A DNA stretch of 64,000 bases, from IMG/VR virus record IMGVR_UViG_2651869821_000001. One strand, given 5' to 3'. The notes under the pieces were generated by a model that worked only from the letters and a program-made list of their open reading frames with translations, was not told where the DNA came from and did no database searches. The position numbers and the translations under genes are program-made. Source of the stretch: a virus (taxonomy: Duplodnaviria > Heunggongvirae > Uroviricota > Caudoviricetes). This document shows positions 1-64,000 of the stretch, in pieces (within the stretch, counting starts at the first letter, position 1; each line of letters begins with the position of its first letter).

Positions 1-857
1 TCAGGATTTCGCTGGCTGTATAAATGCCATCCCTGGTCGTCGTCCAGTTCAATTACAGTGGGTCTGTCAGAATTTCCCCATAAATTAAAACGCGAATTCA
101 GCGATGAGTTATTGTCACTCGTCAGTGATAATTTTCTACCGTCACCCGCGAGTACATCACCCACAACATATAATTTCCCCGGCTGCAAACGAGCCACAAG
201 AGCGTTATTGGCATAAACATCCAGTACCCCGTCGCTATTCTGTTTAAGACCAGTATCGTTATCGCCGAGCACAATAGAATTACCGCCAAGTGCGTTATCC
301 GTACCGATACCCAACGCACCGTTAATGCGACCACCGTTAACTGAAAGCGCCCCCATTTCGTCGGCTGATGGTTTGTTTACGGTATTGAAATCGCGTCGCC
401 AGCCCGGAGAGTAATCACCGCCGTTATTGATATACGTAAACTGAGCGCTGGCAACCCCTCCTCCTGACGTTGTTGTTGGGGTAGTGACGCGTATTGTCAT
501 TGCACCACGAAATCCCATCACCTCAACAACTGCACCGGCCAGACAGATATTACCGCATCCAGTATCCGTGATTGTCTTGTTGTCGGCGTAACTCCATGAA
601 CCCCGACACATCCAGTACCGATGATTAAATGCACCTTGCGACTCCAGCCAGACGATAAATTCCGCAGTAGTCCACGGATTGCTGTCACCTCCGATATGAA
701 TCCCGCCACTAAATGCCAGCGCCGCCCCGATATTCTGTGCAAATAACCCCTTGTCAGGAATATCGCCGCCATTCTGGTCTTTTTGCATGGCGCCGGCTGC
801 GCGATTTATGGTTTCTCTTAAACCAACGTTTTTGAAAATGCACAAGATAGCCTTAAA
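1..857 (-). CDS. Tail-fibre C-terminal (variable-type) cassette; 5' end lies on the crossover site, 3' end runs off the window (partial)
   Basis: Hand translation of the minus strand from about 857 (alternative Met at 788) to position 1 gives more than 280 codons with no stop. The product is G/N/S/T-rich and fibre-like (..NGGDIPDKGLFAQNIGAALAFSGGIHIGGDSNPW..NGGRINGALGIGTDNALGGNSIVLGDNDTGLKQNSDGV..). It is absent from the supplied track because no stop falls inside the window. Confidence 0.5.
813..838. promoter_or_regulatory. 26-bp hix/gix/cix-like crossover site for the adjacent DNA invertase
   Basis: TTCTCTTAAACCAACGTTTTTGAAAA versus the remembered hixL TTCTTGAAAACCAAGGTTTTTGATAA. Same length, central AA dinucleotide and imperfect dyad. 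It lies inside the 5' end of the minus-strand fibre cassette and about 50 bp upstream of the invertase start. Confidence 0.55.
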
Positions 858-885
858 TGGCATTATTCAGGCTTTTAAGAGGGGA

Positions 886-1448
886 GCTGTCGTGCAAATT
901 GGCTATGTGCGGGTGTCAACAAATGACCAGAACACCGATTTACAGCGAAACGCGCTGAAGTGCGCAGGATGTGAGCTGATATTTGAAGACAAAATAAGCG
1001 GAACTAAAGCAGAAAGGCCGGGGCTAAAAAACTGCTCCGGACATTAACTGCAGGAGACACACTGGTCGTATGGAAGTTAGATCGCCTTGGTCGCAGTATG
1101 CGTCATCTGGTCGTTCTGATAGAGGAGCTGCGGGAGCGTGGCGTTAATTTCCGCAGCCTGACCGACAGCATAGACACGTCGACGCCAATGGGGCGATTCT
1201 TCTTTCATGTCATGGGCGCACTCGCTGAAATGGAACGTGAATTGATTGTGGAAAGAACTCGCGCCGGACTGGAGGCGGCAAGAGCGTATGGACGCATTGG
1301 TGGCCGACGACCGAAACTAACATCGGAACAATGGGCACAGGCCGGACGCCTGATTAAAGCTGGAGAATCACGCAAACGTGTGGCTCTTATATACGACATT
1401 GGACTATCCACTCTTTATAAAAAATTCCCCGCATCGACAAAATCATAA
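886..1448 (+). pseudogene. Gin/Cin/Pin/Hin-family serine DNA invertase, split by a -1 frameshift in an A6 run (1026..1031)
   Basis: GTG start with AGGGGAG RBS; VQIGYVRVSTNDQNTDLQRNAL..ERPGLKK (catalytic Ser region). The second ORF continues [49 protein letters not shown] (C-terminal HTH). The two track ORFs 751..1047 and 1098..1448 join into one invertase if one A is added in the homopolymer. Confidence 0.85.
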
Positions 1449-1514
1449 TATATGTATGTTAGTACTTACTATATAAATATGGTATAAACTATCCATCTAT
1501 CTGTTTGACTTTTC

Positions 1515-1850
1515 ATGGAGGAATTAATGTCGAACGAGATGGCAGGTGTTACGCCTGAACAGGTGGAGCGTATTGCCGCTATCGTTGCGCGAGAAGTTGT
1601 TGGTAAGTTAGGTAAGGAGTTACGAGAGGAGATTGGTCAGGAGGTTAATGATCAGCTCAAAACCTATTTTGGCGATATGACACCTGCGCAACACAGCATT
1701 CAACACTCAAACTTAGATAAGCTTCTGAATAGGTTAGACACCATTTCCAGTGGTTTTTTTGGGGGCATTGTCTCCAAAATTACGTCGATTCTAATCACAG
1801 CACTGATTTTGGGTCTTGCCGCCTATGGCGTAAAAAGTGGAATGAAATAA
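1515..1850 (+). CDS. Small protein with one C-terminal TM segment; possible holin or lysis regulator
   Basis: RBS GGAGG upstream; soluble coiled N-terminal part then ITSILITALILGLAAYGV TM; first gene of the lysis cluster. Confidence 0.3.
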   Translation: MEELMSNEMAGVTPEQVERIAAIVAREVVGKLGKELREEIGQEVNDQLKTYFGDMTPAQHSIQHSNLDKLLNRLDTISSGFFGGIVSKITSILITALILGLAAYGVKSGMK

Positions 1851-1863
1851 CAGGAGATCACGG

Positions 1864-2556
1864 ATGAATACTCCAAGAGGAATTAGAAACAATAACCCTG
1901 GCAATCTTGATAAGGGATCGCCGTGGCAGGGGTTAATCAATAATCCTTCCGAATCACGTTTCTGCACGTTCAAAGATCCAGTTTGGGGAATTAGAGCACT
2001 GGCAGTTACGCTTATCACTTATCACGATAAACGCCGCGCAAGAGATGGCTCCAGTATAGATACCATCCGCGAAGTCATTGAACGATGGGCGCCTCCACAT
2101 GAGAACAACACTACGGCATATATTAATGAGGTAGCAAAAGCTGTTGGTGTTTCTCCGGATATGACAATAGATCTTCACAACTATGACACCATTAGACCGT
2201 TGGTTGAAGCCATTATTCGACATGAGAATGGTCGTGGGCCTCTTAAAACTCCAAATACATGGTATGCCTCAGAAATAGTCGAAGAAGGTCTTCGTCGTGC
2301 AGGTATCGTTAAGCCTGTCAAAACAGTTAAATCCGTTCCTGTTACTAAAGAAACAGCTGGAGCGACTGTTACTGCTGGCATTGGGTTAGCGCAACTTGCC
2401 GACGTAATGCCACAAGTCTCAATCGCGATGGATAAAGCCCAGGGGCACATTACTAGCGGTGATACGGTCCGCATTATTTTCGGTATTGCAACTATTGTAG
2501 TAGCCGGCTTTATCGCATGGTCTCAGGTTCGTAAACATCAACAGGGGATAGTCTGA
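1864..2556 (+). CDS. Putative peptidoglycan hydrolase (muramidase-like endolysin) with C-terminal TM anchor
   Basis: N-terminal GIRNNNPGNL..W.G signature that I associate with phage muramidase-family endolysins; C-terminal IIFGIATIVVAGFIAW hydrophobic helix; directly precedes Rz/Rz1. Confidence 0.45.
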   Translation: MNTPRGIRNNNPGNLDKGSPWQGLINNPSESRFCTFKDPVWGIRALAVTLITYHDKRRARDGSSIDTIREVIERWAPPHENNTTAYINEVAKAVGVSPDMTIDLHNYDTIRPLVEAIIRHENGRGPLKTPNTWYASEIVEEGLRRAGIVKPVKTVKSVPVTKETAGATVTAGIGLAQLADVMPQVSIAMDKAQGHITSGDTVRIIFGIATIVVAGFIAWSQVRKHQQGIV

Positions 2557-2810
2557 TGCTTACTGGCAGCCTATTTTCACAGATTAAAAGTGGTCTGATG
2601 ACGTTGGCTGCCGTTCTTTTAGTGCTTGTCGGGGCATATTCATTGGGTGGGAGAGCGGCTCGACAAGCACTTGAAGAAAAGGCCAGACGAGAAGATAACA
2701 GGCGACTACAGAATACCGTGGATGAGAAAAATGAGACTATCAACGAGATACGGCGTAAGGATGCTTCTGTCGTTCATCATGAGCTTCATGATAAGTGGAT
2801 GCGTGATTAA
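2556..2810 (+). CDS. i-spanin (Rz-like)
   Basis: ATGA start overlap with the upstream gene; N-terminal TM (LMTLAAVLLVLVGAY) followed by charged coiled-coil periplasmic region. Confidence 0.6.
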   Translation: MLTGSLFSQIKSGLMTLAAVLLVLVGAYSLGGRAARQALEEKARREDNRRLQNTVDEKNETINEIRRKDASVVHHELHDKWMRD

Positions 2811-2970
2811 GCCTCAAACGGTAGGGGTTCTTTTTTGTGATGGGGCAAACCCTATCTACGTCAGTCGGGACGACAGTATGACCGAACAAACTGAACGTGA
2901 AATACTCATTCATAACACGCTTGGAGAGCGGTTATGCCACTGGCAATATGGAACATCGTCCACTAAATAA
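2761..2970 (+). CDS. o-spanin (Rz1-like lipoprotein), +1 frame, overlapping the 3' end of Rz
   Basis: RBS TAAGG then ATG at 2761; signal peptide ending in lipobox MISGC; short Pro/Thr-containing mature part; classic embedded/overlapping Rz1 arrangement. Confidence 0.55.
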   Translation: MLLSFIMSFMISGCVIKPQTVGVLFCDGANPIYVSRDDSMTEQTEREILIHNTLGERLCHWQYGTSSTK

Positions 2971-2973
2971 ACA

Positions 2974-2997
2974 AGCCCCGTAATGGGGCTTCTCGTC
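2974..2997 (+). terminator. Hairpin after the lysis cluster
   Basis: AGCCCCGTAATGGGGCT stem-loop followed by TCTCGTC. Confidence 0.45.
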
Positions 2998-3114
2998 AAC
3001 CGTCAGTACCTGACAATTAACCTTTACACCGTCGCCGTAGGCATTTAGGCTATATCCCATATAAGAAAACAAGTTGTTTCATACGACTATAATTCACGCA
3101 AAGGGAGCTATCCA

Positions 3115-3780
3115 ATGACCAGGATCATTGTGGTTGGCGGCACGAAAGGCGGGCCTGGCAAATCTACAGTTGCCCAGCAAATTGCTGTATGCCTAAAAGT
3201 TAAAAAGAAAAAGAAAATCCAAATTACAGATATTGATATTCAGCGCACTACTACTAGCTGGTGTGAAGACCGACGCCAGAATGAAGATCTTGAACTTATT
3301 CCTTTCGCTTATGTGCCTGATGATATTGTAAAACACATCAAATCACTCAAAGGGCGTTTTGAATATGTCGTGGTCGATGCAGGAGGTTTCGACTCCGAAA
3401 TTCAGCGCCAAGTGATGCTGTTGGCGGACTTCATTATCATTCCGCTTCGCCCTAAACGCCGTGATCTGAAATCCCTTCGTGACATTGACCCAATTATAGA
3501 TAACGTTAGGAACGTCAACGAAAAAGTGAAGATCCGAGCAGTGATTAACCAATGCCCGTCACTACCTTCGCAGGCATCCCGTATTCTGGCTGCCAAAGAT
3601 ATTGTGGAAACATTTGGTATAGAGTCCGCCCCCGTTAATCTTTACAACCGTAACGTCTATGACGATGCAGAAGAAGCTGGTCGTTCAATTTTTGAAATGA
3701 CCGGTGCGGAACGTGACAAAAAGGCGGAAGCCGAGTTTGAAGAGTTTGTAGATTACATCTTGAGTCTGGAGGAAAAATAA
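3115..3780 (+). CDS. parA: ParA-family partition ATPase
   Basis: MTRIIVVGGTKGGPGKSTVAQ deviant Walker A, ParA-like length (221 aa), followed by a small basic partner ORF. Confidence 0.7.
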   Translation: MTRIIVVGGTKGGPGKSTVAQQIAVCLKVKKKKKIQITDIDIQRTTTSWCEDRRQNEDLELIPFAYVPDDIVKHIKSLKGRFEYVVVDAGGFDSEIQRQVMLLADFIIIPLRPKRRDLKSLRDIDPIIDNVRNVNEKVKIRAVINQCPSLPSQASRILAAKDIVETFGIESAPVNLYNRNVYDDAEEAGRSIFEMTGAERDKKAEAEFEEFVDYILSLEEK

Positions 3781-4139
3781 TGTCCATGAAAATGGGAGAC
3801 CTTGCTAAGCGCAAAGAGCCGGATGTTCAGGCTAAAAGTAACACACCTATGCGCCAGCCTGTCAGACCACAGGGCCGCCCGACTCGTGGGAAAGAAAAAA
3901 TTAAAAGCCGCACAATGTCGCTGGAAGACGAGTATTTCGAACTGCTGGAGATGATGAAGTTCATCCCTCGTTTCGAAAAGTTCACCCGTTCTGATGTGAT
4001 TCGTGCAGCCATTTTCCATCTGGCTGAGAAGTCGCCGCAGGAGATCGAGGATATCGTGAAGCTGAACGAGGCGATTACGGCTTCTGATGTAACAATGCGT
4101 ACTGATGAAATCAAGCGTGAGTTGATGAAAAAAGGCTGA
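3780..4139 (+). CDS. Small basic protein, likely partition partner (ParB/ParG-like)
   Basis: ATGA overlap with parA stop; lysine/arginine-rich N-terminus, 119 aa. Confidence 0.35.
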   Translation: MSMKMGDLAKRKEPDVQAKSNTPMRQPVRPQGRPTRGKEKIKSRTMSLEDEYFELLEMMKFIPRFEKFTRSDVIRAAIFHLAEKSPQEIEDIVKLNEAITASDVTMRTDEIKRELMKKG

Positions 4140-4169
4140 CAAATTCGGTCTGGTGCTACGATTTCAAGA

Positions 4170-4223
4170 CCTGCTTCCGTATATTAAATAATAAATAACT
4201 TATTAAATATATACGGAAGCAGG
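4170..4223. repeat. 54-bp AT-rich palindrome, copy 1 (identical copy at 52046..52099)
   Basis: CCTGCTTCCGTATATTAAATAATAAATAACTTATTAAATATATACGGAAGCAGG; 16-bp perfect arms extendable to about 27 bp with one mismatch. Confidence 0.85.
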
Positions 4224-4344
4224 CATGTTCTAACCACTACCCACAGACGAAACCCTTGCGTTTCCACTTCCCAAAAGGATCTCCAGTCGCTATGATCTGC
4301 CCATTACGATAAGTAAGTATCTACCTATCAGGCAGGGCGATCGC

Positions 4345-5079
4345 ATGAGTCAGATTTTCTTTAACACTATTGATAACAACCAGTATGACTTCATGACCGA
4401 GTGGAGCACCGTAGTTATGGACAAGTGGGTGGCTGAAAATATCGGTCTCTCACGATGCAAAGATGAAGCTGATCTGTATGAAACAAAGTGGTTCGATTAT
4501 CGCGACATGCACCCACTCATGGCCACTTGCCTTTTTACAGAAGCATACAAACGCCAGTACTCCTACATCATGTTGTCGCACGGTCGAGAGCATTTTGAAA
4601 CGGCTATTTATACGACAGGTCTTAAACGTCTGCCGTATCAGGAGTTGTCTTCAGTTAATAAAACTTCTCTCTGGAAAGCACGACAGTTTGCAGATAGGTA
4701 CTGCTGCTCATACGACTACTTCATATCCACTGTTCTGTCAGCGGCAGCAAGACGCTTATGGGACAAATTGCCACGCCCTCAACATCTATGGCAACCGGAG
4801 TTAGTGGAAATATTTGAGAAGAAATTAGCCAAACGTTACGAGACGCGTCTGGATGACTCACTGGTGAGTTTTAAACACATGGGAGACATGCAGCATGACC
4901 CGATACAAGAACGCTATTTCGAATGGGTTCTGGAGCGTTTGCGTGGCATTACGCGAGCCAAACGCATCCGGATCATTCTCTCCGCAGTATGGTTGATGGA
5001 ACTTGTGCCTGAGCGGGTAATTATTGCCAATTTTCCGGAAGAACTGGAAGAAGCAAGGCGTCTTGTTGATCCCCTCTAA
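4345..5079 (+). CDS. Hypothetical protein
   Basis: 244-aa ORF in the main plus-strand coding frame; preceded by an ATAAGTAAGTA-type motif. Confidence 0.45.
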   Translation: MSQIFFNTIDNNQYDFMTEWSTVVMDKWVAENIGLSRCKDEADLYETKWFDYRDMHPLMATCLFTEAYKRQYSYIMLSHGREHFETAIYTTGLKRLPYQELSSVNKTSLWKARQFADRYCCSYDYFISTVLSAAARRLWDKLPRPQHLWQPELVEIFEKKLAKRYETRLDDSLVSFKHMGDMQHDPIQERYFEWVLERLRGITRAKRIRIILSAVWLMELVPERVIIANFPEELEEARRLVDPL

Positions 5080-5129
5080 AGAATTTTTAGTATCAGAAAA
5101 CAAATTATTAAAACATTAAAGGAAAGCAC

Positions 5130-6470
5130 ATGACCGAACTTTGCCATACAGGACGAGGGTTATCTGAAGAGTTCGACGACGATTTCCAGAACCGACTTGC
5201 TGCCTATTTTTGTCGCGATCATGAGTTTTTGACTCGTGCCGGAGATCTGGTTGCACCAAACCAGTTTTCTAATGCAGCAAACGCCATTCTGGTAAACATG
5301 GTGTCCGGCTACTACAGAATGTACAAAAGCGCACCATCGTCGTCGGCAATACTGGATATGCTCAAACGTGCCAAACGTGATAAAACGATCCGCGAAGAAC
5401 TGTTCCCTGATGTTGTCGAGACATTTAAGCGTATTCTTGCTGAGAAGCTATCAGACACTGCGTACATGGTTGACCAGGTGGCAACATTCGCCAAAAGTGT
5501 AGCATTTGACGACGCGCTGATTAAGGCTGCTGAGATGAAGGAAAAGGGCGATTTTCAGGGCGCGATGGCGATAATGACCAAAGTGCAGCAAATCGGCTCT
5601 AACGAAGCTACCGGCATTTATGATTATCTTGCTGAATCATGTGAGCGTTATAAGGCGCGTGAGTATGAGTCATCAGACGACTATGTACCTAACAGCATCA
5701 CAACAGGTATACCTTTACTCGATAAGATGCTGTATCAAAAAGGGTGGGCGCGACGTGAAATGGTACTTTTCATGGGTTTTGCCAAGTCAGGTAAGTCTAC
5801 CGCAATGGGGGAGTTTTCCATCAACGCTACTCTAGCCGGCTACAACGTCCTGTATTTGTCTTTAGAGGTTCATACCTCGATATTGTCTGACCGTTTCGAT
5901 GCGCGGTTGTCTGAAACAGAAATGTCCAAATTGGTCGAGCGTCGAGATGATGTACATCGCAAATTGGCGGAGCTTGGCGCGACGAAAGGCATTGGAAGCT
6001 TGTGGATTGTTGAAAGACCATCTGGAAGTATGTCACCTGCAGATCTTGATCGCATGTTAAGCAGTATGAAAGCTAACGGCATGGTTCCGGATGTGGTTGT
6101 CGTCGACTATGCCGATCTTATGCGTGCAAGCTACGATTTGCGTGATGATCGCGCAAATGTTCGTAGCATCTACACAGACCTTCGAGCTCTATATGATAAG
6201 CATAACGTAGCAGGTATAACGGCATCACAGACTAACAGGGAAGGTGGCGCGTCCGAGGTGGCCACAATGATGCACGCCGCCGACAACATCGAGAAGGTGC
6301 GTATCGCTGACCTCGTTATCACTATCAACAAAACGGAAGAGGAAGAAGCGAAAGGCGAAGCGCGTCTTTATTTCGCTGGCTCACGTAACCAAAAGGGCGG
6401 AGTTAGTATTCGCGTTAAACAGAATCTTGAACAAATGCGTTTTATTGAGCGCATTCTGGACGTCCTCTAA
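5130..6470 (+). CDS. DnaB-family replicative DNA helicase
   Basis: GFAKSGKST Walker A, LYLSLEV, VVVDYADLM, ITASQTNREG and GSRNQKGGVSI motifs line up with DnaB/gp41-type helicase motifs H1 to H4. Confidence 0.8.
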   Translation: MTELCHTGRGLSEEFDDDFQNRLAAYFCRDHEFLTRAGDLVAPNQFSNAANAILVNMVSGYYRMYKSAPSSSAILDMLKRAKRDKTIREELFPDVVETFKRILAEKLSDTAYMVDQVATFAKSVAFDDALIKAAEMKEKGDFQGAMAIMTKVQQIGSNEATGIYDYLAESCERYKAREYESSDDYVPNSITTGIPLLDKMLYQKGWARREMVLFMGFAKSGKSTAMGEFSINATLAGYNVLYLSLEVHTSILSDRFDARLSETEMSKLVERRDDVHRKLAELGATKGIGSLWIVERPSGSMSPADLDRMLSSMKANGMVPDVVVVDYADLMRASYDLRDDRANVRSIYTDLRALYDKHNVAGITASQTNREGGASEVATMMHAADNIEKVRIADLVITINKTEEEEAKGEARLYFAGSRNQKGGVSIRVKQNLEQMRFIERILDVL

Positions 6471-6529
6471 AAAGAAGGCGTGGGGGAACGCTCCCACGCC
6501 GGTCTCCATAAGAGAACAAATTTTCTCTT

Positions 6530-7741
6530 TTGCCAAAGCCACAAAAGAAAAAACACATGAGCCTTTATGGTATTCAAATACTGAGGCTTATCAAGAAACT
6601 ACCTGCAAAAAGTAGGGCTAAGAACGTGAGCGACTTGAAAGAATTACTGACCGAGCTGGATTTCGAGCAATGGCTCGATATGGAGGGGATCATCTATCGT
6701 CGTGGTGGCGTCAGTACTCGTGGACGAGAGGTAAACATCAAGGAGTGCCCGGTCTGCGGTAGCTCTAACTGGAAGGTTTATTTCAACCTGACCAATGGCG
6801 TCGGCAAATGCTTTGCTGGTGATCATCCAGAAGAGATTCAGTTCAACAAGCTGGTCTTCCTCAAGCACTACAGCGGCAAATCCCGTCGCGATTTTGAAGA
6901 GTACGTCCAGAACGCGCTGATTTCACAAGGATGGGCGCCGAAGAAGGAAGAGCTCGTGCTGGCCAGCAAGGTTGAATTGGAGGGGCCAGTAGCACTTCCA
7001 CGTCATTACGCACTCCCTATTGACGGTCGTCTTCCTGATTATCTGGTGGAACGCCATATTTCCCCGGAACTGGCCAAATACTTTGATCTGCGTTACTGCG
7101 TAGAAGGTAAGCACGCATACGTCGATCCGTACACAGACCAAGTCAAAGGGCAGGTGTTTGATATGCGCATCCTGATACCGGTTTACGATCTGGATGGCGT
7201 GATGAAGACCTTCCAGGGGCGTGACATTACCGGTGCAGCAGAACGCCGTTATCTCTTCCCCATGCAGTTGCCGGCGTCAGGTAAGTTTCTCTACAACGGC
7301 CACAACGCAGTCGGAAAACAAACGGTCGTTGTGTGTGAAGGGGCATTTGACGTAATGGGCGTGAAGCGTGCCATTTTCGACGAAGAGACGCTGCGGGATT
7401 ACGTGGAACCAATTGGCACGTTCGGGATGCACTTATCCGGAAATATGAATGAGGATGCTGAAGATCAGTTGGGCGCGTTCCTGACGCTCAAGGTGCATGG
7501 ATTACGCAACGTCATCATGATGTGGGATAGCGAGAAACAGGCGATCCGCAACACAATGTCGGCAGCAAGACGGCTCGCCAGTCTTGGTTTTAACGTTAAA
7601 GTTGCTTGTCTGGGAGAAGAAGGACTCGATCCTGGAGGTACAACATCAGAACAGATCCTTAAAGCCTACTATCGAGCCAAGCCATACACCAAGCACCTTG
7701 AACTACAAAGTAAGGTACACGGCATTAAAGCTCTTGTATAA
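6530..7741 (+). CDS. DNA primase (Zn-ribbon plus TOPRIM)
   Basis: CPVCGSS..C..H zinc-binding region and VVVCEGAFDVMGV TOPRIM acidic motif; directly downstream of the helicase. Confidence 0.7.
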   Translation: MPKPQKKKHMSLYGIQILRLIKKLPAKSRAKNVSDLKELLTELDFEQWLDMEGIIYRRGGVSTRGREVNIKECPVCGSSNWKVYFNLTNGVGKCFAGDHPEEIQFNKLVFLKHYSGKSRRDFEEYVQNALISQGWAPKKEELVLASKVELEGPVALPRHYALPIDGRLPDYLVERHISPELAKYFDLRYCVEGKHAYVDPYTDQVKGQVFDMRILIPVYDLDGVMKTFQGRDITGAAERRYLFPMQLPASGKFLYNGHNAVGKQTVVVCEGAFDVMGVKRAIFDEETLRDYVEPIGTFGMHLSGNMNEDAEDQLGAFLTLKVHGLRNVIMMWDSEKQAIRNTMSAARRLASLGFNVKVACLGEEGLDPGGTTSEQILKAYYRAKPYTKHLELQSKVHGIKALV

Positions 7742-7821
7742 ATTGCATGCCGCAAATGATAAGTAGATGCATACTTATTTTTCTGTAAGAATATGCGCGA
7801 CGAAGGAATTGAGGAACCTTT

Positions 7822-8616
7822 ATGAAAGCAGATATACAGAAGTCCGTTACCGAAATCATCGACAAATCAGGCGTAGAAATTGATACAGAAGGGCGCCAGA
7901 AGATTATCGATGAGGCGATCGAGACTGCGCTGGAGCACATCGCCACGTCTGTTAGCGCCGCACCTCTTGCGGAAGGCTCGAAATACATGCGGGTATGGGT
8001 TCGTTTTGGTGATTCCCCGGAGCTACCTGGTGTTAAGCAGAAACGCGCAGCACTCGTGGGATTCACTCGCAAGATGAAAGACGCAACGGTCGAAGTGCAT
8101 GTCGGTGCATGGTACGACGGCCGCGTTGTCTACACCAACAAGGCAGTATGCGATGCACGTGAACGGTTTGAGGATATTGTCGACGCGACTCTTCGAGTGA
8201 TCAAAGACAGGGCTGGTGTAGAGGATGACCCGTCTATCGCGGCGTTCCTGAGCATTGTCGAACTGCCTGACGTTACCGAGCGTGTTACAGATCTGACAAC
8301 CCCACCTGGTTTGCTGGAATTGGTAGTCAATGGCGATACCAAAAAAGTCGTTGAGCGAATTCGTGAGGTTGAATACGGCATGATCTGCGATATGTGCCGC
8401 AGCGACTTAGACATGGTACGCATCATTGTCGACGCGGGTCAGACATGTGACGGGGTGCTCGCCAGTTTTGCAGGGCAGGTGGCACGTCTGGCCAACGAGT
8501 TACCGATGATTAAACAGGAGGCAAAATCCTACGCCGTCCACCATGCCAATGATTTACTGGAGCCATACCGGTTCGAAGCCGCTCAGGACAAAATGACTTG
8601 CTGGGCGACCTGGTAA
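7822..8616 (+). CDS. Hypothetical protein
   Basis: 264-aa ORF, RBS GAGGAA upstream, followed by a strong terminator. Confidence 0.5.
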   Translation: MKADIQKSVTEIIDKSGVEIDTEGRQKIIDEAIETALEHIATSVSAAPLAEGSKYMRVWVRFGDSPELPGVKQKRAALVGFTRKMKDATVEVHVGAWYDGRVVYTNKAVCDARERFEDIVDATLRVIKDRAGVEDDPSIAAFLSIVELPDVTERVTDLTTPPGLLELVVNGDTKKVVERIREVEYGMICDMCRSDLDMVRIIVDAGQTCDGVLASFAGQVARLANELPMIKQEAKSYAVHHANDLLEPYRFEAAQDKMTCWATW

Positions 8617-8633
8617 GCCTCGATAAACCATTT

Positions 8634-8656
8634 AGCCCCCTGGTGGGGCTTTTTTA
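8634..8656 (+). terminator. Rho-independent terminator
   Basis: AGCCCCCTGGTGGGGCT stem followed by TTTTTT. Confidence 0.7.
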
Positions 8657-8697
8657 AACTGCGCTTAATAAGTAAGTACACGACTATGGTTGGAAGT

Positions 8698-9174
8698 ATG
8701 TCCACAAGAACAGATTTGTCGAAAATCCCGTCTATCTCCGGAAACAACGGTTATTCGCTGCGCTGCCCGGAAGTGAAGATCAACGGTCATGAGACCCATT
8801 GCAGCTATACAGTCTGCCAACACACCATCCTCGCCTACAAAGAGAAGCGTCTTCCGGCTACATCTTTCTTATCCTGCGCTGAGGCCATTGCTGCTGGCAA
8901 ATGTCTGGCACTGAAGATGATGGTCGAAGAGATCCGAAAAGGCGAACAGCTCTACTTCATCGATATGGCTGCGCTTATCAAAGAAGTAGAAGAGCAAAAC
9001 GACCATGCCAGAACGCTCACCCGGAAGCGTAACACCATGACGATTAACAGTATGGTTCAACGCACAAAGAAAACAGAACCAGCCAAACCAGAAACCACGT
9101 CCGCCGATTCACTTGCGCCCGTCACTGACGTGTACGCGGCACTCATTGAAGAAGCAACCAAAGAAAACACATGA
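8698..9174 (+). CDS. Hypothetical protein
   Basis: Track ORF 8686..9174; the first Met-start lies inside the upstream promoter-like motif, so the start is more likely the internal ATG at 8698. Confidence 0.4.
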   Translation: MSTRTDLSKIPSISGNNGYSLRCPEVKINGHETHCSYTVCQHTILAYKEKRLPATSFLSCAEAIAAGKCLALKMMVEEIRKGEQLYFIDMAALIKEVEEQNDHARTLTRKRNTMTINSMVQRTKKTEPAKPETTSADSLAPVTDVYAALIEEATKENT

Positions 9175-9208
9175 AAACTCTCGACCTACCGATGGAGGTT
9201 AAACATTA

Positions 9209-10531
9209 ATGGAAAAACTGATTGCCCTAAAGCATAAGCTGGATGCCATCAAAACGATGGGAACCAACGCCAAGAAAGAGGCGCTGGCCAACCTTGATGA
9301 ATTTGAGCAGAGCATGGTCTCGCTAATGCTCAACCCATTTATTCGATTCGGTGTGAAGAAGTACAAAGTGGCCAAGCCACTCGAAACTTCTGTACCCAGC
9401 GACCAGAAAGTAGTAGAGCTGCTGGAGAAGCTGGCGGCGCGCGAACTGACCGGGAACGCGGCCATTACTGCTGTCGAATCACTCGTTGCCTCGATGTGCG
9501 CTGACGGGCAGGACGTGTTTCGTCGCTTCCTGCTGAAAGATCCGAAAGCCGGCGTCGGTATCAGCCTGTGCAATAAGGTGTTCGAAAACCCAATTCCGAA
9601 GTTTGAGGTACAGCTGGCCTCTCCGTACAAGGAGAAAGGCGACAAATACCCATTCAAACCAAACCCCAAAGCCAGGTGGCCAATGATCGGCAGTCTCAAG
9701 CTGGATGGGCTGCGCGTCATCTGTGAAGTCATTGTAGATGAGGAAGAGGTTAATTTCCTGTCGCGCACCGGCAACCTTATAACATCTCTCGATCACCTTA
9801 AACCCGCCATGCTGGAGTTGGGGAAGCTATCAGGCTACAAACACATCTTCTTTGATGGCGAAGGTACTGCTGGTTCGTTTAATAACTCCGTCTCAGCGCT
9901 GCGCAAGAAGAAGGTGAAGGCTGTCGGCGCCATCTACCATATCTTCGATTTCTTTCTTCCTGAGTGGCGCGTTCAGGCTAAAACGATCGAATACCAGAAG
10001 AGCGGTATGAAGCTGAAACAGCGTCTCTCAATGTTGGTGGCGTGGTTCAAAAATACTCGCGGTCAGGATTACGCTACAGATATTCATATGCATCCCTTCT
10101 ACATCATTTACAGCCACGAAGACTATGTAGAACGCTTTATGAAGCGTCTGGACGCAAATGAAGAAGGGGAGATGGGTAAAGATCCTGATTCCGTCTATGA
10201 ATTCAAGCGCACCCGTAGCTGGTGGAAACTAAAAGATGAAAACGAAGCTGATGGAGAGATTATCGGCTTCCTACCTGGAGATCCGGATGCTGGCTTTGCA
10301 CATACCCTCGGCAAAATCGTCATTCGACTCGAAGATGGAACTGAGGTCCGCGCTTCTGGAATCAAGCATCGCTACCTCGATGAGATCTGGCATAACCAGG
10401 ACAAATACATGGGGCGTATTGTGAAGGTGAATTTCCACGAGTATACGCCAGATGGCAGTCTGCGTCATCCGCGGCTGAAATGGCCTAAATGCCTTCGTGA
10501 TACCGAAGAACGTATCGGAGATAAAGAATGA
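9209..10531 (+). CDS. ATP-dependent DNA ligase
   Basis: KLDGLRV (KxDG adenylation motif I), 440 aa; sits in the replication gene block. Confidence 0.75.
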   Translation: MEKLIALKHKLDAIKTMGTNAKKEALANLDEFEQSMVSLMLNPFIRFGVKKYKVAKPLETSVPSDQKVVELLEKLAARELTGNAAITAVESLVASMCADGQDVFRRFLLKDPKAGVGISLCNKVFENPIPKFEVQLASPYKEKGDKYPFKPNPKARWPMIGSLKLDGLRVICEVIVDEEEVNFLSRTGNLITSLDHLKPAMLELGKLSGYKHIFFDGEGTAGSFNNSVSALRKKKVKAVGAIYHIFDFFLPEWRVQAKTIEYQKSGMKLKQRLSMLVAWFKNTRGQDYATDIHMHPFYIIYSHEDYVERFMKRLDANEEGEMGKDPDSVYEFKRTRSWWKLKDENEADGEIIGFLPGDPDAGFAHTLGKIVIRLEDGTEVRASGIKHRYLDEIWHNQDKYMGRIVKVNFHEYTPDGSLRHPRLKWPKCLRDTEERIGDKE

Positions 10532-10690
10532 TGCTCGGTTGGATGATCGTTTTTTTGGGTGTCGGTTTCGTCATCGGAATTCTGGTGATGTCCAGCTGTA
10601 TCAACGATTACGTGAAGCGCGGGCTGATGGAAAGACGTGGTCGCATATGCCGCATCATCGAAATTACTAACACGCTAAAGGAGACTGGCG

Positions 10691-10906
10691 ATGATCGTAT
10701 TAAGTAAGCGGGAAAGGGAAACCTTGCGTGAAATCAGTAAATGGTCGTGCTTTTATGCTCATTGGCAACCAAAAACGCGTGCCAAACTTGAGAAAATGAA
10801 CTTGGTGGCCAACGTCGAGCCGGAAGGGAAAGCGGAGAATTATCAACTGACCAATAAAGGCCGAGAATTACTGAAACAACTGACGGAAACAGGTGCTTAC
10901 TCATGA
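10691..10906 (+). CDS. Hypothetical small protein
   Basis: 71-aa ORF in series with neighbouring small ORFs (10529..10705 and 10902..11054 are also plausible small membrane proteins). Confidence 0.3.
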   Translation: MIVLSKRERETLREISKWSCFYAHWQPKTRAKLEKMNLVANVEPEGKAENYQLTNKGRELLKQLTETGAYS

Positions 10907-11051
10907 TTCCATACATCACATTAGCTTTGATTGTTGGCACGAGCCTCGGCTTCATCGCACATCGACATCTGGTTAAGCAGCAGCTTAAAACAAAATCTAT
11001 GCGCATAGGCAAGCGTGTATATCGTGTAGTTCATGAAACAGGAGTGTCAAA

Positions 11052-11357
11052 ATGACGGAACTCACCTCACTCGACTGGTGGCTGGCCGCCTACTTTACGG
11101 CGGCTGGCGTTGCGTGCGCATTCGCTACAGGCCAATTTATTGTGAAATGGTTGCTGATAAAGTTTGCCAGTAAAAAGCGTATCGATGATGGATTATGGCG
11201 TCTTGGCGTCCTATTGGAAATCCGTTATGGGGAACTGAAGGCGCACGAGAGTATTACTATCCAAGGTAAGCGATTTACCGCCACTGTCTCACGAACCCCC
11301 TCTTCGAAGGGGAGCTTGATTAAAAAGTTATCAACTGAACGCATAAAAGATAGATAA
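11052..11357 (+). CDS. Small membrane protein
   Basis: N-terminal TM (LDWWLAAYFTAAGVACAFA), 101 aa. Confidence 0.35.
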   Translation: MTELTSLDWWLAAYFTAAGVACAFATGQFIVKWLLIKFASKKRIDDGLWRLGVLLEIRYGELKAHESITIQGKRFTATVSRTPSSKGSLIKKLSTERIKDR

Positions 11358-12070
11358 GTATTTACTTATTTTTGTTATATGTATAAGATTGCTTTGTTTT
11401 CGTTAGTACGCGACTGTTTGAACGTTTAAAGATAACTGCAAACGACAATCAGTATCTGGCAGTAGCCTAATAAGCCAAACACCAGCGAGGTCAGTTTCCA
11501 GCCTCGTCACCGAAATGGGACACACTGAGCGAGTGTGATTGCAGAACGCAGGAGAGGGCATGCATGGCACGACACCACTCATGCATGCCCTCTTCGATGA
11601 AGTAACAGGATGGGCGGTTGGTTTCCTCATTCCATTCACCCATCCCGGTTTCAGTTATCGACCGCCCATCCTGTTACGTCATTTCCATTACTTATGTCGT
11701 TTAATCTGGGTTAAAGCGGCGACGTAACCCGGCTGGCGTGGTTAGCCAGCACACAACGTTGAGACCACTGTTTTCTTTCAATCATACAGTGAAATCCACA
11801 GAGGCTGTAAGACTGACAAGGTTGTAATTGGGTAAAACTAATCGGTTAAGTGGTCTCAACGTTGTGGTTAATACCTTCAGGTGTAGCAAATTATGTGATG
11901 CCACAACATGGATGATTCCATATATCCAATAAGATCTAAACATCTGGCGCCTATCAACCGCCGAGTAGTCTTTAAGATCTTCGCTCTATTTGAGCAAGCC
12001 GCAAGCCTCGTCTGGCACTAACGTAAAGTGCAAGTTGCGGGAAAACTTCGGATTCCGAAGCTAGTACCGC

Positions 12071-12145
12071 TGCGAAATTGATGGTGTAGCTCAGTGGTAG
12101 AGCGGTTGACTGTTAATCAACTGGTCGGTGGTTCGAATCCACCCA
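12071..12145 (+). tRNA. tRNA-Asn (anticodon GTT), CCA encoded
   Basis: Hand-folded cloverleaf: acceptor GATGGTG/CATCATC (one G-U), D arm GCTC-AGTGGTA-GAGC, anticodon arm GTTGA-CTGTTAA-TCAAC, T arm GGTGG-TTCGAAT-CCACC, discriminator G, CCA. Confidence 0.85.
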
Positions 12146-12147
12146 TC

Positions 12148-12339
12148 ATCGCCAATGTGCATATGTCTCATAACCTGGAGCAAGGTTTAGCTGGCCAAGC
12201 GACGAAGGGTGAAGCCGGGTGGCTGGATTGAGCGGTTGGGAAGTGAAAGTCTTAATGAAATCTCCCAGAAATATCCGGATGAGTAAGAGAGAAAGTAAAA
12301 AGGATGAGTAATGGAGCAGGTCAGGTTCGAATCCTGGTA
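12148..12339 (+). ncRNA. tRNA-like element: 5' acceptor half and 3' T-arm/acceptor/CCA separated by about 180 nt (interrupted or intron-containing tRNA?)
   Basis: GTGCATA starts 2 nt after tRNA-Asn. 192 nt downstream lies TCAGG-TTCGAAT-CCTGG-TATGCAC-G-CCA, where TATGCAC is the exact complement of the 5' 7-mer. I could not fold a complete cloverleaf in between. Confidence 0.25.
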
Positions 12340-12678
12340 TGCACGCCAACACAACAGGTAATAGCATTCGCTTGTAACGGGATCATAGCCCAATCTACAG
12401 GTTCGCCAAGAATGCTATTACCGTTGTGATGAATTGCAGCTCTTTGAAGCAACCAGAAGATAAGCATCTGGCGTCACAACAAGCTAAATTTTGAGACACA
12501 TCGCTGAACGGTTTGGTTTCTCTTTAATTGAAATGACTCCGCTAACGTCACCCAGACCGTTCAACGCTGTGATAGACATTACAGCAGACGTTATTAACCA
12601 TAGTAGTGCTTCCTAGCATCGTAGCAACACTTTTTCAGCGCAAAATTTAAAGGGGCTTATGCCCCTTTTCTCTTTTAG

Positions 12679-13998
12679 TTAGTTAAAACTGAGCGAATTA
12701 AGATTTGCTTTGTAAGCATCGATCACTCTTTCAACCTCATTCACTATTCTATCAATCCTCTCAGAATGCTGCGGATTAGATTTGAGTTCTAAATATGCTT
12801 TTGATAAAGCATATTTAGACAGACTATATCCTATGTTTTCAGCAAGCATATTGTCAACGCCATTAGTTAGCAATATACCAGTCTGTCTGGTATCGAAAGA
12901 ATGTTTATAGTAAAGCTTAATAAGCCTTTTCAGATGTTTTTCATCCTTGATTGCTCTCTCGTCTAAACCAGTTATTTTAAGTTTCCAGCCAATAACACGA
13001 TGCAACGAAGATTCAAACTTAGCCACTTCCTCGGCTGCTTTTTCCATGTTCAATTCTATGCTGTTTCTCATGTATAGAGGTAATTTATTGAATATTTCCA
13101 ATAAATGCTGTTGGCAGGGGTTGTTATAGGTCCATAGAACTGCGAATGTAACCCTTTGGTGTCGGTTTAACACATTGGTATTAGGGGGCTCGCGACCACG
13201 AACCATTTCATCAACATAAAACTCTACGCCTCTTCGATATTCTTTGTTAAATATCTCACTGACATATGAATCTAAGAAATGAACTTTTGATATTGCATCT
13301 TCAAAAAAAAGCTCACTTTCAAAAAAGTTATATTTGTTTAGTAGGTTGTAAAGTTTCTTTGCGTCATAAGTTTTGTTATTATCGATATTAAGGCCAAAAA
13401 TGGCAATTAGCAGGCTTACTTTTGGGCTAATGCTGTTGCGCAACTGTTCTATGTAAGATCTCTTTTCACTATCAGCCGATGACGGCAGATAGAAGTCTTT
13501 ATCTAAATAGTTTAGTATTAGGATAATATGGTTAATATACTTTATATAAACAGGATTTTTTGTTGTGTAGTAATACATCCTTTTGATCGTATTAATCTCT
13601 AATTTAACATCATCAAACTGAGTGTCAGTTAATAAGGTCTTATTCACATCATCAAGCAATTTATTATGCTGTTCAAGTAATATGCCGTACCATTCTTTAA
13701 AAGAGGCTTTTTTCATTTCAAGAAGCGAAGCCGATGTCAGTTGAGTGGCCTTCATCGCAGCCTTTGCGCTATTCCTTGCTTCGTAAGCAGCCCAAGCAGT
13801 AGCTAAAGTGCCAAGCGTACCTATAACCTCTACGTTTTCCTTAACGACATCCCAGAAAATAGTCATCACTGTCCCAAGTATGAGGATTAATAAAACAGGC
13901 ATTTTATAAGTGTCTTTGGTTAATTTTGGAACTGAATGATACCTAATCGACCATATCATTTCAGCTAGTTTAAAGCTGTCTCGACGAATCTGGCGCAC
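12679..13998 (-). CDS. Hypothetical membrane-anchored protein encoded by an AT-rich opposite-strand insert (moron); candidate exclusion/abortive-infection-type function
   Basis: 439-aa minus-strand ORF visibly much more AT-rich than its neighbours (by eye). One TM (PVLLILILGTVMTIFWDVV) after about 30 residues, remainder alpha-helical and K/N/Y-rich. Followed by hairpin GGGGCTTATGCCCC. Confidence 0.6.
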   Translation of the reverse strand: MRQIRRDSFKLAEMIWSIRYHSVPKLTKDTYKMPVLLILILGTVMTIFWDVVKENVEVIGTLGTLATAWAAYEARNSAKAAMKATQLTSASLLEMKKASFKEWYGILLEQHNKLLDDVNKTLLTDTQFDDVKLEINTIKRMYYYTTKNPVYIKYINHIILILNYLDKDFYLPSSADSEKRSYIEQLRNSISPKVSLLIAIFGLNIDNNKTYDAKKLYNLLNKYNFFESELFFEDAISKVHFLDSYVSEIFNKEYRRGVEFYVDEMVRGREPPNTNVLNRHQRVTFAVLWTYNNPCQQHLLEIFNKLPLYMRNSIELNMEKAAEEVAKFESSLHRVIGWKLKITGLDERAIKDEKHLKRLIKLYYKHSFDTRQTGILLTNGVDNMLAENIGYSLSKYALSKAYLELKSNPQHSERIDRIVNEVERVIDAYKANLNSLSFN

Positions 13999-14107
13999 CA
14001 GCCTTTCAAAGTTCTTTCAGCAAGACAAATAAACCCATAAATAGGTAATGACTTACCTATTTATTTTAGCTATAGTCACGACAGTTACTCACTTGAAAGG
14101 AATCAAT

Positions 14108-14881
14108 ATGGGAAACAAGCGTAAACAGGCGCGACGCGCAGCTCGTCAGGTACTAAAGAACAAATCACGCATTCGTGGTTATGAAATCGACACAATCATT
14201 GTTGACGAACTGGCTGCCGCCCCTGCTCTGCCTCCGAAACCGAAGCGCGATAACTCTCCAATCGAAGCCCTCAACGAAGCTCAGGCTCATTATCTTATCT
14301 CGTTAGATAATAAGGCGCTAACTTTTGCCACTGGTGAGGCAGGCTGTGGCAAAACATACCTGGCTACTGCTGTCGCAGCGCAACGTCTTCTGGATAAGGA
14401 AGTCGATAAGATCATCGTTACTCGTCCTGTATTGCAAGCAGAAGAAGATCTGGGGTTCCTTCCTGGCGATATAAGCGAGAAATTTGCTCCATTCTTCCGG
14501 CCAGTCTATGACGTGCTACAGAAGCGTCTGGGTAGCTCATTTCTCGAATATTGCTTAAAGCCAGATGTTGCGAAAGTGGAGATTGCTCCCTTCGCATATA
14601 TGCGTGGACGCACGTTCGAAAATGCTGTCGTGATACTGGATGAAGCACAAAACGTTACGGTGTCACAAATGAAAATGTTCTTGACCCGGATGGGTGAGAA
14701 CGTAACGGTTATCGTTAACGGGGATATTACCCAATGCGATCTGCCAGGCAATGTCAAATCAGGGCTGGAAGACGCACTGGAGCGGTTCCAACCGTCCAGC
14801 CAAGTTGGTCTGATTGAATTCATGGCCGAAGACTGCGTGCGTTCTGAATTGTGCAAAATTGCACTTGAAGCTTATTTATAG
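14108..14881 (+). CDS. phoH: PhoH-like ATPase
   Basis: GEAGCGKTYLA Walker A and ILDEAQN..GDITQCDL signature; start taken at ATG 14108 with AAGGA RBS (track ORF starts at 14048). Confidence 0.8.
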   Translation: MGNKRKQARRAARQVLKNKSRIRGYEIDTIIVDELAAAPALPPKPKRDNSPIEALNEAQAHYLISLDNKALTFATGEAGCGKTYLATAVAAQRLLDKEVDKIIVTRPVLQAEEDLGFLPGDISEKFAPFFRPVYDVLQKRLGSSFLEYCLKPDVAKVEIAPFAYMRGRTFENAVVILDEAQNVTVSQMKMFLTRMGENVTVIVNGDITQCDLPGNVKSGLEDALERFQPSSQVGLIEFMAEDCVRSELCKIALEAYL

Positions 14882-14889
14882 GTAACTAA

Positions 14890-15138
14890 ATGACCGAGAT
14901 CACAATATACGGACGCGACAACTGCTCATACTGCAAACGAGCGGTCGAGCTGGCGAAACAGCTGCAAAGCCGCGGTTATGGCGAGTACGAATACATTGAC
15001 ATCGTGGCGGCCGGCATTGGGAAGGAGAAGTTAAGCGAACTGGTAGGTAAATCGGTAGAAACCATACCACAGGTCTTTGTTAATGGGGAGCCGATCGGTG
15101 GATACGAGGAGTTTGCTGAGTTAGCAAGTATTATGTAA
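14890..15138 (+). CDS. Glutaredoxin (NrdH/NrdC-like redoxin)
   Basis: 82 aa, IYGRDNCSYCKRA CxxC active site, TIPQVF, GGYEEF; typical partner of RNR. Confidence 0.75.
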   Translation: MTEITIYGRDNCSYCKRAVELAKQLQSRGYGEYEYIDIVAAGIGKEKLSELVGKSVETIPQVFVNGEPIGGYEEFAELASIM

Positions 15139-15168
15139 AAGAAGGGCCACTTATGTGGCCCTTCTTTA
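15139..15168. terminator. Bidirectional rho-independent terminator between convergent genes
   Basis: AAGAAGGGCCAC-TTAT-GTGGCCCTTCTTT perfect 12-bp stem with A and T runs on both sides. Confidence 0.75.
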
Positions 15169-15177
15169 CTGAATCTT

Positions 15178-15444
15178 TTAAATTTCGTTTAATTCTCGGA
15201 CGAGACTACCTTTCAACTTTCTGCGTAATAGTGTGGCAGATGAATGTTTTTTGCCCGCAGAAAGACCAGCTTTAAGGCCGCGTAAATACGCCTCGGAGTT
15301 AGCGGGGTGAGTCTTCAACTCGGCAGTAACCAACGCCTGCAAAACCTTCTTCTCACCATTAATAGAGCCGAGAAGTGCGGTGCGTTCGTGCTTATTGTAA
15401 TACGACATAGCAGGCTCTCCCCTCTGTAATTGTTTTGTACGCAT
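15178..15444 (-). CDS. Hypothetical small basic protein
   Basis: 88-aa minus-strand ORF (likely start MSYYNKHER); overlaps the 3' end of the upstream minus-strand gene. Confidence 0.3.
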   Translation of the reverse strand: MRTKQLQRGEPAMSYYNKHERTALLGSINGEKKVLQALVTAELKTHPANSEAYLRGLKAGLSAGKKHSSATLLRRKLKGSLVRELNEI

Positions 15445-15961
15445 GTAAGTCTTCCGGTATCAGTGGTCGCGGAGCTTTCTTTGGCAACCCTGTACGTATA
15501 TTATAGCGCGGTTCACTTTTTAACCCAAGCATATAGTCATAGGTCTCTTCAAGAGTCGTGCGGCGCCCAATGTCCACGACACCACCAGAAGCGGCCTGGA
15601 ATACAAATCCACCAATGTTAAATTTTTCATAGTGCGCGATTAGCGCCAATGAAACCGTTTGCAAAACCACAGCACTCCCTAATCCCTCAAATTTGACGTG
15701 GCGGAAGTCGGCCAAACCATCCATACCGTCAAAAACGTCAAAATAAACTTCTGCCATTCCGTTTGCAGGAAATGCAATGCCAGGGGGCATCTCGTATCCG
15801 ATTCGAGTGAAGGTCACTTCGTCAACCAGACTCCCCACAATAACGGTATATACTTCATTGCCGGCAACAAAAACGTAGCTGTGATGAACTCGATGATCAT
15901 AAACGAATTTTTTTCGTCTCATCCCATAATCATCGAGAAAAACTTCTTCTTCTATGCGCAC
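15392..15961 (-). CDS. Hypothetical protein
   Basis: 189-aa minus-strand ORF, no motif I can name. Confidence 0.4.
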   Translation of the reverse strand: MRIEEEVFLDDYGMRRKKFVYDHRVHHSYVFVAGNEVYTVIVGSLVDEVTFTRIGYEMPPGIAFPANGMAEVYFDVFDGMDGLADFRHVKFEGLGSAVVLQTVSLALIAHYEKFNIGGFVFQAASGGVVDIGRRTTLEETYDYMLGLKSEPRYNIRTGLPKKAPRPLIPEDLHAYKTITEGRACYVVLQ

Positions 15962-16040
15962 TTATTGCCCCTTTAAGAAGCATTTCATTTTGTGTGGCAT
16001 CATTGTCCTTTAATTCTTATTTTCCGTCAAACTGACTATA

Positions 16041-16073
16041 AATGATTCCATACCTATTAAGTATGGAATCATT
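16041..16073. promoter_or_regulatory. lox/dif-like core recombination site, 13-7-13 (AATGATTCCATAC-CTATTAA-GTATGGAATCATT)
   Basis: Perfect 13-bp inverted arms around a 7-bp asymmetric spacer, about 95 bp upstream of the tyrosine recombinase gene. Confidence 0.6.
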
Positions 16074-16168
16074 GACAAAAAACCGTTAAGTTTATGTTGA
16101 TCCTATAAGAAACAATGCCTAATATACTGTTTATGCATACAGTAAAGGCGTAACTCAGTGATTGGACT

Positions 16169-17275
16169 ATGAAAAATTCCTTTGATAGAGCACGCGCAGC
16201 CGAGAACACCTCTCAAGAGACGATTGAATATCTCGACCGAGCATCACAAATGACTACGATGGCAGCCTCTCTGGTAAGTGGCGACATGCGGTTTTCAGAT
16301 GCTTTTCAGTTATTCACTCGCTTATCTTTACTGATAACAAGACGTCGACCGGAAATAGCAGTTCACTGCATTTTGATACATGTTTTGCCATTCATAGCAG
16401 ATGTAAAAGTAAGTGATATAAACAGGGTTTTAGTCAACCAACTGGTGAACCCACTGATACTGGAAGGCAAGATAGTTATGGGGAGACGCGTGTTTTCCCT
16501 GATGAAACAATTTCTGGGATGGTGTGCCTTTCAAGGGATGATTGATACATCTCCTCTTAACGATCTGTCGCTGAACAAGGTCGCCGGTGGTGCCAAACCT
16601 GCACCGCGAGAAAGAAAGTTGACTGATGCCGAAGTCTGGGTTTTTTGGAATGTCTGGGATTATTTTAATGTATGCCCTGGTACAAAATGGGCCGCTAGAC
16701 TCTGTCTCGTAGCCGCTAGACGGCCAGATGAAGTACTGCGAGCTGGAGTACAGGAGTTTGATTTAAAAAGAGGTGTATGGAATCAAGGTACACGTAACAA
16801 ATCAGCCAGACATCATTCACTACCTTTAAGTTCGCTGATGAAGAAGTGCGTTGAGGAGCTTATCAATTATGGCAAAGGTAGCAAATGGCTCGTTCCGTCT
16901 AATAAGCAGCCAGGAAAAGATGTTCCTATGTCTAAGGTGGCCATAGCACAAGCTTTAAGAAGGATTCTTGAACGCCCTGAGCTTATGGATGTGGAAGCAT
17001 TTACACCACGAGATTTAAGACGTACAGCTAGAAGCTATTTTCCAGCATTAGGGATTAATCCTGAAGTCTCGCGTAAGATTATGAATCACAGCCTTGAGGG
17101 AATGGATCGCGTCTACGATCGACACGATTACATGGATGAGATGCGAGTCGCCCTGGAAGGTTTTTCGACATACATCGCATCCATAGTAAATCAAAACGAT
17201 TTAGACGAGATAGACCACAAATTCAAGGGAGATCGTCTAGCCACCGAGCTTATTCGTATAAACTTCTCACAGTGA
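16169..17275 (+). CDS. Tyrosine site-specific recombinase (Cre/XerD-like; probable multimer resolution or integration)
   Basis: C-terminal catalytic-domain pattern ..RPDEVLR..HSLPLS..LVPSNKQ..TPRDLRRTARS..MNHS..YDRHDY; 368 aa. Confidence 0.8.
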   Translation: MKNSFDRARAAENTSQETIEYLDRASQMTTMAASLVSGDMRFSDAFQLFTRLSLLITRRRPEIAVHCILIHVLPFIADVKVSDINRVLVNQLVNPLILEGKIVMGRRVFSLMKQFLGWCAFQGMIDTSPLNDLSLNKVAGGAKPAPRERKLTDAEVWVFWNVWDYFNVCPGTKWAARLCLVAARRPDEVLRAGVQEFDLKRGVWNQGTRNKSARHHSLPLSSLMKKCVEELINYGKGSKWLVPSNKQPGKDVPMSKVAIAQALRRILERPELMDVEAFTPRDLRRTARSYFPALGINPEVSRKIMNHSLEGMDRVYDRHDYMDEMRVALEGFSTYIASIVNQNDLDEIDHKFKGDRLATELIRINFSQ

Positions 17276-17653
17276 CTTGATGGCTTCAACAACCTTTTCA
17301 GAAGCGCCATGCTGACCATCAAAGCGCTGGCGAAACGCTTCTAAAACTTTCTTTTCGTCCGGAGAAAGAGGCGCTGTACCTTCTTCTCTAAAGAACTCCA
17401 GGAGTTCTGGGTGGCGCTCTTCAAGCACCATCAACATCAGACGAACAGGGTCGGCCCCAAGAGCATTTGCCAGTGGGCGAACCTTATCAATCGGTAAAGG
17501 GATTTTGCCACTCTTGATAAGCGAAAGGTTATTAGGGTTTTTATAACCTATTTCACTGGCAATAGTTGCCTGATTTTTAGAAGAAATCGTAATTAGAGAA
17601 TCGATGTATGCAGCGTATCGACCTGATTTATTTTCTGTTTCTTTGGTAGCCAT
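17267..17653 (-). CDS. XRE-family HTH transcriptional regulator (repressor-like)
   Basis: QATIASEIGYKNPNNLSLIKSGK helix-turn-helix; 128 aa; convergent with the recombinase and divergent from downstream plus-strand genes; palindromes in its 5' region. Confidence 0.7.
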   Translation of the reverse strand: MATKETENKSGRYAAYIDSLITISSKNQATIASEIGYKNPNNLSLIKSGKIPLPIDKVRPLANALGADPVRLMLMVLEERHPELLEFFREEGTAPLSPDEKKVLEAFRQRFDGQHGASEKVVEAIKSL

Positions 17654-17915
17654 AGTTAAACCTTGCGTGTTTTGTTTATCTCTGGTAAGTGCTTACCGAT
17701 ATTACAGTAAAGGCTAGGGTTGTAAAGACTTATCTATCTATTTTAGAAGGCATCAAAGTACTTGCCAAGCGGCAGTATAACACGGCTCAAGTTACTTATC
17801 TTGCCTGGTTATGAAGGAGAAAAGTGAGATATATCTGATATAGATATATTTAGTTTTGATACAATAGGTAGTAGTATTTGATAAAATTTAACCGTGTTCA
17901 GTTGGATGATATGAA

Positions 17916-18128
17916 ATGAAAAATATTACTTCTGATTTGACCGCCCTTGAGGTTGGAACAGCTTATGCGCTAAAAGAGGAAAATGCCGCGACAATTCTTA
18001 CCGAGTTCCCAGCTGTTGAGCTACCCCTGGACATGAACGATGCAACCGCATTCAAGTTTGAGTATTGCAACAAGCGCTTCACTTTGATTAACACCGGCTG
18101 CGGCTCAATAGCAGTTAGAACGAATTAA
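17916..18128 (+). CDS. Hypothetical small protein
   Basis: 70-aa ORF after the divergent promoter region. Confidence 0.35.
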   Translation: MKNITSDLTALEVGTAYALKEENAATILTEFPAVELPLDMNDATAFKFEYCNKRFTLINTGCGSIAVRTN

Positions 18129-18236
18129 CCTAACTTCCCACCTCCGTGACCTGTACGAACAGTTTTGATGCCTGTTCGTACAGCGCTAAATTACTAACAC
18201 AAGAAAACAAATTGTTTTAGCGACAAGGAAAATCTC

Positions 18237-20510
18237 ATGTCTAAAGCTCCGACCAAAACTGTATTGAAAGAGGTACAGGACTTTCGCGACTGTGTAAAAC
18301 GTGTAGTGGCAATGTTGTCTGGTAAGCAGATACCAGTGGCAGAACGAGGCAATGACGCTTTTGTACGTTACAACAAGCGCGGAGAGCCTGTACTGGTAAA
18401 TATTCCATCGATCCCAGACGATGCAACACCAACACTAATGAACGCAGTGCGAGGTTTTCTTGACCATGAAGTGGCTCATATACTTTTCACAGACACTCTT
18501 GTGGCCATAAAGATGCGTAAAAAAGGTAAGGCACCATCTGCAGGTTTGTGGAACGCACTGGAAGATGTCTTCATTGAGCGTAAAATGGGTCAGGTTTTTA
18601 ACGGAACACGTCGTAACTTACTTGCTACACAAAATCTAATCATCGATAAGTATTTCAAAACAAAAGTGCCAGAAGCCGTCTCAATATGTCACGGTAATCA
18701 GCGCGATCTATTTCTTAAATTTTTCCTTTGCCCTGTTGTACGTGCCTGGGATGGACAAGCCCCGTTTATTGAATTTATGGAAAAGTACTGGCATCTGATC
18801 GCAAAGCCTGTGGCTTTGTTGAAAGAGCATGGGGTAGATGTTGCCGTTCGAAACATGTCTAGCACAGAAGACTGCGTCAAAGTGGCCGCTGCAATAGCCA
18901 CATTAATGAAAGACATGAAGGAGAATCCAGAAGATGAATTACCTAAGCTAAAATCCTCCGTAAAAAAATCTCCCAAAAGTGAAGAGGAGACGGAAGTAAC
19001 TACCGAGTCACCCGAAGAATCATCTACAGAACGAGTAAAAGCTAAAGATGATAGAGAGTCGACGGATGACAAGAAAGCGAAAGAAGATCGAAATGATGGT
19101 CGCGAAGAAGGGTCAGAAACAGACGATTCTGGTGTGTCTGAATCATCAAAATCAGTAGATAGGGACTTACCTACAGACGATAAAGATATAAGTGACACAG
19201 ATAATAATACTACAGAAGCAGGCGCAGACGATCTGTCGACTCCTGCGGATGGCATTCATGACGACGCTGATATTTCAGATGGCTATGGCTCTGATGAAGA
19301 CAGTGATAGTACAACAGGTGGAACTGCTGGTGAGTCGGAAGAAACCGGTGAGAAAGCAGACGACAAATTTGATGAAGGTAGTGAGAAAAAAGAAGACACA
19401 GAAACAACTCAAGAAGGTGACTCTGGTTTAACGCCTACGACAGATGACATGACATTAGAAGACGCTCTCAAGGCACTTGATGAGATGGAGGACGCGGTGG
19501 GCGAAATGACTGAGGACGCACTGTCGGCAACTATTAGTAAAGAGCTTACAAGCACATCTCTTTCAGACTATCGGCCATACGATCGTTCATACGATTTTAT
19601 AGGCTCTATAGATGATGCAGAAGGACACATAAAACGTACTCAAAAAGTGTTCGGCGCCATACCTCTTCATTACCCAATCGATCGTTATCGCATTGTCACT
19701 GAAGGTAGTAAGTTGTTTGAGAGAAGAATTGAGCGATATCTGTCTTCTGGCGTTTCCTCTACTCTTGCTAAAGATCTGGAACGTGCGATTGCAAGTCGCA
19801 ATCGCACACAGTTTATCCCTGGCCAACGTCGTGGTCGAATACACGGTTCAAGTTTGTATCGCTTATCAATGAAGGATGAGCGTGTATTTCGCAGGAAGGA
19901 AGACCACAAGGCTGTTAACGCTTGCGTTCAGCAGGTGATTGACTTGTCTGGTTCAATGAATGGCAAAAAAATACTATTGGCACTTGCCAGCGCCTACACC
20001 ATTGCCGATGCGCTTGATCGCATCAATGTGCCTAACATCATTACCGGCTTTACCACATTCGGGAATCCTGACAGTAGCGACAGGTCGAAACGTGGGTTTT
20101 CGCGCTTCGAAGCATTGATGTTGCCTATTATTAAAAACTGGAACGAAAAGGCTAACGCGCCAGAAATTCGTGCTCGTATGGGGTGCGTCAGTACTACCTT
20201 CCCTCTTCTCAACAACGTTGATGGAGAGAGCATAGTGCAACTGGCATCTCTATTCTCTGGCAGAACGGAAGATCGGAAGATCATGCTGGTTTTGAGTGAC
20301 GGCGTGCCATGTGCTACCGGAGAGGGATTTAAGGAGCATTTGAAGGCTACAACTAAAGAAATCGAAACAGTTAGCGATATCGATCTTATGGCTATAGGCA
20401 TACTAACTGATGCACCAAAGTTTTTTTATAAAAACTATGCTTTAGTGAAAAGTGTGGAGCAACTAGGTTCATCGGTAGTAACCGAGCTTTCTCGTATCAT
20501 TCTTAGCTAA
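18237..20510 (+). CDS. vWA-domain protein (CobT-like) with long acidic low-complexity linker
   Basis: C-terminal MIDAS motif VIDLSGSMNG and vWA-like fold cues; residues about 230 to 430 are D/E/S/T-rich low complexity. Confidence 0.65.
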   Translation: MSKAPTKTVLKEVQDFRDCVKRVVAMLSGKQIPVAERGNDAFVRYNKRGEPVLVNIPSIPDDATPTLMNAVRGFLDHEVAHILFTDTLVAIKMRKKGKAPSAGLWNALEDVFIERKMGQVFNGTRRNLLATQNLIIDKYFKTKVPEAVSICHGNQRDLFLKFFLCPVVRAWDGQAPFIEFMEKYWHLIAKPVALLKEHGVDVAVRNMSSTEDCVKVAAAIATLMKDMKENPEDELPKLKSSVKKSPKSEEETEVTTESPEESSTERVKAKDDRESTDDKKAKEDRNDGREEGSETDDSGVSESSKSVDRDLPTDDKDISDTDNNTTEAGADDLSTPADGIHDDADISDGYGSDEDSDSTTGGTAGESEETGEKADDKFDEGSEKKEDTETTQEGDSGLTPTTDDMTLEDALKALDEMEDAVGEMTEDALSATISKELTSTSLSDYRPYDRSYDFIGSIDDAEGHIKRTQKVFGAIPLHYPIDRYRIVTEGSKLFERRIERYLSSGVSSTLAKDLERAIASRNRTQFIPGQRRGRIHGSSLYRLSMKDERVFRRKEDHKAVNACVQQVIDLSGSMNGKKILLALASAYTIADALDRINVPNIITGFTTFGNPDSSDRSKRGFSRFEALMLPIIKNWNEKANAPEIRARMGCVSTTFPLLNNVDGESIVQLASLFSGRTEDRKIMLVLSDGVPCATGEGFKEHLKATTKEIETVSDIDLMAIGILTDAPKFFYKNYALVKSVEQLGSSVVTELSRIILS

Positions 20511-20606
20511 CATTTTCAACCTAAAAAATAAGTAATCACTTACTATACAATATAATATATTTATATAAGATATAACCCACAAAACGACCAACAGTAAGGA
20601 AAACAT

Positions 20607-21839
20607 ATGACCGCTACTGCACTACAGCAAGATAAATTACCTGAAATCGTAATCTGCAAGTGGTGTGGCAAACCCTTCCATCACTTTAAGACTCACATTT
20701 CTATGGGACGTTGCGAAAACATCCCTGAAGACGCTAAACATCTTGATGTCGATGACGTCGTAAAAATGTATACGACTCAATTCCCTGATGAACCGACACT
20801 CTCAAGTGTAGCGATGGAGAAATTGAAAGAAAAACGAGCTGAAAAAACACCACGTGAAGGGAAAATAGCTGATATCAGTTCCCATCCAGGATATGCAGGC
20901 ACTGTTGAGTATAAAACTGAACTAGTGGCCGCTCACGAACTGCTTAACGTGACCGTAAAACAGTTGGGTACACAGCGAGGGAAGCCTCTACAAGTAGCTG
21001 TGAACATAAACACTCCGTATCCTGAGTTCGTGCCAGAAGCAAAGAAAGGTTATGTGTATGGTGATTTTGATCTAATCAAAGACATTTTCATGATGCTGGA
21101 ACTTGGTATACCTGGGTATTTGTGGGGCCATGCTGGAACAGGTAAATCGTCACTTCCAACCCAGTTATGCGCGCTACTTAATCGTCCTTTAATTCGCGCA
21201 CAACATACTGCCTCAATGGAAGAAGCGCATGTTACTGGACAAATTCTAGCTAGAGACGGATCTACATACTTCGAGCCTGGTCTACTGGCACTGGCGATGA
21301 AAAATGGATGGGTATATCTGGCTGACGAGTACGACTTTGCATTCCCGCAAATTCTGGGCGTTTATCAGCCAGTACTGGAAGGCGAGCCATTAATTATCAA
21401 AGAAGCCACACCAGATTGGCGCCGTATTGAACCGCATAAGCGTTTCGCCTTTATTGGCACGGGAAATACAAATGGTTCTGGCGATGAAACAGGCCTTTAT
21501 CAAGGAACGAACATCCAGAACGCCGCTAACTTCTCTCGTTTCGGTATCGTCTCCCATGTGAAATATATGAGCGTAAAAGCTGAAACCAACATGTTGGTGG
21601 AGGCAGGAATAATACGTGAATATGCAGAAAAGTTAGTCAAGTTCGCCAATCTTGTTAGAGATGGATATGAGCAACATCTTATCAGTCAGCCAATAGGCCC
21701 TCGTGAATTGTTGCTATCAGCCAAAATTGGAATGATGCGCGGAGACTTCTCTGCCGGCATCGATAAGTCATTTATTAATAAACTCCCCTCAACTTCCGCG
21801 CAAGCTGCTCGCGAAGTGGTACAGAAAATATTCGGTTAA
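20607..21839 (+). CDS. AAA+ ATPase (MoxR/CobS-like), partner of the vWA protein
   Basis: LWGHAGTGKSSLP Walker A, VYLADEYDF Walker B region, 410 aa; N-terminal CxxC..H zinc-like motif. Confidence 0.7.
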   Translation: MTATALQQDKLPEIVICKWCGKPFHHFKTHISMGRCENIPEDAKHLDVDDVVKMYTTQFPDEPTLSSVAMEKLKEKRAEKTPREGKIADISSHPGYAGTVEYKTELVAAHELLNVTVKQLGTQRGKPLQVAVNINTPYPEFVPEAKKGYVYGDFDLIKDIFMMLELGIPGYLWGHAGTGKSSLPTQLCALLNRPLIRAQHTASMEEAHVTGQILARDGSTYFEPGLLALAMKNGWVYLADEYDFAFPQILGVYQPVLEGEPLIIKEATPDWRRIEPHKRFAFIGTGNTNGSGDETGLYQGTNIQNAANFSRFGIVSHVKYMSVKAETNMLVEAGIIREYAEKLVKFANLVRDGYEQHLISQPIGPRELLLSAKIGMMRGDFSAGIDKSFINKLPSTSAQAAREVVQKIFG

Positions 21840-22019
21840 TCGTGCGTAAAGGATGTTTCAGCTCCCTTATCGCAGCATCTGAAACGAGCAGGGTTTGTCT
21901 GGCATGTCCAGACAAATCGGAATGCCATCAATCAGCTAAAGAAGTTGCGATCTCAATATATGGGAAGTTCGTTGGCTTCCCCAGTGACAAAATTAAGAAA
22001 AACAGAAAGGTAAAAACAC

Positions 22020-25000
22020 ATGAAGGCTCTGATGGTCAGAACTGACTTTTCTCTTGGAGAGTCAGCTCTTAAAGCAGAAAACGCGGTGAAGATCGCGAAG
22101 GAGGCTGGCTATACCGCTGTGATTTCTGCGGATAGCATGAATATTGCTAGTGTGATCCCCCTGCAGCGTGCCGCTGGTGAAGACATAGCGGTGATTTGTG
22201 GTGTAAAGCTAAATATTGTTGACGATCCAACGTATGAGCACCGCGCCAGACTAGCAAAAGAGTCTTCAGAATGTATGGAATCATTGGTTCGTGAACGGAA
22301 TTATAGCTTCACCGCTCTAATCAAGAACGAACATGGCTATCGTGACATCTGCGAATTAATGACAATCGCAAACAAGCGAGAACAATTTTACTTTGTGCCA
22401 AGACTCTCACTCGATCAGCTGGCGACCACATATGCTAAAGGTAACATTATTCTGCTCACCTCCGACATTGGCAGCGTATTTCAACGTAGGGATTTCGCTA
22501 ATATTATCAGCACATTGATCACTGCAGGCGGGCGCGAAAACTTCTACAACGTGGTTTACCCTCACCCAACTCCATTCTATGACCAGATAAACGTTCGGGC
22601 GATGAAAGTAGCTAGAGCGCTGAAAATTGAGCCTGTTGCGTTCTACCCTGCATATTACGAAGAGGTCGACGACGCGGATATTAAAGATATTGCGCATATG
22701 GTGACGAATAACATCAAAATAGATCAGCCTCATCGCTTGCGTATACCCTTTCAGCGTGACAACGCTGTTAATGGGCGCCGCCATCTCCTCGAAGCATTAA
22801 AAGCCTTCTCCGTTCGCATGGATGTATCGGTAACAGCTGCAATGGCCTCAACAACGCAGGACACCATTATTGAAGCCTGCACATGGCGCTGGCATGAATT
22901 GCCACCAGCACTGCCCAAGATGGCAGACGACGAGCCTGCAACTCTGATGAAGCTGGCCATAGAGGGATTGCGCAAACGTCTTACCACAAAAGAGTTTGGC
23001 TATACGCCACCGGCTTCCCAACATCGGGTATATGTTGATCGTCTGAAATACGAAATGAATACACTTACTCGCTTGGGCTTTTGTGGTTACTTCCTGATGG
23101 TTCGCGATCTGATGAATCACAGTCGTGAAGCTGGTATTCCCGTTGGACCTGGGCGTGGTTCTTCTGCTGGTTCTCTAGTGGCGTGGTGCATTGGCATCAC
23201 AAACGTAGACCCTATTCGCCACGGTCTGCTGTTTGAGCGTTTCATTAACCCAGAACGTCTTGACCTTCCGGATGCGGATCTGGACTTCAGCCAGGCGCGT
23301 CGCCATGAGGTGATCGAGTATCTCAATGAACGCTATGGCGAAGAATATGTCGCCGGCATTCCTAATTTTACCTATCTTGGCGCCGCCTCTGCTTTGCGCG
23401 ACACCGCTCGCATTTTCGGTGTAGACGCCGCGGACATGGCCGTTTCTAAAGAGTTTAAAAATCTGGAAGACGACAGCCTGTCTCTTGAAGAACTGCGTGA
23501 ACAACTGGCCAGCCTGGACAAATACGCCACCAAAAACCCGGATGCTTTCAAAGCCGCCTGCAAACTTCAAAATCTGATGCGTGGTTTTGGTCGTCACGCT
23601 GCGGGGATGATCGTCGCTGGCGTTCCATTGGTAGAACGCACGCCCGTCGAGCTGCGTGGCAATGCTCGCTGTATTGCGTTCGATAAACGTTACTGTGAGG
23701 CGATGGGGCTAATTAAGCTGGACGTTCTCGGTCTGGCAACGCTCGATCTGCTGGATAGCGCGAAACGCTACATCAAAGAGAGTACAGGGGAAGACATCAA
23801 TCTCGATGCTATCCCACTGGACGATCGCAAGGTTCTGGATGGGTTTGCTGCAGGGTACACGCAGGGCGTATTCCAGTTGGAGTCCGGCCCCATGCGCAAG
23901 CTGCTTAAAGATCTGGGCGGTGGCATTGAGCCGATGAGCTTTAAAACCGTTGTCGCTACGACCGCACTATTTCGACCTGGCCCGATTCAGTCAGGCATGT
24001 TGGATGATTACGTCGCAGTTGCCAAAGGCTTCATGACTCCGCAATCACTGCACCCAGTACTGGACGAGCTAACCGCCGAAACAAATGGCGTCATTCTCTA
24101 TCAGGAGCAAACCATGAGCGCGACTCGTTTGCTGGCCGGCTTCACAATGGCTGAGGCAGATGGGGTACGTAAAGCGATCGGTAAGAAAGATATGGAGAAA
24201 ATGAAGAGCATGGGTGAAAGATTTATCGCTCAGGCTCAAGCTGGATGGATTGATGTTGAGCTGGCAGACGGCACAACGCAGCGCGTTCATCGAGCCGAAC
24301 ATTTCAAATGTGAAGACGGAACACTGTTAACAGTGGAAGAGGCTCTTGAGAAAGGCGCAAAGTTACCTATGGCAATTGTGCGCGTGACAGGCTCACACGC
24401 TGGTTTGTCAGAAATGAAAGCGAAAGAAATTTGGGAGGCATTCGAGAAGAACGGTGCTTACCAGTTCAACAAATCACATTCTGTGGCCTATTCGCTGATC
24501 AGTTATCAATCCATGTGGCTGAAAACACATTTCCCGGCTGAGTTCTTTGCTGCTGCGCTCACTATTCTTGGCGAGGACAAACACCAGGGGCTGGTAAAGG
24601 ATGCGCTCACCTATGGCATCCGCGTCTTACCACCAGATGTTAACGTATCTTCTAATCGCATTGAGATCCGAACATTAGAGGATGGTAATCAAGTTTTGTA
24701 TGCCCCCTTCTCTGCTGTTAAAGGTTGTTCCGAGAATGGTTGCAAAGCCATCATGCGAGCACGTGAAAAAGTCGGAGGTAAGTTTGAGTCACTGGAACAG
24801 TTTGAGGAGGCTGTAGAGAAGCGTGCGTGCAACAGTCGCGTGCGAGATTCACTACAAAAAGTCGGTGCTTTCGCATCCATCGAGTCTGGGAGTCTTCCAG
24901 CAACAGACCCCAATCGTCTGCGAGACCAGGCGGAGCTGATGGGCAACCTGGTGATCGACGCTGTGAAAGCCTCTCGTCCATTCGAGATGACCCCTAAACG

Positions 25001-25541
25001 ATCTGCGGAGGTGAATGTACTGATGACGCGCATGGCGGCCGAAATGGGTTTAGGTGATGAACTTATCCGTCCCAGCATCGGCATTAAACCGAAAATCATG
25101 GTCATTCTGGACAATGCGAACGGCAATGATGGGCGTACCGGTTACTTCATGGAAAACGGGTACGACGACTTCAAAGCGAAGTTACTTACTGCAGGCGGTC
25201 TAAGAATGGGCGATTTGTACGTCACCGGCGTGTGCAAGAAGGTGAAGGACAAAGAAAAGGACTATACCAAAGACGAGATAAGCCAGTTCACTGACTTCAT
25301 GCGCGAAGAGATCAACCTGGTTCGTCCGACCTATGTGCTGACGTGTGGCAGCCGAGCGACGTCGTTATTCAACAACAAGAGCAAACCATCCGACCTGGTT
25401 GGACGAAAAGAGTATTTACCCGATCTTGATGTAACAGTCTTCTATGGGTTCAATCCAAATATTCTGTACTTCCGCCCAGAAGAAGGGGAAAGACTGGAAG
25501 CAATACTATCTGACGTAGCTAAAACGCTTAAAACAATCTAG
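22020..25541 (+). CDS. dnaE: DNA polymerase III alpha subunit (DnaE family)
   Basis: PHP N-terminal region, then GYFLMVRDLMNHSREAGIPVGPGRGSSAGSLVAWCIGITNVDP..LFERFINPER..DADLDF, the hallmark DnaE polymerase core; 1173 aa. Confidence 0.9.
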   Translation: MKALMVRTDFSLGESALKAENAVKIAKEAGYTAVISADSMNIASVIPLQRAAGEDIAVICGVKLNIVDDPTYEHRARLAKESSECMESLVRERNYSFTALIKNEHGYRDICELMTIANKREQFYFVPRLSLDQLATTYAKGNIILLTSDIGSVFQRRDFANIISTLITAGGRENFYNVVYPHPTPFYDQINVRAMKVARALKIEPVAFYPAYYEEVDDADIKDIAHMVTNNIKIDQPHRLRIPFQRDNAVNGRRHLLEALKAFSVRMDVSVTAAMASTTQDTIIEACTWRWHELPPALPKMADDEPATLMKLAIEGLRKRLTTKEFGYTPPASQHRVYVDRLKYEMNTLTRLGFCGYFLMVRDLMNHSREAGIPVGPGRGSSAGSLVAWCIGITNVDPIRHGLLFERFINPERLDLPDADLDFSQARRHEVIEYLNERYGEEYVAGIPNFTYLGAASALRDTARIFGVDAADMAVSKEFKNLEDDSLSLEELREQLASLDKYATKNPDAFKAACKLQNLMRGFGRHAAGMIVAGVPLVERTPVELRGNARCIAFDKRYCEAMGLIKLDVLGLATLDLLDSAKRYIKESTGEDINLDAIPLDDRKVLDGFAAGYTQGVFQLESGPMRKLLKDLGGGIEPMSFKTVVATTALFRPGPIQSGMLDDYVAVAKGFMTPQSLHPVLDELTAETNGVILYQEQTMSATRLLAGFTMAEADGVRKAIGKKDMEKMKSMGERFIAQAQAGWIDVELADGTTQRVHRAEHFKCEDGTLLTVEEALEKGAKLPMAIVRVTGSHAGLSEMKAKEIWEAFEKNGAYQFNKSHSVAYSLISYQSMWLKTHFPAEFFAAALTILGEDKHQGLVKDALTYGIRVLPPDVNVSSNRIEIRTLEDGNQVLYAPFSAVKGCSENGCKAIMRAREKVGGKFESLEQFEEAVEKRACNSRVRDSLQKVGAFASIESGSLPATDPNRLRDQAELMGNLVIDAVKASRPFEMTPKRSAEVNVLMTRMAAEMGLGDELIRPSIGIKPKIMVILDNANGNDGRTGYFMENGYDDFKAKLLTAGGLRMGDLYVTGVCKKVKDKEKDYTKDEISQFTDFMREEINLVRPTYVLTCGSRATSLFNNKSKPSDLVGRKEYLPDLDVTVFYGFNPNILYFRPEEGERLEAILSDVAKTLKTI

Positions 25542-25677
25542 CAACTCTCATTTTTGTACAGAACAGGGGCAATATAGCTCCATGTTCTGCGAATGTTTTC
25601 TTACATCAAGGTGTCTACTGACTGAATTTTTGCTTGATTGTATAATTAATACAATTAAATAAATGAGAACCTAACAA

Positions 25678-26109
25678 ATGAGCGTCAAAATCTACGAAAA
25701 AGTTATGGCCGATCTGGAGTTCGACCGTGAGAATCTTGAAGAGGTATGGCGTAAGCAGCCGCGTCTTCTGATGGAGTACGGCTCTAAGCTGGCACAAGCG
25801 GAGCGTGAAGTTGCCGATGCCAAACTATCACTCGACGCTATCGAGGCAAAAATTTATGATAATGAACGTAAAAATCTAAGTATGAACGGTATTAAGTTTA
25901 ACGAGTCCGTTCTAGATGCAAAGGTCAAAACTAATCCGCAATATCTCGCCAAGAGACAGAAACTTGACGATGCCAGACACATAGCAGATCTGTACAAACA
26001 CGCTGTATCCGCCTTCTCACATCGTAGAGACATGATAGTACAGGCATCAAAAATGACGATTGTGGAGATAGAGAGATTGGGGGTTGAACGGTTCCTACCA
26101 CCCCGTTAA
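25678..26109 (+). CDS. Hypothetical coiled-coil protein
   Basis: 143-aa ORF with sigma70-like TTGATT/TATAAT upstream. Confidence 0.45.
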   Translation: MSVKIYEKVMADLEFDRENLEEVWRKQPRLLMEYGSKLAQAEREVADAKLSLDAIEAKIYDNERKNLSMNGIKFNESVLDAKVKTNPQYLAKRQKLDDARHIADLYKHAVSAFSHRRDMIVQASKMTIVEIERLGVERFLPPR

Positions 26110-26226
26110 ATTGTTATAGATAATAAGTAAGTACTGATCTATTATTTACGCGCTCAAAAGAGTCTAAACCAAACGAATGCCCAAAGCGCACGGCGCCAAT
26201 GGCCACAATCACAACAGGAGAAACAC

Positions 26227-27273
26227 ATGTCTAAGTCATTGCTCGATCTGCTTAACAAGACCCGTGGTGATATTGCTTCTAAGCGTGGCAATAACATCGA
26301 TCTGACTCGTATGAAAGACGGTAATAACTATCTTCGTATTTTCCCGAATAAGGATGACCCGAATGGTGTGTTTTTCCAGACTTTTGGTATGCACTACGTT
26401 AAGCATCAGAACGAAGAAGGTAAAGAAGTCACCACTGCCTATATCTGTGAACAGCACACTCACGGTCACGCTTGCCAGTTATGTGAAATGGTGATGGAAG
26501 GTCGTGCTCGTTTCAAGGGAAATAAAGCTATGGAGGAGCGTATCGGCCAAATGCGTGCGACTCCGCGTTATCTGGTCAATGGCGTACTTTCTGCACGAGA
26601 AGACTTTGCCGATGTTGAGAAATGCCAGCTAATTGAACTACCGGCAACTGTTTTTGATGATATTTGCAAGGTTATGTCCGAAGATATCGCTGACGATATT
26701 GGCAACCCACTGAGCAAGGAAGAAGGTTACGCTTTCTTGGTTAAACGTACCGGTTCCGGCCGAGACACCAAATACGATGTATCACCAAAGCGTAAAGTTT
26801 ACAAAGGTGATATTCCTGAAAAGCTGTGGTCAACACAACATGATTTGATCGCTTATGCAAATCAGGCTGATGAAACACGATTGTTATCCACAGCTCGTAC
26901 AATGGGACGCTTGATCGGTATCGCAGCTCCAGCAGCAACTATGTCTTCTCTGGCGGTATCCTCTTCCGTATCAAGCGCTACAGCAAGCACCACATCACTG
27001 CCTGGTTTTGGGACTATCACTGGTCATACAGAAGGCGCAACTGCCGTCGCCACAGCACACACTCCAGCACCAGGATCAACCAGCCTTGTCGACGAAGAGA
27101 TACTGCGAGCAGCAGAAGCTGAGTTCAAACCGGAAACCACACAAGATTCGGATAAAGCGCCAGAAGATGGTGCAGTAGCCGCAACTAAAAGCACTCCAGC
27201 TTCCACCATCACTGCGTCCACACCAGCTGATGAAGGTCTAGATGACTTGCTGGCTGAACTGAATGCTCTGTAA
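26227..27273 (+). CDS. ssDNA-binding protein, T4 gp32-like
   Basis: NYLRIFP, a His/Cys zinc motif (CEQHTHGHACQLC), YAFLVKRTG, an A/S/T-rich spacer and the acidic tail DEGLDDLLAELNAL; architecture of gp32. Confidence 0.6.
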   Translation: MSKSLLDLLNKTRGDIASKRGNNIDLTRMKDGNNYLRIFPNKDDPNGVFFQTFGMHYVKHQNEEGKEVTTAYICEQHTHGHACQLCEMVMEGRARFKGNKAMEERIGQMRATPRYLVNGVLSAREDFADVEKCQLIELPATVFDDICKVMSEDIADDIGNPLSKEEGYAFLVKRTGSGRDTKYDVSPKRKVYKGDIPEKLWSTQHDLIAYANQADETRLLSTARTMGRLIGIAAPAATMSSLAVSSSVSSATASTTSLPGFGTITGHTEGATAVATAHTPAPGSTSLVDEEILRAAEAEFKPETTQDSDKAPEDGAVAATKSTPASTITASTPADEGLDDLLAELNAL

Positions 27274-27289
27274 CCCATAACGAGACAAG

Positions 27290-27319
27290 TAAGGCGTCTA
27301 CGGACGCCTTACTTTTTTG
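27290..27319 (+). terminator. Rho-independent terminator
   Basis: TAAGGCGTC-TACG-GACGCCTTA followed by CTTTTTTG. Confidence 0.7.
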
Positions 27320-27332
27320 AAGGAGTGTACCG

Positions 27333-28277
27333 GTGAATTATCTCTTTGTGGATGGTAACAGTCTTGGCTATTACCACCAGCAATCCGACAAATTACATAA
27401 CGGCGATATGGAAGTTCAGGCCATATTCGGTTTCGTTAAAAACGTCCGTCGTTATTCCTCTATCCTCCATGCCCGCCCAATGATCTTGTGGGATGGATTC
27501 AGCGACAAACGTCGAGACTACTATCCGGAATACAAAGCTAATCGCGATGACGATCCGGATATGAAAAAGATGAAAGAAGGTTTCGCTATCCAGAAGCCTT
27601 ACATCCTTAAAATGATGACTGCGCTTGGCGTTAATCAGCTCATCGCAAAGGATGCAGAAGCTGACGACCTGGCAGGAATGCTTGTTTCTCGTCTGGCACC
27701 GCAGCCAACAGTTGATCACATTTATCTACTTACAGGTGACGGAGACTGGCTCCAGTTAGTGCGCGAGAATGTGAGCTGGGTAAGTCTACGCGAAGACGCG
27801 AAGCACAAGCAGGTTAACTTCGAACAATTTGCAGAACTTATCGGACTCCCAACCCCGCGCGCTTTTCTGGAAGCCAAAGCACTACAGGGGGATACATCGG
27901 ACAACATCAAAGGTGTTGGCGGTATCGGTGATGGTGGTGCGAAAGAGCTGTTGCATGAATGGGGAAGCGTCGCCTCTATGGTGCGAGGCATCAATAACGG
28001 TTCAATCGTAATCGACAAAGGCCGGTATAAAACGGCATTCAACAAGCTGGCAAAGAACGCCTTCAACGAGAAGACGGGCTGTCGGATGCTGGAAGCCTTC
28101 AAACGCAATATGACGTTGATGAATCTTATTGATACCAAATTCCCGCCCAGCGAGATCGAGTCAATTAAAGGCGTTCGAAATATGAAGACTTTCGAACAGA
28201 TGTGCCATGAGCTGAATTTCCGTTCTTTTCTGGAAGACCTGGAAGTCTTTGTACTTCCGTTTGAGAGGTACTGCTAA
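27333..28277 (+). CDS. 5'-3' exonuclease / flap endonuclease (phage RNase H, Pol I 5'-exo family)
   Basis: MNYLFVDGNSLGY.., EADDLAGM, H3TH-like GIGDGGAKELL; 314 aa. Confidence 0.75.
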   Translation: MNYLFVDGNSLGYYHQQSDKLHNGDMEVQAIFGFVKNVRRYSSILHARPMILWDGFSDKRRDYYPEYKANRDDDPDMKKMKEGFAIQKPYILKMMTALGVNQLIAKDAEADDLAGMLVSRLAPQPTVDHIYLLTGDGDWLQLVRENVSWVSLREDAKHKQVNFEQFAELIGLPTPRAFLEAKALQGDTSDNIKGVGGIGDGGAKELLHEWGSVASMVRGINNGSIVIDKGRYKTAFNKLAKNAFNEKTGCRMLEAFKRNMTLMNLIDTKFPPSEIESIKGVRNMKTFEQMCHELNFRSFLEDLEVFVLPFERYC

Positions 28278-28543
28278 TGCTGAAATCCATCATTAATGGC
28301 GGAACTACCACGCCAACCATGCTGGCTAAGGAGATTGTCTTCTGCCACGGCGAGCACGCAGTGGTGGCTCTGTCGAACATTCTGGGCGCTGCTGGCATTT
28401 CTGCTACTGAGCGTGAGTTCGCGCTGGTCAGCGAGCAGGTCGTGAAGATCATCGCTCGCGTCGCCAAACACCTGAACCACGACGCAATCAAGTTTGACGA
28501 AGCCGCTGCTTCGAAGCGAATCAACGAATCAAAAGGAGCCTGA
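28277..28543 (+). CDS. Hypothetical protein
   Basis: 88-aa ORF with ATGA overlap to the upstream gene. Confidence 0.4.
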   Translation: MLKSIINGGTTTPTMLAKEIVFCHGEHAVVALSNILGAAGISATEREFALVSEQVVKIIARVAKHLNHDAIKFDEAAASKRINESKGA

Positions 28544-28545
28544 AC

Positions 28546-29619
28546 ATGGCAAAAGGAAAATCCGCTCTCTCTCTAGCGCTTAAAAAGAAAATCGGCAGCA
28601 ACGACGAGATCCAGAAGGTTTCCCACTGGATTGATTCAGGATTCCCTCCACTGAATAAAGCCATTTCAGGGCGATATGACGGTGGATTCCCGTCTGGACG
28701 TATCGTGGAGATATTCGGGCCACCAAGCGCCGGCAAAACGTTTCTGGCAACGGCAGCGATGATCTCTGCGCAAAGACAAGAAGGTCTGGCTGTGTTCCTC
28801 GATCACGAAAACAGCTTTGACGTTGGTCTGGCAGTGGCGAACGGCTTGAATGCCGACGAAGACGACGGTCAGTGGGTTTACAAACAACCTGACACTTTTG
28901 AAGAATCAGTTGAGTTGATCGGCACTATTCTCAAACTGGTACGCGACGAAGAACTTATTCCTAAAGATGCTCCAATCTGCATCGTAGCAGACTCACTGGC
29001 ATCAATGGTGCCTAATTCAAAAGCCGAAAAGTTCATTAAGATGGCAGATGGTACGGCGAAAGATAAAGACCAACTGAATATGAACGATAACACGGCGCTG
29101 GCGCGCGCGACGAGCGCCAACTTCCCTACGCTGGCATTGTGGGCGCGTAAATACAATGCGTGCATCATCTTCTTGAATCAGGTACGCACGAAAATCGGGG
29201 TTATGTTTGGCGACCCGACCACCTCACCAGGTGGCGACTCACCAAAGTTCTACGCATCGGTACGTATTCGTCTGGGTGCATCCGTTATGAAGGATGGGAA
29301 AGAGAAAGTTGGTCAGGACGTTGGCGCCGAATGCATTAAAAACAAAGTTGCGCCTCCGTTTGGCAAGTGCTCATGGAAATTCTACTTCGACCCGACCCGC
29401 GGGCTGGACGTCATCGAATCTCTGGTTGAGTACATGTTGGAGGAAGGATACCTGCCCAAGAACGCCAGCGGGCGCGTAGAAATTGGCGATAAGAAATACA
29501 CGAAATCGCAGATCGTAGAGATGTACCGCGATAAGCCACTTCCAGAAATCATAGCGGCGCTTCAAGCAGTCGATGAGCGACGGGGAAAGGAGTCATCGCC
29601 AGCCGAGGTTGAAGAATAA
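28546..29619 (+). CDS. RecA-family recombinase (RecA/UvsX-like)
   Basis: GRIVEIFGPPSAGKTFLA Walker A in RecA context, LAVFLDHEN, 357 aa. Confidence 0.75.
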   Translation: MAKGKSALSLALKKKIGSNDEIQKVSHWIDSGFPPLNKAISGRYDGGFPSGRIVEIFGPPSAGKTFLATAAMISAQRQEGLAVFLDHENSFDVGLAVANGLNADEDDGQWVYKQPDTFEESVELIGTILKLVRDEELIPKDAPICIVADSLASMVPNSKAEKFIKMADGTAKDKDQLNMNDNTALARATSANFPTLALWARKYNACIIFLNQVRTKIGVMFGDPTTSPGGDSPKFYASVRIRLGASVMKDGKEKVGQDVGAECIKNKVAPPFGKCSWKFYFDPTRGLDVIESLVEYMLEEGYLPKNASGRVEIGDKKYTKSQIVEMYRDKPLPEIIAALQAVDERRGKESSPAEVEE

Positions 29620-29623
29620 GAAC

Positions 29624-29649
29624 AAGGCGTCCATTGGGCGCCTTTTTTA
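29624..29649 (+). terminator. Terminator-like hairpin
   Basis: AAGGCGTCC-ATTG-GGCGCCTT followed by TTTTAT. Confidence 0.55.
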
Positions 29650-29710
29650 TCACTTGAAAATATATAAGTACTTACTTATCATGCAGGAAACAAACAACTA
29701 AAGGAAACAC

Positions 29711-29914
29711 ATGATTAAAGGGTATCTCATGGCGGTATTGACTGTAGTATCAGTCTCTATTGTGTACGGATTACTTGTTCCGTCGCTGATTTCAGCCAAA
29801 AGTGATTTGGCTTTATTAATCGGCTTTTCCACAGCATTTGGCTTCCCTGTTGTCGGCTTCATCGTAGGACGTCGTTACATCAACACACTAAAAAAATCGA
29901 AGGAAAATAAGTAA
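29711..29914 (+). CDS. Small two-TM membrane protein
   Basis: 67 aa, almost entirely hydrophobic; ATGA-type coupling to the downstream SPFH gene. Confidence 0.4.
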   Translation: MIKGYLMAVLTVVSVSIVYGLLVPSLISAKSDLALLIGFSTAFGFPVVGFIVGRRYINTLKKSKENK

Positions 29915-30744
29915 TGAAGAAAGGTTTATTGGCGGTAGTTCTGGCAGCCATTTGTACAATTGGCCTTAGCGGTTGTGATCGCGTAGAGCCAGGTTACGTG
30001 GGTATTAAAGTCAACAAGCTAGGCGAAGATAAGGGGATCGGGGAAGTTGTTGGTGTCGGTCGTCAGTGGACTGGTTTAAATACCGAGCTGTATGTATTTC
30101 CTACTTTTAAACAGATGAAAACCTATGATGAACCGTTCACTTTCCAGATGAGTGACGGTACTGCAATCGGTCACAAAATTGGTGTGGCTTATCTGGTCAA
30201 CCGAGACAAGGTCACCACCGTTTTCCAGACTTACCGTAAGGGTGTGGATGATATTACAGATACGGATCTACGCCAGAAAATTGCAGACTCTTTAAATCGT
30301 CTGGCCAGCCGCATGACGACAGACGCCTTCATCGACGGCGGAAAAGCGGCTCTGCTCGACAATGCGCTGAAAGATATTCAAAAAGAAATGACCCCGGTAG
30401 GCATAGAGGTCTTAAGCCTGTCATGGGTAGGTAAACCAGACTATCCGGATACGGTCATTGAGTCCATCAATGCCAAAGTAACCGCGAACCAGAAAACACT
30501 CCAGCGTCAGCAGGAGGTTGAGCAGCGTAAAGCTGAAGCCAACATGCTACGTGAACAGGCTAATGGTGAAGCGGATGCTATCCGCGCTCGTGCAGAAGCA
30601 GAAGCGGACGCTATTAAACTGCGAGGGGAAGCGCTTAGACAAAACCCTAATGTTATGGAACTTGAAGCCATTAACAAATGGAATGGTCAGCTACCTCAGT
30701 ATATGACTCAAGGGGCAAATACTCCTTTTATAACAGTGAAATAA
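29914..30744 (+). CDS. SPFH/band-7 (prohibitin-like) lipoprotein
   Basis: Lipobox LSGC at residues 18 to 21, SPFH-like core, C-terminal Q/E/A/R-rich coiled coil (QRQQEVEQRKAEANMLREQANGEADAIRARAEAEADAIKLRGEAL). Confidence 0.65.
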   Translation: MKKGLLAVVLAAICTIGLSGCDRVEPGYVGIKVNKLGEDKGIGEVVGVGRQWTGLNTELYVFPTFKQMKTYDEPFTFQMSDGTAIGHKIGVAYLVNRDKVTTVFQTYRKGVDDITDTDLRQKIADSLNRLASRMTTDAFIDGGKAALLDNALKDIQKEMTPVGIEVLSLSWVGKPDYPDTVIESINAKVTANQKTLQRQQEVEQRKAEANMLREQANGEADAIRARAEAEADAIKLRGEALRQNPNVMELEAINKWNGQLPQYMTQGANTPFITVK

Positions 30745-30756
30745 AAACATCAGATT

Positions 30757-30790
30757 ATTACGGCGTCGAGTTGGACGCCGTAATTTTTTA
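30757..30790 (+). terminator. Rho-independent terminator
   Basis: TTACGGCGTC-GAGTTG-GACGCCGTAA followed by TTTTTT. Confidence 0.8.
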
Positions 30791-30839
30791 GTTATTATCT
30801 AAATTAAGAAAACAAATTATTTAGAAGGATGATTAATTT

Positions 30840-31664
30840 ATGCCTAACCATGTAACTAATGAGATCCGCGTTGTTGGTGGAACCAATAAGCAACGCCTTG
30901 CTTTCATACGAGCCATTACCAATAAATTCGGACTCATTGACTTTAACAACATTTGCAAACGCCCAAAAAGTATGGACATCGAAGAAAGCGGTGCCGTTGA
31001 AGCAATGGCGACAGCCATTGCTGGATATCCTATGAGTAATTTCTATTTTGGCGAAGTCAAAACGCCAAAAGAAGTTGAACTCGATCTGATTCAACGTGGA
31101 ACCACTCAGAAATATCTCCGTAAGATAAAGGCCCACGCACTGCTTCGCATTGAGAATAAGCGTCGTTACGGTTTTTATTCATGGTACGACTGGTCACGAG
31201 CTAATTGGGGAACCAAGTGGAATGCGTATAGCGTAGAAATGCCTATAAAACGCGTCAAACAACGAATCAAGTACGGACACGAACACCGCAAAACTCATGT
31301 TCGAGCATATGCAAAGCGCCTGTTTAAAAAACGTTTGGCGAGACACGCTATAAGTGGTGGTGATTTGGTTATTCGTTTCGATACAGCCTGGAATTGTCCT
31401 GAACCAGTTTATCACGTACTGGCAAGTCGCTTCCCTCATCTAGAATTCATCGTTCATTACGCTGACGAGGATATAGGTAGTAACTGCGGCTCTATTGTTC
31501 TTCGTGGAGGCAAATTGGATTCCGAAGATATTGCGCCACCATATAGCGAACAATCACCAGAAGAAAAATTGAAATGGCGAAAATTCGCCTTTGAATTGTG
31601 TCACCCTGGAGCTACACCACAAGAATACAACATGGATGAAAATTATGAATATTTGAATGAGTAA
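30840..31664 (+). CDS. Hypothetical protein with Trp-rich motifs
   Basis: 274 aa; YSWYDWSRANWGTKWNA and RFDTAWNCPEP motifs. Confidence 0.5.
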   Translation: MPNHVTNEIRVVGGTNKQRLAFIRAITNKFGLIDFNNICKRPKSMDIEESGAVEAMATAIAGYPMSNFYFGEVKTPKEVELDLIQRGTTQKYLRKIKAHALLRIENKRRYGFYSWYDWSRANWGTKWNAYSVEMPIKRVKQRIKYGHEHRKTHVRAYAKRLFKKRLARHAISGGDLVIRFDTAWNCPEPVYHVLASRFPHLEFIVHYADEDIGSNCGSIVLRGGKLDSEDIAPPYSEQSPEEKLKWRKFAFELCHPGATPQEYNMDENYEYLNE

Positions 31665-31721
31665 TTTCATACATAAAAATATGAAGTAACTATAACCGTT
31701 AATGATATTTCAAAACGTTTA

Positions 31722-32474
31722 TTGAACCAAGAGAGTGATATGAACAATCGTAAAAGTGAAGCTCCGGTAACAACAATTAACAAACACGGAGAAACCATCC
31801 AGTCACACCCAGCATTCGGTCTTGTTAAAACGAACCGTGTACACACCACAGGTATTCGTTTATTCGATTCTGAACTGGATCACCAGGAATACATTGAAAT
31901 CGGGATCTACGAGGCGGAGATGGTGATGTATCGCGAGCATCCTGCCCCACGAAGAAGCCCAGAAAGGCGCCGACCTGTCGTTGAATTTCGACTCAGCCAG
32001 GCACAATGGGCCGCAATGGTTAGCAGCTTCGGGGTTGGTGATGGTGTGCCCTGTACCATTTCTTACCGGAGTTTGGGGCAGGCAGAAAGGCTGCCAGGTA
32101 TTACGGAACAAAAAAGTGTTCGTGACAAGTTCAAATCGCAGATAGAGACCACAACAGCCAAAGAAATTGAGAAGATCAAAGACGAAGTTGCTCGTCTTGG
32201 CGACTTGGTTAAAAAGGGTAGAGCTGGCAAACGTGAACTTGAGGATGTCTACACATCGCTTCGTGCCGCTACTGTCAACCTTCCCTCTAATTTGTCATTC
32301 GCCACCAAGCTGATGCAAGAGTCGATGGATAAAATCGTCTCCTCTGGCAAGGCAGAAGTTGAAGCATATATCTCCGGCGCTGCGATGCGAGCAGGAATGA
32401 TTGAGCTGTGTGAAAGGCAAAATGATTTAGATATCAGTATACAAAAACTGTTAGATAAAGAGGATGGTCGATGA
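31722..32474 (+). CDS. Hypothetical protein
   Basis: 250-aa ORF in the main frame. Confidence 0.45.
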   Translation: MNQESDMNNRKSEAPVTTINKHGETIQSHPAFGLVKTNRVHTTGIRLFDSELDHQEYIEIGIYEAEMVMYREHPAPRRSPERRRPVVEFRLSQAQWAAMVSSFGVGDGVPCTISYRSLGQAERLPGITEQKSVRDKFKSQIETTTAKEIEKIKDEVARLGDLVKKGRAGKRELEDVYTSLRAATVNLPSNLSFATKLMQESMDKIVSSGKAEVEAYISGAAMRAGMIELCERQNDLDISIQKLLDKEDGR

Positions 32475-32842
32475 AAAACTACTCCGAAATGACAGACTTT
32501 GAGATCAATTGCCTCGTTGCAGAAGCTACTGGCCATCGACCGTTAATCTCCCAATACGGCTGGAAGGGTTCTCAGGAGGGGGATTACACAGCAGTAATTG
32601 CGATCGGCCCAAACGGAGCTGGGTCTTTCGACTGGTGCAACGATCCTGTCGATGCCTGTGACATCATTTTCAAAAATAGAATCGGCGTAATCCCAGCAAA
32701 ACAGCCAGATGAGTGGAGAGCAGCCCATAGAAGAGTAGACGACTCCACACCACAGCATTTAATTCAGAACACAAACCCTTTCAGGGCTGCAATGATTGTA
32801 TTTCTTTTAATGCAGGAGAAAAAAAGTGAAGAAACTGTATGA
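32471..32842 (+). CDS. Hypothetical protein
   Basis: ATGA overlap with the upstream gene; 123 aa. Confidence 0.4.
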   Translation: MKNYSEMTDFEINCLVAEATGHRPLISQYGWKGSQEGDYTAVIAIGPNGAGSFDWCNDPVDACDIIFKNRIGVIPAKQPDEWRAAHRRVDDSTPQHLIQNTNPFRAAMIVFLLMQEKKSEETV

Positions 32843-33236
32843 CGCGGCCAATGCTGCGCTGGATGTAGTGGATATCGAAATTGCCCAGGGTTTCCCGGAG
32901 CCAGAATGGGCGACGCAGCTGCGTGAAGCGATTGCGGAAATGAACGCACCGGAACAGTCAGAAGATGAAGCCGACTGGCAGCGTTTCGTCAGAATGTACG
33001 CGGAAGAGATTGGCCCGACGCCAACCGCAGAACAGGCCATGCTGCTCAAGTACTTCAAGGAGGCTGGAGACAATCTGCCGGTCGACGATACACCGCACTG
33101 GTTTCACGCCGCCTGGCGTAAGTTCGACGTGATCTACACCCGCGGTCTGGGAAATAAAGATATGGTCGTCTGGCATCTGATGCACATTGATAAGGCTGTC
33201 GACCGCACGCTGGAGAAGTTCTTTCCACCAGCCTGA
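32826..33236 (+). CDS. Hypothetical acidic protein
   Basis: 136-aa ORF, overlapping start with the upstream gene. Confidence 0.4.
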   Translation: MKKLYDAANAALDVVDIEIAQGFPEPEWATQLREAIAEMNAPEQSEDEADWQRFVRMYAEEIGPTPTAEQAMLLKYFKEAGDNLPVDDTPHWFHAAWRKFDVIYTRGLGNKDMVVWHLMHIDKAVDRTLEKFFPPA

Positions 33237-33304
33237 ACACAATGATTGTGCGCCGCATGGCGCACAATAATATAAATAAGTACTTACCAACAAGGAGAAA
33301 ACAC

Positions 33305-33580
33305 ATGAAGATTTTGGTTCGCATTTCAGCCAGCATTGACTATGACGCTTACCCGTTGTTCATGGTCAAGTGCGACGGGCTAAACGATGAAGAAATTCAA
33401 GCGGCAATTGAGCGCAATCTCGTTGAGTACACTGGAAAGGATGCAGATTCTGTGTATATCGATGATGACGGTGTTTGTTGGTACAACGGTAGTTTCTGGT
33501 ACGTCGAAGACAAGATGCCTGTAAGCGATGAGGACTCGGCTCATCTTGAGCGCATTTTAGGCATCAGCACTTTTGAGTGA
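33305..33580 (+). CDS. Hypothetical protein
   Basis: Start chosen at ATG 33305 with AAGGAGAAAA RBS (track ORF 33242..33580). Confidence 0.4.
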   Translation: MKILVRISASIDYDAYPLFMVKCDGLNDEEIQAAIERNLVEYTGKDADSVYIDDDGVCWYNGSFWYVEDKMPVSDEDSAHLERILGISTFE

Positions 33581-33627
33581 TATTTACAACAAAAAATGTA
33601 TAAGTTAGTATCTACCTATCATGAAAA

Positions 33628-33800
33628 TCATATTAGACACCTTGTTACTTATTGTCTCGATAGCTTTTGTGCTTGATTGCATCTTCACCGGAGCAATCCG
33701 TAAAGCGTTGGCGCCTGTTAATGGCGCAATGATTAATGCGCTGGCCGTAGTGCTGGTGTTCGACTCAGCATTCGGCGTTATCAAAGGAGCCGCGGCATGA
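33628..33800 (+). CDS. Small hydrophobic protein (57 aa)
   Basis: Not in the supplied track (under 60 aa); two hydrophobic segments; stop overlaps the start of the next gene. Confidence 0.3.
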
Positions 33801-34132
33801 AGAAAATAGCTCTGGTTCTTGCACTGCTCTCCCTCCCTGTCTATGCGGACATACATGTCTATGAGTGTGAAATGTCTGTGGCCGAAGTGAAAAACGACGT
33901 GATCCGAAACGTCGTCAAAGCTGACTACGGCGCGATGGTTGTGGACAGCGGTGAACAGTTTTATGTAGTGCGCGATGAGCGCGTTCTGTCTTCCCCCTTT
34001 CTCACTAAACGTAACGGCAAACTGTCTGGTGTGGGTGAAGATAATTTCGTTTACAACAAATCTGGTGATGTCTACGGCGTTCACGCGAAGAACGTCAGTT
34101 ACCTTTTCGATGACTGCAAGGAGGTTGGTTAA
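33797..34132 (+). CDS. Secreted small protein (signal peptide)
   Basis: MKKIALVLALLSLPVYA signal peptide. Confidence 0.45.
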   Translation: MKKIALVLALLSLPVYADIHVYECEMSVAEVKNDVIRNVVKADYGAMVVDSGEQFYVVRDERVLSSPFLTKRNGKLSGVGEDNFVYNKSGDVYGVHAKNVSYLFDDCKEVG

Positions 34133-34344
34133 TGGCAATTACACTAGCAGGTCTGGAAATAGAAAAGGCAAGCGGTTACTGGCGTGCAAAGGGATTCAAA
34201 CAACCAGACGCATTGGAACGTCTTGAGCGAGAGGATGGGGTCATTATTCATCAGCGTCGTGAGTGGCGCATGTATGACTCTGAATCAGGCAGACTCACTT
34301 CAAAAGCCCAAACACTCTGGGGTCTGTTGAAGAAAATACACTAA
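34132..34344 (+). CDS. Hypothetical small protein
   Basis: 70-aa ORF with ATGG overlap. Confidence 0.35.
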   Translation: MAITLAGLEIEKASGYWRAKGFKQPDALERLEREDGVIIHQRREWRMYDSESGRLTSKAQTLWGLLKKIH

Positions 34345-34395
34345 ATGTAAGCTGACTGCGATGAGCATCGCAGTCAATATCATGTAAAAAAGTAC

Positions 34396-34930
34396 CGCTG
34401 GCAGCATACACAGGAAGTTCTCGATAGATGTTCACCGCTGACAGCATACTAAAGTCGAATTTTAGATACGTATCTACCGTTGATAGCATACGCAAAGTTC
34501 GATGAAGACTATTTTCATCGGATTTTTAAATGTAAGCATGATCTGGTCAAAAATACCGCTGATAGCATATTACGGCTAAAAATGGGTCGCTATATACCGC
34601 TGGTAGCATATCCAAACGGAATATCACTCCTAAACTACCGCTGACAGCATACGTTAAACAAGATACATACAGATAGTTACATTCGCTGATACGAAAGCGT
34701 ATATCATCAGTGAAAGAATGTTAGTGAACACAAACATAGATGTGATGCGGTCTGTGAGGTTAGTAACCACTGGGTAATAGGTAGGAATAGATTGTGTGTG
34801 TTAAATTTCTACCGCTGACAGCATACTGAAATGTCAAAGTACCGCTGACAGCATATGTTTTACCGCTGGCAGCGTACTTTGGGCGTTAAACTACCGTTGA
34901 CAGCATACCTTTTGCCGTTGACAGCATATC
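34396..34930. repeat. Iteron array downstream of repA: about 11 copies of TACCGCTGACAGCATA in two clusters (incA-like)
   Basis: Copies at about 34396, 34430, 34469, 34552, 34595, 34635, 34810, 34841, 34860, 34890 and 34912, with 1 to 3 mismatches; both orientations are not seen (all direct). Confidence 0.85.
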
Positions 34931-36026
34931 AAAGCAGTTTAAGACTATTTGTGAGTATCTCTATCAGCTTGATGTTTTCCGGCGTCAGATTTTGCGACAG
35001 CTCGGTTATCTTATTGACAAGATTCTGTTTCGCATCGATTTCCCCTCTCTTTTCAGTCGGTTTGTCTAGCTCTCCGATGCCTTCTGGTTTCACGGAAGCG
35101 ACTTTTAGTTTCGGGTTGCGACTGTGGATCTGAATGTAGATCGAGCGTCCGCGCTTAATCTCGCTGTAGTCCAGATAACCAAGCTCTTTGAGAGATTTTA
35201 AGCCGTTGCGTATGGTCTGGTTCTGCGAACTGACGTTTCTACTACTCAGATTTAGTCGTGCTCGCAGACGAGCGAGAGAAACCGGTGCAGGTTTGGCTGG
35301 AAGACTTTCGATGAACGTATACAGCGCCTGTGCCGTTTCTTTGCGTGGAAGTTTATTAATGACCTTCAACTGGAGTAGAACCTTATGGTCGAAGCGATAC
35401 AGTTCTGCAAGCTTAGGTTCGGCATAAAAAACGACCGTGTCTTTCTGCTCGTTGTAGTCCACGCTATTGACGAGGTGAACCATCAGAAGTGAGATCTTAT
35501 TTGAGCCATCTACGTTCTTTTCTTCATATGTGCGCTGAAAAGACAATGTGGTACGCATAATTTTCAGGAGACTGTTTGTAAGTCTGTCCCGAAGAGTTTT
35601 TCTAATTTGTGACGATGGGTAGCCACAAAATTTTGCGAACTTAGTGATACTTAACTCAACACGCCCACTAGCCTCTCCGTATTCAGCCAGCGAACGTACA
35701 ACACCGACCCACGTTTTAAAATCATGATCCATATCCAAGCGCGGACCTGTTATCTTAATATCGGAGTAACCCTCTGAACGAGCAACTTCTAGCTGGACAA
35801 GCTCCTTTGAAGCATCAATCTCGTTTGGTCTGTTACGTTTGCTGTGTTTAGTCCCCTTTAACGTTGGAACGAACAGACCAAGCCTCATCAGGGCGATAGG
35901 CTGCACCGTGTTATTATTATTGGGTACAAGATCCCCTGTGTACAATTCGAGAGAATCTTCTTCAAAGTTGTCGAGGTTATCTTCTACTTCTTTGTTACTG
36001 TTGCCTTTTTTATTTTTTGTGGACAT
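34929..36026 (-). CDS. repA: Plasmid replication initiator (RepA-type, iteron-binding)
   Basis: Minus-strand ORF flanked by iterons on both sides (P1 oriR-like layout). The track ORF extends to 36173 across the upstream iterons; true start probably MSTKNKKGNS near 36026. Confidence 0.7.
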   Translation of the reverse strand: MSTKNKKGNSNKEVEDNLDNFEEDSLELYTGDLVPNNNNTVQPIALMRLGLFVPTLKGTKHSKRNRPNEIDASKELVQLEVARSEGYSDIKITGPRLDMDHDFKTWVGVVRSLAEYGEASGRVELSITKFAKFCGYPSSQIRKTLRDRLTNSLLKIMRTTLSFQRTYEEKNVDGSNKISLLMVHLVNSVDYNEQKDTVVFYAEPKLAELYRFDHKVLLQLKVINKLPRKETAQALYTFIESLPAKPAPVSLARLRARLNLSSRNVSSQNQTIRNGLKSLKELGYLDYSEIKRGRSIYIQIHSRNPKLKVASVKPEGIGELDKPTEKRGEIDAKQNLVNKITELSQNLTPENIKLIEILTNSLKLL

Positions 36027-36047
36027 GTGGATACCTTTCTCGTTCAA

Positions 36048-36150
36048 CCGCTGACAGCATACGTTATTTACCGCTGACAGCCTACAAAAAACAGACAACA
36101 GCATATTGCTTGCCGCTGACAGACTATCTTTTACCGCTGACAGCATACAC
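36048..36150. repeat. Iteron array upstream of repA (origin / incC-like), 4 to 5 copies
   Basis: AACCGCTGACAGCATACG, TACCGCTGACAGCCTACA, a partial copy, GCCGCTGACAGACTATC, TACCGCTGACAGCATACAC. Confidence 0.8.
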
Positions 36151-36338
36151 GAATGCTCTCTCAGACCAGTCACGGCGCGGCTTACAGCGATCGGGGATCT
36201 ATTAGGATCTATTTATGGATCTCTATAGGGATCTTATTATTAGGATCTATCCAGTGGATAATGTGGATAAGTAAAACAGGCATTTACGAAAATCTGTATA
36301 CCTTGTGCGGTATCGTATCCAAGACAATAACGAGCAGA

Positions 36339-36992
36339 ATGACAAACATGGATTTAAAACGCACGCGCTGGGTTCGCCGTCTTGAGGATGGTTCTTACAC
36401 CATCGAGTCGAACGGCACCCTTAACAAACAGAAATTACTCTGTGACCTTTGTGGTATCGCATCGAAATGCCCAATTAATGAGGCCCGCTTAAAGCTTCAT
36501 AATGCCGGCGCACACTTCCACCTTAACAGTTGCGTCAGATATGTTCCGCTGCTGACATTTCGCAAACCGATCATCGGATTAGACGCCCCCTACTTCAACA
36601 CGCTTCGTTCTGGTGTTACGTGGAAAGAAAGAGTTGAACCTGGCAAGCTCGTTTGTCTGGTCGAAGCTGAAAGAGGAAGTATCATCCGGTTCGGTAGAGT
36701 CGATAAAGTTTACTCCGGCCCGGTGGATGAGATGCTACGGAAACACAGCCGGTTTAACCATCTCTGCATGGGCGGAGAGAAGATCGAGAAGGTTGGCGAA
36801 GTGATCCGCAAATCCTACGGACATTTCCTGAATGATGATAGCCTTCTCACAGCCATATACATCCGCCATGTTGATCGGGAGTTCGATATGGAGTATCACA
36901 GTGCTGAAGAATTAGATCTTGTCGACTCTCGTCCAAAAGCTGGGGTAATTGATATCAACACAGCGCGTCAGAAGCCACTAGCAGAAAAATAA
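36339..36992 (+). CDS. Hypothetical protein
   Basis: Track ORF 36153..36992 begins inside the iterons; start more likely at ATG 36339 or 36348 (MTNMDLKRTRW). Confidence 0.45.
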   Translation: MTNMDLKRTRWVRRLEDGSYTIESNGTLNKQKLLCDLCGIASKCPINEARLKLHNAGAHFHLNSCVRYVPLLTFRKPIIGLDAPYFNTLRSGVTWKERVEPGKLVCLVEAERGSIIRFGRVDKVYSGPVDEMLRKHSRFNHLCMGGEKIEKVGEVIRKSYGHFLNDDSLLTAIYIRHVDREFDMEYHSAEELDLVDSRPKAGVIDINTARQKPLAEK

Positions 36993-37288
36993 GTGGTTTA
37001 GCGAGTATTTGCCCAAGTAAAAGTTAGCGCCCATTACAGTGGCGCTCTGGAGATTTAAAGATAGTCTCTGGTGACAATTCGACCACCTGTAACAGCAAAA
37101 TCTACGCCCCACTTCTCACAATGCTTATGCAGACAATACCTGCAACCTCATAAAATAAGTATGTAATTACTTATATTATTTGTCATAATCATATGCCTCT
37201 ACATTTCCTTTATCGTCTTGCTGTCTGGATTGTTCGCCTCACAAGCACGCATAAAATCTGTATCAAAATGAGCACGAAGGAAAAACAT

Positions 37289-38374
37289 ATGACTGTTCCA
37301 TACGGGGTAATTTCAGATCCCCATTATCATCGTTGGGATGCTTTTGCGACAACAAACGCTGACGGCTTGAACTCCAGACTGGAGATTCAACTCGACGCCA
37401 CCAAAGAAGCTGCGAAAGCCATGAAAGCGGCCGGTTGCAAGTACATGTTGGTGGCTGGCGATACGTTTCATGTTCGTGGCGCCGTATCGCCTTCTGTTCT
37501 GCATTTCGTCACGGAAACATACGAATGGATTATCAAAGAGCTTGGCCTCAAAGTAGCTATGTTGGCGGGCAATCACGACCTTGAAACAAATGACTCCGTT
37601 TACAGCGCTAACGCCGCGGCATCTTTGCGCTCGATTGGGGTGGAAATCGTCTGCGGCAAACGCCCCCATACCATCAAAATGGGCGATGTTTCAGTCCATA
37701 TGGTGAGCTGGCGAAACAACCACGCGGAACTGATTAGCGACCTGAAGACGCTGCGGTCTGGTCTGGACGACGGAAAGCATGACGTTGTAGTGCATACCTC
37801 GATCAACAAAGCCATTCCAACCATGCCTGATGTGGGCATAGACGCGCAAGAACTGAAAGACATTGGCTTTCGCCTGCTGCTGTCCGGGCATTACCACAAC
37901 CACAAAGAGGTGCTGCCTGGCGTCGTGAGTATCGGCGCTCTGACACACCAGAATTGGGGAGATGTAGGCTCGCTGGCTGGCTTCATGATTGTCAACCCTG
38001 ACGGCACATTCACCCACCACGAAACCTCCGCACCCAAGTTCGTGAACCTTGAGGACGATGTGGAAGACGATCAAATCCGCGGTAACTACGTGCGCTTCCG
38101 TGCCGTTGTTGAGAGCGATGAAGAAGGCATCAAACTCAAGAACGTCCTGAAAACAATGGGCGCGAAGGGAGTCGTCTGCAACTTCATCCGCAAGGCATCG
38201 ATGATGGAAGGCACTGCCAGTACTGCGGAGACCAGCAAAATAGACAGCCTGGGCGAGTCCGTCGCCGCGTACTGCAAGATCATTCACGACACTGACGGCG
38301 GCTTCGACCTGAGCAGGTTGGATATGCTGTGTCAGGAAATCCTGACAGAAGCGGAGAGTGCGGAGGCAGTGTGA
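37289..38374 (+). CDS. SbcD/Mre11-family nuclease
   Basis: Calcineurin-like phosphoesterase motifs GVISDPHYH, VAGDTFH, LAGNHD, VVHTS, SGHYH; start chosen at 37289 with AAGGAAAA RBS. Confidence 0.8.
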   Translation: MTVPYGVISDPHYHRWDAFATTNADGLNSRLEIQLDATKEAAKAMKAAGCKYMLVAGDTFHVRGAVSPSVLHFVTETYEWIIKELGLKVAMLAGNHDLETNDSVYSANAAASLRSIGVEIVCGKRPHTIKMGDVSVHMVSWRNNHAELISDLKTLRSGLDDGKHDVVVHTSINKAIPTMPDVGIDAQELKDIGFRLLLSGHYHNHKEVLPGVVSIGALTHQNWGDVGSLAGFMIVNPDGTFTHHETSAPKFVNLEDDVEDDQIRGNYVRFRAVVESDEEGIKLKNVLKTMGAKGVVCNFIRKASMMEGTASTAETSKIDSLGESVAAYCKIIHDTDGGFDLSRLDMLCQEILTEAESAEAV

Positions 38375-38603
38375 ATACGACCAATTCTGGAAGATTTCGG
38401 GACTTCATCTCCACGATGAGAAGACTTGAACGAGGTCAGACGGTCATGTTCCACAAACCTTATCCTCCAACCGGTAACCCCGTAGCATTTTATCTTGGGC
38501 GACTTTCTGACGTCGGTGTTTTGAATCGTAGATCATTTCCGGCTCATACGGAGTTCAGACTAAGAAGCGGTCAGGAACTGACATACAAAATTAGAGGAGT
38601 CGT

Positions 38604-40520
38604 ATGAAATTTCTAAAGCTCCAGGTGGAAAACTTTATGGCATTGTCTAACGCCGATATCGAATTAGATCAGCGTGGGCTTGTGCTAATACAAGGTATTA
38701 ATAGTGGCGATTCATCTGCCGCCAGTAATGGCGCTGGCAAATCCACTCTTATGAACAGCTTGATGTGGTGTCTTTATGGCGAAACTGCGCATGGTGTTAA
38801 AGGGGACGATGTTCTGTCTACGGGCCATGAAAAAAATTGTCGAGTGATGGTGACTATTGAGGATGAGGGCAAGCGATACGCCATCATACGTCATCGCAAA
38901 CATAAGGAGTTCAAAAACAGGCTGATCGTTCGTGGTGAAGACGGCGACATGACAAAAGGTAAGGACACGCTGACGCAAGAGTTTGTAGAGCGGTTGATTG
39001 GTGCGTCGAAAGAAGTATTTATGGCCTCTATCTATGCCAGCCAGGAGGCGATGCCTGATTTGCCTGGTATGTCGGATAAAAACCTCAAAACTATCGTAGA
39101 AGAAGCTGCCGGCGTCGATCGTCTTACCAAAGCCTACGCGATTGCTCGCGAACGAGCCAACGCAGCTGCCGCACGAATGGAGACCACTAAAACCAAGATG
39201 GACGCCTGCTTATCTCTGGTCGAATCGTCCCAAAATGAGCTGGAATCTGCCAAAACCTCATCTGCAGCTTGGGAGCGAGACCGCGGAAAACGACTTGACG
39301 TCGCTCGTGCTGATCTGGTTGGGGCGGAAGTCACGCTCACTGAGGTCGAAATGGAGTTACGCAGTCTGCCTGAGCAGATCCGCGATACTGAAAATGCAAT
39401 CGATAAAGAGCGGGAAAAACTTGCGTCCAAAGAAGAGCACGATGCCAAGCTGGTTAAGGTTCGCGGAGCGATCACTGATATTCGCGCCAGCATCCGCGTT
39501 ACCGAAAACATCCAGAAGGAAGCGATGCAACGTGCCCGCGCATTCAAGATGAAAGCGGAAGAAGTTAATACTAAAGTCGGTGAGCCATGCCCTACCTGTG
39601 GCAAGGCTTATTGTGTTGAAGATCTGTCTACCGTGAAGGAGAGTTTTGTTGAACAAGCGCGCAGTGAGATTTGCCAAGCGCAGGCATCTGTAACGTCAGT
39701 GGCTAAATACCAAGAGCATCTTGAGAAGGCCCTCAAAATTGAATCATCACTTGTCGCCGGCACACCAGATGTGTCTGCCATTATTTCCAGAATCGAACAA
39801 CTGACTAAAGAGCTGGGTACGCTTCGTCATCGGGAAAAAGAAGTTGTGGCTGTAGAAGCTATGGTTGCCAGGGCGAGAAGCGAAGTGAATCGCATTACCA
39901 AAGAAACTAACCCATTTTTGGCTGTTATCAAACGCCATGAGGAAAGCCTGGCTGCCAATAAATCTAACTATGGTGTACTTAAAACTGAGTTAAAGAATAT
40001 ACAAGAACAAGCTTTGCTACTGGATAAGGCTAGACAGGTTTACTCCCCTGCTGGGGTGCGTTCTCATATCCTGACTTCTGTGACACCGTTCCTGAATATC
40101 AGGACTGCGGAATATCTCAATACCCTTTCTGACGGGAACATCATTGCCGAATGGTCAACAATGGAAGCCACCAAAAAAGGTGAATATCGAGACAAGTTCA
40201 ATATCTGCGTAAGCAAAACAGGCTCCAGTAAATCCTTCCAGACTTTGTCTGGTGGTGAGAAGCGTAAGGTGCGTATTGCGTGCTCTCTTGCCTTGCAGGA
40301 TCTGGTTGCCAGTCGCGCTAGCAAGAGTATCGAGTTATTTATCGGCGATGAGATTGATGATGCTCTGGATACTGCCGGTCTGGAGCGTCTCATGGGGATT
40401 CTGGAAGCAAAAGCACGCGAACGCGGGACAGTGATGATCATTTCCCACAAAGAGATGAAATCGTGGTTCAGGGAAACTATTACTGTTGAAGTTAAAGAGG
40501 GTCGTAGCTATGTCGTTTAA
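38604..40520 (+). CDS. SbcC/Rad50-family ATPase
   Basis: N-terminal Walker A ASNGAGKSTLMNS after FLKLQVENFMAL, long coiled-coil middle with CPTCG zinc hook, C-terminal signature LSGGEKRKVRIACSLAL and D-loop FIGDEIDDALD. Confidence 0.8.
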   Translation: MKFLKLQVENFMALSNADIELDQRGLVLIQGINSGDSSAASNGAGKSTLMNSLMWCLYGETAHGVKGDDVLSTGHEKNCRVMVTIEDEGKRYAIIRHRKHKEFKNRLIVRGEDGDMTKGKDTLTQEFVERLIGASKEVFMASIYASQEAMPDLPGMSDKNLKTIVEEAAGVDRLTKAYAIARERANAAAARMETTKTKMDACLSLVESSQNELESAKTSSAAWERDRGKRLDVARADLVGAEVTLTEVEMELRSLPEQIRDTENAIDKEREKLASKEEHDAKLVKVRGAITDIRASIRVTENIQKEAMQRARAFKMKAEEVNTKVGEPCPTCGKAYCVEDLSTVKESFVEQARSEICQAQASVTSVAKYQEHLEKALKIESSLVAGTPDVSAIISRIEQLTKELGTLRHREKEVVAVEAMVARARSEVNRITKETNPFLAVIKRHEESLAANKSNYGVLKTELKNIQEQALLLDKARQVYSPAGVRSHILTSVTPFLNIRTAEYLNTLSDGNIIAEWSTMEATKKGEYRDKFNICVSKTGSSKSFQTLSGGEKRKVRIACSLALQDLVASRASKSIELFIGDEIDDALDTAGLERLMGILEAKARERGTVMIISHKEMKSWFRETITVEVKEGRSYVV

Positions 40521-41250
40521 CTTGAGTCGTCAGCAGTTTTTGCAGATGTTTGCCGTGATGCAGTCAATCAATCTGATTAACAGCTATACCGCTGAAGGAG
40601 CAGCGCCAGGTCTTGCTGTATGCAACAAAAATATTCTGACTGATCAGTTTGCGCTACTGATTCGCCTGCTGTCCGAGACCCCGTTGATGCCAAATCTAAA
40701 ATCTATGCCGCCAGGAAGCACGGCACCAATCCTGATTAATCCGTTTGCGGAAGGCGGCTATCTTCCGCACTCTGGTCCAGGATTTGTGGTTAATCCAGAA
40801 ACGAGTGATTTGAACATCGAAGAGAATGCTCTCTACGGAGCTATGGAAGCACATATCAATACAGCTTTCACTAACCTTATTCGACGTGTCAACATGAGCG
40901 CCAATCAGATTACAGCATCTGGTTCAGCATTTAGTCACTTCGGTATCGAGCGCTCTCCATACTCCCCACTTTCTGAGCGAGTTAAACTTGTTTTCGGGTG
41001 TGATAAAGATGATGTAGCCATGATTGAAGTCACTCTTCCCCATGTATTTGTCTTTGATGAAAAAGCGGCTAACAAACTAATACATATCATACGTAACTTC
41101 ATTGGGCAGACTATGATCGACAATGATTTCTCGTCTTGTACACTGGTTTACGACGACGTTAGCAAGATAAATAGTGTTCATGTTCGCCAAACACACGAGA
41201 AAACACTCGAACAGAAATTAATGGAATGCCCGATATGGGCAACATGGTAA
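40510..41250 (+). CDS. Hypothetical protein
   Basis: Start at 40510 (ATGT overlap with sbcC stop region); 246 aa. Confidence 0.45.
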   Translation: MSFNLSRQQFLQMFAVMQSINLINSYTAEGAAPGLAVCNKNILTDQFALLIRLLSETPLMPNLKSMPPGSTAPILINPFAEGGYLPHSGPGFVVNPETSDLNIEENALYGAMEAHINTAFTNLIRRVNMSANQITASGSAFSHFGIERSPYSPLSERVKLVFGCDKDDVAMIEVTLPHVFVFDEKAANKLIHIIRNFIGQTMIDNDFSSCTLVYDDVSKINSVHVRQTHEKTLEQKLMECPIWATW

Positions 41251-41261
41251 GGAGACTAAAA

Positions 41262-41831
41262 ATGAGTAAAACCATACGGGTAGTCGGTGTCGACCCTTCA
41301 ATGAGCAACTTTGGCCTGGCAATGGGAACACTGGATCTGGAAACGAATAAATTGGATATTTACGAGCTGACGCTGGTGGAAACCAAAGCAGGCGGTAACA
41401 AGAAGACAGTTCGCGTGAATAGCGATGATCTACGCCGCGCCAATGAAATATGGCGAACAGCTAAACCCATTATCGAGCAGGCTCATATGGTTTTCTGTGA
41501 ACTTCCGGTAGGTAGCCAGTCCAGTCGCGCTCAAACCTCCTATGGCATCTGCATTGGTGTACTGGCGTGCGTAGACAAACCTTTGATTCAGGTTACGCCA
41601 AATGAGATTAAGCACTATGTAGGGAATAAGCTAACCACGTCGAAGGAAGAGATCATCCAGTGGGCTACGCAGAAGCAACCAAACGCACCGTGGTTGCGCC
41701 GGAAGCAATCAGGAAAGGAAGTGCTAGTGAACAAGAATGAGCATCTTGCTGACGCAGTCGCGTCGATTTATACCGGTATGCAGACTGATCAATTCCGTCA
41801 GGTGCGAGATGTTCTTGCAGGAATTTTATAA
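41262..41831 (+). CDS. RuvC-fold Holliday-junction resolvase-like protein
   Basis: IRVVGVDPSMSNFGLAMG N-terminus resembles RuvC/YqgF motif I (acidic residue after a beta strand); AAGGAGAC RBS. Confidence 0.5.
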   Translation: MSKTIRVVGVDPSMSNFGLAMGTLDLETNKLDIYELTLVETKAGGNKKTVRVNSDDLRRANEIWRTAKPIIEQAHMVFCELPVGSQSSRAQTSYGICIGVLACVDKPLIQVTPNEIKHYVGNKLTTSKEEIIQWATQKQPNAPWLRRKQSGKEVLVNKNEHLADAVASIYTGMQTDQFRQVRDVLAGIL

Positions 41832-41908
41832 TCCCCGCATTGATAGGTAGGTGCTTATCTATTAACATGAGGCTACTACATCTAGTGGCCTTTTAAATCG
41901 GGTAATAC

Positions 41909-44218
41909 ATGATAAGCATCGTAAAACGTGACGACTCTATAGAACCGTTGTCTGAGGAAAAATACAATCGTGTTGTTATGTGGGGGGTGGAAAACATTCG
42001 CAACGTTAGTGCTTCTGCAATCGCTATGGGCGCCGCTGCAAGCATTTTTGACGGAATGACTACCTGCCAGTTACACGAAGCACTGGTGAAGTCTGCTGCT
42101 GATCTGATCTCTCCTGAAACACCAAACTACTCCAAGGTCGCCGCTCGTTTGAACTTGTTCAAACTTCGCAAAGACGCCTTCGGTCAGTACGAATATCCAA
42201 ATTTTTATAACCACATCGTGAGCAACGTGAGCCGTGGCGTTTACGATGAAGATCTCCTCAAATTCTACTCTCCAGAAGAGATTGTAGAGTTGGGTGTTTA
42301 CATCAAGCCTAAGCGCGATGAGTACTTTAGTTACGCCGCAACCGTACAACTTGCGAGCAAATATCTCGTTCAGAACCGTGTAACCGGCGAAATTTACGAA
42401 GGGCCACAACAGTTGTATATGTTGGTAGGTATGTGTCTCTTTCAAAATTGGGAAGATGGTTGCGCAGGTAAAACTCGCCTGGAAATGGTCAAAGGATTTT
42501 ATGACGTTACCAGCACATTCAAATTGTCTTTGCCAACCCCAATTATGGCAGGTGTGCGTACACCTACCCGCCAGTTCTCCAGTTGTGTACTGATTGAAGC
42601 AGAAGATAGCCTAAAGGGAATTAGCGCCGCTTCCTCCGCAATCATCGACTATGTATCACGTCGTGCAGGCATTGGGGTAGGTTTTGGTCGTCTGCGTGCG
42701 CTGGGTAGTGAAATCCGCAATGGCGAGGCCACCCACACTGGCGTTATTCCATTCCTGAAACACTTCCAGACGGCGGTCAAATCCTGTTCTCAGGGCGGTG
42801 TTCGCGGCGGCGCTGCTACTGCGTTCTATCCTATCTGGCATCTGGAAGTTGAAAGTCTGCTGGTGCTAAAAAATAACCGTGGCATCGAAGAGAACCGTGT
42901 TCGTCATCTTGACTATGGCGTGATGATTAATCGTCTGATGTATCGCCGCCTGGTGCGCAACGAAAACATTACTCTGTTCAGCCCACATGATGTACCTGAT
43001 CTGTACGACGCGTTCTTTGTTAATCAGGACAAGTTTGAAGAGCTGTACCTGAAGTATGAAGCTGACGAGAGCATCCGTAAGAAATCTATCCCGGCCGTTG
43101 ACCTGTTCTCTACGTTAATGCAGGAGCGCGCCTCTACTGGTCGCGTTTATATTGCCAACGTAGACCACATGAACAATCACGGCGCATTCGTTCCGGAAAT
43201 TGCACCGGTACACCAGTCCAATCTTTGCATGGAGATCACGCTGCCGACAAAGCCACTGGCGTTCACTGACGATCCGAACGGTGAAATCGCGCTTTGCACA
43301 CTGTCTGCGTTCAACCTGGGCGCAATCCGCACGCTGAACTCGCTGAAAGACGTGGCGTTCTATGCTGTAGCCGCGCTGGATTCTCTGCTCGACTATCAGG
43401 ACTACCCGATGGATGCTGCAGAAATCCCGGCTAAAGCACGTCGTAGTCTGGGTATTGGCGTGACCAACTTTGCCTACTATCTGGCGAAGAACGGCTTTAA
43501 CTATTCTGGCGCTGCTGGCAACCAATTGGTGCATGAGACCTTCGAAGCCATTCAGTATTACCTGCTTGATGCAAGCTGCCGACTGGCCGAAGCAAAAGGT
43601 GCATGTGACTGGTTCTCCCACACCAAATATGCACAGGGCCAGTTGCCAGTCGACCACTATCGCAAAACGCTGGATGCCAACCCGGAGACTTCTTTCGAGT
43701 TGAAAATGCCGTGGGAAGAGCTGCGTGGTCGCATCTGTGAGCATGGTCTACGTAACTCCACTCTGACCGCCCAAATGCCGTGCGAGACGTCCAGTCAGAT
43801 CACCAACTCCACCAATGGTATTGAGCCACCACGCGGCCCGGTGTCAGTGAAGTCTTCCAAAGACGGCATCGTGAAGATGGTCGTTCCTGACTTCGCGCAA
43901 CTGAAAGACCAATACGAGTACCTGTGGGATATGCCTGATAACCGCGGCTATCTGACTAAGGTGGCCATCATTCAGAAGTTCTTCGATCAGGCTATCTCTG
44001 CGAACACCAACTACGACCCGACTCGCTTCCCAGGCGATAAGGTTCCAATGATGAAGCTACTGGAAGATCTGCTGTTTGCGTATCAGAAAGGTGTGAAGAC
44101 ACTTTATTACCACAACACGCGTGATGGGGCAGGTAAGCGTGAAGATGATTTGGCATCCTTCTCTGCTGCTGACGTGGTAGAGCCAGAAGATGAGTGCGAT
44201 GGCGCTTGCAAAATCTAA
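41909..44218 (+). CDS. nrdA: Ribonucleoside-diphosphate reductase alpha subunit (class Ia)
   Basis: N-terminal ATP-cone (VKRDDSIEPLSEEKYNRVV), catalytic-core motifs and C-terminal redox tail ..ECDGACKI, as in E. coli NrdA. Confidence 0.9.
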   Translation: MISIVKRDDSIEPLSEEKYNRVVMWGVENIRNVSASAIAMGAAASIFDGMTTCQLHEALVKSAADLISPETPNYSKVAARLNLFKLRKDAFGQYEYPNFYNHIVSNVSRGVYDEDLLKFYSPEEIVELGVYIKPKRDEYFSYAATVQLASKYLVQNRVTGEIYEGPQQLYMLVGMCLFQNWEDGCAGKTRLEMVKGFYDVTSTFKLSLPTPIMAGVRTPTRQFSSCVLIEAEDSLKGISAASSAIIDYVSRRAGIGVGFGRLRALGSEIRNGEATHTGVIPFLKHFQTAVKSCSQGGVRGGAATAFYPIWHLEVESLLVLKNNRGIEENRVRHLDYGVMINRLMYRRLVRNENITLFSPHDVPDLYDAFFVNQDKFEELYLKYEADESIRKKSIPAVDLFSTLMQERASTGRVYIANVDHMNNHGAFVPEIAPVHQSNLCMEITLPTKPLAFTDDPNGEIALCTLSAFNLGAIRTLNSLKDVAFYAVAALDSLLDYQDYPMDAAEIPAKARRSLGIGVTNFAYYLAKNGFNYSGAAGNQLVHETFEAIQYYLLDASCRLAEAKGACDWFSHTKYAQGQLPVDHYRKTLDANPETSFELKMPWEELRGRICEHGLRNSTLTAQMPCETSSQITNSTNGIEPPRGPVSVKSSKDGIVKMVVPDFAQLKDQYEYLWDMPDNRGYLTKVAIIQKFFDQAISANTNYDPTRFPGDKVPMMKLLEDLLFAYQKGVKTLYYHNTRDGAGKREDDLASFSAADVVEPEDECDGACKI

Positions 44219-44222
44219 TTAG

Positions 44223-44250
44223 AGTGGGGAGAAATCCCCCACCTTTTCAA
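44223..44250 (+). terminator. Terminator-like hairpin after nrdA
   Basis: GTGGGG-AGAAATC-CCCCAC followed by CTTTTC. Confidence 0.55.
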
Positions 44251-44336
44251 AACGTTGTATACCTTGTTTAACCAAATAAGATAACAATTTGTTTTATAAA
44301 TCAATAAAACAATTCAATTACATCAAAGGTAAACTA

Positions 44337-45479
44337 ATGAGCTATTCTACTTTCCGTTTGGGCGCCAACGACGCAACGAAAGAACCTATGTTCCTAGGCC
44401 AGTCCGTAAACGTAGCACGTTACGACCAGCAAAAGTACCGCGACTTTGAAAAGCTAATCGAGAAGCAACTTTCTTTCTTCTGGCGTCCGGAAGAAGTTGA
44501 CATAACTACCGATCGCATTGACTTCAACACGAAGCTACAAGAGCATGAGCGCCATATTTTTCTGAGCAATTTGCGTTATCAGACACTTCTTGATTCTGTT
44601 CAAGGACGCAGCCCTAATGCGACTTTGCTTCCGCTTATTTCTATCCCGGAGCTGGAAACATGGGTGGAGACCTGGTCTTTCTCCGAAACCATCCATAGCC
44701 GCAGCTATACACATATTATCCGCGGTATGGTTGATGATCCGAGCATTGTGTTCGACGGGATCGTTACTGACGAAGAGATTATCAGCCGAGCAATCAGTAT
44801 CTCCAGTGAATACGATAAACTGTATGAGATGACCTGCGCCCGCCAGTACGTTGGCGAAGATGAGTTTGAGCGTCTCTATGCATCCGAATTTGACGGTAAA
44901 CCCTACTCTCTCCAGCGCCAATTGTTCCGCACGCTGGTTTCCATAAATGCTCTGGAAGCGATCCGCTTTTATGTGAGCTTTGCGTGTACATTTGCTTTTG
45001 GTGAGCGGAAACTGCTGGAAGGCAATACAAAAATTATGCGTTTCATTGCGCGTGATGAGGCGCTGCACTGTGAAGGTACTGAGCGCATGATTCGCTTTAT
45101 GCGCACTGGTCGGGAAGGTCTGATATGGAAGCAAATTGCCATTGAAGAAGAAGGCTTCGTGTATCAGACAATGAAGGACGTCGCGGAGCAGGAAATGCGT
45201 TGGGCCGACTATCTTTTTAAAAACGGTTCCATGATCGGCTTAAACGCAGAAATCCTCAAAAGCTATGTAAAATACCGAACTAATCTGGCCATGCGCCGGC
45301 TTGGACTTATGCCATTTTTCCCAGAAATAAAAGACGATCCACTGGTATGGATGAACAAATGGCTGTTGTCCGATACTTTGCAGATCGCTCCACAGGAGGC
45401 AGAACAAAGCACCTATCTCGTTGGTCAGATTGACTCTACTGTTGATCGAGACACTCTAAGCCATTTCGCAGACCTTTAA
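44337..45479 (+). CDS. nrdB: Ribonucleoside-diphosphate reductase beta subunit
   Basis: Near-collinear with my recollection of E. coli NrdB over the whole length ([34 protein letters not shown]..), including iron ligands and the tyrosyl-radical region. Confidence 0.9.
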
Positions 45480-45558
45480 GCCTGATAGTAAAATTTCGTG
45501 ACCTTACCACGCTGGGTCACAATGGACTCGATGAATATGTATGAAGGAAAGGAAAAAC

Positions 45559-46434
45559 ATGAATTTCACGAAACTGACCGACCATCTGAAACTAGTCGCA
45601 GACAAGCTGGTAGGTTTTAAACCTGAGCCGTATGAGCTTAAACCAGGCTTTGGTAGCGCTACTGAAAGTATTTACATGATGGTTGACCAGTTCCATGCAC
45701 TGTTTCAGCATCCTCGTCGTGTAATGCCAGATCCGTCACTGTTACGTTTACGTGCGAGCCTAATTCATGAAGAAGCTGTAACAGAAGGTATTCCTGCCGC
45801 AACGAATGGGGATATTGAGCAATTACTGGATGCAATGGCGGATTTTCTTTATGTAGGAATTGGCACAATGGTGGCCATAAAGGGCGGCATCTCTACAGGT
45901 ATGAGTTACTACACTCAAGAACAAAGCGTTGATCGATTCATGACTACTATTTACGTACCTGGGAATACCGTGTTTGATGATATGGCTATGCCATTCAGGG
46001 AGGCACATGAGGCGGCGATAATGCTGGAAGAACTGGCTGACAAACTTGCATTCACAAACATAAGCGATTCTGAGCTTATCCAGGAGCTGCGCCGTGTTAT
46101 GAATAAAATCTACGTTGCGTGCATGATGACTTACCGTCTTGCTGAGTTTCTGGGTATCGATATCGTCGAGCTGGTGTCTGAAATCCATCGTTCTAACATG
46201 ACAAAACTATGGCCGGCAGACATAGAGGAACGTCGTATAGCGGTTGAAAACTGCAAATACGATAAAAATGATCTTGGCTTCAGACATGCTGAAGGGACTG
46301 AGATGATGATTGGCTATCGTCTCTCAGATGGAAAAATACTCAAATCCCCTACCTATAGTAATGTTGATCTCTCTCGTTTTGTTCAGAAGGCTAAGTCTTC
46401 ATCACTTTACGATGTAGTAAAAAATAAATTGTAA
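45559..46434 (+). CDS. Hypothetical protein, possibly MazG-like all-alpha NTP pyrophosphohydrolase
   Basis: EExxE/D-containing helices (LIHEEAVTEG..DIEQLLDAMADFLY); weak call. Confidence 0.3.
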   Translation: MNFTKLTDHLKLVADKLVGFKPEPYELKPGFGSATESIYMMVDQFHALFQHPRRVMPDPSLLRLRASLIHEEAVTEGIPAATNGDIEQLLDAMADFLYVGIGTMVAIKGGISTGMSYYTQEQSVDRFMTTIYVPGNTVFDDMAMPFREAHEAAIMLEELADKLAFTNISDSELIQELRRVMNKIYVACMMTYRLAEFLGIDIVELVSEIHRSNMTKLWPADIEERRIAVENCKYDKNDLGFRHAEGTEMMIGYRLSDGKILKSPTYSNVDLSRFVQKAKSSSLYDVVKNKL

Positions 46435-46597
46435 GTACTAACTTATTATAATATATTGTGTCTGCGTGTATGTTTTCTATCTCTTTGTAGCTCTCTTTGT
46501 TACTCTCTTTTATGGTGGCCTTGTGCCACCATTTTTTCTGCTTATTTATTGCGAGACTAGATTCCATACAGTTAAAATCGTGTAAGATAATAGGTAT

Positions 46598-47728
46598 GTG
46601 GTTACTTATCTTGCGAGGTTTAACTTGTCTATCCTTCTTAATCGAGAAAATACCAACGGTCAGTTTGCCAGTGGTTCATATGTCAAAGTGGTTGAAACGG
46701 TGCTCAACACTGGCGTTCACGCAGGTGATCGCACTGGAATCGGCACGAAAAGCGTTTCATATGTCCCTTCCTACTACATGCTGACGGGCGGCTCAGTCCC
46801 GCTTATTTCCGGAAAAACTGTCAATCTAAAGCCGTTACTGGTTGAGCTGGAGTGGTATCTAAAAGGAACGGGCAACATCCAGTTCCTGAAAGACAATGGC
46901 GTAAAAATCTGGGATGCCTGGGCTGATGAAAATGGTGATTTAGGCCCAGTCTATGGCAAGCAATGGCGTAGGTGGGAAGACACTCGCATCGTGAGCCATA
47001 GTGAGTATCTTAGCAAAATCAACACGTTCCGTGAACGCGGGTACAAGATCGAGGGGTATCTGGGCGTGAGTGAAGATCGAGTTGTTTTGTCCCGTGAAAT
47101 CGACCAGCTACAACGTATCGTTGACACGCTTCGCACCAACCCTACAGATCGTCGCATTCTGCTGAATGCCTGGAATGTTGGCGAACTGGAAGACATGAAG
47201 CTGCCGCCATGCCATTTCGTGTTCTCACTGTGGAGTCGCGAGCTGGACTTTGAGACTCGACTGATGATGGCAACCGACATTGGCATTCAGCACAACCGCC
47301 ACGGCCATGAGTCCATTTACACCCAGATGCTGTGTCTTCTGGAAAGAGATGGCGGCATTGCCGAGAACATGCTGGACGAACTGGGCATCCCTAAACGTAT
47401 CCTGAACTCATGCCTGGTGCAGCGCAGCGTCGATACCTTTGTTGGTATGCCGTTCAACATCGCCGGTTACGGCATTCTCACCCACTTCCTCGCGAAGATT
47501 ACCGACCACATGGCTGGCGCATTCGTGCATTTTGGCTTTGACGTTCATCTGTATGACAACCACATGGAGGCTGCTCAAGAGCTTATGGGGCGAGGTATTC
47601 CTGGAGATTCTGATCCGGTTGTCATCTTTCCGCATGAATGGGCAGAACTGGACGATTTCAAATGGGATGATGTGCAGATCTGTGGCTATAACCCTCTTCC
47701 GTGGATCAAAGTTCCAGTGGCGGTGTGA
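46598..47728 (+). CDS. thyA: Thymidylate synthase (ThyA family) with N-terminal extension and two internal insertions
   Basis: GDRTGIGT, LLVELEWYLKG, GDLGPVYGKQWR, RRILLNAWNVGEL, catalytic PPCH, GMPFNIAGY; GTG start at 46598. Confidence 0.8.
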   Translation: MVTYLARFNLSILLNRENTNGQFASGSYVKVVETVLNTGVHAGDRTGIGTKSVSYVPSYYMLTGGSVPLISGKTVNLKPLLVELEWYLKGTGNIQFLKDNGVKIWDAWADENGDLGPVYGKQWRRWEDTRIVSHSEYLSKINTFRERGYKIEGYLGVSEDRVVLSREIDQLQRIVDTLRTNPTDRRILLNAWNVGELEDMKLPPCHFVFSLWSRELDFETRLMMATDIGIQHNRHGHESIYTQMLCLLERDGGIAENMLDELGIPKRILNSCLVQRSVDTFVGMPFNIAGYGILTHFLAKITDHMAGAFVHFGFDVHLYDNHMEAAQELMGRGIPGDSDPVVIFPHEWAELDDFKWDDVQICGYNPLPWIKVPVAV

Positions 47729-47739
47729 GGCGGTGTGAT

Positions 47740-48153
47740 ATGGCGAGAGGCATGTATGTACTGTGTGAAATTGAAGGTGTGTTAGCGAGAGTTAGCCATC
47801 GTAAATCTGTATCTGATGCAGATGCAGGTGCTCTTATTGCAGGTGATGAACTTATTTTTTCCACCAGTCGTATGTTGCGTGGCTTTACTCGATCCGGGGC
47901 AGAAGTGGCGCTTATCAGTAGTCGTCCAGAATCGCTAGAAGCGCCAACGAAACGTTGGTTGAAAGATTTCGGCATTGATTATGACTGGCTTCATTTGGTT
48001 CCTCATGGCGTCAATTTTGAAAACCATATCAAGCGCACATTGGCAGAACACAAAAGTGATCTACTTATAGCCGCATTGGTTCACGACCCCAGACTGCGCT
48101 CCACGCTTGCTGATTATCACCAGCGACCAATCATATATGAGGTAAGTAAGTGA
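47740..48153 (+). CDS. Hypothetical protein
   Basis: Start at ATG 47740 (the track ORF start at 47701 would overlap thyA). Confidence 0.4.
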   Translation: MARGMYVLCEIEGVLARVSHRKSVSDADAGALIAGDELIFSTSRMLRGFTRSGAEVALISSRPESLEAPTKRWLKDFGIDYDWLHLVPHGVNFENHIKRTLAEHKSDLLIAALVHDPRLRSTLADYHQRPIIYEVSK

Positions 48154-48155
48154 AG

Positions 48156-48626
48156 ATGATTGCAGCTGTCGGTCGTAACTATGAAATAGGTATTGGAAAC
48201 GAAATACCCTGGCGTTGCCCTACCGATCTGAGACTTTTCAAAAAACTTACTAAAAACGCCACTGTTGTGATGGGGCGTAAGACAATGGAGAGTCTGAAGC
48301 GACCGCTTCCAGAACGCCACAACCTCGTTTTAACACGTTCTCGTGGCTTTATCCCCAATGGATTCTACCCTGCTGGCGTTGACGATGTCTTGAAACTTCC
48401 AGATCCGGTTTGGGTTATTGGTGGTGGGGAGATTTATTCGTTACTAATGCCGCATGTAGAAGAAATCTGGCTGTCACATATTGGTATTGATGTACCTGGA
48501 GCGGATGCCTTCTTTCCGGCGTCAATCATGCGTTATTTAGGTTTTATACCAGTTGAAACGGCTTATACCCAACGTGCGAATGAATCTGAACCTGGATTTT
48601 TGCAGATTGTTTACAGAAGGTCGTAA
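48156..48626 (+). CDS. folA: Dihydrofolate reductase
   Basis: MIAAVGRNYEIGIGNEIPWRCPTDLRLFKKLT..VVMGRKTMES matches the DHFR N-terminal fold signature; about 157 aa. Confidence 0.8.
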   Translation: MIAAVGRNYEIGIGNEIPWRCPTDLRLFKKLTKNATVVMGRKTMESLKRPLPERHNLVLTRSRGFIPNGFYPAGVDDVLKLPDPVWVIGGGEIYSLLMPHVEEIWLSHIGIDVPGADAFFPASIMRYLGFIPVETAYTQRANESEPGFLQIVYRRS

Positions 48627-49270
48627 TGGATTACCGTATTGGGATCACTGGTGCTCAGGGCAGTGGCAAAACAACCCTGGCGAAATATATAGACGAGCAC
48701 TACGGAGTTCCGTATGTAGACGCCGGCGTAGGTAAGCTGATGAGCAGGCTTGGCGTCAAAGTTGGTGAAGAATTGCCACTTTATGAACGTCTGCAAGTGC
48801 AAATGGAAATAGCTCGACATATCGAGACTATTACCCGTGGCATGGATGGTTTTGTTATAGACAGAACGCCCGCTGATGTTGTTGCTTACACGTTGGATTT
48901 GGTAGGCCAGTCAAACGAAGACCGCTGCATTAAGCTGGCGTTGGACATTGAACGATTCTGCCATAAGGCTGCAGTAAGTAACTTTAACGCTATTGTTGGG
49001 TTGCGTCCTGGAGTAAGGCTAACAGATGCCGATCGTAAGCGTAAGCAACGCGGCTCTCTCGACCATCTTTACGTAGCGCGCATTGATGCGCTGATGTGTG
49101 GCGAACTTACCAAAATTAATGCGCTACCAAAGATAGGTGATTTGCAGGTGTTCGTCATCTCCGAAAAATGCAAAACAGTGGAAGCGCGAGCAAGGTCTGT
49201 CATGCGTGTACTGGATCGGGTTGCGGAAAACATAGAGCGCCGTTCAATTGGTAGAGTGACCCTACACTGA
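48626..49270 (+). CDS. P-loop nucleotide kinase-like protein (dNMP kinase candidate)
   Basis: IGITGAQGSGKTTLAKYI Walker A near the N-terminus, small size, sits in the nucleotide-metabolism block. Confidence 0.5.
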   Translation: MDYRIGITGAQGSGKTTLAKYIDEHYGVPYVDAGVGKLMSRLGVKVGEELPLYERLQVQMEIARHIETITRGMDGFVIDRTPADVVAYTLDLVGQSNEDRCIKLALDIERFCHKAAVSNFNAIVGLRPGVRLTDADRKRKQRGSLDHLYVARIDALMCGELTKINALPKIGDLQVFVISEKCKTVEARARSVMRVLDRVAENIERRSIGRVTLH

Positions 49271-49293
49271 CAGTTGTTCACCTGCTAAGCGAT

Positions 49294-58123: not shown

Positions 58124-58495
58124 ATGAAGTTGGGAAATGCTATTTCGCTTTATTTCACTCTTCTATTTGTAGGCTTTGGCTTTCGCTACTGCCCTGCTTG
58201 GGATAAGGCGCTAAACAAATTACTGGATAACGGAACGCTGCTTGAATTGAAGTCTGGGATCGCGCTTTTTGAATATGAGGCACAGCTTTACGAGATTTTC
58301 GTTGGGGCTGGCTTCAGTCACTTCGGTTATCTCGTTGGATTTAATGATGAAGCAATTGATGGAAATCTCATGCGTCGCCCATCGTTCCGAACGATGGACA
58401 GATTGCAGCGTGTGGTAACAGCGGAGATAGCGCGAGTAGCCAAAGAAAAAGAGCGAGAAATGAGGGGCATTCTAAAGTCTCTTCTTAGCGAATGA
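58124..58495 (+). CDS. Hypothetical protein
   Basis: 123-aa ORF. Confidence 0.4.
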   Translation: MKLGNAISLYFTLLFVGFGFRYCPAWDKALNKLLDNGTLLELKSGIALFEYEAQLYEIFVGAGFSHFGYLVGFNDEAIDGNLMRRPSFRTMDRLQRVVTAEIARVAKEKEREMRGILKSLLSE

Positions 58496-58578
58496 AATAA
58501 AGGTCGCAATTATTGCCTTAAACAAATTGTTTTCTACCTTTTCTAAACTGTGAAAATAACAGCGTTTGAAACAGATGG

Positions 58579-58875
58579 ATGCTGAACATGACAGATAAAG
58601 ATAACCACTATCGTTTCCTGCGCGATCACTACAAACATGAGCGTTTCGAAGGTCGAAACAGTCCTGTCTGGGGGCATGACTATGCGGCATGTATTGAGAG
58701 AAGCGCCAGAGAGTCTTTGGAAAAGTATGGCTTTTCGGTGATCTCATGTCACGAGTCTAAAACTGGTGAAGCGATTTTTTATGACAGAAAGCTGAATATT
58801 CTCAAGGGTGAACAAATTAAACGAGCACTTCACGGTGCTTATTTGAAAGCAAAGAAAGAGAAAAAATATGAGTAA
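58579..58875 (+). CDS. Hypothetical protein
   Basis: 98-aa ORF. Confidence 0.4.
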   Translation: MLNMTDKDNHYRFLRDHYKHERFEGRNSPVWGHDYAACIERSARESLEKYGFSVISCHESKTGEAIFYDRKLNILKGEQIKRALHGAYLKAKKEKKYE

Positions 58876-59278
58876 CAAGATCGAGAACCCTGTAGTGATT
58901 GTTCACAAGCGCCAAAACAGCGACTCATATGCGGTGGCGATCACCAATGGCAGTAATAATTTTTATGATGGCTTGCTTGTTGTAGACGTAAATCCGGATG
59001 AAAAGAATGATCAATTTGCTGTTTTTTCTATGGCCGGTTACTACATGGCTGCTGAAATAGAGAGGCTTCGTAGACGTATTGATGAGTTGGAAAGTAAGAG
59101 CGAGTTCCCTGTTTTGCCTGAATTGGGGTCTCAGGAAATAAATGAAGCTGCTTGGTCGCTACATAATTCACTGGTAGCGAACGGTCCTATTAACGCCTCG
59201 CAATTCAACAATCTGAAGACGAGTTTTTACGAAGCTTTAAAAGTGGCAGTTGCCTCAAACATAGAGAAGACAGTATGA
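58868..59278 (+). CDS. Hypothetical protein
   Basis: Overlapping start with the upstream gene. Confidence 0.4.
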   Translation: MSNKIENPVVIVHKRQNSDSYAVAITNGSNNFYDGLLVVDVNPDEKNDQFAVFSMAGYYMAAEIERLRRRIDELESKSEFPVLPELGSQEINEAAWSLHNSLVANGPINASQFNNLKTSFYEALKVAVASNIEKTV

Positions 59279-59817
59279 GCATAACTGTAGAAAAGATTAA
59301 CGTTTTGTCCTTCATCATAACAGGCGCTGAACGCCTCGACCCTGTTCGCGTGATGATTGAAAACATTGAGCCGGGTAAAGGTCTGCTCACTATTACCTGC
59401 TTTGGCCGGTCATGGAATGGCTCCTGGGGTTCGATGGGCGGCGATACGGTTCAGGAGTTCATTAAACGCGTCAGCAATGACTATCTGATCGGCTGTTTAG
59501 CTCCACGACTTGAAAGTACCGTTGATGCTGACAATGAGGCAAATCTCATCTTTGTTAAGTCGCAAATCATAAAGCTTCGCCGCGAACGTGAAATTGATAG
59601 AGGGGAAGCCCGTGAAATGTGGACCGAGGCTAATGATGCAGAGAATGTGAAAGCTAACTGCTGTGATTTTCTGGTCGGTGACAAGCTTTTAAACCTGTTT
59701 GGTGACGATTCGTGGTACGCGGGCTGGCCCACAGTACTAAACCCTGAATATCAATATCTAGATCGCGTTATTAACGCGGTTCGTGACGGCATGGCAGAAA
59801 TGGAGCGTGCAGCATGA
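59275..59817 (+). CDS. Hypothetical protein
   Basis: ATGA overlap. Confidence 0.4.
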   Translation: MSITVEKINVLSFIITGAERLDPVRVMIENIEPGKGLLTITCFGRSWNGSWGSMGGDTVQEFIKRVSNDYLIGCLAPRLESTVDADNEANLIFVKSQIIKLRREREIDRGEAREMWTEANDAENVKANCCDFLVGDKLLNLFGDDSWYAGWPTVLNPEYQYLDRVINAVRDGMAEMERAA

Positions 59818-59851
59818 CAGCACTCGACAAAAAAGCAGAAGGAGCAGCCCA

Positions 59852-60211
59852 ATGATCAATATCGACAAAATCAATGACCATGAACTGGTTGATCTGAAAA
59901 ACGCTATCGAAAGAGAGCTTAAACGACGCGCTGAAGGGCCAAAAGTCACCACGTATTATGTCGTATCCTGCATCACTGATTCTCAGCATTTTACTGATTT
60001 GGACTGCGCCTTACGTTGCTTAAAAAGTGTCACCGAAGACCTTATGGAGTGGGTAGCGGAATCCCCAGAAAACCGGGATTACGTCAATCGATGCACAGGC
60101 ATTGTTGGGGCAAAACTCCAAGTGGAGGAGATGAATCTCGATCACTTCAACATGTGCGTCGCAGAAAAATATTTCGACGATATTTGTTATCCACCGGAGA
60201 CAGCCCAATGA
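59852..60211 (+). CDS. Hypothetical protein
   Basis: Start at ATG 59852 (MINIDKINDHELVDLKN); the track ORF start at 59783 overlaps the upstream gene. Confidence 0.4.
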   Translation: MINIDKINDHELVDLKNAIERELKRRAEGPKVTTYYVVSCITDSQHFTDLDCALRCLKSVTEDLMEWVAESPENRDYVNRCTGIVGAKLQVEEMNLDHFNMCVAEKYFDDICYPPETAQ

Positions 60212-60253
60212 GCAACATCGACAAACAGGCGCTGCGTATTGAGAGGGGGTGAG

Positions 60254-60430
60254 ATGAGTAACTTCCACGAACGCAAAGTTCGTCGAACTGAATATTACCA
60301 ACGTTTCGTTTTTGGCTGGAAGCTGCGTCCCTGCACGTCGTGTAACGGCAGTGGTTATTACGACCACAACGGTAGTCCGAAATGCTCGTCCTGCAATGGC
60401 ACAGGCAAAGAGCGGTACAAACCAAATTAG
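60254..60430 (+). CDS. Small zinc-finger protein with two DnaJ-type CxxCxGxG motifs
   Basis: CTSCNGSGY and CSSCNGTGK; 58 aa from ATG 60254. Confidence 0.45.
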   Translation: MSNFHERKVRRTEYYQRFVFGWKLRPCTSCNGSGYYDHNGSPKCSSCNGTGKERYKPN

Positions 60431-60481
60431 TAGAATTACGGCAGAAATTAAACGCCGCTGGCATCGGTAAGGGGATGTGAA

Positions 60482-60700
60482 ATGACAAAAATACTCCGGA
60501 AGAATTATCCACGTCAAAGTCGGTTTAAAGAGGCTCTATTTTTCCTTCTCTTTCTTATTTTAATGGTTCCAATATCACCGATATTCTTCATCTGGTTAGC
60601 AGGCGTACAGGCAGAAAAAATAGCCGAGTGGTATAGCTCCATCGTATGGGGGCCATTTAATAAACTGCACAACAAATTAAATCCGTACAGGGAGGGCTAA
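60482..60700 (+). CDS. Small membrane protein
   Basis: ALFFLLFLILMVPISPIFFIWLAGV hydrophobic core. Confidence 0.4.
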   Translation: MTKILRKNYPRQSRFKEALFFLLFLILMVPISPIFFIWLAGVQAEKIAEWYSSIVWGPFNKLHNKLNPYREG

Positions 60701-60703
60701 CCC

Positions 60704-62269
60704 ATGACCACTATTACCAGAGAACAGGCACAGAAAATAATTGAAGCAGCCGATGATGTTATCAATGCCATCGCAGGAAATCATGATGACGTTAGCCCGG
60801 AAAGCGACGGAATGTTACGCCTGTGGGACGACCTGAACGACCGTTATGCACCTCCAGAAGTTGTGCGCGAGCTGGCGCGTATCGCGCTGGCATCTCTCGA
60901 AGCGGAACCTATTGGCGCTTTCCACATTGCCGATCAGCAGGTGGGCGGAACCTCGGATTATATCAAGGATGGCGAGTGGCCCATCGATAATGGAGTCATT
61001 GAGGTATATGCCGCCCCGCCAGCGTCAGAACGCGAACGTATTCGCCATGAACATGCTGAATGGTCTTATGCCGACCCCGTTGTGTTCACCGACGAACGAA
61101 ATCTTCGTCACATTGCCAGTGGCCGAGAAACCTCTTTGATTTGGGGTAAACAAAACCAGGAGGTGGGAGATATCCCGCTCTATCGTCACGCCCCGCCAGC
61201 GCCGGCTGTAATTCAAAGCAGTCAGCTATTACACGACTTTTACCGAGCATATGCTGATTGGCTCATCAGCGGTGGCGATGGGCAGTTTTCGTGTGTGAAC
61301 GGATTATGTGCAAATCTGTTTGATTACTGCGACCGTAAAGGTGTCGGCAGTGCACAGGCGCTTAATGAAATGCATGTTCAATTTGTCACTGCGGGCATGA
61401 ATGAAAAGCTACCGTTTAACACCAGTGTCAGTGATTTCGATGCGGAAAGTGCTGATGGTAAATGCCACCTGAATACTGCACGCCGTAAATGGGTTTTCAG
61501 GCGAATTATTGACGGAGTTAAGCCAGTGCCGGTAGTGCCGGATGAGTGGACTATTGAGGATGCTGTGAAGTTTTGCAGGGAAACTGGAAGACAAGATGCT
61601 GGCTCAGCTATGGAGGCATGGAACGCCTGTCGCACTGCCATGCTCAACGCCGAGCCGCTGCGTGCCATCCAGACCGCGCCAGCATTGGATTTCTTGAATA
61701 AAAACGCCGCTCCGCTGCATGCCACCCCCAAAGGAAATAGACTCCGTATTGCGGAAGGTGAATTTGCAGCATATTTCCCGCAAGAGCGGCCTGTGTCCGG
61801 AGCGCGCGTAATTGCCTGGGATGAGAGCGGTCATTTGTTGGGTATCGGATTCGGTCGCGATACCCGAGGATCAGGCATCGCAATAGTTGTTGAGGGGAAG
61901 AAGTACGACTCAAATCATATTATCCACTGGTGCAACTATCCGGCGATCCCTGAAGGTTTAAATATTCGCGCTATCGCCGCGCTTCGTGCCGCCGTACGTA
62001 ATCAGTGGCTGAAGTCTGATAATTTTGCAGACAAGGTTTACTGGAAGAGCATGCACTCTATTGCCAATGAGATCGTCGAGGCAATGATGAAAAATGAGCC
62101 ACATCAACCTACCGAAAACCATATCCCATCCCGCGAAGCCATTATTGCTGGTGGCGTTTTGGTCCAATGCCCTCGATGCTATAACGATTCTTACCGTTTG
62201 AATGTTAATGGTCTGACTCATTATTGGTGCGACAAGTGTGCAAACTCCATTACTTCGGAGAGCAAATGA
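60704..62269 (+). CDS. Hypothetical protein (521 aa)
   Basis: Shares a WNACR-AMLN segment with the next gene; C-terminal CxxC..C..C. Confidence 0.5.
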   Translation: MTTITREQAQKIIEAADDVINAIAGNHDDVSPESDGMLRLWDDLNDRYAPPEVVRELARIALASLEAEPIGAFHIADQQVGGTSDYIKDGEWPIDNGVIEVYAAPPASERERIRHEHAEWSYADPVVFTDERNLRHIASGRETSLIWGKQNQEVGDIPLYRHAPPAPAVIQSSQLLHDFYRAYADWLISGGDGQFSCVNGLCANLFDYCDRKGVGSAQALNEMHVQFVTAGMNEKLPFNTSVSDFDAESADGKCHLNTARRKWVFRRIIDGVKPVPVVPDEWTIEDAVKFCRETGRQDAGSAMEAWNACRTAMLNAEPLRAIQTAPALDFLNKNAAPLHATPKGNRLRIAEGEFAAYFPQERPVSGARVIAWDESGHLLGIGFGRDTRGSGIAIVVEGKKYDSNHIIHWCNYPAIPEGLNIRAIAALRAAVRNQWLKSDNFADKVYWKSMHSIANEIVEAMMKNEPHQPTENHIPSREAIIAGGVLVQCPRCYNDSYRLNVNGLTHYWCDKCANSITSESK

Positions 62270-62973
62270 CACTAATCATCCAATCCGAGGCTTATATCAT
62301 TGGTATAGAGAAGGCACTAGACGATTCAGAGCGCACCGTTGGGAGCATCATCGAACCGCAGAAAGACGGATCTCTACGTGTTGTGGCTACGTTCAATGAG
62401 GCAGTAGCTTCCGTCATAGAGCAGCTGGACAACAAGGTACGCGCCGCCGAACAGCGCGTAAAAGAGATGGAAGCGAAACAGCAGCATGTCAGCCTGAAAC
62501 CGCAGCCGCTAACACTGGCGAACGAGACGATGGACGTTGATCGCCTGCGTGAAATCGCTGAAGAGGACAATGGTAGCGACGTTAAGTTTGAATGCTCAGT
62601 GATGGCGCGCATGCTGCTTTCTGTGGCCCTAAACAGCGATCCAGTGGCCTATACCGACGCGGAGGAGTTGGAGAGCCTGGAAGGAGTTGATGGGCACTCT
62701 TACGCGCACCTGTGGCCAAACTCCTACGGTTTCGGCAAAGACATTGCGCTCTATACCGTTCCGCAGATGATGCCGCTGCCGGTGAACATCCTGGACGATG
62801 AAACCAATCGGGACGTCTTTGAAGCCTGGGTGGCGGACTATACCGGCCATACCAAAGGCTTTGTGCGCCAGTTCCGAGTAGACGACAAATACCGTATCGA
62901 CTCGATGTGGAATAAATACTGGAACACCTGGAACGCTTGTCGCGCTGCCATGCTCAACGGAGGTAAATCGTGA
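62266..62973 (+). CDS. Hypothetical protein ending in the WNACRAAMLN motif
   Basis: ATGA overlap with the upstream stop. Confidence 0.45.
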   Translation: MTLIIQSEAYIIGIEKALDDSERTVGSIIEPQKDGSLRVVATFNEAVASVIEQLDNKVRAAEQRVKEMEAKQQHVSLKPQPLTLANETMDVDRLREIAEEDNGSDVKFECSVMARMLLSVALNSDPVAYTDAEELESLEGVDGHSYAHLWPNSYGFGKDIALYTVPQMMPLPVNILDDETNRDVFEAWVADYTGHTKGFVRQFRVDDKYRIDSMWNKYWNTWNACRAAMLNGGKS

Positions 62974-63329
62974 AAGAGAATCAAATCCGAGAACTGGTTA
63001 ACGAGCTGCGTGATATTGCTATTGAGTATCACGGCACACAACAGTTACGTGAACAAATTGCGCGTACAGTTCGTGCAGCGATAATTCAGGCCGGCAACTC
63101 TCCGGTAACTCCGGATGGTTGGATTCCAGTAAGTGAGCGGATGCCCGAAAATAAACCGGGTAGCTACGAGTACATTGTGTTTGAGTCGTTAAATAATCGC
63201 GCGCATCACGATTACTGGAATGTGCCAGATGGCTCTTGTGATGATTTCTCTCCATTCTGGAATCACTATGGAAAGTATGTAACTCACTGGATGCCACTGC
63301 CGGCAGCACCGCAGCAGGAGGAAAAGTAA
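62970..63329 (+). CDS. DUF551-like phage protein
   Basis: DGWIPVSERMPE..THWMPLPAAPQ pattern that I recognise from DUF551 proteins. Confidence 0.5.
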   Translation: MKENQIRELVNELRDIAIEYHGTQQLREQIARTVRAAIIQAGNSPVTPDGWIPVSERMPENKPGSYEYIVFESLNNRAHHDYWNVPDGSCDDFSPFWNHYGKYVTHWMPLPAAPQQEEK

Positions 63330-63632
63330 TGCAACCATTTGGGAAATTCTATTCGGTTGATGGTTGTACCTGTTCGTTGTGTCGCTCACGAGGCTACAGA
63401 AAAGGAAACGGATATGATGCTGAATTGAGAACCTGTAAACATCGAGCTCGTCAGCAGAGTAAGCGACTGATTGATAAGGAGTTAAGATAGTTCGAAGGCA
63501 TTCGCGATTATTGATCAAACTGAACTATAGCAGGAGCAGTAAACAATTTGTTTTCAGAGTTAAGTTATTATTTCACCATTCAAAATTGACCAACATTTGC
63601 TTTAATTTATACTGTATGAAAATACAGTATTC

Positions 63633-63911
63633 ATGGTGGCTAAAATGGGTGGCAAAGTACCTAACTACCAAATCGTTTATAGAGACGAGACACTCAATTA
63701 TTTCAAGCCTGGAGGATATGTTTTCTTTCAAAGGCTTAAAGAATATGGCGGTGGTTATTGGTTAGGAAAAATTTACGAGGATGGATTCGAGTTTGTGCTT
63801 GAAAGGCCAACCTCATTAAGTGAGGGAATTAAGCATTTACTTGTTTTAAAATACGTTGAAGATGGGTATCTGGAATTTGTAGATGATATCGACAACTTCA
63901 AGCTCCAATGA
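63633..63911 (+). CDS. Hypothetical protein
   Basis: 92-aa ORF. Confidence 0.35.
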   Translation: MVAKMGGKVPNYQIVYRDETLNYFKPGGYVFFQRLKEYGGGYWLGKIYEDGFEFVLERPTSLSEGIKHLLVLKYVEDGYLEFVDDIDNFKLQ

Positions 63912-64000
63912 TGCGATAGCTTTTAACATATCTCATGTGAAGATTATACGTTCGTATGTCATTCAGCACGTAGCTATCTTATGCGGCAAGATAAAACAAG

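Follow-up and report, generated by a model that had tools for sequence, protein, structure and literature searches.

The left end of the DNA analysed here (the window, 64,000 nucleotides) carries part of a tail-fibre inversion module. We consider it reasonably probable that this module is a switch of the Mu G/P1 C type on an SSU5-family phage-plasmid, that the A6 lesion in its invertase gene is genuine, and that its segment can still be flipped by other invertases. The module itself is textbook biology and represents a known kind of switch.

In the proposed mechanism, the constant N-terminal part of the fibre gene would end at the left 26-bp site, and the adjoining 3,451-bp segment would hold two fibre C-termini with their chaperones, arranged as Sv-U and inverted U'-Sv'. 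A Hin-family invertase would cut both sites at the central AA and rotate the segment, so that the constant part would continue in frame into the other cassette and the receptor specificity would change. The cassette beside the invertase would be the silent one in the window copy. The element's own invertase gene, having lost one A of an A7 tract, would yield only a 51-aa fragment, barring a rare -1 slip. The window segment would most likely still be flipped, since Hin-family invertases are interchangeable, with a predicted supply in trans from chromosomal hin of Salmonella and from prophage-borne Gin-like genes, the choice of enzyme being part of the prediction.

The carrier was assigned by nucleotide identity. 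AnCo3, a plasmid of S. Derby, was 99.2% identical to the window over 7.7 kb, and pFSIS12033266-1 and pSTM_Phi showed 94-96% identity. The replication genes of the window were 84% identical to those of phage SSU5, which places the window, on the strength of these alignments, among the SSU5-family phage-plasmids of Salmonella enterica, in the AnCo3/pSTM_Phi group. Megablast gave no match between SSU5 and window positions 1-3000; the SSU5 matches start in the replication genes. A ParA-like gene was found downstream of the lysis cassette that follows the invertase (Table 1). The left edge of the window lies inside an inverted repeat common to both fibre cassettes, and this repeat is the break point of short-read assemblies. 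The AnCo3 record NZ_KY515226.1 is declared complete as a single Illumina contig and likewise ends in the cassettes' inverted repeat; it is without U' and the 3' part of Sv' (the silent cassette), about 890 bp, and its end (position 15995 of locus L003) is joined to its start (position 1 of locus L001, equal to window position 12), 11 bases inside the window start. The papers on AnCo3 and on phage-plasmids make no mention of the invertase or of inversion.

Table 1. Positions of the inversion-module features and of the adjacent lysis genes in the window
Feature	Position	Strand	Remarks
Silent tail-fibre C-terminal cassette (Sv'-type, 'cassette 2')	1..866	-	Open frame of 288 codons, exits the window at left
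Right arm of the inverted repeat	757..829		Cassette inner end, inner half-site, core and CGT
Right 26-bp crossover site of the hix/gix/cix family	813..838		Inner half TTCTCTTAAACC, core AA 825-826, outer half CGTTTTTGAAAA
Shine-Dalgarno-like AAGAGGGGAG before the invertase start	877..886	+	Read from the sequence
Invertase N-terminal fragment	892..1047	+	51 codons, then TAA (1045-1047); Pfam Resolvase E=8.6e-13
-1 frame with the remaining invertase	1008..1448	+	Open from 1008; rest of the catalytic domain and HTH_7
A6 tract	1026..1031	+	-1 allele of A7 (CTA AAA AAA CTG = L K K L)
Small membrane protein (phrog_5093), endolysin (phrog_873), Rz-like spanin (phrog_1026)	1515-2810		Lysis cassette directly 3' of the invertase

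An earlier reading of the window, made from the sequence only, had described a fibre-like minus-strand frame of more than 280 codons running off the window, and this description was confirmed. The frame follows an in-frame stop at 869-867, has its first ATG at 863-861, and matched PHROG tail-fibre families (phrog_26292, E=3.8e-54; phrog_6722, E=1.5e-53; and many more). In locus L006, the same cassette is expressed: it forms the end of a fibre gene of 926 aa, joined in frame to the constant part, and the window cassette was 99.5-99.9% identical to that copy. Therefore, the window copy is a good cassette that is currently silent, in agreement with the sequence-only reading, which had taken it for the silent alternative C-terminus of the fibre.

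The crossover site that had been proposed in the early cassette codons starts nine codons into the cassette frame. The half-site pattern, two imperfectly symmetric 12-bp half-sites around a 2-bp core, was matched on both strands at this position and nowhere else in the 64 kb, and 100 shuffles gave no such site. The site was also compared with hixL and hixR as read from a Salmonella chromosome; by eye, 20 of the 26 positions are equal to those of hixL. Reverse-complemented, the left arm in L003 (AnCo3) is identical to the right arm of the inverted repeat in the window. The pattern scan gave no second crossover site in the 64-kb window, which begins inside the invertible segment. Additionally, invertases of this family depend on an enhancer bound by Fis, located in the 5' part of the gene about 100 bp from one site. 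A conserved GTGTCAACAAATGAC (913-927) lies about 95 bp from the core, at the distance of the Hin enhancer (PMC3798978), but protein coding constrains the same bases, so that its conservation argues neither for nor against an enhancer here.

The adjacent gene encodes a Gin/Cin-like invertase, as had been supposed. Its reading frame is interrupted: the zero frame stops within the gene and the remainder lies in the -1 frame, in which the first ATG is at 1098 and the stop TAA at 1446-1448. Both fragments (892-1047, and 1098-1448 from the ATG) matched Pfam Resolvase, and the C-terminal fragment also matched HTH_7. One added A, or one re-read base, restores a protein of 185 aa with matches to PF00239 (Resolvase, E=5.2e-50), PF02796 (HTH_7, E=7.5e-14), PHROG 125 'DNA invertase' (E=2e-94), and the Gin structures 3uj3 and 4m6f (E about 1e-91; 3uj3 over residues 1-182). 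The restored protein thus has the architecture of the Gin/Hin/Cin/Pin serine invertases, a resolvase catalytic domain at the N-terminus and HTH_7 at the C-terminus in a total of about 185-195 aa. The catalytic residue, Ser9 (916-918), lies in YVRVSTNDQ and was aligned to residue 9 of Gin in 4m6f; 3uj3 has Ala at this position. The gene had been placed at 886..1448, and its stop at 1448 holds. The start, however, is the GTG at 892, behind the Shine-Dalgarno-like stretch; position 886 lies two in-frame codons upstream of it. The claim that the frame is lost by one A in the A6 run also stands, since adding an A gives the exact protein present on 268 contigs. Outside the tract, the gene carries no damage (the restored protein is P0121), and no second serine invertase was found in the 64-kb window.

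The part of the module lying to the left of the window was examined in relatives. There, the constant fibre part and the second, inverted site were found 3.45 kb to the left, where the sequence-only reading had proposed to look for them. The order in complete relatives is a J-like tail protein, the fibre gene and a chaperone, then a second chaperone and the silent cassette, both on the other strand, and finally the invertase. With the segment in orientation A, the fibre gene encodes 941 aa, and with it in orientation B, 926 aa; the silent cassette encodes 401 or 416 aa on the strand opposite the fibre gene. The chaperones, a Tfa of 172 aa and a Tfa of 177 aa on the opposite strand, both match PF02413. 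In the complete relatives, the left site, located within the fibre gene, pairs with the right site in inverted orientation and likewise has core AA; the core-to-core distance was 3,451 bp in every locus. The inner half-site of the elements reads TTCTC(T/G)(T/C)AAACC before the core AA, and the outer half-site is CGTATTCGATAA at the left and CGTTT(T/C)TGAAAA at the right. Thus, two alternative fibre C-termini with their own chaperones join one constant part according to orientation in these relatives.

Inversion was seen between close relatives carrying the intact A7 invertase. In the pairs L002/L021 and L039/L040, the inner 3,451 bp were 100% identical but inverted, and the flanks differed by 0-1 mismatch over 6-8 kb. 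Between orientation variants, the inner halves move with the cassettes, whereas the outer halves stay. Near the core, the arms of L002-like elements differ at several positions, which narrows the exchange down to AAACC-AA-CGT (about 10 bp). We therefore rejected a RecA-type inversion between the arms for these elements; exchange at the core is characteristic of Hin-family rather than homologous recombination. We also considered the A8 records L046/AnCo3 versus L006 as a simple flip and rejected this, because about 100 mismatches separate their segments; the pair is thus uninformative on inversion after the frameshift.

Tract length differs between close relatives: the window has A6, AnCo3 has A8, and CP119474.1, in which the gene is annotated as intact, has A7. 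More distant relatives have GAAAAAG at this place, from which A7 was derived by two synonymous changes. Contingency tracts usually comprise at least 8-9 A/T, and the wild-type tract here is A7. By exact-sequence look-up, the restored protein was present on 268 contigs and other intact variants on 153, 47, 19, and 9, against 23 for the C-terminal fragment, 21 for the A8 N-terminal fragment, and one for the A6 N-terminal fragment (CDV89364.1). In an allele survey of loci fetched via the invertase C-terminal fragment and the chaperones, A8 occurred in ten loci and A6 in L011, a Logan assembly that was the only other A6 found and has a backbone different from that of the window. The lesions also included A9 with a 10-bp deletion (L015), the loss of one base 9 nt 3' of the tract, here called delta-G (L014, L044, and L055), and an unambiguous null allele, in which an IS6-family (IS26-like) transposase gene lies inside the invertase (L007 2050-2754, ERR14757582). 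Judged by SNP distances over 2.9 kb, at least four backbones carry A8 and two carry A6, and most of these backbones have an A7 relative 0-4 SNPs away in the 2.9 kb. Consequently, at least seven independent changes of tract length have switched the frame among close relatives. By our estimate, at least seven changes in a 7-bp target of a 558-bp gene, compared with three lesions elsewhere, is far above a uniform expectation, which points to the tract as a recurrent replication-slippage hotspot in this family. Homopolymer slippage, one of the three options raised from the sequence only (beside a frozen switch and a sequencing error), thus has its support between isolates, in the form of A6, A7, A8, and A9 alleles on several backbones.

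Whether a broken invertase gene means a frozen switch was judged from clones that share a frameshift. The delta-G frameshift is common to L044 (orientation B, 2 samples) and L055 (orientation A, 11 samples), whose flanks match without a difference over 4.8 and 4.3 kb and whose segments have one and the same sequence in opposite orientations. Likewise, L045 (B) and L050 (A) share A8 and have identical flanks and identical but inverted segments. All four are L002-like with imperfect arms, and the exchange therefore again took place at the core. Short of the same lesion having arisen twice in each clone, these results indicate that a Hin-family enzyme was still at work when the invertase gene of the element itself was already broken. 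An orientation pair for the A6 allele was not found among the loci, so that for the window copy we extrapolate from the delta-G and A8 alleles that its switch is probably not frozen either.

Frameshifted clones in both orientations call either for an invertase in trans, from Hin or prophage enzymes, an option that the sequence-only reading had not raised, or for leaky decoding. A source in trans is plausible. Hin, Gin, Cin, and Pin are classically interchangeable. Candidate genes are chromosomal hin, the near-identical invertase genes carried by Mu-like and lambdoid prophages, and a more distantly related one of the N15-like elements. In addition, Fin of Fels-2 can invert the H segment in the absence of Hin and is reported to act on hix (PMC4122451).

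The opposite view is that the frameshift is real but no other invertase acts, so that cassette 1 is expressed, cassette 2 is permanently silent, and the invertase is a decaying pseudogene in an element living mostly as a plasmid. We regard this as unlikely, though less so than the other alternatives. The gene is indeed broken in the window copy, the unambiguous nulls in relatives (the IS6-family insertion in L007 and the 10-bp deletion in L015) show that loss of the invertase is tolerated, and broken alleles were seen fixed in either orientation. However, this view is contradicted in relatives by the clonal pairs that carry one frameshift in both orientations with exchange at the core; moreover, Hin-family enzymes cross-act, and the invertase gene has not decayed beyond the tract.

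That the isolate truly has A7 and an intact invertase, with the missing A a sequencing or assembly error, seems improbable to us for this record. Homopolymers are the classic site of indel errors, and the A6 N-terminal fragment is recorded on a single contig. Nevertheless, an independent A6 allele is present in L011 on its other backbone, and A8 alleles recur in many Illumina assemblies (the AnCo3 and Logan assemblies are Illumina data). A T7G5 run 700 bp from the tract showed no variation in 37 of 37 loci. Compared with AnCo3, the window has the tract as its only coding indel over 56 kb, and the five other homopolymer indels are all intergenic. Because the nearby T7G5 run is invariant and the tract is the sole coding indel, the frameshift is probably real; because the tract recurrently slips, the lesion is most probably a genuine recent mutation, rather than a sequencing error or a designed feature. 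The intergenic length polymorphisms between the window and AnCo3 lie at positions 33298, 44236, 46480-46532, 52117, and 52976 and comprise A4/A3, C5/C4, a 12-bp repeat unit, T6/T5, C6/C7, and A9/A7; some of them are located at ribosome-binding or terminator-like sequences.

Finally, the tract might itself be a second-order switch or a recoding site, at which 'broken' alleles leak invertase and sustain a low rate of flipping. By this account, an IS1-type ribosomal slip at A6 would give the exact wild-type protein, A8 would be correctable by transcriptional slippage, and delta-G would be correctable by a -1 slip on A7, 9 nt upstream. The window reads CT[A AAA AAC], in which the IS1-type A6C heptamer is in phase and is continued by the -1 frame, and in a slip simulation the re-reading of one base after AAA yielded exactly the wild-type protein. 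The A6C motif of IS1 is documented (PMC12428005). Of the frameshift alleles seen in multiple samples (A6, A8, and delta-G), none is more than 12 nt away from the tract, and with two of them flipping persists; the A7 tract arose from GAAAAAG by the two synonymous changes mentioned above. In IS1 insA-insB', the heptamer A AAA AAC is read in the codon phase that it has in the window, the protein is likewise continued in the -1 frame, and a zero-frame stop is close behind; unlike here, the motif is the conserved wild type in IS1, whereas in this family it is a rare mutant of A7 with no downstream structure. The search for a frameshift-stimulating structure 3' of the tract found none, the region folding worse than shuffled sequence (z=+1.45). 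The heptamer is in phase, but without such a structure and as a rare allele it does not have the properties of a programmed -1 frameshift. With intact A7 by far the commonest allele, contingency tracts usually longer than A7, frameshifting at an A6C motif alone very rare (PMC12428005), and supply in trans accounting for the flipping without recoding, we consider this account very improbable. The corresponding picture of the tract as a leaky gate, through which the element would alternate between a fast-switching state (A7) and slow-switching ones, has an equally slender chance of being correct; if true, it would be a second-order switch layered on a DNA-inversion switch.

Returning to the preferred reading, in which other invertases act on the segment, a contact between the element and the flagellar switch was seen in natural isolates. 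Three NCBI assemblies place the intact invertase of the element next to iroB on the chromosome, with a hybrid site at the join, TTCTTGAAAACC-AA-CGTTTCTGAAAA, located at 9922-9947 in L016, 9921-9946 in L017, and 9922-9947 in L018 (equal to window 813-838) and found with two element haplotypes. The left half of the hybrid and its 3-kb flank are 94% identical to the outer side of hixL up to the core, and the right half corresponds to the outer half-site of the element. No more than AAACCAA is common to both at the join, which argues for a site-specific product rather than an assembler join. The hybrid thus looks like a product of Hin-family recombination between the flagellar switch and the phage-plasmid. 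It may have originated by integration at hixL or by inversion against an already integrated copy. The reciprocal hixL junction was not found in pattern scans of viral and metagenome contigs, and look-ups with the chaperone proteins returned other prophages or plasmid-state copies. An exact look-up of four predicted junction ORFs also gave none, a weak negative in that their leader was an assumed LT2 sequence.

Two further observations concern chromosomal surroundings. Immediately beyond hixL, the chromosome carries a sequence (CACGATTTATTGGTTCTTGAAAACC; L026, about 3395-3430, minus strand, and L016, about 9890-9921) that resembles the cassette inner end (CACGACTTATGGTTTCTCGCAAACC), and it looks as if a phage fibre-gene remnant lies beside hin. 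In addition, a contig of 1,519,552 bp contains an intact invertase, both chaperones, and the plasmid-state ORF of the silent cassette; the SSU5-like element in this 1.5-Mb contig appears to be joined to the chromosome by a route other than the right site.

The module is shared with other types of phage. The 3.45-kb segment was also present in N15-like (TelK) linear phage-plasmids and in Mu-like and lambdoid prophages of Salmonella (loci L027-L034, L035-L036, L038, L041, L042, L047, L048, and L054). The adjoining invertase is near-identical in the Mu-like and lambdoid prophages and has 198 aa in the N15-like elements. Some Mu-like, lambdoid, and SSU5-like elements have a U' chaperone in common that is 100% identical, and a 94% identical one is present in the N15-like ones. 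This sharing of the chaperone across phage types indicates that the module has been exchanged as a unit.

Taken together, these results describe a large family of Salmonella phage-plasmids with a fibre-inversion module that is exchangeable with Mu-like, lambdoid, and N15-like prophages. In relatives of the window, the invertase is repeatedly knocked out at one homopolymer and the segment keeps flipping. An invertase called as a pseudogene is therefore not equivalent to a host-range switch that is off, which matters for the prediction of phage host range from genomes. The recombination of the element's site with chromosomal hixL in natural isolates would tie a mobile host-range switch to the flagellar phase-variation locus. 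For annotation, it is relevant that short-read assemblies break or are mis-closed at the module.

Among the known systems, Salmonella Hin/hix belongs to the same recombinase subfamily and site family, with hixL being TTCTTGAAAACCAAGGTTTTTGATAA, as checked in the chromosome. In contrast to the present module, Hin flips a promoter and sits inside its own segment, whereas the element's segment carries coding cassettes and its invertase lies outside. Fels-2 Fin, e14 Pin, and other prophage fibre invertases are also related, window 803-1348 having 84-85% DNA identity to the invertase-fibre junction of phage SEN8 and Fels-2, but they are found on different phage backbones. The organisation is that of the Mu G segment with Gin and the P1 C segment with Cin, which share the constant fibre part, the site, Sv-U / U'-Sv', the second site, and the invertase outside, as well as 26-bp sites composed of 12-bp half-sites and a 2-bp core. 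Unlike in these systems, the carrier here is a siphovirus-like SSU5-family phage-plasmid and not a myovirus, the cassette sequences differ, and the invertase is frameshifted in the window copy.

Follow-up and report, generated by a model that had tools for sequence, protein, structure and literature searches.

A conserved palindrome in promoter cassettes of SSU5-type phage-plasmids is a predicted binding site of a plasmid-encoded regulator

Results

Nine intergenic copies of the motif

The DNA analyzed here (the window, 64,000 nt) is a stretch of an SSU5/pHCM2-type phage-plasmid of Salmonella. A recurrent motif, GAAAACAAWTTGTTTA, with a 13-base palindromic core, AAACAAWTTGTTT, is found at nine loci in it (Table 1). 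It is called motif 2 here to separate it from the ATAAGTA family (motif 1). The first-pass annotation had described it as a second cis-regulatory class upstream of a subset of genes, distinct from that family, and this description holds; all nine of its main sequences were recovered in place. The symmetry of motif 2 is incomplete, as a conserved GA extends one arm of GAAAACAAWTTGTTTA. Two sites, 58526 and 63547, are inverted relative to the other seven.

Table 1. Motif 2 sites and candidate regulatory genes in the window.
Feature	Position	Strand	Centre	Score (bits)	Following gene (distance from centre to start)	Remarks
GAAAACAAGTTGTTTC	3065..3080	+	3073	28.8	parA, start 3115 (42 nt)	Downstream of TTTACA-17-TAGGCT (3023-3051), upstream of TATAAT (3089-3094)
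GAAAACAAATTATTAA	5096..5111	+	5104	23.6	DnaB-like helicase, start 5130 (26 nt)	Right arm degenerate
GAAAACAAATTGTTTT	18203..18218	+	18211	27.5	vWA/CobT-like gene, start 18237 (26 nt)
GAAAACAAATTATTTA	30808..30823	+	30816	25.6	ORF 30840..31664 (24 nt)	26 nt past a strong intrinsic terminator (30757-30784)
GATAACAATTTGTTTT	44280..44295	+	44288	25.5	nrdB, start 44337 (49 nt)	Preceded by the hairpin and T-run that follow nrdA
GAAAACAAATTGTTAA	54405..54420	+	54413	25.1	ORF 54441..54995, phrog_5508, N-terminal CxxC (28 nt)
GAAAACAATTTGTTTA	55387..55402	+	55395	30.9	DUF4942 methyltransferase, start 55414 (19 nt)	Orthologue alignment; -10-like AATAAT (55370-55375) ends 20 nt upstream of centre
GAAAACAATTTGTTTA, distal-type, inverted	58519..58534	-	58526	31.4		Upstream of TGn-extended -10-like GAAAAT
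GAAAACAAATTGTTTA, inverted	63540..63555	-	63547	26.9	ORF 63633..63911; its LexA-controlled promoter is ~70 bp downstream	Proximal-type geometry on minus strand, AATAAT ending 20 nt upstream of centre
parA, 221-aa Walker-type partition ATPase	3115..3780	+				First gene behind site 3073
Candidate binder, 119-aa basic protein	3780..4139	+				Start/stop overlap with parA
Xre-type HTH protein (cI-like), alternative candidate binder	17267..17653	-				phrog_8, E = 7e-11

A weight matrix was trained on phage SSU5 and Klebsiella pJN2-26 only, and the window was then scanned. The nine loci scored 20-31 bits, each at least 20 bits, while 0.24 matches of at least 14 bits are expected by chance in Markov-shuffled windows. 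Outside these nine loci, no locus in the window exceeded 10.5 bits. The sub-threshold matches (at most 16 bits) were the reverse strands of the nine palindromes and one match 25 nt from site 44288. When up to two mismatches were allowed, AAACAAATTGTTT gave 21 strand-matches, whereas dinucleotide shuffles gave 3.9 ± 1.9, and none of 100 shuffles reached this number. Six loci, each of them intergenic, match AACAAWTTGTT exactly. Intergenic DNA makes up only about 10% of the window, yet it holds all nine sites. Enrichment over shuffles and intergenic location are thus both borne out.

At the seven gene-proximal sites, the palindrome centre lies 19-49 nt before the start codon, which narrows the 10 to 90 bp proposed earlier. 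A weaker member had been proposed at 6503..6523. It scores 0.7 bits, is conserved in neither SSU5 nor pJN2-26, and was dropped as a non-member.

Conservation in the SSU5-like family

When SSU5, Klebsiella pJN2-26, Cyrano, and more distant elements are compared, motif 2 is the best-conserved block of the orthologous intergenic regions. AnCo3 carries about 20 sites, at orthologous and extra positions, and both kinds of position are also occupied in SSU5, pJN2-26, Cyrano, and the distant L138, L142, L144, and L145. In three orthologous intergenic alignments, motif 2 is the most conserved block, whereas the nearby -10 and spacer diverge; the central base switches between A and T. Site 18211 is the longest fully invariant block of its alignment, in which the -10 region varies. 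Site 3073 has the same sequence in AnCo3, SSU5, pJN2-26, and Cyrano; L142, L144, and L145 carry a variant of it. The orthologues of site 5104 match the motif better in pJN2-26, Cyrano, L142, and L145, and site 44288 is kept in SSU5 and Cyrano. Site 58526 has orthologues in AnCo3 (60237), SSU5 (85602), pJN (21773), and L138 (18033); its proximal partner, degenerate in the window, is present in AnCo3 and SSU5. In IMG/VR, the loci with at least three motif 2 sites are all SSU5-like. These comparisons support purifying selection on motif 2 across the phage-plasmid family.

Motif 2 is part of a promoter cassette

The sites belong to a repeated cassette. It often begins with the terminator hairpin of the preceding gene, followed by an optional distal copy, TAAACAAWTTGTTTTC, centred at about -38. 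Then come a putative sigma-70 -10 of the GATAAT/GAAAAT/TATTAT type, often with TGn and without a good -35, the conserved stretch (A/T)ACACCAAYAA, the proximal copy GAAAACAAWTTGTTTA, centred at about +14, and a Shine-Dalgarno sequence and start codon.

The geometry was determined from 144 gene-proximal contexts. The last base of a -10-like xxTAAT hexamer, which is often TGn-extended, lies 20 nt upstream of the palindrome centre: position -20, counted from the centre, is T in 89% of the contexts, and position -22 is A in 74%. This spacing would place the centre near +14 of the putative transcript. In 32 of the 144 contexts, the centre of a second site lies exactly 51 bp upstream; about one-fifth of cassettes have such an inverted copy, at about -38. 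The start codon follows the centre at a median of 26 nt (10th-90th percentile, 19-41 nt). Because this distance varies and the spacing to the -10 is fixed, motif 2 is taken to be locked to the promoter and not to the ribosome-binding site. A generic sigma-70 scan found no canonical -35/-10 pair at motif 2 sites, so the +14 and -38 assignments are taken solely from the -10-like element.

Based on the family-wide conservation and the fixed position shortly past the probable promoters of nine transcription units, motif 2 is considered to be a putative binding site of a plasmid-encoded regulator, and this prediction is almost certainly right. Of the two readings offered by the first-pass annotation, that of an operator class is the better supported, by the purifying selection and by the operator-like position.

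Double-stranded DNA site or RNA structure

The other reading was a translational operator. As RNA, motif 2 would form a hairpin worth only -0.7 kcal/mol, and shuffled leaders fold at least as well as the natural ones. No covariation between the arms was found over 178 distinct sites; the counts of Watson-Crick, G-U, and mismatched pairs equal the expectation for independent arms. Independent arms and a negligible hairpin indicate that motif 2 is a sequence-specific protein site rather than a structure. The distal and the isolated inverted copies show the same asymmetric consensus, including the GA extension, on the non-coding strand. This favours a protein binding double-stranded DNA, which would read either orientation alike, as an RNA binder would not. 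Dyad conservation covers both arms, including C at -3 and G at +3. Conservation is stronger in the left arm with GA than in the right arm, possibly because of a constraint on one strand, at the level of RNA or promoter.

The translational reading is weakened by these results and keeps support from an RNA-binding regulator of the FljA type encoded in the family. This FljA homologue is a tandem Hfq-like (Sm-fold) protein. The proximal copies might be its 5'-leader target, at which translation would be repressed and early mRNAs destabilised, as by Salmonella FljA on fliC mRNA or T4 RegA on early messages; we regard this as unlikely. A full-length homologue is a core gene, present in every SSU5-like genome examined that covers the region (Pfam PF03614, E = 1.5e-65 to 3e-81; 35% identity with Salmonella FljA). 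It is also found in Klebsiella elements, and Klebsiella is not known to have flagella. Yamamoto and Kutsukake are said to have found in 2006 that FljA binds fliC mRNA directly. FljA blocks fliC mRNA translation according to the report cited in PMC2652032. In most cassettes, 1-12 nt separate the end of the proximal site from the Shine-Dalgarno sequence; the sites lie in short leaders directly 5' of it, as in these systems, and the targets would include many early messages. Motif 2 also runs from an A-rich into a U-rich tract, and its 5' arm is the better conserved, as would suit such a target. However, motif 2 is phased to the -10 element, its dyad lacks any pairing constraint, and the -38 and isolated inverted copies, which lie outside leaders, keep the consensus complete on the non-transcribed strand. 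Few shared proteins are less conserved than the FljA homologue (~61%; 37% in L138), while motif 2 is invariant, and no copy lies near the operon of this homologue. The fliC leader is not significantly similar to the cassettes (P about 0.04-0.10). T4 RegA sites overlap the AUG.

Candidate binding proteins

The reading to which we give about an even chance is that motif 2 is a double-stranded DNA operator in a repeated promoter cassette, bound by a plasmid-encoded repressor, with the 3780..4139 product as the first candidate. The gene lies within the operon behind site 3073. The parA orthologues are annotated as AAA ATPase or ParA in AnCo3, SSU5, and Cyrano, and parA homologues match Pfam CbiA, MipZ, and ParA. 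In the candidate, a disordered N-terminus rich in Arg and Pro precedes KSRTMSLEDEYFELLEMM...FTRSDVIRAAIFHLAE, a segment resembling a ribbon-helix-helix (RHH) pattern; the fold is putative, as RHH fold searches gave no confirmation and the sequence is not similar to that of ParG, omega, or CopG. Between SSU5, pJN2-26, and Cyrano the candidate shows 92-95% identity, compared with 58-66% for the cI-like and FljA-like proteins in these lineages. Homologues of 50% identity still have the putative DNA-reading segments KSRTMS and FTRSDVIRAAI unchanged, and the plasmids with these homologues retain motif 2. The product may be a type-Ib partition/centromere-binding protein doubling as a global repressor. 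Type-Ib centromere-binding proteins usually bind repeat arrays adjoining the par operon. Against this assignment, there is a single palindrome before parA and no repeat array beside it, and a 54-bp hairpin at 4170-4223, unlike motif 2, occupies the possible centromere position.

It is improbable that the binder is the cI-like repressor (17267..17653) or its divergent 70-aa partner, with motif 2 as further lysogeny-switch operators. The cI-like product is a phrog_8 transcriptional regulator, and an HTH dimer would suit the 17-bp extended palindrome of motif 2. Its Cyrano orthologue is expressed at 96 in lysogens and listed as a putative repressor (PMC9928086). However, the cI/cro-type divergent intergenic region contains a conserved GGTAAGTGCTTACC (17684-17697), with TAAGT half-sites like motif 1, and no motif 2 site. 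The cI-like protein is only 65% and the partner 46-50% identical between lineages sharing an invariant motif 2, and SSU5, without the cI-like gene, has all motif 2 sites intact. The more probable partner of the cI-like protein is the ATAAGTA/TAAGT family.

There is also little probability that no dedicated factor exists and that the palindrome, as part of a duplicated promoter/leader module, owes its conservation to an intrinsic role, for example in promoter escape, as an unstructured A/U-rich translational enhancer, or in cassette recombination, as in T4 PeSL cassettes. The cassettes are alike over ~60-75 bp, including (A/T)ACACCAAYAAGA and the -10, many small variable genes have one in front, and some keep AGAAAA while the right arm is lost. 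In T4 PeSL, too, a terminator hairpin and early promoter module is repeated before small, variable genes; that phage belongs to a different family, and the cassette here differs in its conserved palindrome with operator-like placement. Orthologues keep the palindrome while the rest of the cassette diverges, the conservation of both arms would not be required by an enhancer or escape element, and copies occur outside the cassette context, at -38 and in the terS leader.

A host protein, IHF-like or another nucleoid-associated factor, is very improbable: it would explain the invariance of motif 2 in elements from Salmonella, Escherichia, Klebsiella, and Enterobacter, and CAA-N4-TT partly resembles the IHF core, but two specified IHF consensus positions are mismatched and the site clusters in IMG/VR are restricted to SSU5-like contigs. 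We know of no enterobacterial regulator with a motif 2-like site.

Discussion

The preferred operator reading resembles repression by partition proteins, such as N15 SopB (dispersed IR1-4), RK2 KorB (12 OB palindromes), pSM19035 omega, and TP228 ParG (RHH). Shared features are short palindromic or inverted-repeat sites dispersed over the replicon, one of them at the par operon promoter, and a small ParA ATPase followed by a small basic protein. RHH partition proteins show a unit spacing of 7-8 bp, which the 8-bp arm spacing of motif 2 matches. KorB class-I operators lie at about -39/-40, a position resembled by the distal copy (about -38). Here, by contrast, parA has no repeat array beside it, and the RHH fold is putative in the candidate. 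The family also has two ParB_N proteins, which are encoded elsewhere, and no HTH was detected in either.

In the proposed mechanism, a conserved plasmid-encoded protein would bind each 5-bp arm (AAACA / TGTTT, 8 bp centre to centre) and block RNA polymerase binding or escape. Copies 51 bp apart (about five helical turns, both inner arms with GA) may clamp the core promoter from two sides. In Cyrano lysogens, site-bearing genes are expressed at 7.1 (terS), 7.8 (vWA), 12.9 (nrdB), and 21 (helicase), with a background of ~9, and the 3780..4139 orthologue at 89 (PMC9928086 supplementary table). The genes behind the sites are read as background-level, supporting repression; against this, parA carries a site yet is expressed at 50 (same table).

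P1 C1 likewise uses one regulator site at many promoters, overlapping them, across a ~100-kb plasmid-prophage. Its operators are asymmetric 17-mers (ATTGCTCTAATAAATTT), unrelated in sequence to the predicted 13-bp palindromic operator. As in P1, the dispersed predicted operators would silence replication and lytic functions in the lysogen, and replication, nucleotide-metabolism, accessory, and packaging operons would be kept quiet in the plasmid-prophage state.

The Window and Its Relatives

The window shares 98% identity with the Salmonella plasmids CP119474.1 and NZ_KY515226.1 ("AnCo3"), ~82% with phage SSU5, and ~76% with phage-plasmids of E. coli and Klebsiella. It is thus the half of an SSU5/pHCM2-type phage-plasmid that carries the replication, nucleotide-metabolism, and accessory genes. 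Almost every gene is on the plus strand, and more than 1,300 PLSDB records match the window.

Features discussed in the text (window coordinates unless a genome is named)
Feature	Coordinates	Strand	Remark
Motif-2 site	centre 3073		parA
Motif-2 site	centre 5104		DnaB-like helicase gene
Motif-2 site	centre 18211		vWA/CobT-like gene
Motif-2 site	centre 30816		ORF 30840
Motif-2 site	centre 44288		nrdB
Motif-2 site	centre 54413		ORF 54441
Motif-2 site	centre 55395		DUF4942 methyltransferase gene
Motif-2 site	centre 58526		distal copy
Motif-2 site	centre 63547		isolated copy
Two-site cassette	58519-58580; SSU5 L005 38310-38400
terS leader element	AnCo3 80692-80770 (L002:30692-30770); SSU5 (L004) 50-130
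parA	3115..3780		221-aa ParA
Candidate binder gene	3780..4139	+	119-aa basic protein; N-terminus disordered, Arg/Pro-rich
54-bp hairpin	4170-4223; 52046-52099		CCTGCTTCCGTATATTAAATAATAAATAACTTATTAAATATATACGGAAGCAGG
tRNA gene	12080-12151
CYRAN_43 homologue	15392..15961	-
LexA box	16125-16144		TACTGTTTATGCATACAGTA
Integrase gene	16169..17275
Xre-type cI-like HTH gene	17267..17653	-	in cI/cro-like module 17267..18128
Palindrome of the module	17684-17697		GGTAAGTGCTTACC
70-aa ORF	17916..18128		divergent, in cI/cro-like module
Motif 1	29654-29682		ATAAGTA..TACTTAT
LexA box	63610-63629		TACTGTATGAAAATACAGTA
92-aa ORF	63633..63911
FljA homologue	AnCo3 73452..73976	-	outside the window; full-length relative of Salmonella FljA

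Sequence and Distribution of Motif 2

Motif 2 is a genuine cis-regulatory site, specific to the family and under strong selection, that is placed like an operator within a repeated promoter cassette. The first-pass annotation had described nine main palindromes of this kind, and all of them were found at the positions it gave. The 13-mer with up to two mismatches has 21 strand-matches in the window against 3.9 ± 1.9 in shuffles, and six loci, every one of them intergenic, carry the exact AACAAWTTGTT. A 26-column weight matrix, trained only on sites from SSU5 and the Klebsiella phage-plasmid pJN2-26 to avoid circularity, recovered nine loci at 20-31 bits. Every other locus in the window scored at most 10.5 bits; the sub-threshold matches, up to 16 bits, are the opposite strands of the same palindromes and one match beside site 44288. 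The chance expectation from shuffled windows is 0.24 matches at 14 bits or above. Intergenic DNA, which makes up ~10% of the window, holds all nine sites. A further "weaker" palindrome proposed at 6503..6523 scored 0.7 bits, is not conserved in the relatives, and was dropped.

The consensus over 178 distinct sites from SSU5-like sequences is GAAAACAAWTTGTTTA. The 13-bp core is palindromic, with a free central base, somewhat relaxed positions at +/-1, and nearly invariant arms AAACA and TGTTT. Only one arm has a conserved GA extension. This GA arm is the better conserved one: its per-position values are 94-100% (168-178 of 178 sites), compared with 84-100% (150-178) in the other. Among the 178 sites, variation in one arm is independent of variation in its partner: the counts of Watson-Crick pairs, G-U pairs, and mismatches at the six potential pairs are those obtained by dealing the right arms at random. 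The proximal form of the motif folds as RNA at only -0.7 kcal/mol. Five leaders and the bare motif range from -0.7 to -3.5 kcal/mol, the natural leaders fold no better than their shuffles (z ~0), and the palindrome is usually unused in the fold. The independence of the arms and the negligible folding indicate that the symmetry reflects two half-sites recognized by a protein, not base pairing. A structured RNA, a terminator, or a REP-like hairpin was rejected, given the -0.7 kcal/mol stem and the lack of compensatory changes. The Rfam search returned only a tRNA gene (75.5 bits) and nothing at motif sites. The position equivalent to this tRNA gene is annotated as tRNA-Asn in SSU5 and pJN2-26.

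In orthologue alignments of the window, SSU5, and pJN2-26 upstream of the vWA, helicase, and methyltransferase genes, the conserved blocks are motif 2 and the Shine-Dalgarno sequence. Upstream of the vWA gene, GAAAACAAWTTGTTT is kept between the window and pJN2-26 while the -10 region differs, and the central base of the motif switches between A and T among orthologues. The motif is thus conserved beyond its surroundings in orthologous regulatory regions, distant relatives included. It is unchanged in the distant relative L138 and in the lineages L142, L144, and L145, whose par proteins are 50-75% identical. Beyond the window, AnCo3 has ~10 more sites, concentrated in the small-gene region at 64-71 kb, and the leader of terS, which encodes the small terminase, holds a further two. 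SSU5, pJN2-26, and the related phage-plasmid Cyrano show the same picture. Among 119 IMG/VR loci with one exact copy, every locus with at least three sites is SSU5-like; unrelated contigs have single matches only, presumably by chance.

The Promoter Cassette

At seven of the nine window sites, those tabulated with a gene or ORF, the GA arm is on the coding strand, and the ATG of that gene begins 19-49 nt downstream of the palindrome centre. The geometry was pooled from 144 gene-proximal contexts in SSU5-like DNA. A -10-like hexamer, xxTAAT, ends exactly 20 nt before the palindrome centre, with T at -20 in 89% and A at -22 in 74% of the contexts. In many cassettes the hexamer reads GATAAT, GAAAAT, or TATTAT, frequently behind a TGn, as in a putative sigma-70 extended -10 promoter. 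The start codon lies at a variable distance (median 26 nt, 10th-90th percentile 19-41 nt). The cassettes have no good -35 hexamers, and a generic sigma-70 consensus scan calls no canonical promoters at the sites; the transcription start is therefore placed by inference. If transcription starts ~7 nt past the hexamer, the palindrome would be centred at ~+14. With the start so placed, motif 2 would have a fixed position over the core promoter or the initial transcribed region, as a promoter-occluding operator has.

In 32 of the 144 contexts a second, inverted copy is centred exactly 51 bp upstream (~-38), so placed that the GA extensions of both copies face the core promoter. Site 58526 belongs to this distal class; the proximal copy paired with it is degenerate in the window but preserved in AnCo3 and SSU5. 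Often a distal copy comes right after the upstream gene's terminator hairpin, and a strong terminator precedes site 30816. Taken as a whole, the two-site cassette forms a large imperfect palindrome with the core GTTATT-N6-AATAAC, so that the distal sites show the promoter-proximal geometry on the minus strand. Read on that strand, the terminator hairpin of the upstream gene comes next. It is conceivable that short antisense RNAs with the self-complementary motif are made from two-site cassettes.

In the terS leader of AnCo3 and SSU5, two motif-2 sites 25 bp apart are followed by a GC-rich hairpin with a T-run and then the start codon. The hairpin and T-run resemble a terminator set between the promoter and the late operon, which suggests that the packaging genes are controlled by attenuation or antitermination.

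Expression in Lysogens

RNA-seq is available for Cyrano, which is SSU5-like, in lysogens of E. coli LF82, where the background is ~9 normalised reads (PMC9928086). The genes behind motif-2 sites have 7.1 (terS), 7.8 (vWA), 12.9 (nrdB), 21 (helicase), and 50 (parA) normalised reads; the protein after parA has 89, the cI-like protein 96, and the FljA homologue 18 (PMC9928086). The near-background values behind the sites indicate that the cassettes are off in the lysogen, which is indirect evidence that fits repression of the motif-2 genes. By far the highest-expressed gene in the same data is CYRAN_43, with ~7,000 reads against the background of ~9 (PMC9928086). Neither Pfam nor PHROG gives a match for its homologue in the window, and this locus could conceal an abundant regulatory RNA or a defence gene.

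DNA or RNA Recognition

The first-pass annotation had suggested a second operator class or a translational operator. The operator-like placement stands, while the translational version is weakened: the sites are not all in leaders, in sense orientation, and tied to the ribosome-binding site, as shown by the inverted copies and the start codon distance of 19-41 nt. We give about even credence to the reading that motif 2 is a double-stranded DNA operator of a conserved plasmid-encoded repressor, with the ParG-like protein encoded after parA as the first candidate.

That motif 2 is an RNA-level operator read by the FljA homologue is rather unlikely. Direct binding of fliC mRNA by FljA is said to have been described by Yamamoto and Kutsukake in 2006. 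According to work cited in PMC2652032, FljA reportedly blocks translation of fliC mRNA. The homologue, which belongs to PF03614, is present in AnCo3, SSU5, pJN2-26, Cyrano, and L138, and is modelled with high confidence as two Hfq-like Sm domains, so that a putative cognate RNA-binding regulator is encoded by the element. Two observations speak for the RNA reading: proximal copies adjoin the Shine-Dalgarno sequence in most cassettes, and the 5' arm is the more conserved arm. Four others speak against it. The site is phase-locked to the -10 element rather than the ribosome-binding site; the full asymmetric consensus is kept on the non-mRNA strand by the inverted copies at -38 and by isolated ones such as site 63547; there is neither a pairing constraint nor a stable hairpin; and paired copies are at a strict 51-bp (~five-turn) spacing. 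Thus, double-stranded DNA is favored. In addition, the FljA homologue is among the fastest-evolving shared proteins (58-63% identity, 37% in L138), whereas the motif is unchanged.

An extension of the RNA reading, which we consider quite unlikely, is that the FljA homologue, with its tandem Hfq-like/Sm domains, runs a post-transcriptional network whose recognition element is motif 2. As the core is self-complementary, leaders that carry it could also base-pair with short antisense transcripts of the inverted distal copies, and the Hfq-like protein would act as matchmaker for these pairs. If this were true, the Salmonella phase-variation repressor FljA would be a domesticated copy of a phage regulator.

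Autoregulation of the fljA-like operon by motif 2 was rejected: it has no site to act on, and the promoter region there has motif 1, the separate ATAAGTA family, instead. The fliC leader and the cassettes have CCAATAA, CAAGTTGT, and AAGGA in common, but this resemblance is not significant in local alignments of real fliC leaders with cassettes against shuffles (P ~0.04-0.10).

The chance that the cI-like Xre-type protein is the binder is small. A Pfam/PHROGs screen covered ~40 small proteins whose genes lie behind the sites or within the regulatory region, and only this protein showed a clear DNA-binding domain. It is 65% conserved and is absent from SSU5, which keeps all motif-2 sites. The palindrome between the genes of its module is conserved and ATAAGTA-like, and motif 2 is absent from that control region. 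Two ParB_N proteins and an 88-aa protein encoded before terS are conserved at 88-91%, with no DNA-binding domain detected in them. It is equally improbable that no dedicated factor reads the site. A host factor is the least probable binder, and we know of no IHF, KdgR, LacI-family, PhoP, RcsB, or CsrA site that fits motif 2.

The ParG-Like Candidate

For the DNA-operator reading, the 119-aa protein is the first candidate. Its ORF overlaps the stop codon of parA, whose 221-aa product is of the small type that lacks an N-terminal DNA-binding domain; a small ParA gene is thus followed by a small gene of putative centromere-binding type. Judged from sequence, the two look like a type-Ib partition pair. 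The small member of such pairs (ParF/ParG, delta/omega) as a rule binds DNA and controls its own operon. After its N-terminus, the sequence KSRTMSLEDEYFELLEMM...FTRSDVIRAAIFHLAE has, by eye, the strand, helix A, and helix B pattern of a ribbon-helix-helix protein. The protein is 92-95% identical between the window and SSU5, pJN2-26, and Cyrano, and would rank ~4th among ~65 shared proteins, above ParA. An invariant site repeated ~20 times per genome is what is expected for an invariant reader. In homologues of 50% identity, MGDLAKR, the basic arm, KSRTMS, and FTRSDVIRAAI are invariant, and their plasmids keep the motif. In a co-variation test across lineages with a diverged ParG-like protein, both the motif and the putative DNA-reading segments were unchanged, which is consistent with a ParG-like binder and not discriminating.

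Against this candidate, the par operon shows no type-Ib repeat array; only one palindrome (3065-3080) is located upstream of parA. A possible centromere position, immediately behind the par operon, is taken up by a 54-bp perfect AT-rich hairpin that differs from motif 2. The window has two identical copies of this hairpin, and in AnCo3, SSU5, and pJN2-26 a third is found upstream of the terS leader. The hairpin may be a centromere or a bidirectional terminator.

SOS Boxes and Motif 1

The TTGACC-16-TATACT promoter upstream of the 92-aa ORF has a LexA box over its -10, and another LexA box precedes the integrase gene. These two canonical boxes suggest SOS-coupled induction, for example through an anti-repressor. 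Ciprofloxacin induces Cyrano 39-fold (PMC9928086), and SOS-coupled induction through the LexA boxes fits this. A predicted TTGAAA-17-TATCAT promoter in the window has motif 1 across its spacer and -10. Motif 1 is also enriched in SSU5, which has no cI-like gene, including the structural gene region (28 occurrences against 4.8 expected).

Implications

Phage-plasmids of the SSU5/pHCM2 type occur commonly in Salmonella, E. coli, Klebsiella, and Enterobacter, and they bear resistance genes (PMC9600943, PMC12217456). No description of their regulatory circuitry was found in the searchable literature; searches for SSU5 operators and repressors and for the literal motif sequence returned only primers and unrelated papers. 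In that literature the motif-2 sequence, the cassette, and the likely binder are undescribed. The site gives a handle on this circuitry, as a defined 16-bp element with ~20 copies per genome. As a dispersed operator or centromere network it resembles those of P1 (C1), N15 (SopB IR1-4), RK2 (KorB), and pSM19035 (omega). Should the binder be the partition protein, segregation of the plasmid and silencing of lytic genes would be coupled, as in N15 and RK2. The site, its cassette, and the candidate binders bear on how the genes for replication, nucleotide metabolism, and packaging stay silent in the plasmid state and are switched on after SOS induction.

What the first reader, a model, noticed from the sequence alone, without database searches (positions are those of the whole stretch)
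4170..4223. Identical 54-bp AT-rich palindrome present twice, 48 kb apart (4170..4223 and 52046..52099)
CCTGCTTCCGTATATTAAATAATAAATAACTTATTAAATATATACGGAAGCAGG occurs with 54/54 identity after the parA-partner operon and after the Dam-like methyltransferase gene. Perfect 16-bp GC-clamped arms (extendable to about 27 bp with one mismatch) around an AT-rich centre would form a very stable hairpin or cruciform. Copy 2 is followed by CTTTTTAG (terminator-like); copy 1 is not followed by a T run. Exact conservation of so long an element at two loci suggests selection beyond simple termination: a partition (parS-type) or regulator-binding site, an RNA processing or stability element, or a recombination hotspot that could invert or delete the intervening 48 kb.
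Basis: seen in the sequence. Interest (0 to 1): 0.6.

Follow-up and report, generated by a model that had tools for sequence, protein, structure and literature searches.

The report
Repeated terminator-type hairpin of SSU5-like phage-plasmids
The two identical 54-bp palindromes are copies of an unannotated hairpin found at three fixed intergenic positions in SSU5-like phage-plasmids; it most likely acts in the RNA as a transcription terminator or 3'-end hairpin, and the copies are identical here because they have been copied onto each other.

Summary
The same 54-mer sits at 4170-4223 and 52046-52099, and nowhere else in the window. The window is an SSU5-like phage-plasmid, 99.4% identical to Salmonella plasmid AnCo3. 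AnCo3 has a third copy 116 bp upstream of its terS-like gene.

The element occupies the same three slots (c1 after the parA operon or cargo, c2 after the Dam gene, c3 before terS) in nearly all relatives sampled: 78/80, 72/72 and 73/73 gene-anchored loci. It was found in about 800 plasmids and is almost absent from E. coli chromosomes.

A TTTT run follows the stem on the sense strand at c1 (72/78) and c2 (65/72), but never at c3. Distant relatives carry unrelated ordinary GC-hairpin/T-tract terminators in the same slots.

The best reading is a paralogous family of strong RNA hairpins (-25.8 kcal/mol) acting as intrinsic terminators. Copy 2 fits this. Copy 1 has recently lost its T tract.

Exact identity is specific to this lineage. 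A sister genome has the same C-to-T change in both copies, which points to gene conversion. No deletion or inversion junction was found.

A parS, pac or cruciform role is not excluded, above all for c3. Interest is modest.

The parts
4170..4223 (+). Copy 1 of the 54-nt hairpin element (slot c1). It lies 30 nt after the parA-partner ORF and is not followed by a T tract (CATGTTCT).
   Evidence: Exact match. Fold is a 15-bp stem, 4x3 internal loop and 6-bp stem. The orthologous slot is occupied in 78/80 relatives, and 72/78 of those have TTTT after the stem. The loss of the T tract is confined to the AnCo3/window lineage.
52046..52099 (+). Copy 2 of the hairpin element (slot c2), 27 nt after the Dam-like methyltransferase gene.
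   Evidence: Exact match. The orthologous slot is occupied in 72/72 usable relatives. RNA hairpin energy is -25.8 kcal/mol.
52100..52107 (+). T tract (CTTTTTAG) directly after the stem of copy 2. Together with the hairpin it gives the architecture of an intrinsic terminator.
   Evidence: Sequence. TTTT lies within 9 nt of the stem in 65/72 orthologous c2 loci, and AAAA upstream in 0/72.
52025..52031 (+). Outer inverted motif, left half (GTCTGGG), 14 nt upstream of copy 2.
   Evidence: TCTGG upstream together with CCAGA downstream is present in 66/72 c2, 69/73 c3 and 43/78 c1 loci. The reversed control gives 0-1.
52120..52126 (+). Outer inverted motif, right half (CCCAGAC), 20 nt downstream of copy 2. 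It pairs with 52025-52031 in the predicted fold of a read-through transcript.
4147..4153 (+). Outer inverted motif, left half (GGTCTGG), upstream of copy 1.
4240..4248 (+). Degenerate right half of the outer motif downstream of copy 1 (CCCACAGAC, which has one extra base relative to CCCAGAC).
   Evidence: only 5 bp, GTCTG/CAGAC, remain complementary.
3115..3780 (+). parA: a small Walker-type partition ATPase (221 aa). It is the first gene of the operon that ends at copy 1.
   Evidence: Pfam AAA_31, MipZ, CbiA and ParA. Annotated as AAA family ATPase in AnCo3.
3780..4139 (+). The 119-aa partner ORF of parA, a candidate centromere-binding protein of unknown family. Its stop codon is the left edge of the cargo slot that ends at copy 1.
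   Evidence: No Pfam or PDB match, PHROG 5111 of unknown function. Low-confidence model with helices at 48-60, 70-84 and 88-118. Homology with SSU5 stops exactly at 4139 and resumes at 4163.
4309..4328 (+). 20-bp palindromic motif (ATAAGTAAGTATCTACCTAT) of a separate repeat family. It lies 86 nt after copy 1 and 17 nt before the next gene, and probably marks the restart of transcription.
   Evidence: The family gives 23 matches in the window against 0.06 expected.
4345..5079 (+). First gene after copy 1 (homologue of SSU5_038). It is the conserved right flank of slot c1.
51425..52018 (+). Dam-family N6-adenine methyltransferase gene, the last gene before copy 2.
   Evidence: Pfam PF05869, E = 6e-37.
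52207..52434 (+). First gene after copy 2 (75 aa, PHROG 5343).

Best explanation
The two palindromes are members of a three-copy paralogous family of roughly 110-nt intergenic modules that is specific to SSU5-like phage-plasmids. Each module has a short outer inverted motif (TCTGG...CCAGA) around a 52-57-nt hairpin. The hairpin has 15-bp GC-clamped arms and an AT-rich centre.

The modules sit at the ends of three large co-directional gene blocks:
- c1, after the late/lysis/parA block and any cargo genes.
- c2, after the replication and nucleotide-metabolism block, which ends with Dam.
- c3, after the ParB/Srx-ABC operon and just before terS.

I infer that they act in the sense transcript as very stable hairpins. 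Where a U tract follows (copy 2 here, and c1 and c2 in about 90% of relatives) they terminate transcription like an intrinsic terminator. Where it does not (copy 1 here, and c3 everywhere among close relatives) they are at best leaky terminators. In those places they may instead act as barriers to 3' exonucleases or as processing sites.

The exact identity of the two copies in this window is a by-product of gene conversion between copies in this lineage. It does not reflect selection on the exact sequence.

Shown: the anatomy, the fixed slots, the T-tract statistics, the replacement by ordinary terminators in distant relatives, and the co-variation of the copies. Inferred: that termination or RNA-end formation actually happens.
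For: 1. Identity of the replicon. The window is 99.4% identical to plasmid AnCo3 and about 83% to phage SSU5.

2. Fixed slots. About 95 elements found through one arm all map to three orthologous slots. In gene-anchored samples the element is present in 78/80 (c1), 72/72 (c2) and 73/73 (c3) loci.

3. Strand-asymmetric T tract. TTTT lies within 9 nt after the stem in 72/78 c1 and 65/72 c2 loci. AAAA lies before the stem in 5/78 and 0/72.

4. Functional replacement.
- In K. oxytoca pCAV1099-111, c1 and c2 keep only a half-remnant of the element, together with an unrelated GC hairpin with a T-rich tail.
- In the same plasmid, c3 is a diverged hairpin followed by T8.
- Acinetobacter, Aeromonas and Pseudomonas-phage relatives have unrelated canonical terminators directly upstream of terS.

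5. Context. All flanking genes are co-directional and each copy begins 27-30 nt after a stop codon. A promoter- or operator-like repeat follows copy 1.

6. Stability. The RNA hairpin is -25.8 kcal/mol, against -10 to -14 for ordinary terminators in the window. z-scores are -5.5 to -8.9.

7. Pairing.
- Alternative Watson-Crick pairs occur at stem positions 5, 6, 8 and 9, and they differ between copies of one genome.
- G-U in the sense strand outnumbers the antisense kind, 47 to 16 cells.

8. Conservation. The palindrome is an island of conservation (0.85-1.0) within intergenic DNA at 0.3-0.6.

9. Gene conversion. The sister genome UViG_2600255169 has the same C8-to-T change in both c1 and c2. 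Other lineages have non-identical copies.
Against: - Copy 1 in this window and all 73 c3 copies lack a T tract. A plain intrinsic terminator therefore cannot be the whole story.
- c3 is the best conserved copy.
- The covariation is not statistically significant. 95.0% of cells are paired, against 94.5% after shuffling. Position 9 takes all four combinations freely, so the arms may be kept for their sequence and not only for pairing.
- The sense-strand G-U bias is reversed at c2 (9 against 13 cells), and it rests on few independent events.
- An AT-rich centre of constant length and composition is not needed by a terminator. It is what would favour cruciform extrusion or protein binding.
- The first conservation profile and the first sample required one perfect arm, which is an ascertainment bias.
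- No transcript data were available.
Confidence: 0.58

Rival explanations
1. The palindromes are DNA sites for a protein encoded by the element. Candidates are dispersed centromeres (parS) for ParA and its 119-aa partner, in the manner of the dispersed sites of plasmid-prophage N15. Other candidates are sites for the ParB/Srx proteins encoded upstream of c3, or a terS/pac recognition site at c3.
For: - Arm positions 1-3, 7 and 11-13 never vary, and variation clusters at the same symmetric positions 5, 6, 8 and 9 in both arms.
- Covariation is not significant.
- No iterated repeats that could serve as a classical centromere were seen near parA.
- c3 lies 116-134 bp upstream of terS, has no T tract, and is the most conserved copy.
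- The SSU5 and Cyrano GenBank records are linearised inside c3.
Against: - The T tract at c1 and c2 is one-sided and has no role in a binding site.
- Within one genome, different copies carry different paired substitutions: pJN2-26 has T5-A at c1 and T8-A at c2. That does not fit one protein reading one sequence.
- pCAV1099-111 keeps parA and its partner, yet its c1 and c2 palindromes are reduced to half-sites.
- pMT1 keeps c3 without this par operon.
- c1 stays with the downstream gene and not with parAB when cargo is inserted.
- Three cos sites would cut the genome into sub-genomic pieces.
- The Cyrano start is 1 nt from that of SSU5, so that record was probably rotated to match SSU5.
Confidence: 0.15
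2. The hairpin acts in RNA, but mainly as a processing or retroregulation signal and not as a terminator. The roughly 21-bp interrupted helix is extended in read-through transcripts by the outer TCTGG/CCAGA helix. It would be an RNase III substrate, or an exonuclease barrier that sets the stability of the upstream mRNA, as phage lambda sib/tI and the phage T7 RNase III sites do.
For: - The outer inverted motif is conserved at all three slots, and its right half lies beyond the T tract. It can therefore pair only in read-through RNA.
- c3 and window copy 1 lack T tracts but keep the hairpin.
- The helix length is about two turns with an internal loop.
- The sense-strand G-U bias at c1 and c3 is 38 to 3 cells.
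Against: There is no direct evidence of cleavage. The outer motif is only 5-11 bp and is degenerate at window copy 1. In distant relatives the slot holds plain short terminators without such an outer helix.
Confidence: 0.15
3. The element has a DNA-structural or selfish nature. It could be a cruciform-forming palindrome that serves as a recombination or gene-conversion hotspot, or the relic of a MITE-like insertion (outer motif as terminal inverted repeats) that persists without a function for the host element.
For: - GC-clamped arms around an AT-rich centre are the design that favours cruciform extrusion (established knowledge). The DNA hairpin is -16.2 kcal/mol, z = -9.2.
- Gene conversion between copies is visible.
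- Chimeric arm combinations occur, with a canonical left arm and an alternative right arm.
- The outer inverted motif resembles terminal inverted repeats.
- c1 is the exact right border of a cargo hotspot with at least 9 different inserts.
- The element encodes SbcCD-like and recombinase genes.
Against: - There is no presence/absence polymorphism, and no copies outside the three slots, in about 320 loci.
- No deletion or inversion junction between copies was found.
- The element is held as an island of conservation across Salmonella, Escherichia, Klebsiella, Enterobacter, Citrobacter, Cronobacter and Yersinia plasmids. That argues for function.
- It is almost absent from host chromosomes: 4 of 1273 places in E. 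coli.
Confidence: 0.1

Closest known systems
Rho-independent (intrinsic) transcription terminators of enterobacteria and their phages
   Same: The stem-loop begins 27-30 nt after a stop codon in a co-directional gene array. The base of the stem is GC-rich. A sense-strand T tract follows directly after the stem at copy 2 and in about 90% of c1 and c2 orthologues. Ordinary terminators replace the element in distant relatives.
   Different: - It is about twice as long and twice as stable as the ordinary terminators of the same genome.
- It has a 24-nt AT-rich interrupted upper part.
- It is present as three near-identical paralogues that undergo gene conversion.
- One slot (c3) and window copy 1 have no T tract.
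REP/BIME and ERIC repeated extragenic palindromes of Enterobacteriaceae
   Same: They are repeated, transcribed, intergenic imperfect palindromes. By established knowledge they can stabilise upstream mRNA against 3' exonucleases and can act as weak terminators.
   Different: Those families are chromosomal, with tens to hundreds of copies. This element is confined to one family of phage-plasmids, with three fixed copies, and is almost absent from E. coli chromosomes (4 of 1273 places). No sequence relation was found (Rfam).
Phage lambda tI/sib retroregulator and phage T7 RNase III sites
   Same: A phage hairpin at the end of a gene is extended by sequences beyond the terminator, so that read-through RNA forms a longer helix. 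That is the arrangement suggested here by the outer TCTGG/CCAGA motif around the hairpin and T tract.
   Different: This is a resemblance of architecture only. RNase III cleavage was not tested, there is no sequence similarity, and there are three copies per genome.
PeSL (promoter-early stem-loop) cassettes of T4-type phages
   Same: They are repeated intergenic stem-loops next to variable genes. Here c1 is the right border of a cargo slot with at least 9 alternative inserts.
   Different: No recombinant junctions between copies were found. Only one of the three slots borders variable DNA. No promoter is embedded in a conserved way.
Dispersed centromere sites of plasmid-prophage N15 (sopC-like inverted repeats)
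   Same: In a phage-plasmid, several copies of one palindrome are scattered over the genome. One lies next to a partition operon and one lies near late genes.
   Different: N15 sites are short perfect palindromes bound by a large ParB-type protein (established knowledge). Here the arms are 24 nt apart, the partner protein is a small uncharacterised protein, and a one-sided T tract follows two of the three copies. Binding was not tested.

Membership tests
Intrinsic (Rho-independent) terminator | Stable GC-containing stem-loop in the sense transcript. | tested here: met
   15-bp stem (10 of its pairs in the GC-rich base) plus a 6-bp upper stem. RNA energy is -25.8 kcal/mol, and z is -5.5 to -8.9 with flanks.
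Intrinsic (Rho-independent) terminator | U-rich tract directly 3' of the stem. | tested here: inconclusive
   Met at copy 2 (CTTTTTAG) and in 72/78 c1 and 65/72 c2 orthologues. Not met at window copy 1 (CATGTTCT) or at any of 73 c3 copies.
Intrinsic (Rho-independent) terminator | Position at the 3' end of a transcription unit, on the coding strand. | tested here: met
   The copies lie 30 and 27 nt after stop codons and all neighbouring genes are on the + strand. Unrelated canonical terminators occupy the same slots in distant relatives.
Intrinsic (Rho-independent) terminator | Measured release of transcripts at the site. | not testable with these tools
   No transcript data were available.
Plasmid centromere (parS / type Ib parC-like site) | Specific binding by the partition protein. 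| not testable with these tools
   The 119-aa partner has no family assignment and its model has low confidence.
Plasmid centromere (parS / type Ib parC-like site) | Co-inheritance with its par operon. | tested here: not met
   pMT1 keeps c3 but lacks this parA operon. pCAV1099-111 keeps the operon, but its c1 and c2 hairpins are reduced to half-remnants. Cargo insertions separate c1 from parAB.
Plasmid centromere (parS / type Ib parC-like site) | The same recognition sequence at all sites of one replicon. | tested here: not met
   In pJN2-26 the three copies carry different arm pairs: T5-A at c1, T8-A at c2 and a mismatch at position 6 of c3.
REP/BIME/ERIC host repeats | Many copies dispersed in the host chromosome. 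| tested here: not met
   E. coli complete genomes give 1269 places on plasmids and 4 on chromosomes, in 260 of 5426 genomes.
MITE | Terminal inverted repeats. | tested here: inconclusive
   The outer TCTGG/CCAGA motif is conserved, but it is only 5-11 bp long and its spacing varies.
MITE | Presence/absence polymorphism and copies at varied sites. | tested here: not met
   All elements lie in the three orthologous slots, and the slots are filled in 78/80, 72/72 and 73/73 loci.
MITE | Target-site duplications. | not tested
   Not examined.
cos/pac packaging site | Located next to the small terminase gene. | tested here: inconclusive
   This holds for c3 only (116 bp upstream of terS in AnCo3). 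Neither window copy is near terS.
cos/pac packaging site | Virion DNA ends map to the site. | not testable with these tools
   The SSU5 and Cyrano records are cut inside c3. The two cuts are 1 nt apart, and no end-mapping data were found.
Tyrosine-recombinase core site (lox/dif type) | Inverted arms separated by a 6-8 bp spacer. | tested here: not met
   The arms are separated by 22-27 nt. Recombination between direct copies would delete essential genes, and no such junction was seen.
RNase III processing site | About two turns of double-stranded RNA. | tested here: met
   Predicted 15 + 6 bp with an internal loop, extendable by the outer helix in read-through RNA. This is a prediction only.
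RNase III processing site | Cleavage in vivo or in vitro. | not testable with these tools
   No data.
Any curated RNA family (Rfam 15) | Score at or above the gathering threshold. | tested here: not met
   Only sub-threshold miRNA-like hairpin hits were found.

The most novel reading that the evidence does not exclude
The three hairpins are more than terminators. In this reading they form a dedicated cis-acting DNA/RNA system of SSU5-like phage-plasmids. The T-tract-less copy upstream of terS (c3) would be the packaging or late-switch site, or a site bound by the adjacent ParB/Srx proteins. The other two copies would be kept homogeneous with it by programmed gene conversion, and c1 would act as the landing border of the cargo-gene hotspot.
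Probability: 0.15. Interest if true: 0.6.

Novelty: new member of a known kind. Interest (0 to 1): 0.3.

Why it matters
SSU5-like phage-plasmids are common in clinical Enterobacteriaceae. About 5% of complete E. coli genomes carry this element, and these replicons carry accessory and resistance genes.

A conserved, never-annotated hairpin that divides the genome into three transcription blocks gives a first map of their transcription units. It also marks the exact right-hand border of the cargo slot after parAB. It offers a handle for engineering, as a strong portable terminator, and for typing.

It is also a clean small example of concerted evolution of dispersed non-coding repeats within a phage genome. 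It warns assemblers and annotators that contigs, and even reference records such as SSU5, tend to break at this repeat.

If c3 proved to be a packaging or regulatory DNA site, the interest would rise.

Tried and rejected
- **Further copies in the window.** None were found at up to 3 mismatches, and there are no extra half-sites.
- **Rfam.** No family matched.
- **Literature.** No paper describes the element or contains its arm sequence. Two papers were not held in the library.
- **Genome-contig scan with terS.** It returned only 4 close relatives, so it was uninformative.
- **Host repeat (REP/ERIC).** Rejected because the element is almost absent from chromosomes.
- **Recombination hotspot causing deletion or inversion.** No chimeric flanks were found in about 95 elements.
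- **lox-like site for the element's tyrosine integrase** (AnCo3 17891-18997). Rejected because the spacer is 22-27 nt and the sites are direct repeats around essential genes.
- **Promoter inside the palindrome** (TTGAGA-18-AATAAT at 52039-52068). Rejected because the -35-like flank is not conserved between slots or lineages.
- **Small RNA gene ending at the hairpin.** Rejected because only 30 nt separate the stop codon from copy 1.
- **Covariation as proof of structure.** Alternative pairs exist, but the shuffle control is not significant, so it is used only as weak support.
- **Strand bias of G-U pairs.** It is suggestive at c1 and c3 but reversed at c2.
- **Structure of the 119-aa partner.** The model confidence is too low to assign a fold.
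- **Cyrano genome ends as independent evidence for a cos site.** They lie 1 nt from the SSU5 ends, so the record was probably rotated to match the reference.

Full report
**The observation**

The 54-mer CCTGCTTCCGTATATTAAATAATAAATAACTTATTAAATATATACGGAAGCAGG is present at 4170-4223 and 52046-52099. Both copies are on the + strand with no mismatch. No third copy appears at up to 3 mismatches, and none in shuffled sequence. Identity extends one base on each side, and similarity falls off within about 8 nt (family D7).

The perfect arms are 15 bp, not 16. The predicted fold is a 15-bp stem, a 4x3 internal loop, a 6-bp A/U stem and a 5-nt loop. It is not a 27-bp arm with one mismatch. The hairpin energy is -25.8 kcal/mol as RNA and -16.2 as DNA (z = -9.2). 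That is about twice the stability of the ordinary short GC terminators found elsewhere in the window.

Copy 1 starts 30 nt after the stop codon of the 119-aa ORF that follows a small Walker-type ParA. Copy 2 starts 27 nt after a Dam-family methyltransferase gene. Copy 2 is followed by CTTTTTAG and copy 1 by CATGTTCT.

**What the window is**

The region is 99.4% identical to Salmonella Derby plasmid AnCo3 and about 83% identical to Salmonella phage SSU5. It matches more than 700 'plasmids' of Klebsiella, Escherichia, Enterobacter, Salmonella, Citrobacter and Cronobacter. This is the SSU5 group of phage-plasmids.

AnCo3 carries a third copy with one mismatch at record position 80603-80657, outside the window. 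It lies 116 bp upstream of the terS-like gene.

A 76-nt query around copy 1 finds 796 plasmid records, with several places each, including Yersinia pMT1. In complete E. coli genomes it finds 1269 places on plasmids and only 4 on chromosomes, in 260 of 5426 genomes. It is never under an annotated feature. Rfam has nothing. No paper in the library describes the element or contains its arm sequence.

**Three fixed slots**

A scan of IMG/VR with one arm gave about 95 elements. Every one maps to one of three orthologous positions relative to SSU5:
- c1, upstream of SSU5_038 and after parAB and any cargo.
- c2, between the Dam-like gene SSU5_088 and the next gene.
- c3, between the last small gene of the ParB/Srx-ABC operon and terS.

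That sample required a perfect arm, so I repeated the survey anchored on the neighbouring genes only. The element is present in 78/80 c1, 72/72 usable c2 and 73/73 usable c3 loci.

The three slots divide the genome into three blocks:
- structural, lysis and parAB genes;
- replication and nucleotide-metabolism genes;
- a mixed regulatory block.

Yersinia pMT1 has lost the c1 and c2 regions and this par operon. It keeps only c3.

**Anatomy beyond the 54 nt**

A short outer inverted motif flanks the hairpin. (G)TCTGG(GAG) lies 18-27 nt upstream and (CTC)CCAGA(C) lies 14-34 nt downstream. Both halves are present in 43/78 c1, 66/72 c2 and 69/73 c3 loci. The reversed arrangement occurs in 0-1.

In the window the motif is intact around copy 2 (52025-52031 and 52120-52126) and degenerate after copy 1. 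The right half lies beyond the T tract, so in RNA this outer helix could form only in read-through transcripts.

**Evidence for a terminator-type role**

- A TTTT run lies within 9 nt after the stem in 72/78 c1 and 65/72 c2 loci. The mirror-image AAAA before the stem occurs in 5/78 and 0/72. This one-sided feature on the coding strand is the hallmark of an intrinsic terminator. A symmetric DNA-binding site has no use for it.
- In the more distant K. oxytoca plasmid pCAV1099-111 (terS 64% identical), c3 is a diverged version of the hairpin with new base pairs at the foot and a T8 tract. c1 and c2 retain only a right-half remnant of the element. Next to each remnant is an unrelated short GC hairpin with a T-rich tail.
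- In Acinetobacter, Aeromonas and Pseudomonas-phage relatives (terS about 30% identical), the slot before terS holds unrelated canonical GC-hairpin/T-tract terminators. The function of the slot therefore outlives the sequence.
- The element is an island of conservation (0.85-1.0 pairwise identity) in intergenic DNA that is otherwise 0.3-0.6 identical. That profile used the arm-selected sample.

**Pairing versus sequence**

In the gene-anchored sample the variable stem positions are 5, 6, 8 and 9. Alternative Watson-Crick pairs occur at each: T-A, G-C, T-A and T-A. Within one genome (Klebsiella phage pJN2-26), different copies carry different paired changes. That is hard to reconcile with one protein reading one sequence.

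G-U pairs compatible with the sense transcript outnumber those compatible with the antisense, 47 to 16 cells. The ratio is 38 to 3 at c1 and c3.

I do not lean on this, for two reasons. The formal control shows no significant covariation: 95.0% of cells are paired, against 94.5% after shuffling. Position 9 takes all four combinations at about the frequencies expected from independence. The G-U bias is also reversed at c2.

**Why the two copies are identical**

Identity is not general. In SSU5 the three copies differ from each other at several positions. Over 11 genomes, centres are 0.82 identical between slots of one genome and 0.81 identical between genomes at one slot.

Homogenisation is visible in particular lineages. 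In one E. coli lineage c1 equals c3. In the AnCo3/window lineage c1 equals c2, and c3 differs by one base. In the sister genome UViG_2600255169, c1 and c2 are again identical to each other, but both differ from the window by the same C-to-T at stem position 8. This is the signature of gene conversion between sites 48 kb apart.

Chimeric arm combinations in other lineages point the same way. These combine a canonical left arm with an alternative right arm, and the reverse.

The conversion tract in the window coincides with the palindrome: 56 nt are identical and the flanks differ. I found no deletion or inversion junction. All elements have flanks from a single slot.

**What does not fit**

All 73 c3 copies and window copy 1 lack a T tract. 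A close relative, the S. Anatum plasmid, still has TCTGTTTTAG after c1. The loss at window copy 1 is therefore recent.

c3 is nevertheless the best conserved copy. It precedes two copies of another motif (AAACAARTTGKTT) and a separate small GC hairpin with a T tail directly in front of terS.

The AT-rich centre keeps its length (22-27 nt) and composition, although a terminator does not need it.

These points keep two alternatives alive. One is a DNA-level role, such as protein binding, a pac-type site at c3, or cruciform extrusion. The other is an RNA-processing role.

The SSU5 and Cyrano GenBank records are both linearised inside c3. The two cut points are 1 nt apart, and no end-mapping data were found. 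I regard this as an assembly or rotation convention and not as evidence for cos.

**The parS idea**

The ParA is of the small type. Its partner has no family or solved homologue. A single-sequence model is of low confidence (pLDDT 59). No iterated repeats were found near parA, so there is no better centromere candidate.

Several observations argue against the palindrome as the centromere:
- c1 stays with the downstream gene when cargo is inserted after the partner ORF. SSU5 has 1.9 kb there, and other relatives have 0.8-2.0 kb of at least nine different gene sets, including GIY-YIG, KAP NTPase, Sel1 and DUF2971 proteins.
- pCAV1099-111 keeps the par operon, but its c1 and c2 hairpins have decayed.
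- pMT1 keeps c3 without the operon.

I put the whole class of DNA-site explanations at about 0.15.

**Verdict**

The finding is a real, conserved and apparently undescribed repeat family. Its most likely nature is ordinary: strong terminator-type hairpins that delimit the three main gene blocks of SSU5-like phage-plasmids. In this lineage they are kept identical by gene conversion.

Copy 2 has the full terminator architecture. Copy 1 is a recently weakened member.

It is a new member of a known kind, of modest interest. The unresolved role of the T-tract-less copy before terS is the part most worth an experiment.

Noticed in passing
window 1450, 4309, 7759, 11350, 14041, 26123, 29660, 33600, 37155, 41843, 46590, 51394, 53613, 57099 (20-bp sites): A family of 20-bp palindromic sites, ATAAGTA-N6-TACTTAT, gives 23 strand-matches against 0.06 expected. 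Many lie 15-60 nt upstream of start codons, for example 4309-4328 before the ATG at 4345 and 51394-51413 before the Dam gene. They look like operators of a master repressor or a phage-specific promoter element. A similar motif occurs before terS in an Aeromonas relative (L131).
   Followed up: partly
window 3065, 5096, 18203, 30808, 44280, 54405, 55387, 58518, 63539; also L001 20694-20733: A second motif family, GAAAACAARTTGTTT, gives 14 matches against 0.66 expected and has a palindromic core. It lies upstream of parA, the helicase gene and other operons. Two copies lie between c3 and terS. It is possibly the binding site of a late or middle regulator.
   Followed up: partly
window 34388-34911 and 36041-36151: At least 11 iterons with core TACCGCTGACAGCATAC lie in two clusters next to the RepB-type initiator gene (AnCo3 36650-37867). 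This is presumably the plasmid origin.
   Followed up: no
window 4140-4169 (empty site); SSU5 31522-33450; loci L024, L028, L044, L045, L064, L084, L089, L108, L115: The interval between the stop codon of the ParA-partner ORF and hairpin c1 is a cargo hotspot. It is 30 nt in this window and 0.8-2.0 kb in relatives, with at least nine different gene sets in either orientation. These include a GIY-YIG-like protein, a KAP-family NTPase, a Sel1-repeat protein, DUF2971 proteins and unknowns.
   Followed up: partly
L001 20735-20765 (AnCo3), SSU5 1-134, Cyrano L136 95-125: A separate small GC hairpin (GAGCRC...GYGCTC) with a TGTGTTTTAG tail sits immediately before the ribosome-binding site of terS. 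It is conserved with loop variation in Salmonella, E. coli and Klebsiella relatives. The arrangement recalls a late-operon attenuator or antitermination target.
   Followed up: no
NC_018843.1 / JQ965645.1 ends (L004 end, L002 start); OV696614.1 ends (L136, L137): The linear GenBank records of phages SSU5 and Cyrano begin and end inside hairpin c3, and their cut points are 1 nt apart. Several IMG/VR contigs also end at or near copies of the repeat. The repeat probably breaks assemblies.
   Followed up: partly
L134 34253-34580 and L135 36534-36715 (K. oxytoca pCAV1099-111): Slots c1 and c2 of this distant relative share a roughly 40-nt sequence, AAAGATTTTAAAAAGAGCTTTAAATACTATCYRGAGCMAGG. It corresponds to the centre and right arm of the hairpin without the left arm. 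These are half-remnants kept at both slots, next to new ordinary terminators.
   Followed up: partly
window about 17900-19006 (AnCo3 17891-18997): A tyrosine-type site-specific integrase gene is present here and in pMT1, pCAV1099-111 and pJN2-26, but is not annotated in SSU5. It may be the multimer-resolution or integration enzyme. Its target site was not sought.
   Followed up: no
window 12080-12151: A tRNA gene (Rfam tRNA, 75.5 bits), annotated as tRNA-Asn in SSU5 and pJN2-26.
   Followed up: no
NC_003134.1 90244-90258 (pMT1, L124): A single arm-like 15-mer, ATATACAGAAGCAGG (one mismatch to the right arm), lies inside the porphyrin-biosynthesis-like gene of pMT1. No equivalent half-site exists in the window. 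It is probably chance.
   Followed up: partly

Follow-up and report, generated by a model that had tools for sequence, protein, structure and literature searches.

The non-coding block around the tRNA-Asn gene of the 64,000 nt stretch of DNA analysed here (the window) is a single rightward unit of non-coding RNA and tRNA, running from a promoter-like site to an intrinsic terminator in what is a Salmonella SSU5-like phage-plasmid. Its long inverted repeats are helices of the plus-strand RNA that are maintained by compensatory change, and its first element is an RNA with a short, start-less reading frame like the tag frame of tmRNA. The interpretation somewhat favoured overall is that of an RNA operon, a chain of helices around tRNA-Asn in which the tag frame would be decoded in a non-canonical manner and the long stems would serve as processing stalks.

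Extent and conservation of the unit

The features of the block are listed in Table 1. The promoter-like site at its left end shows almost no variation across 19 SSU5-like relatives, and this conservation and its position suggest that it acts as a promoter. It matches the sigma-70 consensus at 8 of 12 positions, which is below consensus and is the reason that a simple promoter scan does not list it. Transcripts of the upstream genes may also read through into the block, which directly adjoins genes for primase and ligase. A tyrosine integrase gene, annotated as a phage-plasmid site-specific integrase, lies about 3.5 kb away, and a 439 aa minus-strand ORF adjoining the block is without a match in Pfam or PADLOC.

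The 3' segment is kept in Salmonella, Cronobacter, Citrobacter, and Cyrano relatives. Only the hairpin at its end combines a GC-rich stem with a U tract, there being no U tract after any of hairpins B to F. The hairpin sequence itself (GGGGCTTATGCCCC), originally placed at 12648–12661, is present at 12652–12665.

No convincing ORF had been predicted in the block, and this is upheld by the relatives. The frame at 11539–11727, carried as a CDS in plasmid CP119474 (99.4% identical), is broken among them by indels of 11 and about 24 nt. A 1.4 kb query from the block has at least a partial match in 1293 plasmid records and in 683 of 5426 complete E. coli genomes, many of these matches being short and of the P1 type. 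The SSU5-like plasmids cover about 60% of this query, the stretch as far as tRNA-Asn.

Table 1. Positions in the window of the RNA elements, genes, and signals of the block
Feature	Position	Strand	Description
Promoter-like site	11361..11389	+	TTTACT (11361-11366), 17-nt spacer, TAAGAT (11384-11389)
Tag RNA	11396..11559	+	Conserved 5' GUUUUCG..GCGACU, tag frame, two pseudoknots
Tag reading frame	11438..11473	+	GCA AAC GAC AAT CAG TAT CTG GCA GTA GCC TAA TAA
Pseudoknot PKa (11485..11516), stem 1	11485-11490/11502-11507	+	GCGAGG with CCUCGU
Pseudoknot PKa, stem 2	11494-11498/11512-11516	+	Loop GUUUC with GAAAU
Pseudoknot PKb (11521..11549), stem 1	11521-11525/11533-11537	+	CACAC with GUGUG
Pseudoknot PKb, stem 2	11529-11531/11547-11549	+	Loop GCG with CGC, 3 bp (assigned by analogy)
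Hairpin B	11551..11595	+	AGAGGGCATGCATG, 11553-11566 with 11580-11593, 14 bp perfect; inverted repeat I4
Hairpin C	11597..11682	+	22-bp stem, one mismatch, 42-nt loop; perfect core GTAACAGGATGGGCGGT, 11602-11618 with 11661-11677, 17 bp; inverted repeat I1
Two smaller hairpins	11692-11701/11718-11727; 11732-11737/11745-11750	+	RNAalifold consensus; span 11692..11750
Hairpin D	11752..11866	+	CACAACGUUGAGACCACU ... AGUGGUCUCAACGUUGUG, 79-nt variable loop; arms CACAACGTTGAGACCACT, 11752-11769 with 11849-11866, 18 bp perfect; inverted repeat I2
Element D'	11861..11907	+	Closing stem GUUGUGG ... CCACAAC; RNAalifold
tRNA-Asn (GTT)	12080..12154	+	ARAGORN; Rfam tRNA, 75.5 bits
192-nt tRNA-like element	12157..12348	+	Acceptor GUGCAUA/UAUGCAC, T arm CAGG-UUCGAAU-CCUG, G-CCA 3' end
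Hairpin E	12350..12428	+	CACAAC-A-GGUAAUAGCAUUC ... GAAUGCUAUUACC-GUUGUG, bulged A; arms CACAAC-A-GGTAATAGCATTC, 12350-12369 with 12410-12428; loop carries GUAACGGGAUCAUAGCCCAAUCUAC
Element E'	12423..12483	+	Small cloverleaf-like RNA; stem GUUGUGAUG/CGUCACAAC around two hairpins
Hairpin F	12497..12571	+	Imperfect, CACAUCGCUGAACGGUUUGG ... CCAGACCGUUCAACGCUGUG, 12497-12516 with 12552-12571, 3 mismatches; loop motif GACUCCGC
Conserved 3' segment	12572..12676	+	Ends in bidirectional intrinsic terminator
Intrinsic terminator	12649-12668	bidirectional	Stem and U tract (terminator scan)

The inverted repeats as RNA helices

There are 13 perfect inverted repeats in the window (arms of at least 12 bp, loop of up to 120 nt), four of which, the two longest among them, are in the block. 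In 1000 dinucleotide shuffles of the block, the mean was 0.007 such repeats and the arm was never above 14. Every stem named in the original prediction is present in the sequence, with corrections to two of them besides the terminator hairpin. For hairpin B the stem stands, while the 3' arm string, given as 'CCATGCATG...', was slightly wrong, the sequence being CTCATGCATGCCCTCTTC; for hairpin E the stem stands, while the position 12341–12417 was about 10 nt too low.

The RNA folding z-score is -8.9 for 11380–12079 and -3.0 for 12155–12670. Across the 19 relatives, which represent few independent lineages and essentially two main clades, the 105 stem pairs are 98.7% paired, compared to 33–48% when the partners are slid, and 17 pairs are altered on both sides, compared to 1–4 in the slid controls. 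The changes are spread over the block: in hairpin B, 5 of 11 pairs are altered on both sides; at two pairs of hairpin C the relatives run from G-C through G-U to A-U; the two smaller hairpins have 100% of cells paired and one compensatory pair; and hairpin D has three compensatory pairs. Two more are seen in element D' (RNAalifold columns 526–539 with 582–595), which uses the same GUUGUG as hairpin D, so that the two pairings are mutually exclusive. In hairpin F, GAGCGG/CCGCUC becomes GAACGG/CCGUUC.

Among the cells of the stem pairs, G-U and U-G appositions number 228 and A-C and C-A appositions 20. This excess of G-U indicates helices of the plus-strand RNA rather than DNA cruciforms. The suggestion that the block holds structured RNAs, and not just terminators, is therefore backed both by covariation and by the strand asymmetry of the G-U pairs, while the origin-like cruciform that had been offered as one option is disfavoured. 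A wider class of DNA-level elements, comprising a replication origin, a site of single-strand initiation, or a recombinase site associated with the replication genes, would account for the length and perfection of the repeats, for the primase and ligase genes directly upstream, and for the integrase nearby. The pairing is seen on the plus strand only, however, the same modules are found in leaders that are not origins (in HK620 and lambda that of the Q-dependent late mRNA, in P1 that of the ban operon), and no iterons or AT-rich unwinding element are seen in the sequence, such that a role of this kind has almost negligible probability.

Several other readings of the repeats were also considered and rejected. 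A MITE or other transposable palindrome does not fit, as there is no further copy of the arms in the 64 kb window (with up to 3 mismatches) and there are no flanking duplications. The core sites of integron attC elements have the consensus RYYYAAC (R'') and GTTRRRY (R'), which both ACACAAC and GTTGTGA/G miss, and the nearby integrase is of the phage-plasmid site-specific type. For a CRISPR-repeat mimic, a retron, or a type III antitoxin, there are no supporting features in the sequence.

A tag-encoding RNA at the head of the unit

The reading frame of the tag RNA encodes ANDNQYLAVA in 10 codons followed by two stops, and has no start codon. All 246 members of the family found have 10 codons and a stop, with 19 different peptides between them. 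Variation in the frame is highest at third codon positions. Of single-step changes, 15 of 23 are synonymous, where 23% would be expected (p = 2e-5), while the other two frames have 2 of 22 (+1 frame) and 6 of 23. By this substitution pattern, the peptide sequence of the tag is under selection. The alternative +1 frame (AUG/GUG/CUG-CAA-ACG...) is rejected on its 2 of 22 synonymous changes. A conventional ORF running through the tag is likewise rejected: 210 of the 246 members have no in-frame ATG, GTG, or TTG downstream of the nearest upstream stop, which in most is 4–34 codons before the frame, and in the SSU5-like relatives indels of 1–2 nt upstream of the tag disrupt any longer frame.

Two pseudoknots follow the frame. 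There is covariation in both stems of PKa across the family, with stem 2 occurring as CCAG:CUGG, CCGA:UCGG, CCAA:UUGG, GUCG:CGAC, and GUUUC:GAAAU; two-sided changes are seen at 4 of 4 pairs of this stem, with pairing in 97.9% of cells. Stem 2 of PKb is 4 to 8 bp in relatives and always fully complementary (for example CCCUGA:UCAGGG and GGCGGGAG:CUCCCGCC), and by analogy with these the 3 bp pairing in the window probably represents the same stem. A conserved structured 5' element lies immediately upstream of the frame, where a possible further pseudoknot (PK1) obtained no covariation support.

The covariance model R1 draws on lambdoid, P22-like, P1, and 157 kb phage members alone, with no SSU5-like sequences, and it matches the window at 11426–11559 with 69.4 bits (E about 2e-14). 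The same model has no match in lambda. The tag module is present in 692 of 50,697 phage records, including HK620, P1, Felix O1-like, Kuttervirus-like, SSU5-like, and 157 kb phages, in none of which is it annotated as an RNA; at most the region is a 'hypothetical protein'. The family is absent from Rfam, and nothing relevant came up in the literature on a phage tmRNA-like tag, on the P1 dicF/tRNA leader, or on the exact sequences. It is a widespread phage RNA and apparently undescribed so far. In P1, SSU5-like, lambdoid, and 157 kb phages it stands at the head of tRNA arrays. In HK620 its place is within the Q-dependent late leader, and the lack of a tRNA gene in the HK620 sequence examined speaks against the RNA operon as proposed here. 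An initial, permissive DNA pattern for the tag was discarded, since it returned mostly unrelated environmental tmRNA-like sequences.

Neither the tag frame and pseudoknots at 11396–11559 nor the stem families common to P1, lambda, and HK620 were part of the original prediction.

Comparison with tmRNA

The tag RNA resembles tmRNA (SsrA) in having a ten-codon tag that begins at a GCA 'resume' codon without a start codon, has a hydrophobic end, and closes with stop codons, and in the H-type pseudoknots directly 3' of the frame. The phage tags follow the pattern A-N-(D/E)-x-x-(Y/F/M)-...-A-A/V-A, as does the tmRNA tag, and that of the window resembles the enterobacterial SsrA tag (ANDENYALAA in E. 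coli), although the phage tags end in LAVA, MVAA, or LMAA where the E. coli tag ends in ALAA. In most of the family sequences inspected there is a U at -5 and an A at -4 before the GCA codon, which we take to resemble the SmpB-dependent frame-setting signal of tmRNA.

The tag RNA differs from tmRNA in that neither a tRNA-like domain (an acceptor with G3-U70, a T arm, and a 3' CCA) nor a long P2 helix leading to one is recognised in cis, and in that it is part of the transcript of a phage leader or tRNA operon. No tmRNA is called by ARAGORN in the window or in more than 30 related loci. The Rfam tmRNA families show a weak similarity that stays below their gathering scores in the window and its relatives: tmRNA_permuted (RF04321, gathering score 47) scores 33.4 bits in locus L233, 25.2 in the 157 kb phage L350, and 20.9 in the window, and beta_tmRNA, also weakly matched in the window, scores 15.8 bits against a gathering score of 84. 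A scan of the window for T-loop motifs finds only tRNA-Asn and the 192 nt element, and the other acceptor-like stems are without G3-U70 and have no conserved CCA end. No tRNA-like domain conserved across the family is present just 3' of PKb, in the cargo of the hairpin that precedes the tag, or in the odd tRNA-like genes on both sides of the tag RNA in L233, and the acceptor-like stem of HK620 (UGUGGUG/CACCACA, then G-CCA) is not conserved either. Pairing of the tag RNA with the host tmRNA is no better than that of shuffles.

It is proposed, tentatively and with more doubt than confidence, that the tag RNA is a template derived from tmRNA whose tRNA-like domain has been lost or lies elsewhere, and that it is decoded through SmpB-dependent trans-translation or by start-independent entry. 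The most likely route would be use of the frame as a template in trans-translation through the host SmpB, with the tRNA-like acceptor supplied in trans or in an as yet unrecognised form; we know of no route by which a free-standing template enters the ribosome during trans-translation. The products of stalled ribosomes would then receive a tail specified by the phage, ending in LAVA or MVAA in place of ALAA.

The dicistrovirus intergenic region IRESs use a pseudoknot to drive initiation at an alanine codon and can work on bacterial ribosomes. An entry of this kind, in which the upstream fold would set the GCA codon in the A site independently of initiator tRNA, would fit a frame that is selected at the peptide level yet has neither a start codon nor a tRNA-like domain, and that is adjoined upstream by the structured 5' element. 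Such entry would yield a free SsrA-like peptide of ten residues that competes for SspB or ClpXP. This is considered very unlikely, given that PK1 obtained no covariation support, that the bases at -5 and -4 resemble an SmpB-dependent signal, and that a free decapeptide would have a short life.

If the tag is used as a template in either manner, infection would change the degradation tag that the products of stalled ribosomes receive, or fill the cell with an SsrA-like peptide, so that phages would interfere with ribosome rescue and tag-directed proteolysis, which could be tested in standard strains. It would be the first case of tmRNA-style tagging from a template without a tRNA-like domain of its own. 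Its carriers would be classic model phages (P1, HK620, and relatives of Felix O1) and phage-plasmids, and several percent of the E. coli, Salmonella, and Klebsiella sequenced contain such phage-plasmids.

The CACAAC hairpins and processing of the transcript

The hairpins bounded by CACAAC and GUUGUG make up a second RNA family, common to P1, lambda, and HK620, in which the stems are conserved, with a bulged A and G-U pairs, and the loops are exchangeable. CACAAC occurs at 11752, 11902 (CACAACAU), 12350, and 12475 (the last two as CACAACA), and GUUGUG at 11861 and 12423. Stems of the hairpin D type are also found in P1 and Cyrano, with the differences compensated, and those of the hairpin E type in HK620, in P1, and in lambda directly after tR' in the late leader, and at least 11 unrelated loop 'cargoes' are carried by this stem. 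Element E' is 94–97% identical to P1 over 64–72 nt, with a fold z-score of -2.9 alone and -5.5 together with hairpin E. This family and the tag RNA are now defined as two conserved RNA families, neither of which is annotated as RNA in the phage and plasmid records examined. They link the tRNA islands of phage-plasmids with the sRNA-rich 'moron' leader of lambdoid phages.

In the stalks of rRNA operons and of T7 early RNA, near-perfect stems flank a functional RNA within a polycistronic precursor and are sites for RNase III. The stems here are similarly long and near-perfect, and at 18–22 bp they are compatible with RNase III processing sites; they differ in the conserved bulged A and the terminal CACAAC/GUUGUG, and in that their cleavage is a prediction. 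They may serve as stalks for processing and stability, at which RNase III, RNase P, or RNase E cuts or sets a boundary, so that tRNA-Asn, the tag RNA, and the small loop and cloverleaf RNAs would be released from one precursor. Processing sites of the tRNA transcript and regulatory RNA, both among the options first offered for the block, are plausible.

That relatives swap loops on the same stems could alternatively indicate that the stems have no function as RNA and are recombination scars or 'boundary sequences', palindromic joints for the exchange of cassettes and tRNAs with decayed tRNA pieces among them. Some of the loops hold such pieces (a T arm, GGGUUCGAAUCCC, and an anticodon-like loop, GGG-AUCAUAG-CCC), hybrid elements in loci L024 and L027 have arms from two hairpins, the 192 nt element resembles a disrupted tRNA, and the same modules are found at a known moron insertion site of lambdoid phages. 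Scars would not preserve pairing as the compensatory changes and the one-strand G-U intermediates do here, though, and conservation of the stems extends across P1, lambda, and SSU5-like elements, with no other copies in the 64 kb window and no target-site duplications. Scars are therefore a distinctly unlikely explanation.

Phage leaders and small RNAs

The leader of the P1 ban operon has the same order of elements as the block, with tag RNA, CACAAC hairpin, tRNA-Asn, the tRNA-Thr position, E, E', and a D-type hairpin. It differs in what lies upstream, a dicF-like RNA and the Pban promoter under C1 control, in the closer spacing of tag and tRNA (about 400 nt), and in its tag, ANDDLMMVAA. Where the hairpins lie, the P1 record has the minus-strand ORFs plp and upl. 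These doubtful 'hypothetical protein' ORFs are explained by the RNA elements, as is the CDS over 11560–11727.

The CACAACA motif, which also opens the E-type hairpins, is the consensus target of the R1 seed of GcvB, and GUUGUGAUG appears to copy part of GcvB R1. The hairpins and small cloverleafs might accordingly be regulatory sRNAs or sponges of the Hfq type, like the sRNAs at the 'moron' site of lambdoid phages, with a leader RNA that titrates or mimics GcvB and alters amino-acid uptake. In lambdoid prophages, AgvB and AsxR are Hfq-bound anti-sRNAs encoded 3' of PR', with AgvB blocking GcvB through CACAACA and AsxR reported as an antisense RNA to the stx2 transcript (Tree et al. 2014, PMC4104026). 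These too are small RNAs of the leader or moron region, although they are primary transcripts of 51–60 nt with their own terminator and occur as convergent pairs.

The recurrence of CACAAC and GUUGUG in the block would suit such sRNAs, as would a related module in the 157 kb phage L350 that is a true match to STnc100 (Rfam RF02076, 48.7 bits), between the tag RNA and the tRNAs of this phage in the same modular array. STnc100 and PasD are base-pairing sRNAs of prophages (preprint 10.64898/2026.05.13.724894). They are multi-branched, with a UGGUG...CACCA closing stem; AAU precedes the first hairpin, the last one abuts the 3' strand, and E' has this layout in miniature but without the central domain. 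Against this, the sequences of AgvB and AsxR have no similarity to the window, no AgvB, AsxR, or STnc100 match is found there, for E' or elsewhere, with E up to 10, and the CACAAC motifs are mostly base-paired within stems. A role as sRNAs, which would be compatible with the RNA operon proposed here, is accordingly rated as rather unlikely. Homology to AgvB and AsxR as such was rejected, their conserved 3' region of about 42 nt (AGUAUCUCAUGC..UUGCCCGAACCCAYUCGGGC) having no similarity by eye and no Rfam match.

In the window and its relatives, Rfam searches at gathering scores and with E up to 10 return only tRNA, plus the STnc100 match in the one relative. There is no Rfam match to GOLLD or ROOL, which, like stable RNA species 1 and 2 of the T4 tRNA cluster, are long, ornate, conserved non-coding RNAs beside phage tRNA genes. 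All of these differ from the block in their hosts and folds, and to our knowledge none has a tag reading frame.

tRNA-Asn and the 192 nt element

The tRNA search that had been suggested for the region returns one tRNA from Rfam and ARAGORN, tRNA-Asn, which is above the thresholds of both. The 192 nt element 3' of it, in the position of tRNA-Thr in relatives, does not pass normal tRNA thresholds and its acceptor has G3-C70. ARAGORN calls it only at the 70% threshold, as tRNA-Ser with a 97 nt intron, the other results at relaxed thresholds being noise. Its insert of about 115 nt folds no better than shuffles (z = +0.6), which would make the element a candidate or decayed tRNA.

Structure and strand of the block

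All of the inverted repeats that the original prediction listed around the tRNA gene are present in the block, 11358-12678, with small corrections to their coordinates, and the block indeed contains no conserved ORF. Perfect inverted repeats of at least 12 bp with a loop of up to 120 nt number 13 in the 64 kb window; 4 of them, including the two longest (17 and 18 bp), are in the block, where a mean of 0.007 is expected from 1000 dinucleotide shuffles. Against shuffles, the plus-strand RNA fold has z = -8.9 for the part before the tRNA and z = -3.0 for the part after it.

The alignment used here covers the promoter-to-tRNA stretch in 19 non-redundant SSU5-like sequences, and the structure has 105 pairs in 13 helices (RNAalifold and hand-checked), with partners slid by 1-3 columns as the control. 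Paired cells make up 98.7% in the structure and 33-48% with slid partners, and pairs altered on both sides number 17 versus 1-4, in a set that is essentially two main clades with a modest number of independent events. Hairpin B alone has five compensatory pairs, and hairpins C and D contain series running from G-C through G-U to A-U. G-U/U-G appositions total 228 over all cells and A-C/C-A appositions 20, so that the stems can pair only on the plus strand. The compensatory changes and the G-U excess support the structured RNAs that had been proposed, while the plus-strand pairing argues for RNA and against a DNA cruciform or an origin, another of the options raised.

Features of the block and its surroundings
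Feature	Coordinates	Strand	Description
Block	about 11358-12678	+	3' of the primase/ligase gene cluster; 5' of an unclassifiable 439-aa minus-strand ORF and a PhoH gene
Promoter-like site	11361-11389	+	TTTACT-17 nt-TAAGAT; almost invariant across the alignment
Tag RNA	11396-11559	+	
Tag frame	11438-11473	+	GCA AAC GAC AAT CAG TAT CTG GCA GTA GCC TAA TAA; ANDNQYLAVA, two stops
Pseudoknot PKa	11485-11516	+	
Pseudoknot PKb	11521-11549	+	
Hairpin B	11551-11595	+	
Hairpin C	11597-11682	+	
Hairpin D	11752-11866	+	
Element D'	11861-11907	+	Overlaps 3' arm of hairpin D
tRNA-Asn(GTT)	12080-12154	+	Sole tRNA of the block (ARAGORN, Rfam)
192-nt element	12157-12348	+	7-bp acceptor stem, canonical T arm, G-CCA
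Hairpin E	12350-12428	+	
Element E'	12423-12483	+	Overlaps 3' arm of hairpin E
Hairpin F	12497-12571	+	
Bidirectional terminator	12649-12668		End of the unit (terminator scan)

The promoter-like site, too distant from consensus for a simple promoter scan, is likely to be the promoter of the unit. The block behaves as a tRNA operon into which structured RNAs are built, and is nearest in kind to the ban leader of P1 and to the leader, rich in sRNAs, of lambdoid late operons. Rfam covariance models identify no family in the block other than tRNA (tRNA-Asn), even at E values up to 10. The 192-nt element takes the position held by tRNA-Thr in P1, Cyrano, and other relatives; it is called by ARAGORN only when relaxed, and its interior of about 115 nt folds no better than shuffles. 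In one Salmonella plasmid (L287) there is a tRNA-Thr in which about 75 nt replace the anticodon arm. Both may be decayed tRNAs or tRNA-scaffold RNAs.

The tag RNA

The tag RNA was first flagged by weak, sub-threshold Rfam matches to permuted and beta tmRNA. Its frame encodes a peptide similar to the SsrA tag of E. coli, ANDENYALAA; the tag at the same position is ANDDLMMVAA in P1, in the ban operon leader, and ANEEVYLAVA in phage Cyrano. A family search that used only the upstream GUUUUCG and GCAAACGA as anchors found 246 members, all with exactly ten codons and then a stop; these comprise 35 nucleotide variants encoding 19 peptides. Variability peaks at third codon positions, and all four GCN codons are used for the last Ala. 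Among variant pairs differing by one base, 15 of 23 are synonymous in the tag frame (23% expected, p = 2e-5), as against 2 of 22 and 6 of 23 in the other two frames. In 210 of the 246 instances, reading upstream in frame from the GCA codon to the first stop meets no ATG, GTG, or TTG, and any longer frame is broken by 1- and 2-base indels just upstream of the tag. The synonymous excess, the missing start codon, and the upstream indels together show that selection acts on the peptide of this frame, although the frame is no conventional gene.

Two H-type pseudoknots lie immediately 3' of the tag. The pairing of the PKa loop with downstream sequence occurs as CCAG:CUGG, CCGA:UCGG, CCAA:UUGG, and GUCG:CGAC, with GUUUC:GAAAU in the window; all four base pairs of this stem change on both sides, and stem 1 also covaries. 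Stem 2 of PKb varies from 4 to 8 bp across phages, always with complementarity kept, and is only 3 bp in the window. A covariance model trained only on lambdoid, P22-like, P1, and 157-kb phage members matches the window at 11426-11559 with 69.4 bits, and has no match in lambda.

A tRNA-like domain is required in a tmRNA, and none was found for the tag RNA. ARAGORN calls no tmRNA in the window or the related loci run, and none of the Rfam tmRNA models reaches threshold, the best being 33 bits in L233, a 70-kb phage contig. The only two T-loop motifs of the window are in tRNA-Asn and in the 192-nt element, which has an acceptor G3-C70; in HK620, L233, and others the acceptor-like stems close to the tag RNA lack G3-U70 and are not conserved. 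The tag RNA thus has the tag frame, pseudoknots, and resume context of a tmRNA but no recognisable tRNA-like domain, and is for that reason not filed as tmRNA but as a variant derived from, or convergent with, tmRNA. With no such domain found, the decoding route is only inferred. The tags closely resemble host tags, and U(-5) and A(-4) before the GCA codon, positions that act in frame setting in tmRNA, are mostly conserved, which favours use of the tag RNA as a template in SmpB-dependent trans-translation. The main alternative is start-codon-independent internal entry, which would yield a free SsrA-like peptide. Complementarity between the tag RNA and host tmRNA does not exceed that seen with shuffles.

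In L233 (11041-11740) a chain of odd tRNA-like genes surrounds the tag RNA. One, upstream of it, is an Ala/Sec-like cloverleaf; several others have an acceptor stem, T arm, and ACCA end, with the anticodon arm absent or greatly expanded.

The core module is present in 692 of 50,697 phage records, where it is annotated as nothing or as 'hypothetical protein'. Carriers include HK620, Klebsiella siphophages, Kuttervirus-like 157-kb phages, Felixounavirus, approximately 70-kb podophages, a Vibrio phage, and P1. The module comes first in the tRNA array of P1, SSU5-like elements, several lambdoid phages, and the 157-kb phages, and sits in the Q-dependent late leader of HK620. No description of it was found in Rfam 15 or the searchable literature, which leaves out most subscription journals. 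About 100 environmental viral contigs (L093-L207, IMG/VR) carry tags such as ANDSQFALAA, ANDEQFALAA, and ANDEKFALAA, after which come a short conserved helix (ACACUGCUUAGGGUUUCGGUAGG...) and protein genes; these resemble either truncated tmRNAs or the coding pieces of two-piece tmRNAs, in phages of other hosts.

Hairpin families and associated elements

CACA(A/G/U)C opens and G(U/C)UGUG closes each of hairpins D, E, and F. The E type reads CACAAC-A-GGUAAGRGCAUU ... RGUGCUCUU(A/U)CC-GUUGUG; its A bulge is conserved, it contains a G-U pair, and its stem differences among relatives are compensated changes. It follows tRNA CCA ends in P1 and SSU5-like elements, comes directly after tR' in lambda (L292 390-463, about NC_001416 44789-44862), and flanks the tag RNA on both sides in HK620. 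At least eleven unrelated loops are found on this stem; some hold T-arm-like GGGUUCGAAUCCC or GAGUUCGACUCUC, and that of the window contains GGG-AUCAUAG-CCC, which resembles an anticodon loop with CAU. Since they stand between functional units and are 18-22 bp long, the long stems would act as stalks for processing and stability, with small RNA cargo displayed on them.

In two P1-like contigs (L024, L027) a D-type 5' arm is joined to an E-type 3' arm at a shared loop motif, GUAACGGGGUCAUAUCCCAAUCUAC, with loss of a hairpin through the joining, which indicates recombination inside loops.

The 3' GUUGUG of D and E can alternatively pair with a downstream CACAAC, closing D' or E', and it is this pairing that RNAalifold and the minimum-free-energy fold pick. 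E' is 94-97% identical to P1 over 64-72 nt. Its layout is that of a miniature STnc100/PasD RNA, with no Rfam match in the window. STnc100 and PasD are prophage base-pairing sRNAs (10.64898/2026.05.13.724894). In a Kuttervirus-like 157-kb lytic phage (L350 2223-2436), a true STnc100 (RF02076, 48.7 bits) separates the tag RNA from the tRNAs, so this sRNA family, known in prophages, extends to virulent phages. The CACAACA of the hairpins is likewise the consensus of GcvB targets that the lambdoid anti-sRNA AgvB exploits (PMC4104026), which makes a sponge function of the hairpin RNA possible; neither AgvB nor AsxR has sequence similarity to the block.

Source element and neighbouring genes

Identity of the block is 99.4% to Salmonella Newport plasmid pFSIS12033266-1 and approximately 83%, as far as the tRNA, to Salmonella phage SSU5, which makes the window an SSU5-like phage-plasmid. 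Matches to at least part of the query come from 1293 plasmid records and from 683 of the 5426 complete E. coli genomes, nearly always plasmid-borne in the latter; many of these matches are short and P1-type. The 439-aa ORF (12679-13998, minus strand) is in AT-rich DNA and converges on the terminator of the RNA operon. It has no Pfam or PADLOC match and other genes take its place in relatives, so that it behaves like a moron.

Several annotated ORFs overlie RNA modules. In the near-identical plasmid CP119474, 11560-11727 (plus strand) is annotated as a 55-aa hypothetical protein, P1A08_24035; the frame overlies hairpins B and C, is disrupted in relatives by indels (11 and about 24 nt), and is unlikely to be a gene. 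The P1 ORFs plp ('putative lipoprotein') and upl (minus strand, L003 2894-3463, P1 NC_005856 69472-70041) lie directly over the plus-strand tRNA-Thr 3' end, E hairpin, E' element, and D-type hairpin. These modules are kept as RNA in unrelated phages, and the two ORF calls may be spurious. Lambda orf-64 (L292 222-416; 44621-44815) overlaps the 6S/tR' region and extends into the start of the E-type hairpin.

Two further repeats were seen. A long-range inverted repeat, 11865-11885 with 12580-12600 (21 nt, 81% complementary, core GGUUAAUA / UAUUAACC), could bridge D' and the 3' segment, but is probably due to chance because the 5' partner is not kept in relatives. A 15-bp perfect inverted repeat with a 24-nt loop, CCTGCTTCCGTATAT, occurs at both 4170-4223 and 52046-52099, 47.9 kb apart, which suggests a duplicated regulatory hairpin or repeat.
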